Origin: Iphione sp. A-MEVVRFRX5
Taxonomy: Eukaryota
NCBI GenBank assembly: GCA_976226885.1
Contig: OZ320313.1
Span: forward strand, 171,430,001-171,494,000
Length of the DNA: 64,000 nt
Direction: 5' to 3'
Shown: positions 1 through 64,000 of the stretch, piece after piece
Layout of the letters: each line of letters opens with the position of its first letter
Position numbering within the stretch: the first letter of the stretch is position 1
Position numbers and translations under genes: made by a program
Notes under the pieces: model-generated
What the model was told of the DNA's origin: nothing
What the model saw: only the letters and a program-made list of their open reading frames with translations
Databases searched by the model: none

Positions 1-76
1 GAGGATCACGCTACTGTGTGCACCGTCAAAACCAGCCGGGCACTCATTCGTCTGTAGAGGGAAAACCCCCCCTCCT

Positions 77-85
77 ACACACACA

Positions 86-152
<67 letters not shown>
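77..152. repeat. (AC)n microsatellite, representative of many others: (TA)n 4544-4583 and 10057-10100; (GA)n/(GACA)n 14594-14687; (TTC)n ~24980-25040; (GT)n ~22266, ~38430, ~53815, ~55045
   Basis: Direct inspection. Confidence 0.95.
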
Positions 153-155
<3 letters not shown>

Positions 156-1138
156 GGGACCAGGAGCACGTAGGGCACGCTGGATTTCAGCCAGGAATTC
201 GATTCTTCATCGTGTGTATATATATTGACTGTATACATATATACTGTATACGTATGCCTCTTGTCCACTGCCGGCGAGAGGGTGGAGACCCGTGAAAAGG
301 AGAGGACCATCGCCGATTGGCCGCTCCATTTATTTTTTGCCCGGGAAGCAAGGGTAGAACATGTTGAAGGTATGCTCTTATTACTTGTTGGTCGGACTCG
401 GGTATATGTAAACGGAGACAAAACCACCAAAGTCCCCCCTGTTCTCAGACCGTATGGTTAAGACCATTTCCAGGCGTTGGGGCGCTAAACCTTTGGAGGT
501 TTTTTTGTTGGTTTATTTTTTCACGTCGCCGTGAAATTGGTCGTATAGAATTCCGTTCGGTGGGAAAGGGAAAATAATTCGATTTGCGGACACTCTCTGC
601 TCTAACAGGAGGCCTTGGTAGAATACCCTGCGACGGTAAAAGGACGAAAAAAAAAACATGCACGGAAGTCTACAGGGCTGGGTTTGTTACGGTTTTAGTC
701 GCGCTCATTCACGGCAGAAGTTGATCACAAGAGGAGAGGTAATTGCATTGATCGTTCGATCGATTCTTTTCGTCCGACATTTTGTTTTCCCCTAACGAAG
801 GCAAACTGAAGTCGTTCCTGTTCCGGTTAGGTCCCTCACGCTCCTGTTCCGCGTATTAGATCCCTTTGGTTTCGGTCTTATCCCCCACGTCTATACATCA
901 TGGTGTATACAGAGTAGGCCGAATATTCTGGAATATTCTCTGGGATCAATCCCAGTCGAACCTGTTGAATGAAGAGTATGCAATTCGACATTATAACATT
1001 AGGCTCCTTTTCCCCCCCTGACTTCTTGTTTAAAATCCTTCCCCTTCTTCTATGGTGGGGGGGGGGACCACTATTTTCCTCAGATGAGAGGAAACGCGGT
1101 TGCGCTATGACCATAAATTTCATTTGAAATCTCCTTAC

Positions 1139-1236
1139 GTTGTTGGCGGCGGCGGCGGTGGGAGCGGCCGGGCTTGTTGCGCTGGTATTAGGCGGGATAG
1201 AGGTCGGGAAGCCTCCGCTTTCGGCCCCGAAGCCAT
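1139..1236 (-). CDS. Probable first coding exon of an unidentified divergently transcribed gene (MASGPKAEASRPLSRLIPAQQARPLPPPPPPT...)
   Basis: On the minus strand: gcaATGg ... ACA AC|GTAAGG. CpG-rich, with CCAAT-type boxes at about 1239-1247 and 1330-1335. No downstream exon recognised in 1-1130. Confidence 0.4.
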
Positions 1237-1540
1237 TGCCAATTGGTTAAGGAGGAAACACCGCAGAGTTGGCTTCCATACTGGCTTCCATACTGAAGAG
1301 AACGAGAAGCCAGCGCGGCTTTTCCCTTTGATTGGAACAGGAACAGAAGAAAAGGCTCGTGACAAAACATGCCGTCCAAGAAATGATGGCCGTTTTACAG
1401 TTTTGTTCTGAAGGTCTGGTGAGTTTTCTGGTGTTCATTATTAAGTCTCTGTTTTATGGTAGCAATATGTTAAAATAACATCAGATATTTGCACATTTGA
1501 AATGTAGTCGTATCTCCGTTGCTGTTGAGGGGTTGGTTCT

Positions 1541-2411
1541 GTAAGTCTGATTATCAGTCAAAAGTGCACGGTGTGTGGAACAGTCATGACAGCGTATTCG
1601 TAAACCGATCATCTACAGCTGACTTAAGCAGCCAATACATCTCCTCCTTCTTTAAACTGCAAACTGTCAGCATGTTGGTCCTGGATGTCTGATTGTCAGT
1701 CACGAGTGCACAGTGTGCGGAACAGTCATGACAGCATATTCTTAAATCGATCGCCTACAGCTGACAGCCAGACTTCAACAGCCAATACATCTCCTCCTTC
1801 TTTGAACTGCAAACTGTCAGCGCACTGGTCCCAGAAGTCTGATTGTCAGTCTTGAGTGCACAGTGTGCGGAACAGTCATGACACCATATTCTTAAATTGA
1901 TCGTCTACAGCTGACAGCCAGACTTCAGCAGCCAATACAATCCCTCCTTCTTTAAACTGCAAACTGTCGGCATGTTGGTCCCAGAAGTCTGATTGTCAGT
2001 CATGAGTGCACAGTGTGCAGAACAGTCACGCCAGCATATTCTTAATTCGATCATCTACAGCTGACAGCCAGACTTCAGCAGCCAATACATCTCCTCCTTC
2101 TTTAAACTGCAAACTGTCAGCATGTTGGTCCCAGAAGTCTGATTGTCAGTCATGAGTGCATAGTGTGCAGAACAGTCACGCCAGTATATTCTTAATTCGA
2201 TCATCTACAGCTGACAGCCAGACTTCAGCAGCCAATACATCTCCTCCTTCTTTAAACTGCAAACTGTCAGCATGTTGGTCCCAGAAGTCTGATTGTCAGT
2301 CACGAGTGCACAGTGTGGAGAACAGTCATGACAGCATATTCTTAAATCGATCATCTACAGCTGACAGCCAGACTTCAGCAGCCAATTCATCTCCGCCTTC
2401 TTTGAACTGCA
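1541..2411. repeat. 150-bp tandem repeat, about 6 copies
   Basis: ctccttc blocks recur at 1641, 1791, 1941, 2091, 2241 and 2391. Confidence 0.9.
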
Positions 2412-3319
2412 TATTTTATCAATTACAAAAAACACACTACCGGCTGAAAGAATCTTTCTTTTAGCAAAAAGACTAATGACTCACGAGATGCTGCCTTATA
2501 AATGAGTCGACAGGGAGCATAACAGAGCAGCAGAAGGAGGAGGAGGAGGAGGTAGCAGGTGTTGGTACATGCCCAATGGCCATTACAGGCAGGCTTCAGC
2601 TTACTGTGAACAATCGTACTGACCTCTATTTATTCGGCGAGCCTCTTGTAATTGAATTCTTTTACCGGTTCCGGGGAATGATTTTATCAACGCTGTCGCC
2701 AGCCGCCATACCCTGTCTCCCCTGTTTCCTCATAGGCTGGGAGGATATCGATATTATCTTTCTGTCGGGTGGCTTGAGTGAATCACAACTTTTATCTTCG
2801 CAGTTGGTTTGTGTTCAAGGAACTATCAAGATGTAGCTGATCGTTGATTGTCCGCGCGGTGTCGATAGAGACGACGATTTCCACGGTCGTCGATGGGGGA
2901 AGCCTCATACATAACGTCGGAGGATCTTTTCGGAATTCCATCATCGCTGTATGGCACCAAGCGCTTGCCTCAGGCTTTGTCGCAATAGGTTTTTCAAAAA
3001 TTAGATTTCGCCTTTCAGGTTCCCCATCTGATAAAAGATGAAGACGGTATATTTTTTATTCTCCCGGAATTGTGCCTAGCTTTAGCGGGCACCCTGACCG
3101 ATCTGATGAAATAAATAAAAAATGCTCGGCTCACTCGATTCTTTGGAAGTAGATGCCGCGAGGTGGCGCCCCGGAGGTGGGGTGAGGGCGGCCGGTAGAT
3201 GGCGTGTCTGTGGAGGCCACAGTTCAGTCGAAATGTCCGTCCAGCCTTAATAGCTTCTACACACAATCAGTTGGATGCAGACATGATTGCTTCTCACATG
3301 CCTCGCTTTACGTCCTCTA

Positions 3320-4180
3320 CACCCTCTACCGCCTGGTGGCGCGCCGGTTCTTCTCTCGTTGAGGTACAGTTCAGCCGACGACTTCAGTGGTGCCCACTGC
3401 CTCTCTCACTGCCAGGCTGCCACATCTCCTGGCAGCCAGTCATCCCCCACCACTCGGTGGTACACTGGTTCTCCTCTCATTGAGGTACCGTTTATCTGGC
3501 AACTTCAGTGGTACCCACTGCCTCTCTCACTGCTAGCCAGCCACCACACCACTGACCCCATCTCTTAGCAGCCAGTCTATCCTCATGACTCGGTGGTATG
3601 CTGGTTCTCCTCGCATTGAGGTACAGTTCACCCAACGACTTCAGTAGTTCCCACTGCCTCTCTCACTGAAGCCACTAGCAGCTTGTCATTCCCCATACCC
3701 ACCCCCACTGCCCAGTGGCACACCAATTCTCTCATTGAGGTTCAGTTCACCTGGTGACTTCAGTGATGCCCACTGCCTCTCTCACTGCTAGCCAGCCACC
3801 ACACCACCACCCCCCATCGCCTAGCAGCCACTCAGTCCCCACTCTCACCTCTACTACTCAGTGGCACATCAGTTCTCTCGTTGTGGTACAGTTCACCCAG
3901 TGATTTTATTGGTGGCCACTGCCTCTCACACTGCCAGCCAGCCACCACACCACTGTCCCCCATCTCTCAGCAGCCAGTCCTTCCCCGCCACTCGATGGTA
4001 TGCCCATTCTCCTCTCATTTAGGTACAGTTCACCTGGTGACTTTAAAATAGTGGTGCCCACTGCCTCTCTCACTGCCAGGCTGCCACCACACCACTGTCC
4101 CCCATCTTCTAGCAGCCAGTCATTCCCCACGCCACCCCCCACCACACGGTGGCGCGCCGGTTGTCGTCCTCATTGCCTAG
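3320..4180. repeat. Degenerate ~120-147-bp tandem repeat, about 6 copies
   Basis: Recurrent gaggtacagttca...cttcagtggtgcccactgcctctctcactg blocks. Confidence 0.85.
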
Positions 4181-4540
4181 ACTGGTGGGGATGCCCCGTC
4201 CCTATCTATGGTTATATCGCTCGAAAAGCGACCGCAGACATTGGCAGAGCGTTCTTATACCAGGAATCACAAGCCTGTCGCTGGCTTTCCCCCTCCTCTT
4301 CCCCCTCTCCCCTGTTGATTGGATTTGCCAGACCAGACCCTGTCGCGTTTGTCTTCCGAGCAGAGAAATACCTCAGACGCGAATCCCAGGATGCACACGG
4401 ACATTTGTAGTCGGGAGACGGGCGGGCGCCGCTCTTTTTTATGTTTTAGATCTCATTAATCACATCACTGCTTCCCCCCCCTCCGTCTTATACAATGGCT
4501 GTCGAAGTTTCCATACTGACATAGGAAGCTTCTCTTGTTG

Positions 4541-4585
<45 letters not shown>

Positions 4586-5149
4586 TGTGTAAAATCTTTA
4601 CAGGCGGAAGCTAATATTTATGGACTGTCAGAAGTTGTGTATAGCCTGTCAAGTTTGGGCGATATAAGCGCCAGACGCTAATAAAAGAGCCAGTACATCA
4701 AACCTGTGGGGAGGGGAGGAGCAGCAGGCGCCGCCTCCACGACCTTGTGACGGCAGTGCTATCTGGACCTGCCAGTTCCAGAGTCGTTACACTGAAAAGA
4801 CCCGACACGCCGACTCCCAGCGTTAGAAGGGAAGGAGCCCCCCCCCCCCCCCCCATCGTTCAGCGGTGAAGGTGGCGGGGGGGGGGGGGGTCGAGGGGCT
4901 GGGATAAAACTCGGCGGGGTCTTTTAGTGCGTCACCACGACCTACAGCATCCATACAAACTGGGATGTGCCTCGACCGACCGCCGGGTAAATACTTGGCT
5001 TGTTGGAGGACTCCGGTCTCTGGCGCCTTTAAGCGTCACCCATAAGAGTGAGAGGGGAGGTGTGGGAGGGGGAGGGGGCGTTGCTTTGCCTTCCGACTTG
5101 GCGGTGGCGGTGGCGGTGACAACTGCGGCTGCCAAGCTTTTGGTGGCGC

Positions 5150-5700
5150 CATCCCTCGGTCGGGCGCCTCGGACGGAACTTCACGCCGGATTGCCAGATG
5201 TCGCCAACGGTCGACACCGCGTGACTTCCGCCGCTCCCGTGGGAACGGACGCGGCGTCGAATCTATGGCGCCAGTCTGCTGCTTGTCCGCTTTGATTTTC
5301 GGTCTTTTTTTCCGTGTTTCTTTATAGAATGGAATATGGTGGCCTCCTTATATAATACGTGAACTAACTTTCGTGGATTTTTCTTTTAGCACCCCTCTAC
5401 TTATCTAACCACAGTTCTTTCAGTTGGAGTAAGTAAACATTGCCTGAGAGGATCTAGCTCGACTCTCATTGTCTGATTTAGGACTAGTTTGAAAAGAACA
5501 GGGGCCAAAGGGAGCAAGCACGACGAAAATCTCCCCGCATTCAACAGGAGGCACGGTCGGAACTCATCGCGCCGTCTGCCGACGATATGGAGAGAAGTAG
5601 GAACTGCCCCACACGCATGCGCAGACGCACCGACTCGCCAACTGCCAGCGGAAGCTAATCCGCCGCCGTTACCATGGTGATGGCTGCTACCGAGAAGGCT
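5150..5700 (+). promoter_or_regulatory. CpG-rich promoter-like region upstream of V1/V2
   Basis: High CpG density; ETS-like ACTTCCG at about 5224, YY1-like ATGGCG at about 5265, NRF1-like CGCATGCGCA at 5614-5623. Confidence 0.4.
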
Positions 5701-6115
5701 GATGGAACAACGCCGGGCCAGATAAAGAAAGAAAACAACAGCAACAACGGCTCAAATCTAGTTTGGGTTTTTCCTTCTTCTTTTGAAATGAGGAGCTAAT
5801 TAAGTAGCAGTGACAGCTGGTGGCTGACTTTTCCCTCCGTTGGAACGAGTTGCTCCAGTGAGGCATCGAGCAGCTCGGCCAGCCTGACAGGGCCATTACC
5901 CAGCAAGTGTTGGAAATAGGGCTTCGGGAGGTCGCTATACGGAGGAAGCGGGGCGAGGGGGGGGGGGAGATTGGCGGGTTTGGAAGGTATCGGAGCATAG
6001 CACCAAACGTCCGGACACCCTCTGACAGCCAGGTCTCCGTACCGTCCCCTGCTGGAACAGTTCTCTGCGATCGTGGACCGGGAGGAGATTATTATTACGG
6101 TGTGACAGGGCGACA

Positions 6116-6447
6116 ATGTCGGACGGTTCGTGTCGGCGGTGGCGGTACCAGGACGATCAGGAGGAGGAGGAGGACGCCGTCAGCCGGCCTGCCGGACACC
6201 TACTGACAGCCGGGCCTGTACTGACAGGCAAACCTCTACTGACAGCCGAACACATACTGACAGCCAGGCTTGTACTGACAGACAGGCACCTACTGACAGC
6301 CAGGCTGACAGCTGAACACCTACTGACAGCCAGGCTCCTACTGACAGTCAGGCTCCTACACATTCTGACAGCCAGGCTCCTACTGACAGCCGAACATCTA
6401 CTGACAGCCAGGATCCTACTGACAGCCGGTCCCCGCTGCCCAGGCAG
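6116..6447 (+). CDS. Candidate Homer variable first exon V1, largely made of an 18-bp minisatellite (LLTA repeats)
   Basis: acaATG ORF of 110 codons ending GGC AG|GTAGTG (phase 2). It could instead be a uORF ending 4 nt before the V2 ATG. Confidence 0.3.
6198..6428. repeat. 18-bp minisatellite (ctactgacagccaggctc), about 13 units
   Basis: Direct inspection. Confidence 0.9.
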
Positions 6448-6455
6448 GTAGTGCC

Positions 6456-6532
6456 ATGGCTATTGTGTGGCAGGACGTGCACGACGTGCTGGTGGCCGCC
6501 TGGATTCAGAGCCAGTTCCTGGGCAAGAAAAG
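6456..6532 (+). CDS. homer: Candidate Homer variable first exon V2 with GC donor (MAIVWQDVHDVLVAAWIQSQFLGKKR)
   Basis: Strong Kozak gccATGg and GC3-rich codons up to AAA AG|GCAAGA, after which composition turns intron-like. 77 nt = phase 2. Confidence 0.5.
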
Positions 6533-8142
6533 GCAAGACTTCTCTGTCCTTTGTATACCGTGTGTGTCCTACGTGTGTAGTTCGTCCCGTCGCCTCATAG
6601 AATGCATCTGCGAACTTTCGTTTACAAGTTCACATGTCGTGTGTACACTTTGGTTCATGTATACATATATCTATGTAGTTCTGATGGAGCTTCAGTTACC
6701 AAGGTTACTCTTTTATCGCACAGCCCCCTCTGGTGGAATGCATTGTGTTTAGGTGAAATAAATCTCCTGATTTTTTTTTTTACCGAGTTCACCTTTGGTA
6801 GACTACGACTTGAATATTGTATTGTAGTAAGAAACGAATGCCTGTCGAGACCGAGTAGACAATGGATGTCTTTTATATTTATCATTTTCATCGATCACAT
6901 GCTTTTAAGTCGCGTTGAAAAAATCACCGACGCAGAAAGAAACACACGACAGAGTAATTTGTCTGCTCATTGACTGGCCACGCTGTTTTTTTTTTTAATA
7001 AGTAACAAACGGAGGAAAAACAGGGAAGTGTGCACCATACAAACCGCATCGTATCATTTATGTTAGATATTATTACGGGGGCTTGTCAGTCAATCCCCCC
7101 TCCCTCCCCCAAAGGTTGGCGCTTCTACCGGTTTTTGTACGGCGACGTGCCCAATTCAGTCTCGCCAGAAAGAACGTACACACGTGTATATTATTTACGA
7201 CCGGTTGATTGCAGCTGTTTTTTTTAATGATAATTCACCCGATGTTTATCTGCAGTAACGAAACATACATAACGATGATGATGAGAGTGTGTCGACTTGA
7301 TTACTCACCCACCCACGTACATTTAGACCAAGTCTAGACCACATAGTGGTAGATGTGTTGTGTCAGTGAATTATTGAAGGTTTCGAAACTGACTGCTAAA
7401 TAACCGGCCTCAGATTTGAAGCCCTCGTCAGGACAGAAAATGGCCAGATTTCTTTAGTACGGTCCTCGTGCAGTTTACAGTTGATATGAGTCGTTAGGGA
7501 GTTTGAAAAAAAAAAGTTTTCCCCATGTCCCTTTGTGACCCTTGGTATAAAGAGGGTTAAAAAAAATCGGAGCTGCTGGGTGATTCCCCCCTTCTGGCTT
7601 TGAAAACAGATCAGGTCGGACAATGTCGACGTTCATATATCAGTGTAGACTGTGCAGCAGCGTCTCCTCCGCCCCCCCCCCCCCCCCCCTCCGAGTTGGT
7701 GGGTGAAGACGTTTGTGGTACTGATTACTGCCTGTTTCGGGGCTGTGGGTGGGGTCTCCCTAGTCCTGATCGTGCAACCCCCCCCCCCCCTCCTCTCTCC
7801 CTCGGTTCGTCTCTGTGACACCACTTAAATAGGAACATGTTTTTCGTCTTGGCCAACGGCCGCCACAGACAATCGGTCCATTTTTGTTTGACCGAAGGCA
7901 AGAGGCTGAACGGGCGGCGGCGGCGAGAACAAATGGCAGAGTGTGTCCAGAACTGCCTCCTCCTCCGCCACCGCCGCGCCACCTGACGACTCGGCTGGTC
8001 GTTGATCTAGAATGTCATCTATATTTAGCGGAGGAAGTGAGGCCAGTCCCCAAAAAAGGATTCAAGTAATGATAAAAAAAAAACTCAAGTAACCGAGAGA
8101 AATTTGGGGGTTGGGGGGAGATGTTGGTTGGTGACAAGCGTT

Positions 8143-8150
8143 TGACGTCA
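8143..8150. promoter_or_regulatory. Full CRE palindrome TGACGTCA
   Basis: Exact match about 700 nt upstream of the V3 ATG, next to a CTCF-like motif at 8175-8189. Confidence 0.4.
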
Positions 8151-8841
8151 TGTCGGATTAACGCTCATGTCGCAGCGCTCCCTGGTGGCGAGGTCAGGAG
8201 TTATTACTGACCAGCTCACTGTACGCTGTCGTCGTCGCCGTCGTTGTAGTTGACGGGAGATTAAACTCTTTCGACATCCCTGACTGTCAGGTTGGAGGAA
8301 CACCCCCGCCCCCCACCCTCCCCTTCCCCCTCCCCACCCTCACACTCCTTGCGGTCTCGTCAACTAGTAGAACCGCACTGGGGATGTTGTACCCCTTCAG
8401 TTGAGAGAAGCAGGAGGAGGAGGTGGTGCTGGTGGTGGAAGTGGAGGAGGAGGAGGAGCAGGAGGAGGTGGATCCGTTCAGCTGTACGTGTCGTTTACGA
8501 CTGACGCGATCCTACCGGGGGGTGGGGTGCTTGGGGGAGAGACCCTTGTCGTTGTATGTGGTGGAATCCCGGACACCACAGCCAAACCGTCCTCCTGCCC
8601 CAGAACCCCGCCAACTTGTGAACGGGGAGGAGTAGCAGGAGCAGGAGGAGGAGGAGGGCCAGTAGTAGCAACAACAGCAGCAGCAGGAGGAGGTAGGCTG
8701 TTACCGTTACCTTTCCTCGGCCTTCTCCTCGTCGTCTCCCCAGCTCTCCTGACACGGCCAGCAGATTGCTCCAGTGGCAGTGACATTGGCAGGAGCTTGG
8801 GGAGGGAGGGAAAGAGAGAGAGAGAGCTCCCTCCATCCACT

Positions 8842-8972
8842 ATGAGCAACTACAAGGACCCCCAGGCCGGCTGGAGGCAGGTACTCCACAGTCTGCCTCC
8901 AGGTGTCGCCCCCGTCGTCGCCGGCGATGACCCCGCTGACCCCAAGCAGCTTCGACCAGTCGTCATTCACAA
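8842..8972 (+). CDS. homer: Candidate Homer variable first exon V3 (MSNYKDPQAGWRQVLHSLPPGVAPVVAGDDPADPKQLRPVVIHK)
   Basis: actATG ... CAC AA|GTAAGA. 131 nt = phase 2. GC3-rich codons; CRE and CTCF-like motifs about 0.7 kb upstream. Confidence 0.65.
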
Positions 8973-10051
8973 GTAAGACTCAACGGTATCTTTTCATTAT
9001 AGACGATCTTTACGGCTCCTGGAGGCCCAGGGCAGAGGGAATAAATACACATAAAGGGGGCGCTGCTCGACAGGTTAGGGTAGAGGCACCAGGACACCGT
9101 CCGGGACAGGGTAGAGGCACCAGGATACCGTCCAGGATGGGAAGCAGCAGTTTAGATCAGCAGACGACAATTAGCGAGGAGTCCTTTAAAAAGCTAATTG
9201 TTGTGAATCAGAGCGATGTTATATCAGACTGCAGCACCTTTTAGGCCCTTTCCATCATAATTCAGTAAATGCAACATGAGAAATGGGTCTATAATGATAT
9301 TCCATGATGGTACAGCGAACTTCTTAATCAGTGATTTAAGGCGCATTGCTGAAAGTCACGTTGTTCTGCATCTTTGATCAGCGAGTCACGTCTAACAGAC
9401 GTGCTGATGTGTTTGTGTATGTAAACGTGTGTGTATGTCTGTGAATGTATGTGTGCGTGTGTATCTGTGAGTGTGTACTGATGTGTGTGTGTGTGTCTTG
9501 ACAGGTACAGTTTCATAGATAACCCCCCCCACACACACACACAGACCCACCCACCTACCCTCCCACCCTCCCTCCGGTCTGTGTGTAAGTTTGTTTGTAG
9601 ACGGTAAATCACACCGATCCCGGTAGGGGGCACTGGTTTTAAGTTTCCTTAGTTACAACAGATCCCAACGTCGATATCTCATTTAACAGTCTATCACAAC
9701 ACCGGCTTTCCGGGAGGCATATATCACTCAAGGAACTCCCTTATATTAAGTCGGAATGCCACATCATGGTGTGTGCTGGAGTGAGATATCAATGGCTCTT
9801 TGAGTTAACGGATGCGTTACTAAACTGGGTGTTGTTATATATAGCGTATAAATGGTGAGACATTACACCCTTGCGGTTGTCTTCGGTATGGCCTCTTTTA
9901 TGACGTGCACCCAGGGCGTGGGAAGTAATATGCTTTTGGTTTGTTCACGGGGGTAAAGCTCGACGATGGGAGAGAGAGAAAACTGGGTGAGAGACAGACG
10001 CGGCATGTGACAGTACAAACAGTGGTGATTCGACACCAAACATGTGTTCTA

Positions 10052-10102
<51 letters not shown>

Positions 10103-10219
10103 TGTAAATATCGACATTGCGCTATTAGTTTCAATCTCCTACCTTACTGTGTTGTTGTCTGGGGCTTGGAAATTGGGCTGGGTGGGGTGGGAGGTTGTTA
10201 TTTTATAAATGATGAGTTG

Positions 10220-10230
10220 ATGATGATGGG
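10220..10230 (+). CDS. Weak candidate canonical-type 'MG' first exon V4 (ATG ATG ATG GG|GTGGGT)
   Basis: The only ATGGG|GT I found upstream of C1. It mimics the vertebrate/Drosophila MG|EQPIF start, but the context is not promoter-like. Confidence 0.2.
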
Positions 10231-10869
10231 GTGGGTTTTTCTGTTTGTTTTTTTTCCTTCTCCAGCTGTATGACGTTAATAACTGGTCGTGACATCAGGC
10301 GAAGTTAAAGAGTTGGGCCTGTGATAGGAGAGAGCTTGGCGGAATGAGGCCACAGGCGGCGACGACCACAGGCCTGCCAGGAGCTGGGAGACAGACGGAC
10401 CAGAAATCTCCAACCCCCCCGACCACAGGCATGGTCTAAAGGAAATATTGGGCGGGCATCTTGAAAAGCGAGCTCTTCTTTATATCCTTGGGTGTCGCCG
10501 AAGTTTTTTTTGTTTTTGTTTTGTTTTGTTTTTTCATGGGAGGCGCTGACATAGTTCTGGTGTGATGCATTTTTCTCGCGATCATTACATATGGTCGTGG
10601 TTCTACACATCGTCTCGGTAAATATACTCGTATTTTCAATTTACAGCACGCGGCGGGCATACTTCAGGGGCTCTCTTTCGCGCCACATCTCCTTTTATTC
10701 ATCCTCGCATTTGACGAAAAAAAAGGCGAGGGGGGGGGGCCAAATGAACTCATCCCCCTATCCACAATGAGGAACATTCCTCAGGCTTGTAAATGTGTAC
10801 GTGTCCCTCTGAAACCAAAGCACGATGAAAACTACTTGTTGATGGTTCGATCTTGTTCACAGATCACTT

Positions 10870-11560
10870 TTTTTTTAACTTTGAATTTATATTTTTCTCG
10901 AAATAACCTGTTAAGGCCATTCATATTATATACACCATGGTTTGTTAGTAAACCGGTTACTCCACTTAAGTCCTTGTAGCCTTGAATCCTCCCAGCACCA
11001 TGCTTTCATAGTCAATGTAGAAAGCACAAAAAAAATTGTCAGAATTCATGTTTTTCCTGAAATATCCTGTTAAGGCTATTCATATTATATACACCTCAGT
11101 TTGGTAGTAAACCAGTTAGCCCTCTTTAGACCTTATAGCCAGCGGACAAGTTTGGAGGCTGAATCCTAACAGTGCCATGCTTTCATAGTCAATGTAGAAA
11201 GCACAAAAAAATCGTCATAATTCATATTTTTCTTGACATAATCTGTTAAGGCTATTCATATTTTACACACCACAGTTTGGTAGTAAACCAGTCATCCCAC
11301 TTTCAAGAGACCTTGTAGCCAGGGTACACGTTTGAAGGCTGAATCCTCCCAGCACCATGCTTTCTTCAATATAGAAAGCAGCCAAAAAAAATGTCCGAAT
11401 TCATATTTTTCTCGAAATATCCTGTTAAAGCTCTATTATACACACCACACTTTGGTAGTAAATCAGTCACCGCTCTTTAGACCTTGTTAGCCAGGGTGCA
11501 CATGTGGAGACTGAATCCTAACAGTACCATGCTTTCATAATCTACATAGAAAGCACAGAA
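10870..11560. repeat. ~177-bp tandem repeat, about 4 copies
   Basis: catgctttc...tagaaagca and ctgttaag...ttggtagtaaa blocks recur about every 175-180 nt. Confidence 0.85.
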
Positions 11561-24715: not shown

Positions 24716-26535
24716 GTAAGATGGGGGAGGAAGGGGGGAGGGGTTAGTAAGAGAGGGAAACCAGATCTACAGCTTTGCTATTCATGCAGACCCAGTTTTT
24801 CACAGCAGCACCCGCACCCCAGCCACTTCTCCCATACCAGTACCCCCCACCCCCACCCCCCTTACGACTTCTCTGTACCACCTGTCATATGTCGCATGTT
24901 GGTATTCACCTGAGGTCCTCACCAGTGGCGTGCTCAGCATCTCTACGTGCAAAGTGTTTCATTTTCCACGGTTTACCCTTTCTTTCTTCTTCTTCTTCTT
25001 CTTCTTCTTCTTCTTCTTCTTCTTCTTCTTCTTCTTCTGCTTCTTTTTCTTCTTCACACTTCACATTCCACTTCGTATTCTTTGTATTCTTCTTCGTATT
25101 CTTCATATTCTTTGTATTCCTCTTCTTATGTATATTCCTTCTATTCATATTCTTTGTATTCTTCTTCCTCATCTATCTTGCAGTCCGTACCTTATCCACT
25201 ACATATGTTTACCAAACTGGACGTAGGAATAACCAGACTAGAAAGCTTGATCTAAAACCCTATCGCTGTACGTGTATGTGTATACGTATAAGCTTGGTGA
25301 GTAAGCTTCCTTGCACATGTGTGTTGTAACGTGCAGTACTTATGGCGGGTACAGAGGCTTAAAAAAGTTCTGTGATGCGTGGGGACATAATACAATATCT
25401 TTGTATTAGATAAGGTATAAATAGAGATGATTACACGTTATAATTAAATAACAATATTTGTCTATCTTCACATCACGATCTGCCATGCCGTATACCGCTG
25501 GCTGGGAAGACTTGACACAGAACAGTGGGGAGAAAGTGAAAGGAATCCGTCTAGTTTGACGGGATGTTCGTTTTTATCTACTTTTCCGAGCCCCATTGGT
25601 ATGTTGAGTCGCGAACGCGGACCGCACTGTGTTGTTTATACAGGTATTTTGACTGGTGAGAGTTCCTTTTCTTTGGTGGGGGGGGGGGGGAGGGCCGATG
25701 GAGGGGGGGGGGGAGGCGGCGATACAGTAGCTGACACCTCTACCATCGGTGTCTGAATACCAAGCACAGCGACTATAGGTCCGACGGAAATAGATCGCAG
25801 CTGGTCATTTCCTCGGCTATATTCACATCTTTAATAGTTCTCTTGGACTTGTCTCCTCCTCAGCTAGCTCGAAGGGAGTGTGAAAGAGCTAAATTTATGG
25901 ATTTTTTTCTGGTGTGTGTTTAAATAGTTGGAGATGGTGCACCTTTCAAGGAAGACTGCAATTACCCTCATTTTTTTTAGTCCCGTTTCGACAACACCTG
26001 TGCATTTCGACGGGAATAAGTATGACCTGACCTTTACGAAATGGCGGCCAATTGCGGAGATTCTACCGTGGACTCCTCGACAGACCAGCCAGCGCCGGCT
26101 TTGCTGCTAATAGGCACCTCATTAACATCAATTAGTCGTCTGTCTGTGTCTGTGTACCTGTGTGTGTGTGTTTCTGCATTTGTGAATGTGTGTGTGTGTT
26201 TGTGTGGCTTTGTTTGTGTGTGTGCGTGTGATTTGTCTGTATATGCATTTTTCTGTGTATACCTGTGTGTCTCTGCATTTTTGCATGTGCGTGTGTGTGT
26301 TTGTCTGTGTTTACCTTGTTTGTGTGTGCATGTGCATCTGTATGTGCGTGATTGTCCGTGTGCGTGTTTGTCCATGTGCGCATTTGTCTGTGTGCGTGTG
26401 TGTAAACCCACGTTCCTATGGACTGCGTTTGTGTGAGAATATTTACAATGAGTTTTTCTTATTTATTTATTTATTTATTTATTTATTTTTTAGCAGTAAC
26501 ACTTCGTTGATAAAGATTACTCTCCCAAGGCAATG

Positions 26536-26577
<42 letters not shown>

Positions 26578-26979
26578 TCCCCGCAGGCTCCGATAGTGGT
26601 TAGAGGAGGTCCCCACGCCTTTAACACACCGAGGACGTCAAAAACAGCCAGCTTAAGGACACGCTTTCTCCACCTCATCTTTGTTAGCAACCTTTCTGCG
26701 TGAAAAAAACCACTTATAATGAGCAGTCGATTCAGAGCGCTGTGAATTGCTTGAACGCACTGACGATTGTGATAACAGAAGGAGGACGAGGAGGGAGGGG
26801 GGGGGGATGTTCCTCGGAGACCTTCTGTTGACTGGAGCCAACCGAAGCAGCTAAGAACGGGCCAATATGTCATACTCTCTGATACTAGAGCTTTTAGTTA
26901 AGAGAAGAATTTCTAGAATTAAGCAGCGTAGTTATGTGTATCTCCGCTAGTAGAATTGAGGGCTGGTTGGGCAAGGTTA

Positions 26980-27285
26980 GGTGGGATTCACATGTATCCT
27001 ATGTGTTCCATGGTGCATTGTGTCTGAAGCCCCCGGTAGAGGTGCGCAATGATAATATACCACCTGGTCACCGCATGCTTCCCACAAGGCTTTTCTATGG
27101 GTTTATGGACTGTTGTGTGTGATAACCCATCCTGGATGGGTACAAAGAAATGCAAATGGAAATGTTTGCATTGCAGACAGAAGCATGTGAAAAAGCTAAT
27201 AGATGCGCTATGCATAGGTTGTTACACAAGCTCCAAAATGTGTGCATTGCATTGCAGATGGATACATGTACATGTGAAACCCACC
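26980..27285. mobile_element. MITE-like element (306 bp) with 17-bp TIRs, PIF/Harbinger-like
   Basis: Left GGTGGGATTCACATGTA and right TACATGTGAAACCCACC match as inverted repeats at 16/17. Flanked by TTA on the left and TTT on the right. Confidence 0.55.
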
Positions 27286-27309
27286 TTTGACGAGATGTAA
27301 TCTGTCTAA

Positions 27310-27614
27310 AGCAGGTTTCACATGTATCCGTACCAAAACTACGTCTATGGGTCAGTAGTCGTAACTACCACCCATGAAGTGTGGTTAATTGCTTCCGAAA
27401 ATATACAAACAGCTGTTTCTTTACTATAGAGGTCTATGAGAAATGGATCCGTAGCCATGAAAAATTCCGTCGCCGATGGATCTGCTCTCTATGGATATGG
27501 ATCTGTAGCTGTATATATGGCCACATGTGAAGGCCTCCCTTGATTATCTATAGAAGAGGTATTTTTCTAAGGATCAGTAGCCGTAAGAAAAAATGGATGC
27601 ATGTGAACATCACC
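27310..27614. mobile_element. Related MITE-like element (~305 bp)
   Basis: TAA-AGCAGGTTTCACATG ... CATGTGAACATCACC-TTA, with an internal GGATATGGAT motif shared with the other copies. Confidence 0.4.
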
Positions 27615-29733
27615 TTAGGTATCTATTTGTACAGACATATTGGGTATAATTACAGTCTGGCTGGCATTCAGCTGATTACATTGCATCACCATGCATACTA
27701 TTCATCAGTTGCAGTCGGGGCGTGGGAGGGGGGGCGGAGGGGGCCGGGTTGCGGGCGGAGGGGGAGGGGGCTTTAGTGTGTTTGACCAGTGATCCGTAGT
27801 TCCTCGGATGTGGCATGTTTGAAACTCCCTCCATTTTGAATTCTGCTCCCCGTCCATCAGGTGACAGTACCCAATGGTGTGTGGAAAGTCCGTTGTTGGT
27901 GGAACTTCCAGCAGTCTGTGATTAGGCGATAAGGTGTGGGTTTTAGTTCTTCTGTTTTTTTTTGTTAAATCGCAGGTGCATGTAGTTAATTGCGCGTGGT
28001 GGTTACCCTGATGCGTTCCTCGATTTCTGTCAGGCTGAAATCATGACCAAGATAACCACGGTGTGTATTGCAGAATAGAAGTGATAATATTTTCACCGCA
28101 AAACTAAAAGTTTAACTACTGCTTGCTACGAAAAGAGTGTACATTGTACATTAAATGATCCGGTACAGAACTAACATTTCTTTATATAAACTGTATATTA
28201 TGCTATGATATTTTGGATCAACCCCCCCCCAAAAAAAAAAAAAAAATTCATGTATAAAACAATTCAAATCCCTAGATACATTAACACAATTACACGGTCG
28301 CAGAAATTGTGGGCAGCACTCCCAATTATTCAGTGGGGAAAGTTGCATTTTGTTATTTCATTAAATTACGACAATCTAGGAGGATTTAAATCACTGCATA
28401 CGAATTATGACCATTTCATAAGATTGCCCTCATGTGTGTGTTGTTTGGAAATGCTAGCAAGAGTAATCATCGAAAAACAGTGAGAAAATGTGTCCTTTGA
28501 CCCGACAGAATGTGTGTTATAACAACGGAGCCAAAAAGAAATGTCATAGTAATACAAAAAATGGTGAGATTACAAAAAGGGCGAGAAATTAGAAAGGTGA
28601 TCCAAACAAAACTACAATTACTCTTGCTTTTTTTAATTTATAAAAACCTGTTTGTGCGAAAATGAATGTAATTCGACCTCATCCATATGCCGTGAAGGGG
28701 AGACTATCCCATTACTGTCCCTTTCTTCTGAACTTTAATGACATTATTTTGGCATCTTTTTAACCCTTTAAGGGCCAACACTGCCTTAAACAGTGTTTAA
28801 CCTCTGGCACAACAATCAGCTGCAGGCGTCTGGCATGGGAAGCTTACCAGTGCCTTAAGGTACTGTTAGGTAGTGTTCACATACAACCAGATATTTCCAT
28901 TCTGCATCCACACACAGGTGCGGATTTTTACCCACCCTGCTGTAACCACTTTGGGCATTCACATACATACAGGTATTTCCGCGTCCGCACACAGGTGCGG
29001 ATGTCAAACTGTCTGGGATGGGTTTTGTCCACACCTGGATGCGGATTCCATAGGAGCCAATAGTAAAATACATCTGGTAAGTATATATTGGCAATTAATG
29101 TCTGGACACAACAGGGAGGATGTCCCTTATGTATGAAGAACAGTCCGCTAATTCAGACACGTTCTAACTAAGCCAGTCTTAACTATGGAGAGAGCAGCGA
29201 GAGAGCTAACTCTTGTTTCGTTATCATAGACATTCTTGAGGATCTAGACAATTTTGGATAGTTTTGGTCGAGTCCCTTATTTGCTGTCGGGATTAGAGGA
29301 AGTCTTCTGTATTCTGTACCCTGTTTATATCTGACAGTCAGTGGTAGCAGTCCCGCTCTGAGAACAATCACGAAACAGTCCACCAGGGGGCCCTGCTGAG
29401 GCCCTTGCCTACCCACATGACTCAGTGAAGTACAGGTATTCGTACTCCGTACCCAGAAACGTAAGGCCTCATCGACTTCCCCATAACGCTAGGAACACGA
29501 CAGTACCATCAGATTGTACAATAAAGGCATTTTCTATTAAGACTAGCAGAGTAGTCGCCCTTAAAATAGGCTGACCAAGGTTTTGGGAGAGAGTAGAGAA
29601 GAAAAGCCACAATATAATAAGAGGACTGTAGGTACCACCCTGGTTCTAGTAGTCGAAGTAATCTCTGCTATGTAGGCCTGGTGAAAAGCAGCGAAGAAAA
29701 GGTGAGAATGTACAGTACCACCCTGTCCCCATC

Positions 29734-29786
29734 ATGTCCGAGTGGTTCATGGAAGCTCTGCTGACCTGCTGCGACCTCTGGAGAGA
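29734..29786 (+). CDS. Candidate Homer variable first exon V9 (MSEWFMEALLTCCDLWRE)
   Basis: atcATG ... AGA GA|GTAAAG, phase 2, GC3-rich. The donor is weaker (A at -1). Confidence 0.4.
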
Positions 29787-31774
29787 GTAAAGAGAACAAC
29801 ACTGTCTGATGCTCAAGCTTGCTGAACTAGTGGAGCCTGAAGGAGAGTACAGAAGAAGGCACCTTCCACATGTATGCGCTCTTCTACGGATACACATATG
29901 GATGCATCTAGACATATTTTACCCAAACCTATACCGAATCTTAGAGCATTCACATGTGCACATATTTGTATTTCTCTACGGATACGGATGCGTATACGTA
30001 GATGACGAATCGGTCGAGGACGGATTGTCTATGCATACAGATGTGTAGACCATATGAAGCAATGGTGAGAACATATCTGGTGAACATATGTATTTAATTA
30101 AAATAGGCCCTGCAGGAGGTAATCTATGCATCTCTGCACATGTAGACATATTTCTCGTCCAGAGGTCTCATGAACACATGTGATAAGGACCAAATGACGA
30201 CTGTCGTGGTAAGAAGTCTCAATCTCAGCGAAATGGACTGCTGTGTTCAGAAGCTTGCAACGATGAAGACTCGATGTGTGTTATTGAGTGGGTGATAGCA
30301 CAGTTATTACAAATGATGAATATTCTGATAGTACCTACTGACACAACGAGAATATTCGAGTCATGGACGTAATGAGGTATAGGCTCTGGAATCTATTAGG
30401 ATACTTGGCGGATGACTGATGATGTCATACATCTTCAGAGAGGGGCTGTCATGCTCGTTGAGGTAATGAATATTTCCTTCTTCTGTTTTTTTGTACACCT
30501 ACACAGAATTATTATGTGTGAAATACATCGAACGATGCAGTAAACATTACAAATAAGTTATTCCGGGTAATTATAAATGGTAGAGGTATGTCAGCAGGGA
30601 AGTAATCCCCCCTACAACGAGGTCTTTTTCTTTTCTTTTTTAATTATTATTGGTACTTGGTCATCTCTTCCTGCGCATGCGCATTTACTGGGACATGTAT
30701 GCACGTTTACAATCAACACTTTTATCCTAACTGGGTTGGTTTGGGGGGGGGGGATTTTCATTGCAGTTTGTATGAGTAATACTTTAAATATAGTGGAAAA
30801 TGCTATAACATATGGCATCCAGTCTTGAGCCACAGGGTTAACTTATTATAGGTGGATGCCACTTGACAGAGATGGACTATACCGAACTATTTGTTTTTTG
30901 AAAGTTTCAGAAGCCGTTCAGATAAAAATTAAATTGTACAAAATGACGTCCGCTTTATATACGCATCCGTATAGTTCACTGCCAGAACATCCATTTCTCC
31001 CTGGCTGATTTTTCTCCCGGCACTTCTGTGATTGATATGAAAGTATCTGCTGGAAGAGAGAGAGTAGAGTAAGAAGGGAAGTGAGATGGAGTAGAAACGT
31101 AAGCCTTGGGGTGGGGTGGGGGGGGGGGGAAATAGGGGGGGGGGTTGGAATGACAAACTGGCTTATCCGCACGTGTAGCTTATCACCTCATTAGGCGGCA
31201 TCCCACTCAGAGGACTGCCTTCTGCTTGCCTTACTTCCCAGTGATGAGACATGGCAATCAGGCCAACCGTACGGTGATCTATAGGGCAAGGCGCCATATG
31301 ACAACCTCGTATCGACACCTCTCTAATATGCTGCCACCGCCGCCGCCGCCGCCGCTGTGACATTTATATCAGCGAATAGTGCAGGCGACTGGACACGTCC
31401 AGATCGACCCTACGCAGAGGGTGTATATATAGGGTTATCATTCATCTGTGGCTCCACGTCGTACAATTTGCATGTTCGTACCACAACCAGCTCGTACCAT
31501 GGCTGGCCCGTGTCCCAGTCAACTTCGTGCAGTACCCTGAGTCGGATGGCTTCATCTCTGCTCCAATAACAGGGATTTACTTGACATTTGTGTGCGTGAG
31601 ACTTCTGGTACTCTAAACTTGGGATCATTACCAGAGAGGTTTTAAAACTTGAAATATGATAGATCATTAGGTGGGAGAAGGTGCAACTTGTTTAAAGTAT
31701 GATCAAGACGAAAACATTACTACTTGGTACTTGGAACAGCTACCCTGTTGTGGAAGAATTGGTTATGGTTTGAG

Positions 31775-32385
31775 TTGTTTATGTCATGGTTGTTTATGTC
31801 ATGATTTGGTCATGGATGAGTAGGTTCTGTCATGAGTTGGTCATGGATGAGTAGGTTATGTCATGAGTTGGTCATGGATGAGTAGGTTCTGTCATGAGTT
31901 GGTCATGGATGAGTAGGTTATGTCATGAGTTGGTCATGGATGAGTAGGTTCTGTCATGAGTTGGTCATGGATGAGTAGGTTGTCATGAGTTGGTCATGGG
32001 TGAGTAGGGTGTGTTGTGAGTTCGTCATGGATGAGTAGGGTGTGTTGTGAGTTTGTCATGGATGAGTAAGCTATGTCCTGAGTTGGTCATGGGTGAGTAA
32101 GCTATGTCCTGAGTTGGTCATGGATGAATAAGCTATGTCACAAATTGGCCACAGATAAGTAGGTTATGTCATGAGTTGGTTATGGATGAGTAGGCTATGT
32201 CCTGAGTGTGGTCATGGGTGAGTAAGCTATATCATGAGTTGGTCATGGATAAGAAGGTTATGTCATGAGTTGGTCATGGATGAGTAGGTTGTGTCATGAG
32301 TTGGTCATGGATGAGAAGGCTATATCATGAATATGTCATGGTATGAGTTGGTTATGGTGTGAGTTGGGCCATGGTATGAAATGGT
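31775..32385. repeat. 31-bp minisatellite (gttatgtcatgagttggtcatggatgagtag)
   Basis: catggatgagtagg recurs with period 31. Confidence 0.92.
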
Positions 32386-34936
32386 CATTGGCCAAATGTC
32401 CCTGAACCTGTGTTCAAATCATTGCTTAAACTGTGGCGTTTTTCTGTTGATAAAGTCTCCTTCCTTTGAAAAGATGCGCTCGTTTTCTGTTGAAAGTGTT
32501 TTCATCCCCCATTTACGCCATGAATTTATCTACCCACCGCATCCCAAGGGTTGCTGTATCGCATACTGTTGAAGATCATTTAAAGAAACTCTTTACATTG
32601 CTTGATACCAGAGTTGTTCGTGTTAATGTACCTGACCATAGTCATGTCTTGTTGGTATCGTTTATTTCATTGACAACACTATTGTGACTGCAGAAATACA
32701 TCTACCACATTTTCAGGTACATGTGCCAAGTTTCTCCATTTTTTCTGTCATTTCTAGAATAGCTCTCCATGCCAACCATGAGATGCCATGTCATGTGTAA
32801 TCAAAAGTTCCTTATTGTGACAATATGGTTAACCAGTCATGCGTGCTTATACATTCCCATTCTGTATACCTTTGTGAATCCGATTATTTTTCTTCCCAAG
32901 ATTATTTTTTAAAAAAGATCCACGATAGGACATAGTTTATGCCAGTTTTCCTAGCGACTTGTGATTTTGATAATGGACTTCTCCTGCTTGTTAATTGTAA
33001 TGAAAGAAAGATAACTCCTTGTTCATCTGATTGCATTGCTCTCTCTGCACTAAACTATAGACTGTGAGATTCCTTGCTTGGATGTGTTATTACAGAACGA
33101 TTAAAGACTACACCCCCCGTCGCATGGTTTGTTGAGTGCAGTGCGAGTCTTTTTTTTAAGTGGGTTAAAATCTAGATTGACAAATAACACTAGATGATTT
33201 TGATAACGACTCCCATGGTTGAAAAAAACACACTCGTCGGTAAATACGACTTCCTTTTCCTCACCACCTTGGCGCCACGGGAACACCTGGTCTTGAGGTG
33301 CCGTTCCTCTGGCATCAGTTCAAGTTTCATTTACGTGGAGGTTTTCTGTACCAGGTATGATAAGAGCTCATGTTTACTTCCTTTGCTAGCGTATGAAAGG
33401 ATAGAGTACATAAGACTAGAATTGAATTATGTATAAAATGAAGTATTCTTTATANNNNNNNNNNNNNNNNNNNNNNNNNNNNNNNNNNNNNNNNNNNNNN
33501 NNNNNNNNNNNNNNNNNNNNNNNNNNNNNNNNNNNNNNNNNNNNNNNNNNNNNNNNNNNNNNNNNNNNNNNNNNNNNNNNNNNNNNNNTTACAACACTCC
33601 GTTGCTCCTCTCTCAACCATTACCATTTGACGAAAATGTTAATGGTAATGATTGTTATTGGAAGATGTGATATTTATCTGTGCCTAGGATTAATCTCAAA
33701 CAAGATCAACTGGTACATGTACATGAGAGAGATGTGTAATCATTCCCTTCCTCCTATACAAGTATATGTACTTGTACATACATATATGTAAATATGTACA
33801 TGTAAATATGCACATGTTCATCTAAATATTTACATGTATAGGTGTTCAGGTACATGAAAATATATACGTGTACATTTAAATATGTACATGTACCTGTAAA
33901 TATCTATGCCTACTTTCTCAAGAATGCCCTGCCCCCCTCCCCCGCTTACACGTATCACTGCGCTTTTACGGTCCCCCGCCGCCCCCCCCCGAGAGAAAGA
34001 TGCTGTTTACTATGAGGGTTGTGTCCTCAGCCAGGGTTGCCCCTCCCTTTGTAACCCCAATCTCAGGTAAACACCACCGCCACCACCTTGCGTCACGCCC
34101 CCCCCCCCTTCACCCACTGGATCACCTGAGAAGTACACGTGTATGTACATACAGATAAGGAGCGATATGACTTGATATACGCATTGCCCAGGTGTAAAAT
34201 AGCGGAATCTATTCCCCTTATATATATGTATATATATATATATTGCCCGTGCGAGGATGGGACGGTACTTTATGGGGACACGAGATGATGCGGCAAGTAG
34301 GGAGTAGTACTAATATTTAGGTGCAGGTGGCGCGACGGGCGGGGAATCCATGCGTTAAAGACAAACTGAGCCATACGCCACCACCACCAGCCAACAGGGA
34401 TAGACCTTGCTTCTCCTTCTCCTCCTTACCCGGCCTGGTTAAACCTGAGGGGCGGCCACTCCCATCTCTCTAAGAGCTACATCTACACTGGAGTGAAAGG
34501 TAAAGTTTCCCACCTGAGGATAAACCCAGGCGAAGGCGACCCGACGAAGACAACCCCGGGAGGACAGGATTAAATATCGACAAGGCGAGTGGACCTAGGA
34601 TTACTCTGCGTGGATTACAAGGGCCTTAAATAAAGCACCATTGGAAATACTTTCACTCCGCGTGTGTATTATCGCCCTCAGTGAATGGGTTTTTAAGTGA
34701 ATTTCACGGTGCCGCTACACAAAAGATACAGACGTTGCAAGTGTTTGAACGAGGCGAACAGATTGTCGTCTGCTCGGATTCTCCGTTTCGACTCCGTTGC
34801 TTAGCATCACAAACCATCAACGTTTTTTGAATATTCTCCTCTCATGTCCTTTTTAGTAGATGAAACGTCCTGGTAAACTACGTATAATAGCAGTATAAAA
34901 AAGGAACGGACGGCAATTATCCACGGAAGAAAAAGG

Positions 34937-34976
<40 letters not shown>

Positions 34977-37621
34977 GGATCCTGCATGAAAAATTAGATA
35001 TCCCTGCCACCAGGCGGCGCTGAGGTGACGACGGTAGTCGACTTTCAGATCGGCCCAGTATACAGAGGCGGGGGGGTGGGTTGGGGGGGGGTGGAGGAGT
35101 CGTATTGTGGGCGTCCCATGTGAATAGATGGCAAGGGATGTGCGCATTGTATTCTCAGGTCACTTAACTCTGTCATCAAGGAAGGCACAGGTTCGCCTGC
35201 CTCCTCCCCCCCCCCCCCTCCCTCCCCCCGTCCGTCTGTGAGGAGGAGGTGGTGGAGGAGACCACCGTGTTGACGTGTTTTCCGTGCGTGGTGGCGCTTC
35301 TGTCGAGATAGATGTGATTTTTAGTGCTGATCCTTCCAGGGGTCAGCTGTAGCCTATCCTCTCTGCGGCCCGCTTGACACGCTGAGACCCAAGGCCCCCA
35401 GCAAGCAAGCAAGGCCCTGGGGGGAGATCTAGACCACTACCAACATTCCAGCGGGATCAGCGGCTACTATATACCACCGCATACGGACCACCACCACCAC
35501 AAGGCCCGCCCGACTACGGGGGCCACTTAGAAAACTCCAGACTGACCAGCGCACGGGCTGTAAGGGAACCAGCTAACGAGGAGATCGTATCATTGGTGGA
35601 TTAGACATCCAGACCCGCTACAATTAACGGCCCAGTGTGTGCGTTGGTTTGTATGAAATCACGTCTGTGTGTACGTGTGTGCGTGCGTGTTGGAACAGTG
35701 TGTACACGCGCACACGTCGATCTTTAATTAGCCCACGTGACTAAGTTTTCACGACCTGGAGGATCAGTTCATCCTGGTACCTTGTTCGGCGGGCGGATTG
35801 ATGGATTGATACGGTGGGCTTCGTTCCTCCTGGGGCCCAGATTGTTGCAGACTCGAGTGGATTCGCGTTTACATGTAAAAGCAAAAAAAAAAATCGCGCA
35901 CTTTGTGAGCTTGCCCACCGCTGGTCCCCATCCCTGGACACTATCACCGCATAGCACACACAGAAGCCAGCAGTTGGGCGTGTGCCATCTCCCCTGAAGA
36001 CAGACGACCAAAAAAAAAAGCCGGCTGGTATTGTTCATGGCACGTCGGTGACGGGAGTGGTATATGTACACTTGTCGGAGTTGCTTTGGGGGGAAAGTCA
36101 AGTCCGTAGGACATCTCTGCGTCGTCGTATTCACTCATTACAAGGTCCCCGCCCAAGTGGTCTTCCTCGCTCCACGTGTTGAATATACGGGGGCGGTTTG
36201 GATACTCAATCGCTCATTGTGTTGAACTGCTCAGAGTGGAGCAGCTCTGAGTATCTAAGGGGAAAGTTGGACCGTCATGAACTTTCACCGCATGCACTGA
36301 CTCACCCCTNNNNNNNNNNNNNNNNNNNNNNNNNNNNNNNNNNNNNNNNNNNNNNNNNNNNNNNNNNNNNNNNNNNNNNNNNNNNNNNNNNNNNNNNNNN
36401 NNNNNNNNNNNNNNNNNNNNNNNNNNNNNNNNNNNNNNNNNNNNNNNNNNNNNNNNNNNNNNNNNNNNNNNNNNNNNNNNNNNNNNNNNNGCGTGGGCTC
36501 GCGGATTCGAGCCCCACGTAGATCTTGGAGGATCGAAGATCTAAGCAGCGCACTCACTGGCCTCTCAACCTTATACGTAACACCACTGAGAGTCAACGGG
36601 ATAAGATCTGAATGTTCAAGTAATGGCAGTTCACAGCGTAGAAAACTTCGACCAGTCGTGAAAGTTCAGGCGGAGGACACTACCCTGCTATGATTATCAT
36701 TATCAATTGATGAGTTTGAGTACTACTACTACTACTGCTACTACTACTACCACAGGTGGGGAGCACATACACCTGAGTATAGTGAGCATCCTGGTTGTTT
36801 TACTTGGATGGTAGAGAATCCTCTAGAACCTGTTTAATCATCGGTCATGGAGGCAGACTGATGTCTCATTGACAGCTCTGTCCGACCCACCCACCCACCC
36901 ACCCACCCACGCACCCACTCACCACCACCAGTTCTCACATGGGTGATCACGGTGAACTGTGTAGATATATGTATGCCCGTAGCCTGTGGGAGGACCACAT
37001 ACGCGGCTAACGCAGTGTGATACGCCCAGCCTCCGTCACGCTTCACTGGTCGTGTGGGTCGCCACCAGGCCATCGCCGTCGTCGCTCAGAGTCGTCGTCG
37101 TCATCGTCGTCGTCGCAGTCGCCGCCGCCAGTCGATCTTGCGTCGTACGGCCGGTCGCTGGGAGGAGGAGGAGGTGGATCCTCACACACTCACTACTCGG
37201 CTGACTAGTGTGGCCTGACATAGTGACTTGAGGGTCGAGGCGGGCGGCCGGGGGAGGAGGAGGAGGAGGCCCGTGGTGGCTTGGATGCGAGGTTTTATCA
37301 GCAGCAGCCACTGCTGCGGCCGCACACGTCGTCGTTAATATATAGAAGTATAGATATATACACCCTGTCTGCGCTCTGCTGCCTGGTTACATGCCCTCTC
37401 CCCACCCCACCCCACCCGTAGAGGACGGGCCAGCTAGACACGTCAAGGAGCTTTATCAGTCTCCCCCCCCCCCACACACACACACACACTCCCCTCCTCG
37501 TCGTCGCTGTGTGTCCCGACTGCGGGGAAGAGAGGAGGACACAACTAACCTGTGAAACACACCTGTGAAACACACCTGTGGAGCTATCTGGTTTGATCTT
37601 GGTTTGTCAATACTAGCCGGG

Positions 37622-37653
37622 ATGAGTGCGGAGGACACGGAGAACCCAGTGTG
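37622..37653 (+). CDS. homer: Candidate Homer variable first exon V10 (MSAEDTENPVW)
   Basis: gggATG AGT GCG GAG GAC ACG GAG AAC CCA GTG TG|GTGAGTA. Consensus donor, phase 2, at the 3' end of a CpG-rich patch. Confidence 0.6.
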
Positions 37654-37699
37654 GTGAGTAACGCCCAGCAGGGCAGTTCGACTTGTCTCTTTAATAACA

Positions 37700-38120
37700 C
37701 ATAGAACGTCTTCTAATGGGATGACACCTGCGATGTGAGTGTTTATTATAGTATCATTCACAGGGAAGGGGGGGGGGGGTGTAGTTAGAATGTCTTATAA
37801 TAGGATGGCCTGTGATTTGAGTGTTTATTATAGCAGGGTTTACGGGGAGGACGGGGGGGGGGGCAGGTTTGGGGGGTGGTTAGAATTAGAATGTCTTATA
37901 ATGGGATGGCCTGTGATTTGAGTGTTTATTATAGCAGCGTTCACAGGGAGGACGGGGGGGGCAGGTTTGGGGGGGGGGGGTTGAATGTCTTAAAATGGGA
38001 TGTGAGTGTCTATTATAGCGTCGTTTACGGGCAGGGGAGGGCAGGTTAGGGGGGGGTTAGAATGTCGTCTAATTGGATGACCTGTGATGCCAGTGTTATA
38101 TTATATTAATTTACAGGGAT
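37700..38120. repeat. ~85-100-bp degenerate tandem repeat just downstream of the V10 donor
   Basis: Recurrent tagaatgtcttataa...gagtgtttattatagc blocks with G-runs. Confidence 0.8.
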
Positions 38121-38451
38121 TTGGGGGAGGGGGGCAGATCGGGGGGGGAGGGTCGACCTGAACCGTCAGGGATGGATGGTATAGAGTGTTTGGACGTAGA
38201 ATTCATGTCCTCCGTGACTCAGCAATCATGCCCTCTCCTCATTCTCCTCCTTCGTCTCTTCGTTTGGCTTGTGGTCCGAAGCCGTCTCCTTCTCCGTCTC
38301 CTCCTGCTTCTCCTTCTCCTTTTTCTTCGCCTTCTCACCGTCGTTGCTACTTTAGACCAGTATCAACTTGTTGGATACAGTCCAACATCAGCGCGATGAC
38401 CTCTGCATCCCCGCTTGGCAGTACATGTATGTGTGTGTGTGTGTGTGAGAG

Positions 38452-38486
<35 letters not shown>

Positions 38487-39242
38487 CTGTGTGTGTTTTT
38501 ATGTATGCCCTCGTTCAGAGCGGGCAGCCGTGTGTGTGTGTGCGTATGTGTGTTTATGAGTGTGACCGTGTGCGTGTGTTCATGTTTATGTGTGCGTGTT
38601 TGTGCGTGTGTGCATGTTTATGAGTGCGTGTATGGGTGTTTGTGTGCCTGTATGCGTGTTTGTGCGTGTGTGTGTGTTTTAAATATGTGTGCCCTCGTTC
38701 AGAGTTAAAAGTCGTGACGTGTACGCGAGGCCTTTCAAATATGCAGTAGGATTTAGAAATGATATGGAACACTGATAAATGATGGAGCTATTACCTTTTT
38801 TGGATACAACACGGTACTGCTTGTTTTTTCCCTGTAAATTTCCACATGGACATTATTATCATCATCTTCATCATTATATATCCCTGGAATCGGTTCTGGC
38901 TGGATGCTATAGAGGTGACGGTAGACGAGATTTGTGCTCCTGGTGCTAGTTATACTCTGGAATATAGTTTACCGTAAATTCCTTTCTAGAAACGACCTTA
39001 AAGTAAGATTTATTAGCTCACGTGACCCCTTCGACCGGTAGATGCGTACGTTCAAATATAAAAGACGTTGCGGTGCATATGTCACATCTTTTATTTAAAC
39101 AAACACCTTTGGGTGCGTGCACTGGTTGTATACAGTGAGAGAGCGGTCCTCATGCGCTAGAAGGTTTTTTCCCCTCTAATTTCCCTTAATTTCTCTACGG
39201 AGAACTGCTCTCTCTGACGGTTTCTGTCTGTCTGTTTGTCTG

Positions 39243-39305
<63 letters not shown>

Positions 39306-39836
39306 AACACACACACACACATATACACACATGCATCAACTAAGCAGTGGGACATATCAATGAAGCGGCAGGACATTGTGATGTAATTTACAGGGAATTC
39401 CTCGTTGTATTCCCACTCAACTTTAAACAAACTAGGGCAACATGTCATATATTTCTAATGACAGGCCTTTTCCAAACATAGGCTATACACCAACAGCCTT
39501 CTAATCCCGAGTATGATTTCCTAATACATGAATGCATAAAAAATTATGTACTTTTTTCTTTAAAGATGTACTTTTTTCTTTAAAGACCACATTGTCGTGT
39601 CATGAGAGTTCTGTGGACTGGAACTACTTTCGGGAGACGTTTTTAATGTCACAATCACGAGGAGGGTTGATTAATTGAAGACCCACCCAGGTATGAGAAC
39701 GAGTGACTTGCCATTGAAAGGCCCGGCTCACCGTTATAACCTGGGCAGTGGCGCCCCCTCTTGGGTAACAGATCAGGTACTGCTAGCAACGGCCAGTACT
39801 CCGACAGTAATACATTACCTCTCAACCAAATCGTTA

Positions 39837-40185
39837 TGGCCCTGATCACGTGCCCGTATTTCTACGTATATCGCGACGGATCCGTAGACGTATTTTACCC
39901 ATAGTATAGAAATCCTGTAGACCATTCAGATGTACACTACACATGTATTTGTCTACGGACACCTTACGCATACGGATGTGTCTACGGACACCTTACGCGT
40001 ACGGATGCGTACCAACCCGCCGAGGATGGATTTTCTATGGCCACAGATGCATAATCCATAGGAACCAATGGTGAAAGACATCTGGTTTATTGTGCTACAC
40101 TCAGCAGGAGGCATTCTACGTCTCCGGATCCGGAGACATAATTTTCATCCATATTACATACATGTATACACATGTGATAGGGCCC
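39837..40185. mobile_element. Related MITE-like element (~350 bp)
   Basis: TTA-TGGCCCTGATCACGTG ... CACATGTGATAGGGCCC-TAA. Internal CCATAGGAACCAATGGTGAAAGACATCTGGT is shared with copies near 21980, 29050 and 30050. Confidence 0.45.
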
Positions 40186-40742
40186 TAACTGGGGGTAATA
40201 AGGCGAGTATACGTCTAGGGACATGTATTGAGATTTTTGTTAGGCTGGAATACTCGTTGATAGTACCCCGATTGACGTTACTATCATTTCCTCCATTGAA
40301 ATAAAAAACAAAAAAAAAGATACATCATCGAGTGTCCAGGCCAGCTGAGAGAGGACTATATTCCCCGCAGTTCTCACATTCCCGATACTGATCATAGCGA
40401 TCAAGTAAAACTGAAGGTGTGTGTTTTCCTTCACGTTTATAAGTCTTGTTTGCGGCCCTGTGCCTCAGGCGGAGCTAGTTTCCCACTCGATCCCAATCTC
40501 GAAGTTGACGCTAACAAACCGTTTTAATGTGGATGGTATTCACACGTTTGTCCTGTTACATACAGGGATTTTTTTCTCTCTCCCTTTTTTTCCCTCCTCT
40601 TCTGGTCTTTTTTTTTTCTCTCTCGCACCACTCCCGTTGAGGATCTGATTTTCCAGCTAGGTGTACGAGACACGTTCTAGTTCACTCAGTTTGTGCGCAT
40701 GCGCCAAACCAGCCAAGCGCCTCCAAACGGCGGAGGTCAGCC

Positions 40743-40789
40743 ATGATTTACTACGAGACTAAAAATAAAACTTACTACGAAGCTATCAG
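40743..40789 (+). CDS. homer: Candidate Homer variable first exon V11 (MIYYETKNKTYYEAIR)
   Basis: gccATG ... ATC AG|GTGCGC, phase 2. NRF1-type palindrome GCGCATGCGC at 40695-40704. Confidence 0.5.
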
Positions 40790-41329
40790 GTGCGCAGTCG
40801 TAAAAGTTTTCTCTCTCTTTTTTTTCTCCCCCTTGCTATCTTAACTTCTGTTTCGACACCCGTTATTTTAACCCACACCGTGATGTGTCGTCCCATTCCC
40901 CCAGATCGACCCCTCGTGCCCGCGGGCAGTCTGACCTGGGAGACCAGGGGCGGCGGGGGGGGGGTTGGTTATTGGTAATTGTGGCCACTAGATGTCGCCG
41001 TGCTAGCATCCATCATATCGGCGGATAATGGAATATATATATGCATGATCACGTGATCACCGCCGCGGGGGACCGGGCCGCCGTCGACGATGTATGTCTC
41101 AATCATGTGTAGTTGGCAGGAGCAGATATAGTGATAGTATAGAAGCTATGTTTATCAATCAGTGGTACACGTAAAACCCTGCGTACATGTATATATTTAT
41201 ATCTATATACATATATATATCGGGACGTACCTCAAGATGTGAAACTGTATGAGTTCTGTTTCTTCATTCTGTGTACAAACTGCATGGTTGAATCTCTCTT
41301 TGGAAGTGTTAGTGGACAGAAATGTGCCA

Positions 41330-41700
41330 TAACCAACTCTCATTGTAACCAGCTCTCACTAGAACCAACTTGCACCGTAACCAACTCGCACTATAACTAA
41401 CTCACACCATGACCATCTCTATATAACCAACTCACACCATAACCAATTCACATCATAACCAGCTCACACCATAACCAGCTCACACCATGACCATCTCAAT
41501 ATAACTAACTCTCACCATAACTAACTCACACTGTAACCAAGTCACGCCATAAGCAACTCACACCATGACCGTCTCTATATAACCAATTCACACCATAACG
41601 AACTCACATCATAACCAAACTCACACCACAACCAGCTTTCACTATAACCAACGTTCACCATAACAATGTTTAAGTATGGCACACTCTCACTACCTGCATA
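41330..41700. repeat. 16-bp minisatellite (aaccaactcacaccat), reverse-complement relative of the 31-bp array
   Basis: The reverse complement atggtgtgagttggtt matches the core gagttggtYatgg of 31775-32385. Confidence 0.8.
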
Positions 41701-42249
41701 GCAAACTCTCACTGTAAAAACTGACCAACATGTTCACTTTAACCAACTCTTACCACAACAAACTCGCACGTTAACAAAACTTCCACCTTTCCACCTGGTG
41801 ACCCGTTATATTTTAAGTCTTACAACTCTCTAGATCTAACAGTGATTTGCTTGAAGTGGGGTAGATTTCTCCAGCTCTAGATTCTACCTTGAAGTCAAAT
41901 AATGCCAGATGGGGGGGGGGGGGGTGTTACACCATGTTTCCCGGTTGTACTAGTTGCATATAGAAACTGGGATGTATACGTATTTAAAGAAGACCGCTCT
42001 GTGGGCAACCATGTACCAGCATGAATATTTCATTTAAAAATATATACATGGCAGCCATTTAAGTCATTATTGTTTTCCCAAATGTCGATCTACCTCCTGC
42101 TGTAGAAGTAGGGCTATGATTGAGTGGAAAATGATGTGAATTGGTAAATGGCCCGCAAATCAGCAATGGCCGGAGAGTTTATATTTCAAGAGGGGGGTGG
42201 ACTTCTCAGCAAGATTTTTCATTTCATTTCATTGTATCTCTCACCAGGA

Positions 42250-42550
42250 ATATATTCATATATCATCATGTCAGAAATCTTCCATGTCCTCTTGAGGTGA
42301 CATATTTCCATCTATTATTGAGAATTTAGAGACCAGAATACCCGGGGTTGTCCCCTACTCTTATTTCGGACATGGTTCTGGGCTCATTGTTTGCATAGGA
42401 GACAGAATTCTATACACCCAAGTTGTAGACCACTCTAGGTTGGGGCTACAGTAAATCTGTCTGGTCTTGATCAAGAATCCCAGGCCCAAGATTGAACCTG
42501 CGACCTCTCAATCATTGGACCAGTGCACTACCACTGAGCTAACCCTCCAC
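42250..42550 (-). mobile_element. tRNA-derived SINE with Deu-domain-like core (DeuSINE/BflSINE-like)
   Basis: The minus strand reads GGGTTAGCTCAGTGGTAG (A box) ... AGGTTCAATC (B box) with a degenerate cloverleaf, then TAAGAGTAGGGGACAACCCCGGGTATTCTGG at about 42335-42365, resembling the DeuSINE conserved core as I recall it. Confidence 0.55.
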
Positions 42551-43159
42551 ACTAGATGAGAGCTAAAAATAAAGAGGCATCAGATAAGGCCAAATAAAAG
42601 AGAGAGAAGCCCCTAACCAAGTTAACCCTACTTCACGACCCGCGCCTTGCGCTCCGCTAAGTTTTAACAACCGGGGATGTGATTACGAGGGGGGCATGGT
42701 CTTCGTCAGTCGAAGTCGTTTAGAGAGTTGATATGGTTGGTTGTGAGGGGGTTAGGATCGGTAGATCTTTACAGTGATTAGTGTGCGTGTCGCCGGGACA
42801 CAGGGCAGCTGGCTTAAGCTCTATACCTGGAGTGGCTGGATCGCGGTGGGGGTCGGGGGCCGGGGGGGGGGCCCACGGTGTGGACCCCCCAGAGAAGGAA
42901 TGTTACAGGTAGACCTTAAACTCCCACAAATTGAGGGCCCGAGTAGCGAGGCGTTCTGCAGCAGCCCCCCCCCCCCCCCGCCCCCCGCCCCCTCCAGGTG
43001 ATATGATGCCTGCTAAACGGTACCACCAGCTTCTCCCGTGAAATTACCTCCGACGGAAAAGGTCAGACCGACCTCTCGTTACAGTACCGAGTCGGAATAG
43101 GTGTTAACCATTTAGAATATAGCATTCCAGCGCTGTACTGGTGGTGGTTTGCTTGAGAC

Positions 43160-43191
<32 letters not shown>

Positions 43192-45133
43192 GGGGCAAAA
43201 ATTCTGTGAAGAGAAGTAAATTACGTGAATGTCGTCTGTTGTTCAGAAGATTTCTAATATGACCACTCATTTATTTATTTGTTTTATTTATTTATAACAC
43301 GTGTTACTATAAATTATCCTGAAAAATTCGGAGTGCCCAGTATCAGTGCACCTACACATGTAAACACCCTAGTCGTAAAATGCACGTTTAAAACTCTTTG
43401 GTGCTGACAGTTATATACTCCAAAAACCTTTCGACATTTCTAAGCATCCACTCATGAGGAATTCCAGAATCTGTTGAAGCAATATGAAAAAAAAGAAAAG
43501 AAAGAAAGCTGGCAGCTCTGGTGAAGGACGGTGTAGTGAACAGGTGATTTCTCCCCCGCAGGTCACCCCCTCCTGACAGTAATATTAGAAAGAGACTGTT
43601 GGGGGGTGAGGAGGAGAGGGGGGCGTAGGAGGGGTTTATAGTACCAGGTATGGGAGAGGGGGGGGCGTAGGAGCGGGTTATAGTACCAGGTAGAGGGGTA
43701 GACTTGTCGGTGGCTGTGACGGATGACCACAGTACGTGTGGAGCATCAGCTCTCAGCGGTACAAGCCTGCTCATGTCCTTCCTCCCCCCCCACCCACCCC
43801 CCCCCCCACACACCCTGCTCTGCCCCCCCCCCCCCAACCTCCCGTACCCCGCAATTCTCATTGCCTCTACTGTTCGTACTGAATCCTCCAGTACCTGCGC
43901 TATGGGTAAAGCGGCGGCGGCGGTGGCAGCCGGGGGGGGGGGGGGGTAGCCTCGAACTTTACACCTGCCTGTAACTAGCAGCAACCTCCCCCCCTCCCCC
44001 CGGCCCTCTCCCCTTCCAATGTATACCGGGTACTCTTCCTCCCGCCGAGTCCGTGGGTGTAACATGGCCTACCGTTCCCGAACCCCACCTCCCCATCCGA
44101 CCACCCTCCTCCTCCTTCTTCCTCCGCCCTATACTAGAAGGACTGGAGGTATATAGTGAGAGCGAGGAGGCGGCGGCGGCGGCGGCGGCGGTGGCTGAAG
44201 TGGAGGGTGGTGGCTGGCATAGAGAGAGCGAGTTACTCGTACCCACTCAGTGCGCGGAGGAGAGTCAAACTCCCAGAGCAACTCGGGGGCGTCGACGTCG
44301 TCTCCTCCCACCGGACGGGACGGTTATATCGTCGCCGCCGCCGCCGCCGCCGCCGTCCGGCGTACACGGAGGTGAAGTATATACGTACAGAACATCACGA
44401 CCGTCCGCCCGACGACGACGATGAGGACATGACGGCAGATGCACGAGAGGCGAGCAATACGCCGGGCCACCACCTCCAGCAGCAAATCTAAGGCATTTGC
44501 ACGCTGTTTTATACCCCACAAACGCCCTTCAACTTACTCTGGTGGAGCTTAGGATATAGAGAGTAGAGAGAGAGAGAGAGAGATGTGTGTGTATCTACCT
44601 GCTTATAATGCAGCTAGCGCCACTGCGCCCACCACCCACGGAGGAGGAGGAGGAGGCTGCTGGGTTAGTGTAGCCAGTGGGGGAAGTCACCTGCTCGTAA
44701 TAGTGAAGGTGAACTGCTCACTTCTGCTCGTCTGTTGACAGTTGACTGCCTCAGAGGCAATATGGAGCTGGATGTACCCCCAGCAGCAGCAACAGCAGCA
44801 GGAGTAGGAGTACACGTATACCTTGTTGGGTGTGTACCTCGAGAGCGTATTTACCGGCAAGTACACGGGACGGGCAGTTGAATGTGGGGGCGTTATCAAG
44901 GCCCACCCGTCGTCGTCAGCCTTGGAGTAGCTCGACTGGGTCCCCCCCCCCGTGTGTGGGCCCCCCTCCCCACACCTCCCAGCCGCTCTCTGTGTGTGGA
45001 TGCTGGAAGGGTTTGCTTATTGACAGTGGGGTGGGGTTACGTCGCTGATACTATACGAGCAGCTCGATATTGAGGTAGGTACCGCGAGCAACTCTCTCTC
45101 TCTTTAGCTCGTGGGGAGGGGGCGGTCGCCGTC

Positions 45134-45996
45134 ATGATGGCGACCAGCCGGGTGGAGGAGGAGGAGGAAGTGGTGGATAGCGCTCAGACGATCCCCATCA
45201 AACTGAACCGGCCGCGCAGCCAGAGCGTCAACACAGACGAGCGGCTCCACCGTCTCGTGCTCAGCACCTTCCGGTCACCGTCGAGTCGCGGCGCTACGCC
45301 GACCCCGACACCGACGCCCTGGGCGCGGCCCGCCAGTCAGGCGACGGCGACCGCGGAAACTAACGGCCCTCGGCGGCAGGCGGCGGCACTGGTAGCCAAC
45401 TTCCGGTCGGCGGAGACGTCGTCGCCGACGTGGCGGCCGCGCTCGCAGGAAGCGCGCGCCAACACACTGCCAAAGACGAACTATGTGGCGCCCTTCTCGT
45501 TCGACCCCCCGCCGCGCCTTCAGATGTCAAGGTCAGCCTCGGAGACGCTGGGACTGGAGGTCGGGCCCGTCATCGAGTGCCCCCAGCCCCCTGCCGGCCG
45601 CCGCTTGCGACCGTCGTCCTCGTCGTCGCCCGTCTTCCGGTCCAAGGGGAACTTCCCCCGGACGGCGGCGGCGGCTCGGCCGCTGTCGGCCGTGTTCGGC
45701 CAGCAGTCGTGGAGCCCCGAGGACGGCGCGCCGGACGTCGGCGGCGGCGGCGGCGGCGGGGAGGCGGTGGTGCTGCGGACCAAGGCGAGCAGTCTCCCCC
45801 GGCAGGGCGTCTCGGCCAGCATGTGGCGGCAGAGCATGCCGTGCGGCGTCGGCGGCGGCGGCGGCGGCGGCGGAACCATGATGGCCGCCACGTCGGCCGA
45901 CGCGCTCCTCATGTCGCCCCCAGGAGACGACCGGTCGTCATCGTCGTCGACTTCCGGTTACAGCTGTATCACCGTCACCAAGCAGGGTGTCCACTG
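45134..45996 (+). CDS. homer: Candidate Homer variable first exon V12 (287 aa plus junction Trp; disordered, S/P/R-rich)
   Basis: Long GC-rich ORF from gtcATGatgg that stops immediately after CAC TG|GTAGGA. 863 nt = phase 2, in frame with C1 (...KQGVHW-EQPIF). Confidence 0.75.
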
Positions 45997-46254
45997 GTAG
46001 GAACCCACCCACCCCCGTCCCCTAACCCCCCCACCCACCCACCCATAAACATAAATCTTGCGTGTGTATTTAAGGTATTGCTTCTATTTACCCTCATTTT
46101 CTTCATGGGATAAACATTACAGATTTTCACCACCACCGTGTGACATATTTCAATATTAGCCAGTCAAGAAGAACTCCCAGTGTTAGGCAGTCACAGTCCA
46201 CATGTTAAGTGCTCGTTCTCGGTTTTTCATGGGTTCTCGATGGCTTTTAAAAAG

Positions 46255-46545
46255 TACACATTGACAAGTTAACATATATCTGTAAATTTATTGATCAGAT
46301 ATTTTCTTCGGTATTATCTGGTGGGTAAACCTACGCATATACATTGACAAATATAGTATTTGGACAATCATTACACGATGGATAAACCTACACATATACA
46401 TTGACAAATATAATATTTTGATGATTGTTACATGAGAGATAAACCTATGCGTATACATTGAAAGATAGAATACTTTGACAATCATTACATAGTGGATGAA
46501 AGACACAATATTTTGACGATCATTACACGATAGATAAACCTATGT
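46255..46545. repeat. ~58-bp degenerate tandem repeat
   Basis: gataaaccta...tatacattga recurs. Confidence 0.75.
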
Positions 46546-47941
46546 ATACATTAAAAGATGGAGTACTGTGACAGTCGTGATAGCACTTTTGGCCGGTCAG
46601 AACTCCTTGTAAATTTGAACGGTTTAATGTGATCCGTAAACGTCTGTCTACATGTACGTGGACATAATACGTCTGTGATGCATTGTATTATCAGAGGCAA
46701 TACAAGTCGTCTGTGCACATTTGGCACCTGAGGCCATCTCTGTGTCTTGCATGTCAAACAACAATTCGCCAGCTCAGTGACAGCCACCTGACAGGTCTAT
46801 TGAAAGTGACCGCCTGTAAGAGTCGTGACATAATAACATTGTGACATCTGGGATATATAGAATATAAAAGTGAAAGTTGCTGGTAATTCACCTGTCTACA
46901 TTTCACTGGCCTGGATTACCTGAGAAGTGCACCTGAGAAAATGAGGAGCACTCAAAATTCACGAGACTCCGGAGTGCAACTCAACTATGGAAGCCCTGAC
47001 AGATACATGTGCATATATGGTCACTTGCAACGAGACATACGTACACACGAGTACAATGCAGTGCTTTTTACAGATTTTAGAAATTTATTATATTTTTGTT
47101 GGTAATCCTCTGTCGGTTTCGCCTTGTCACGGTGTTAGTATTTTATTATCCTTTCAAGTTTTCCACAATTACGTTCACATGTAGCCCGGCCAGTGACCAC
47201 AGCACTGAATTAGCAGCTGATTATTGCTTGCGTTGTGACAGCATCAACAGACCCGGAGTACTGGTCAGGTAGAGAGATGCTCGCGCTGGTACCCTTTTAA
47301 CTTACGTAAACACGGGAGTAGAACCGCCGAGTACCAGCGAAGCCCGCGTTGTAAAGGGTAGGAGGTCGGTGTTTGTAAAACGTGGGCGGGGGCGGTCGCT
47401 GTTTGCCTGGCAGAAACATCGGCTCAGTTCTACCCACTAATAATACTAATAGCACTTCTCTCTACCTGCGAGGCCACCTGGTGGCCGACGTGTGCATATC
47501 GAAGGGGCATATTGATCACTCACCCCCCCTCCCCCCTCACCCCCTCACCCCCTCACCCCCAACCCCTTCCACAGCGCGAAGGTGCATAGCTTATTGTCGT
47601 TTATGGCCAATTTGTCACTTCACATCGTACCAATATTCCCCGCCGTTAATTGATGGAATATACATTCCCTTCGTCGTTTCCCATAGAAACTAGANNNNNN
47701 NNNNNNNNNNNNNNNNNNNNNNNNNNNNNNNNNNNNNNNNNNNNNNNNNNNNNNNNNNNNNNNNNNNNNNNNNNNNNNNNNNNNNNNNNNNNNNNNNNNN
47801 NNNNNNNNNNNNNNNNNNNNNNNNNNNNNNNNNNNNNNNNNNAAAAGAAAGATAAAAGGTCTCTTCCTGGACTAGGTAGCGCAGCGTTGGGATATACATG
47901 TACACGTGTACGTTAGACGCATGCGCACACATTCCACGGAC

Positions 47942-48039
47942 ATGGCGCGCGGGCTTCCGCCTGGCGTCTATAAACACCCCCACGTAACCATGGCAACAAG
48001 TGACTTTTCCCGGGACCTCCTCCACTCAATGGCTCGCCG
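47942..48039 (+). CDS. Candidate Homer variable first exon V13 (MARGLPPGVYKHPHVTMATSDFSRDLLHSMARR; alternative in-frame ATGs at 47990 and 48029)
   Basis: Three in-frame ATGs lead to CGC CG|GTACGT (phase 2). GTACGT is also the donor hexamer of constant exon C2. TATAAA at 47969-47974. Confidence 0.45.
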
Positions 48040-49584
48040 GTACGTCACCTCCTGCCTACCAAACGCGCACGATCCCGCCACGCCTGTTTCCTCCAGTCCG
48101 CCCCCACCAGAATCCCAAACACCATGCAGCAGCAGGGAAGGAGGAGGTGAACAAAGCCACCTCTAGACCAGCTAACCTCCGTCTTCGCAGGGAGGAGGGG
48201 CTTCAGGTACCTCGGGCCTACTCAGTACTACAAGGGTACTGTTAATAAAAATAAAAAAAACCTCAGCTGGTGTTTGTCCACATGTCAGTAACAAAATGTT
48301 TCCGGGGGACACAGGTGGAAATGATAAAGATTATATGTCAATATAAAATGGGTAGAAGGTTATAAATTCGGCACAGTTTGGCACGACCGGGGGGGGGGGC
48401 AGTCCTTGCCGATCTCTGGTACGAATAGTCCCCTCCTCCAGGGTTCCCCCAGGCTCCTCCAGGTTCCTCTGTCCGGAATGACTCCGACGTAGCGAGGGGG
48501 TGAAGGAGGAAGGGGAAGGGAGGGTGTCTGATAGAGGGGGAAACATTCTATAGACTGACAGCCAACAAGCCATAGCAGTCTTTATACGTGTACATGTAGT
48601 CCTATCAGAACCAACGGGCGGCGAACGAAAACCTTGTCCTGCTGACGTAGGGGGTGGTATGGCTCCCTCTATCAGATATTTATATCACAAAAGAATAGAA
48701 TAATTAGACTATATAGAAGCCAGCGAACTCGATTTCTCACTCTTTTTTTTCCATGTACTATTTGCTTTTAATCGTGCACAAGCTCCTATTGGTGGGTTCT
48801 CTGATAACAGAATGGGTGGGCCATCTGGATTGAGTCGAGAGCCCCCCCCGCCCCCCCCCGTCCGAACCCTCAACACATCCCCCCCTCCCCCTCCCCACGA
48901 CCCTATATTTTCCCTCACAGGGTGGTCCTAAACGTGTCGATAGTCTCTTAAGACTCTCAGATGATCTCATATAATAAGAAGCCTGTATATACCGCCCGCG
49001 TTCCCTGATAGAAACGCGATCTTTATGGGCCGATATTAGTTTTTTTTTTACTCTCCCGTGAACGCAAATCAATCATATTCTTGCCAACAGCAGCGGCCTG
49101 TGGTGATAAATGTGACTCTTCCTCTCTCCCTCAGTACCCTAATAAACGAAGTATCGACTGCTACCCCACCGCACCCCTCCACCGGCTTCGTTTTCTATCT
49201 GAACATCTACTCCCTCTGTTCTCGTAAATGCTTGTTATATTTTTGATGTAATGAGGTTGCTATAGCGGCCCGTGTGGTGCTACCGTTAAAAAAAAAAACA
49301 GGATCCTCATGTTTTCATGATGGAGGTGATAAAATCCGGGCTAATTAAAAAAAACAAGAAAAGTCCTAGCACAAGGTGTGCATAACTCTTTATCTGAGTG
49401 TCACCTTCCTCCGCTCCCGCGTTGGGCAGTAACTTACGTCCTCCCCCGTTACAGCATTCTTTCGTGTGTTTTTTTCTTTTTTCTTTTTTTTTTTAGTTTT
49501 TTTTATCACATTTCTTTTATGACTGTAATGAACGTTGTTAACATCGGCGCTAATCCTGTGTTTCTCTTTCTCCTTCTCGCCCAG

Positions 49585-49741
49585 GGAGCAGCCCATTTTC
49601 ACGACCAAGGCCCATGTCTTCCAGATCGACCCGAACACGAAGAAGAAATGGCTGCCGGCGAGCACCCAGGCCATCAACGTGTCCTACTACTACGACAGTA
49701 CACGCAACTCGTACCGCATCATCAGCGTCGAGGGCTCCAAG
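49585..49741 (+). CDS. homer: Homer constant exon C1 (EVH1 N-half; equivalent to vertebrate exon 2)
   Basis: Acceptor tttctctttctccttctcgcccag, then G+[52 protein letters not shown], then donor AAG|GTGAGT. This is the Homer EVH1 N-terminus. 157 nt, enters in phase 2 and exits in phase 0, as in vertebrate HOMER1 exon 2. Confidence 0.97.
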
Positions 49742-50697
49742 GTGAGTCAGATCTCTCCACTAAGGGGGTATTTACATGTATCTGTACACGCAACTCGTAC
49801 TGCATCATCAGCGTTGAGGGCTCCAAGGTGAGTCAGATCTCTCTGCTAAGGGGGTATTCACATGTATCTGTACACGCAACTTGTACTGCATCATCAGCGT
49901 CGAGGGCTCCAAGGTGAGTCAGATCTCTCTGCTAAGGGGGTATTCACATGTATCTGTACATGCAACTCGTACTGCATCATCAGCGTCGAGGGCTCCAAGG
50001 TGAGTCAGATTTCTCCACTGAGGGGGTGTTCACATGTATCCATTTGTGTAACTCGTACGGCATCATCAATGTCGAGCATCCCAAGGTGAGTCAGATATGT
50101 TCACTAAGGGGGCCTTCATATGTGTCTGTACACGCAACTCATACCGCATCTTCAGTGTCGAGCACCCCAAGGTGAGTCAGATATCTTCACTAAGGGGGTG
50201 TCCACATGTATCCGTATGCACAACTCGTACCACATCATCAGTGTCAAGGGTTCCAAGGTGAGTCAGATCTATCCACTAAGGGGGTGTTCACATGTATCCA
50301 TATGCACAACTTGTACCACATCAAAACCGTCGAGGGCTCCAAGGTGAGTCGGATCTCTCCAACTAAGGGGGTGTTCACATGTAACTGTACACGCAACTCA
50401 TAACCACATCATCAGCATCAAGGGCTTCAAGGTGAGTCAGATCTCTCTGCTAAGGGGCTGTTCACATGTATCTGTATGCACAACTCGCACAGCATCATCA
50501 GCGTCGAGGGCTCCTAGGTGAGTCAGATCTCTCTGCTAAGGGGGTGTTCACATGTATCTGTATATGCAACTCATACCACATCATCAGCATCGAGCATTCC
50601 AAGGTGACTCAGATCTCTCCACTAAGGGGGTGTTCACATATATCTGTACATGCAACTGGTACCACATCATCAGCATCCAGGGCTCCTAGGTGAGTCA
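49699..50697 (+). repeat. 86-bp tandem array (12 units) made of the 3' end of exon C1, its donor and the intron start
   Basis: Donor copies begin at 49742, 49828, 49914, 50000, 50086, 50172, 50258, 50344, 50432, 50518, 50604 and 50690. Confidence 0.95.
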
Positions 50698-61375: not shown

Positions 61376-64000
61376 AAATGAGATGGCCACCTCTCCACAT
61401 ACCTAGGGGGAAAGGTATGTCGTGATATACACCCCTCGCATTGCTACGTGTAAAAAAATATAAAAAAAATACGGAGACAGGCTCCCACTAGTTAGGATCA
61501 TTAGTCATTGGTTGTCGACGTGAAAATGGCCTCTTTTCTTTTGTATCCAGAAAAGAAAAACAGAAAAACGTGTTAGTCGTTATATACCTTGAAGGAGCAT
61601 TTAAAATACACCCGTTCAGTGTGCGAGTATTACTCTGGCTGTGTAGTGTACAATGGCGAAGACGATGACCCCCCAAAAAAGGCTGATGGTTAGTGAGATT
61701 TTTATATGCAAGGCACAGGAAGGGTCGGTTCTTAGAGGGGGGCGGACCATGGTGGAAGTGTGAACACAGGGGTGGCAGAGAACAACGTTTCCAAAGGTCC
61801 ATGACTTTTTATCTCTTTTTTTTTTTAATTTGTATTGTTTTTATCTACATACATGTACATGGATTATATTAACACGCGGGTTTCCCGTGTGACGAGTATC
61901 AGTTTATATCACACAGGCAGTGCCAGGTATTTGTCTTTTGATGAGGGTGCTTTAGTGTACTAGTGTACGGTGCCTTCAAGTTCGTGCTCACAGGACAGAA
62001 TCTTGCGCTTGAGCTTCGTTTTTTTTCATTTACGTGGGCTACATAGGAATATTCACTTTATGGACAGAAATTCCGAAACGACTGGTTTTATTTTTTGTTT
62101 TATGCCTGAGTTGCTGTATTCCTATCTCAGTGGCATGCACATATATAGGCAGTTGTCGGCAACATTCCTTCAACCATTCCATTTCAATGGAGAAGAGCCT
62201 CTTGCTGAGTATTGTGTTTCCAAAAAATAAAAAAAACAAACTTATCCTCCCACACTTCTAGCGACTAATTATAACCCTCTCCAGCCTCATGTGAGGGCAG
62301 GAACAGACCACCATGTATTAAAGATACCCCCCCCCTCCCCCCATTGTCCAACAGCAGCTCATATCTAGTCCAGCCTTGCAGTTTTTTGTAACGACCCTTC
62401 ACGCCAAAATCTAAGGACACTGACCACCCCTTATCCCTCAACCCCCCAACCGACCCCCCCCCCCCGCATCCCTCCTCACACACACCTACGTGTTGCAGAT
62501 GGGCATCAACAGAACGCCTTATATTTCGATGCTTATTCGTGACTAAAATCTGAGTTTTTTTATTATTCAACATGACGAGCGACTTGGAAACTAATCGCTA
62601 TAATTGCTAATACTTTGGGTTGTCGATTTTAACACGAGTAAGTGTGCACGGTGTTGTGTTGGGGGAAATAAAACAGTTCGTTAGTTCTAGCCAGTTAGAT
62701 AAGACGCTAGATTTTGTACAGACCATCATTCTGCCGCTTTAACCCTTTGTTGCATGTCGGTGTTGTCCTCGAACGTCTTCTCGTAGACTCGTCATGTTTT
62801 TTTTTACTTGTAGGTCTTGTAAACTAGAGCCTAACTTATTTGCCGATTTGTATATATATATATTTTTTAAGTTGATTTGTATGTCAAATATGAAATGTAG
62901 TAGATGGACCGGAACAAAAGTTGATGGACCGACCTTTTTTTTACAAAGTATGTACTCTGTGTACGTGTATATTGATTTCTGCCAATTTCGATCAATTCTT
63001 ACTGGCTAGAGGGTGTATTCTCTTTTTTTCCATGGAAGAACCTTTATTGTAGCGAGGCCAAAAAAAATGAATTGTAGGGTATAAACAGGAATCTCGCTAT
63101 GCAATTTATGTCATTTGGAAACGCATCGTGTACACCAGCTGACAACTGCAAACAATAAACCATCGATATTAACCCACAGTTCAGGAGTCGGGTGTCATTT
63201 GTCGGTACTAAACAAAAAAAAAGCAGCAACAAATCTTCCTTGAATGGAAAAGGGAATCAACAACTTTTCGTTTTTACATTTGCCTTTATTGTGTGGATCA
63301 TCACCATACATCATAGCTGGACGTTAGGGGGGGACCTGCCGAGCAGAGAGAGCTCTTGCACTATTTCCTCATGGCGGTGAAGAAAAAAAAAGAAGAGATC
63401 CCTTTCTACGTAAACTACACTACTACCCACAGGCAGGTGTAAGCAACCGGTATGACAGCAACAAGATCTGTCCTTCCATATTAATACACATACACGCACA
63501 CGCTTCCGTTGACCAGACACACACGCTACATCAGAAACTTTCATAAGTCATAAAATTACTGTCAGAGGAAATCATTTTCAGACGCACAAAATATTGACCT
63601 TTTTTTAAAACTGTGTATATCCCTTATTGGTTGCTCTGAACGCGAAGACTGGCAATACTTGTAAACCCAAGAAATAACTACAACTTTGGCTATGAAGGAG
63701 AGAGCTCGAGACGGAGCTGGAAAAGAAAGAGAGGGCAGGAAAAAGCGACAGCTTGGCAGCAGATTCCATAGCAACGTGTACCAATCAATGAATATTATGC
63801 TTTCCTGAATAAGAGTTATCTTCTTTGAAGATAAGTGTGAATCCTACTGAAGGTGTCTTTCCCCCCCAAAAAAACATGTACAAGCAATCGGGAATAATAA
63901 CTTTCCCCCTTCCTGGTGTGAATAGCCTTCACAAACTAGAACTAAACGTCTCCCACGGCGCATTGTGGAGCCTCTATTTCCATACCACTTGATACATGAA

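Follow-up and report, generated by a model that had tools for sequence, protein, structure and literature searches.

Candidate alternative first coding exons upstream of the EVH1 exon of a Homer gene in Iphione sp.

The known control of Homer isoforms acts at the 3′ end, where activity-induced short isoforms of the Homer1a type lose the coiled coil by truncation. To our knowledge, the EVH1 domain of Homer begins two residues after the initiator methionine in every well-studied animal. The canonical genes of Capitella teleta and Lineus longissimus have a first exon with five coding nucleotides, ATGGG|GTRAGT. Differing ATG-bearing first exons onto the same junction before EQPIF are found in the RefSeq models of the Argiope bruennichi ‘homer protein homolog 2-like’ gene, in which X3 begins MTKDCAKMG| and X1, X2 and X4 carry a 24-aa alternative (all being annotation models). 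In the clustered protocadherin and UGT1A loci, shared exons are spliced to any of several first exons, each with a promoter of its own.

Here, we analyse a window of 64,000 nucleotides (the whole stretch of Iphione sp. DNA) that contains a Homer gene. Its first EVH1 exon, C1, is most likely fed by approximately two to four alternative ATG-bearing first exons, each at its own CpG-rich island, a reading of the genomic sequence to which we give about an even chance. In Homer1a, isoform diversity alters scaffold behaviour from the 3′ end, whereas the diversity proposed here would arise at the 5′ end, extending the EVH1 domain with additional sequence. The models of the spider A. bruennichi have two short N-termini; the present gene may have as many as four, including two of great length (164 and 288 aa), and one of the four is conserved between species. 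On this reading, as in the protocadherin and UGT1A clusters, several first exons with their own promoters would be joined to shared exons. However, the exons here are few and mutually unrelated, lack a conserved promoter element, and code for disordered extensions rather than for the main functional domain.

The Homer gene and the junction before its EVH1 exon

Exon C1 spans positions 49585–49741 of the + strand, with a phase-2 acceptor and the donor AAG|GTGAGT. Its start, cccag|G GAG CAG CCC ATT TTC (acceptor AG at 49583–49584), places a lone G before EQPIF and needs a phase-2 partner, as an earlier sequence-only reading had recognized. The exon encodes a WH1/EVH1 domain (Pfam PF00568, E = 1.1e-13) and is 72–94% identical to the Homer EVH1 exons of other animals. 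Membership of the Homer family is indicated by this N-terminal domain starting from EQPIF, by a coiled coil with the KKWE(I/A)ELQTLK block (86% identity at 57347–57502 in a tblastn comparison with Mytilus Homer P0037, which matched more Homer exons out to 59738), and by the phase-2 intron directly before EQPIF (AG|G GAG CAG at 49583–49590). This intron sits at an identical position in the Homer loci of C. teleta and L. longissimus, which also share the EVH1 exon, its phase-2 acceptor and the coiled-coil exons. Moreover, 85 ORF calls on unspliced genomic sequence of other animals contain the AG|G-EQPIF junction, read through as R-EQPIF. The constitutive donors of the gene include AAA|GTACGT and AG|GTACTT.

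The 5′ end differs from the canonical arrangement. No first coding exon of the form ATGGG|GTRAGT (protein start MG), as present in Capitella and Lineus, was found on the + strand of the readable window, which holds long phase-compatible ATG ORFs instead. The sole match, ATGGGGTGGG at 10226, adjoins an AT microsatellite outside any CpG island and was rejected. An exon of this form may still exist within one of six assembly gaps or further 5′, outside the window.

Upstream candidates and the level expected by chance

The sequence-only reading had proposed up to 13 first exons upstream of C1, in an array of protocadherin/UGT1 type. All 13 ATG ORFs exist and are open to a phase-2 GT, but their number is at the chance level. 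With donor leniency set from the weakest donors accepted in that reading (GTTACT, GTAAAG and GTGCGC; PWM scores down to −1.8), the interval 6000–49584 holds 264 phase-2 candidates on the + strand, compared with 243 in phase 0, 228 in phase 1 and 274 on the − strand. For donors with a PWM score of at least 4, phase 2 of the + strand gives 11 candidates in the same interval, compared with 11 and 10 in the other phases and 7–10 on the − strand. Termination of an ORF exactly at a donor is automatic, because phase-2 GTAA, GTGA or GTAG reads as NNG followed by a stop; 73 of the 130 donors with a PWM score of at least 2 give an immediate stop when read in phase 2. The absence of a stop at the junction, which holds for all 13, is likewise trivial, because only TA|G could produce one. 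An ATG ORF ending exactly at a phase-2 donor is thus self-fulfilling as an observation, and its value as evidence needs support from codon usage or conservation.

A CpG-rich patch contains or immediately precedes the candidates at 6116, 13339, 24576, 37622, 45134 and 47942. Since no CpG island is present at 16258, the candidate there is better read as a recursive-splice-type site than as a promoter with a first exon: a consensus site, CTCTCTGCAG|GTAAGT, is followed 47 nt later by CGG|GTAAGT (16220–16277, + strand). The candidate at 6116–6447 (+ strand) was also rejected, being a translated minisatellite (TRF array 6191–6428) with a codon score of −57.8. N runs touch none of the candidate ORFs or donors, and an in-frame stop lies between the start of each ORF and the nearest gap upstream. 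The proposed introns contain one to six assembly gaps each, with the sole exception of 48040–49584.

Codon usage was ranked blind for 298 pairs of ATG ORF and donor in positions 1–49584, in all phases and on both strands, with a model trained on the Homer constant exons only. Each of the four candidates with a score of at least 8 is on the + strand in phase 2. The coding-like ORFs picked out are 45134–45996 and 13339–13829 and, more weakly, 24576–24715 and 37622–37653, the last of which ranks seventh; a separate CpG island accompanies each of the four, and all are on the Homer strand and in phase 2. The signal is frame-specific and agrees with the GC3 periodicity of the known exons. These four ORFs show good start contexts, each with a purine at −3, and are preceded by an in-frame stop 21–40 codons upstream; a CpG island contains each of them or ends at most 500 bp upstream (the mean CpG observed/expected ratio of the window is 0.75). 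Window coding scans between 14 kb and 49.5 kb revealed no other strong coding signal as a splice partner.

Nine of the 13 candidates either are repeats or have a poor donor or a codon score that is neutral or negative. The eight or nine of the 13 that are not among the likely first exons are chance ATG-to-GT combinations. No similarity was detected between the 164-aa and 288-aa products by BLASTP (E = 17), and no non-trivial 8–10-mers are shared among the 700-bp upstream regions of the five best candidates. A full 13-promoter array of variable exons would account for the formal phase compatibility of every member and for several CpG-rich patches, yet it has no excess over other phases or the − strand to explain, and neither paralogous ORFs nor a common promoter element; we give it next to no chance of being correct. 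Because the long ORFs are dissimilar and lack a shared promoter element, the gene as read from its sequence would be a case of ordinary alternative-promoter use rather than a cluster of protocadherin/UGT1 type, an analogy that fails also because the long ORFs encode disordered extensions and not a functional domain. What survives of the proposal of many promoters with varied N-termini is two to four exons in silico.

The two long ORFs

The 164-aa ORF (13339–13829, + strand) is an ATG-started coding-like exon inside a 1.4-kb CpG-rich island (12701–14100; GC 0.62, CpG observed/expected 1.0). Its codon score of 79.2 ranks second in the blind ranking, and its GC1/2/3 values are 0.63/0.60/0.82. The ORF is partly low-complexity; in its non-repeat C-terminal part the values are 0.64/0.53/0.83 (p = 2e-4). 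The donor, CGG|GTGAGT, would give the junction codon GG|G (Gly), as in canonical MG|EQPIF, and GG|GTGAGT is the closing sequence of the canonical Homer first exon in Capitella. No homologue of this ORF was detected.

The 288-aa ORF (45134–45996, + strand) is an ATG-started coding exon, to be read either as an alternative first exon or as a stand-alone ORF. It lies in a CpG-rich island of two merged patches (43901–46200; GC 0.62–0.68, CpG observed/expected 1.03–1.09), has the highest periodicity and codon scores of the window, and shows GC1/2/3 values of 0.63/0.65/0.88. Like the 164-aa ORF, it ends at a donor, as the sequence-only reading had observed for both: here CTG|GTAGGA, with the final codons CAC TG|GTAGGA and a putative junction codon TG|G (Trp). 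A homologue in one other species, P0151, is 39% identical, with the frame kept through many indels, and shares the end ...TVTKQGVHW, with the Trp followed by GTA. The conserved terminal block reads GYSC(I/L)TVTKQGVHW; over the last 14 codons, eight mostly synonymous sites differ, with one amino-acid change. Conservation across species, which the sequence-only reading had put forward as a test, is thus found for the 288-aa ORF, in one homologue with the same end, but not for the 164-aa ORF.

That all the upstream ORFs are non-functional by-products of GC-rich islands, in which stops are scarce, is very improbable. Further long ORFs do overlap the 288-aa ORF in other frames, but GC3 periodicity is missing both from those frames and from other islands, and the conservation of the 288-aa protein, with its mostly synonymous terminal changes, largely refutes this explanation for that ORF on the sequence comparison.

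A more serious alternative, although we consider it clearly less probable than alternative first exons, treats the 288-aa ORF, and perhaps the 164-aa ORF as well, as an intronless gene in its own right. It would encode a small disordered protein, lie upstream of Homer or in its first intron and end in a real stop, and the true first exon of Homer would be the canonical one (5′UTR and ATGGG), concealed by a gap or situated before the start of the window. A phase-2 GTAA, GTAG or GTGA donor is mimicked by every stop that follows a codon with G in third position, and the 288-aa ORF ends in TGG. Its stop is TAG here and TAA in the relative, varying as a real stop would, and by PWM its donor scores poorly in each of the two species. 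The weak-looking GTAGGA nevertheless falls within the gene's own range, because the constitutive donors include AAA|GTACGT and AG|GTACTT. Each long ORF is followed by one ATTAAA, at a distance of 550 nt for the 288-aa ORF and 280 nt for the 164-aa ORF. The gap at 47695–47842, flanked by CpG-rich sequence, could hold a canonical exon.

Comparative searches bear on both sides of this alternative. No homologue of the 288-aa ORF was found in the Homer loci of Capitella and Lineus, so synteny with Homer is lacking there; none of the 150 best EVH1 representatives joins it to a WH1 domain, and no EVH1 exon occurs within 912 bp downstream of the homologous ORF on the relative's contig. Conversely, among 5.8 billion clusters there is no annotated stand-alone protein of 158–581 aa that resembles it, save one raw ORF call. 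The 288-aa product alone is predicted to be fully disordered (AF2 mean pLDDT of 45), which would be unusual for a whole protein and more usual for an extension. A perfect GG|GTGAGT where the 164-aa ORF stops also counts against a real stop, since the full consensus is unlikely to occur at one by chance, as does the placement of the top coding-like ORFs, all on the Homer strand and in one compatible phase.

Shorter candidates and the proposed N-terminal extensions

The statistics behind the remaining two coding-like ORFs are modest. The 47-aa ORF at 24576–24715 (+ strand; codon score 11.4, GC3 0.83), a candidate third first exon, ends ATG|GTAAGA with a putative junction codon for Trp. Its score exceeds those of all 244 candidates outside the +/phase-2 class, the signal being frame-specific. 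A CpG-rich island lies upstream (22601–24100), and an assembly gap (24071–24344) separates island and ORF. The 11-aa ORF at 37622–37653 (+ strand), a weak fourth candidate, lies just downstream of a CpG-rich island found by patch scan (36801–37500) and ends GTG|GTGAGT, again with a putative Trp. Its codon score of 5.7 (0.57 per codon) ranks seventh of 298, and 1.6% of stop-free 10-codon windows reach it.

Instead of being alternatives, the coding-like ORFs could follow one another within a single long 5′ coding region, which we regard as improbable; for example, 13339–13829 would be spliced to an internal exon with its end at 24715, and this in turn to C1. An acceptor, ccag|G at 24574/24575, could make the 24576 ORF an internal phase-2 exon that continues the frame of the 164-aa exon across GG|G-ATG, and the coding-like score of the ORF reaches upstream of its ATG, to 24507. 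The recursive-splice-type site at 16220–16235 would fit a very long + strand intron starting upstream. However, good in-frame phase-2 acceptors are missing for the ORFs at 37622 and 45134 (upstream of the latter, a strong acceptor-like site at 45107 is in the wrong frame, and the reading frame is closed by a stop at 45071), and each ORF opens with a well-placed ATG after an in-frame stop.

The candidate nearest to C1, at 47942–48039 (+ strand), is located in a promoter-like patch and ends CCG|GTACGT, the donor type of constant exon C2. Its codon usage is not coding-like (score −22.3) and, if the exon is used, a start at ATG 48029 (MARR) or 47990 is more likely. The ATG at 47990 is the centre of an RFX X-box-like palindrome: CTATAAACA followed by GTAACCATGGCAAC, which is the palindrome, occupies 47968–47997 of the + strand. 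In the other species the pair recurs approximately 400 bp beyond the homologous ORF, on its downstream side. Dinucleotide shuffling produced a comparable double 9-mer match in 6 of 2,000 cases, in a test defined post hoc, and a plain local-alignment score was not significant.

Under the preferred reading of alternative first exons, transcription would start from separate promoters and be spliced to C1. The exon at 13339–13829 would supply 164 aa and retain the Gly that canonically precedes EQPIF, and that at 45134–45996 would supply 288 aa, closing with the conserved ...TVTKQGVHW; 24576–24715 (47 aa) and 37622–37653 (11 aa) are less certain, and a short proximal exon ending at 48039 may also be used. 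Which disordered, Ser/Pro-rich extension the protein carries at its N-terminus would then depend on promoter choice, the rest being an ordinary Homer with its EVH1 domain and coiled coil. The conserved basophilic Ser motifs of the 288-aa ORF (RPRSQS, RSAS and RxKxSSLP) suggest, from sequence, that such an extension may be phosphoregulated.

With somewhat less than even confidence, we propose that this lineage makes Homer proteins with long promoter-specific disordered N-termini of 164 and 288 aa, instead of or beside MGEQPIF. The block GYSC(I/L)TVTKQGVHW, which would stand immediately ahead of EQPIF, may add a strand-turn-strand to the EVH1 domain or gate its PPxxF-binding site, and the Ser motifs may make this control phosphorylation-dependent. 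If true, the block would be a new conserved peptide whose structural role is testable, and a conserved long extension placed by promoter choice on the N-terminus of EVH1 would represent a new form of regulation of a core postsynaptic and calcium-signalling scaffold.

The Homer constant region and its first junction

The first constant Homer exon, here termed C1, occupies positions 49585–49741 of the forward strand. It begins at ...ctccttctcgcccag|G GAG CAG CCC ATT TTC and ends with the donor AAG|GTGAGT, and its translation matches the Pfam WH1 family (E = 1.1e-13). Further Homer exons at 51813–51944, approximately 52297–52400, 56633–56746, 57347–57502 and 59559–59744 were located by tblastn with two invertebrate Homers as queries, one of them P0037 from Mytilus. 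The coiled-coil part is broken by two assembly gaps (57502–57909), right after ...YKEESAR, which leaves the constant region incompletely readable.

Several of these exons are associated with tandem repeats. An 86-bp unit comprising the last 44 nt of C1 and its GTGAGT donor is present in 11.6 tandem copies directly 3' of the exon (49698–50697), in which tblastn shows decaying copies of a stretch of 13 residues followed by |V. The acceptor regions of two constant exons lie inside tandem duplications at 56360–56702 and 59181–59591, built of 170-bp and 107-bp units, respectively.

A library-wide phmmer search retrieved 393 Homer-type proteins. The phase-2 intron before EQPIF is ancient, because among the 150 best representatives a glycine precedes this motif in 30, nearly all of them canonical MG starts, and R-EQPIF, the reading of AG|G, is present in 85, all unspliced genomic ORF calls. 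The first coding exon reads ATGGG|GTGAGT in Capitella, where it precedes the EVH1 exon by 5.4 kb, and ATGGG|GTAAGT in Lineus, where the distance is 7 kb. In Capitella teleta KB308460.1 (L005), two copies of the canonical first exon and its flanking sequence, GACTTCCGCAATGGG|GTGAGTGCT, stand 1.95 kb apart (8053 and 10001), the promoter and first exon thus being duplicated in tandem. The canonical exon, ATGGG followed by a GT donor, is absent from the readable sequence of the window.

Candidate first exons upstream of C1

Upstream of C1, the sequence-only reading had described 13 ATG-initiated ORFs ending at phase-2 donors as an array of alternative first exons. This observation is confirmed in part: it is correct at the sequence level, with all 13 ATGs and their GTs present, but the set is not above chance. 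Every GT in 6000–49584 was scored by a simple donor weight matrix and examined for an open ATG upstream. With the leniency of the original reading, phase 2 of the plus strand yields 264 candidates, phases 0 and 1 yield 243 and 228, and phase 2 of the minus strand yields 274; at 4 bits or more, the plus-strand phase-2 count is 11, against 11 and 10, with 7–10 on the minus strand. The candidate counts thus contain no excess of phase 2 or of the plus strand. That an ORF stops exactly at its donor is automatic, because a phase-2 GTAA, GTGA or GTAG always gives NNG and then a stop when read through; an immediate stop in phase 2 occurs at 73 of the 130 donors with a PWM score of at least 2.

Individual members were rejected as exons. 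The candidate at 6116 is a translated minisatellite, the one at 10220 adjoins an AT microsatellite and lies in no CpG island, and the one at 16258 lies 47 nt 3' of a consensus recursive-splice-type site. This site, CTCTCTGCAG|GTAAGT at 16220–16235, is the sole exact match in the window and is followed 47 nt on by CGG|GTAAGT (16278), forming an RS-exon-like pair; it fits a putative, very long plus-strand intron starting upstream of 16.2 kb. At 8143–8192, a perfect CRE palindrome, TGACGTCA, is located 17 nt 5' of an extra phase-2 mini-ORF, MSQRSLVA (donor GAG|GTCAGG), which is absent from the 13 candidates; the palindrome was rejected as a signal, as chance predicts one CRE per window.

Known Homer exons in the window have a GC3 of 0.66–0.90, with GC1 and GC2 near 0.4–0.5. 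Two upstream segments were picked out by both a window-wide periodicity scan and a codon-usage score with the Homer constant exons as its sole training set: a 288-aa ORF at 45134–45996 (codon score of 98.5 and GC1/2/3 of 0.63/0.65/0.88) and a 164-aa ORF at 13339–13829 (79.2 and 0.63/0.60/0.82), the non-repetitive C-terminal part of which still gives 0.64/0.53/0.83 (p = 2e-4). Between 14 kb and 49.5 kb, neither method detected a further strong coding signal, and comparably long ORFs in other frames or in other CpG islands lacked periodicity.

In a blind ranking of 298 candidates, each comprising an ATG-initiated ORF of at least 8 codons and a donor, across three phases and both strands, four reached a score of 8 or more, all on the plus strand and in phase 2. 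The fourth, at 24576–24715 (47 aa, score of 11.4), exceeds all 244 candidates outside this strand and phase, and 37622–37653 (11 aa) ranks seventh; the codon scores are frame-specific. The coding-like ORFs starting at 13339, 24576, 37622 and 45134 each have a purine at −3 (gacgccATG, gccaggATG, gccgggATG and gccgtcATG) and an in-frame stop 21–40 codons 5' of the ATG, and none of the four reaches an assembly gap. Each is positioned in or just 3' of its own CpG-rich island (12701–14100, 22601–24100, 36801–37500 and 43901–46200). The proximal candidate at 47942–48039 has non-coding codon usage; it is situated inside a promoter-like patch and shares its donor type, GTACGT, with constant exon C2.

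Conservation of the 288-aa ORF and its relation to C1

Only one relative of the 288-aa ORF is detectable, the 332-aa P0151 from another species, an ORF call on two 3.2-kb Logan contigs (ERR14368245 and ERR14368249) whose TTTC microsatellite ends give them a genomic appearance. A profile search returned P0151 alone and a metagenome contig scan returned no relative; the ORF has no Pfam match, and its ESM Atlas matches, scored at 0.80 or below, were uninformative. The two proteins are 39% identical over most of their length, with many in-frame indels, and share the islands T(I/V)PIK..NRPRSQSVNTDER, LSTFR, RANTLP, RSASE, FPRT and R.K.SSLP.QGVS and the terminal block GYSC(I/L)TVTKQGVHW. Of the 14 codons of this block, 8 carry nucleotide differences and only one residue is changed, so purifying selection acts on the peptide. 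In both ORFs the ATG comes soon after an in-frame stop, and both close with TG|GTA (TAG in the window, TAA in the relative), an ending that fits a donor and a stop alike and does not distinguish between them. The 164-aa ORF has no detectable homologue in the protein collection or the metagenome contigs. The 288-aa ORF is lineage-restricted, since no homologue could be detected at the Homer locus of either Capitella or Lineus; the C1-bearing contigs of closer relatives (L003 and L004) are too short to reach the upstream exons.

A TATA-like box paired with an RFX X-box-like palindrome, CTATAAACA ... GT(A/T)ACCATGGCAA, is common to the window (47968–47997) and the relative's contig L001 (2748–2776), the palindrome being GTAACCATGGCAAC. 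The pair is located 1.97 kb 3' of the 288-aa ORF in the window and approximately 400 bp 3' of P0151 in the relative. A two-block match of this kind occurred in 6 of 2000 dinucleotide shuffles, a suggestive result of a test defined after the match had been seen; a reading of the match as highly significant was rejected, its raw score being ordinary under a Smith–Waterman null. As the pair lies 1.6 kb upstream of C1 in the window, it provides, for both species, a weak tie between the 288-aa ORF and the Homer locus. At 47676–47690, another X-box-like site, GTTTCCCATAGAAAC, borders the assembly gap of 47695–47842, and an NRF1-like CGCATGCGC is present at 47918–47926. The window gave no hits in Rfam or tRNA scans.

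We consider the chances about even that a few alternative first exons feed C1. The 288-aa and 164-aa ORFs are on the right strand and in the right phase, and the latter closes with GG|GTGAGT, the same as the Capitella first exon, preserving the Gly codon. That the long ORFs are independent genes appears rather unlikely: the 288-aa ORF is predicted to be fully disordered (mean pLDDT of 45, without secondary structure), and no stand-alone annotated protein within the length range searched resembles it. Against splicing, any stop that follows a Trp codon looks like a phase-2 donor, and a canonical exon could lie hidden in one of six gaps, among them 24071–24344 and 47695–47842, on a scaffold of putative order. 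No fusion of the 288-aa ORF with EVH1 was seen among the 150 best representatives, and the relative's contig, which extends 912 bp downstream, contains no EVH1 exon over that distance. The weak GTAGGA donor was dropped as an argument against splicing, because AAA|GTACGT and AG|GTACTT are among the constitutive donors of the Homer gene in the window.

A serial arrangement, in which the 13339 exon would be spliced to 24576 via ccag|G at 24575, joins the two in frame and is considered improbable. A strong acceptor-like site, aactctctctctctttag|, at 45091–45107 lies 26 nt 5' of the ATG of the 288-aa ORF, so splicing into that exon from non-coding exons further 5' would also be possible; the frame of this site is incompatible with the 164-aa exon.

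Comparison with known first-exon systems

The proposal of several first exons on EVH1 receives partial support, for two to four exons and as an ordinary alternative-promoter architecture, and not for 13. The analogy with protocadherin and UGT1 loci breaks down on three tested features: the upstream ORFs are not paralogous, the candidates have no promoter motif in common, and the ORFs encode predicted disordered tails rather than a functional domain. For a spider Homer, alternative first coding exons are annotated on the same junction; the principle of alternative first coding exons is therefore not new. No report of N-terminally extended Homers was found in the literature searched, and the length and conservation of the N-terminal extensions would, if true, be the new feature.
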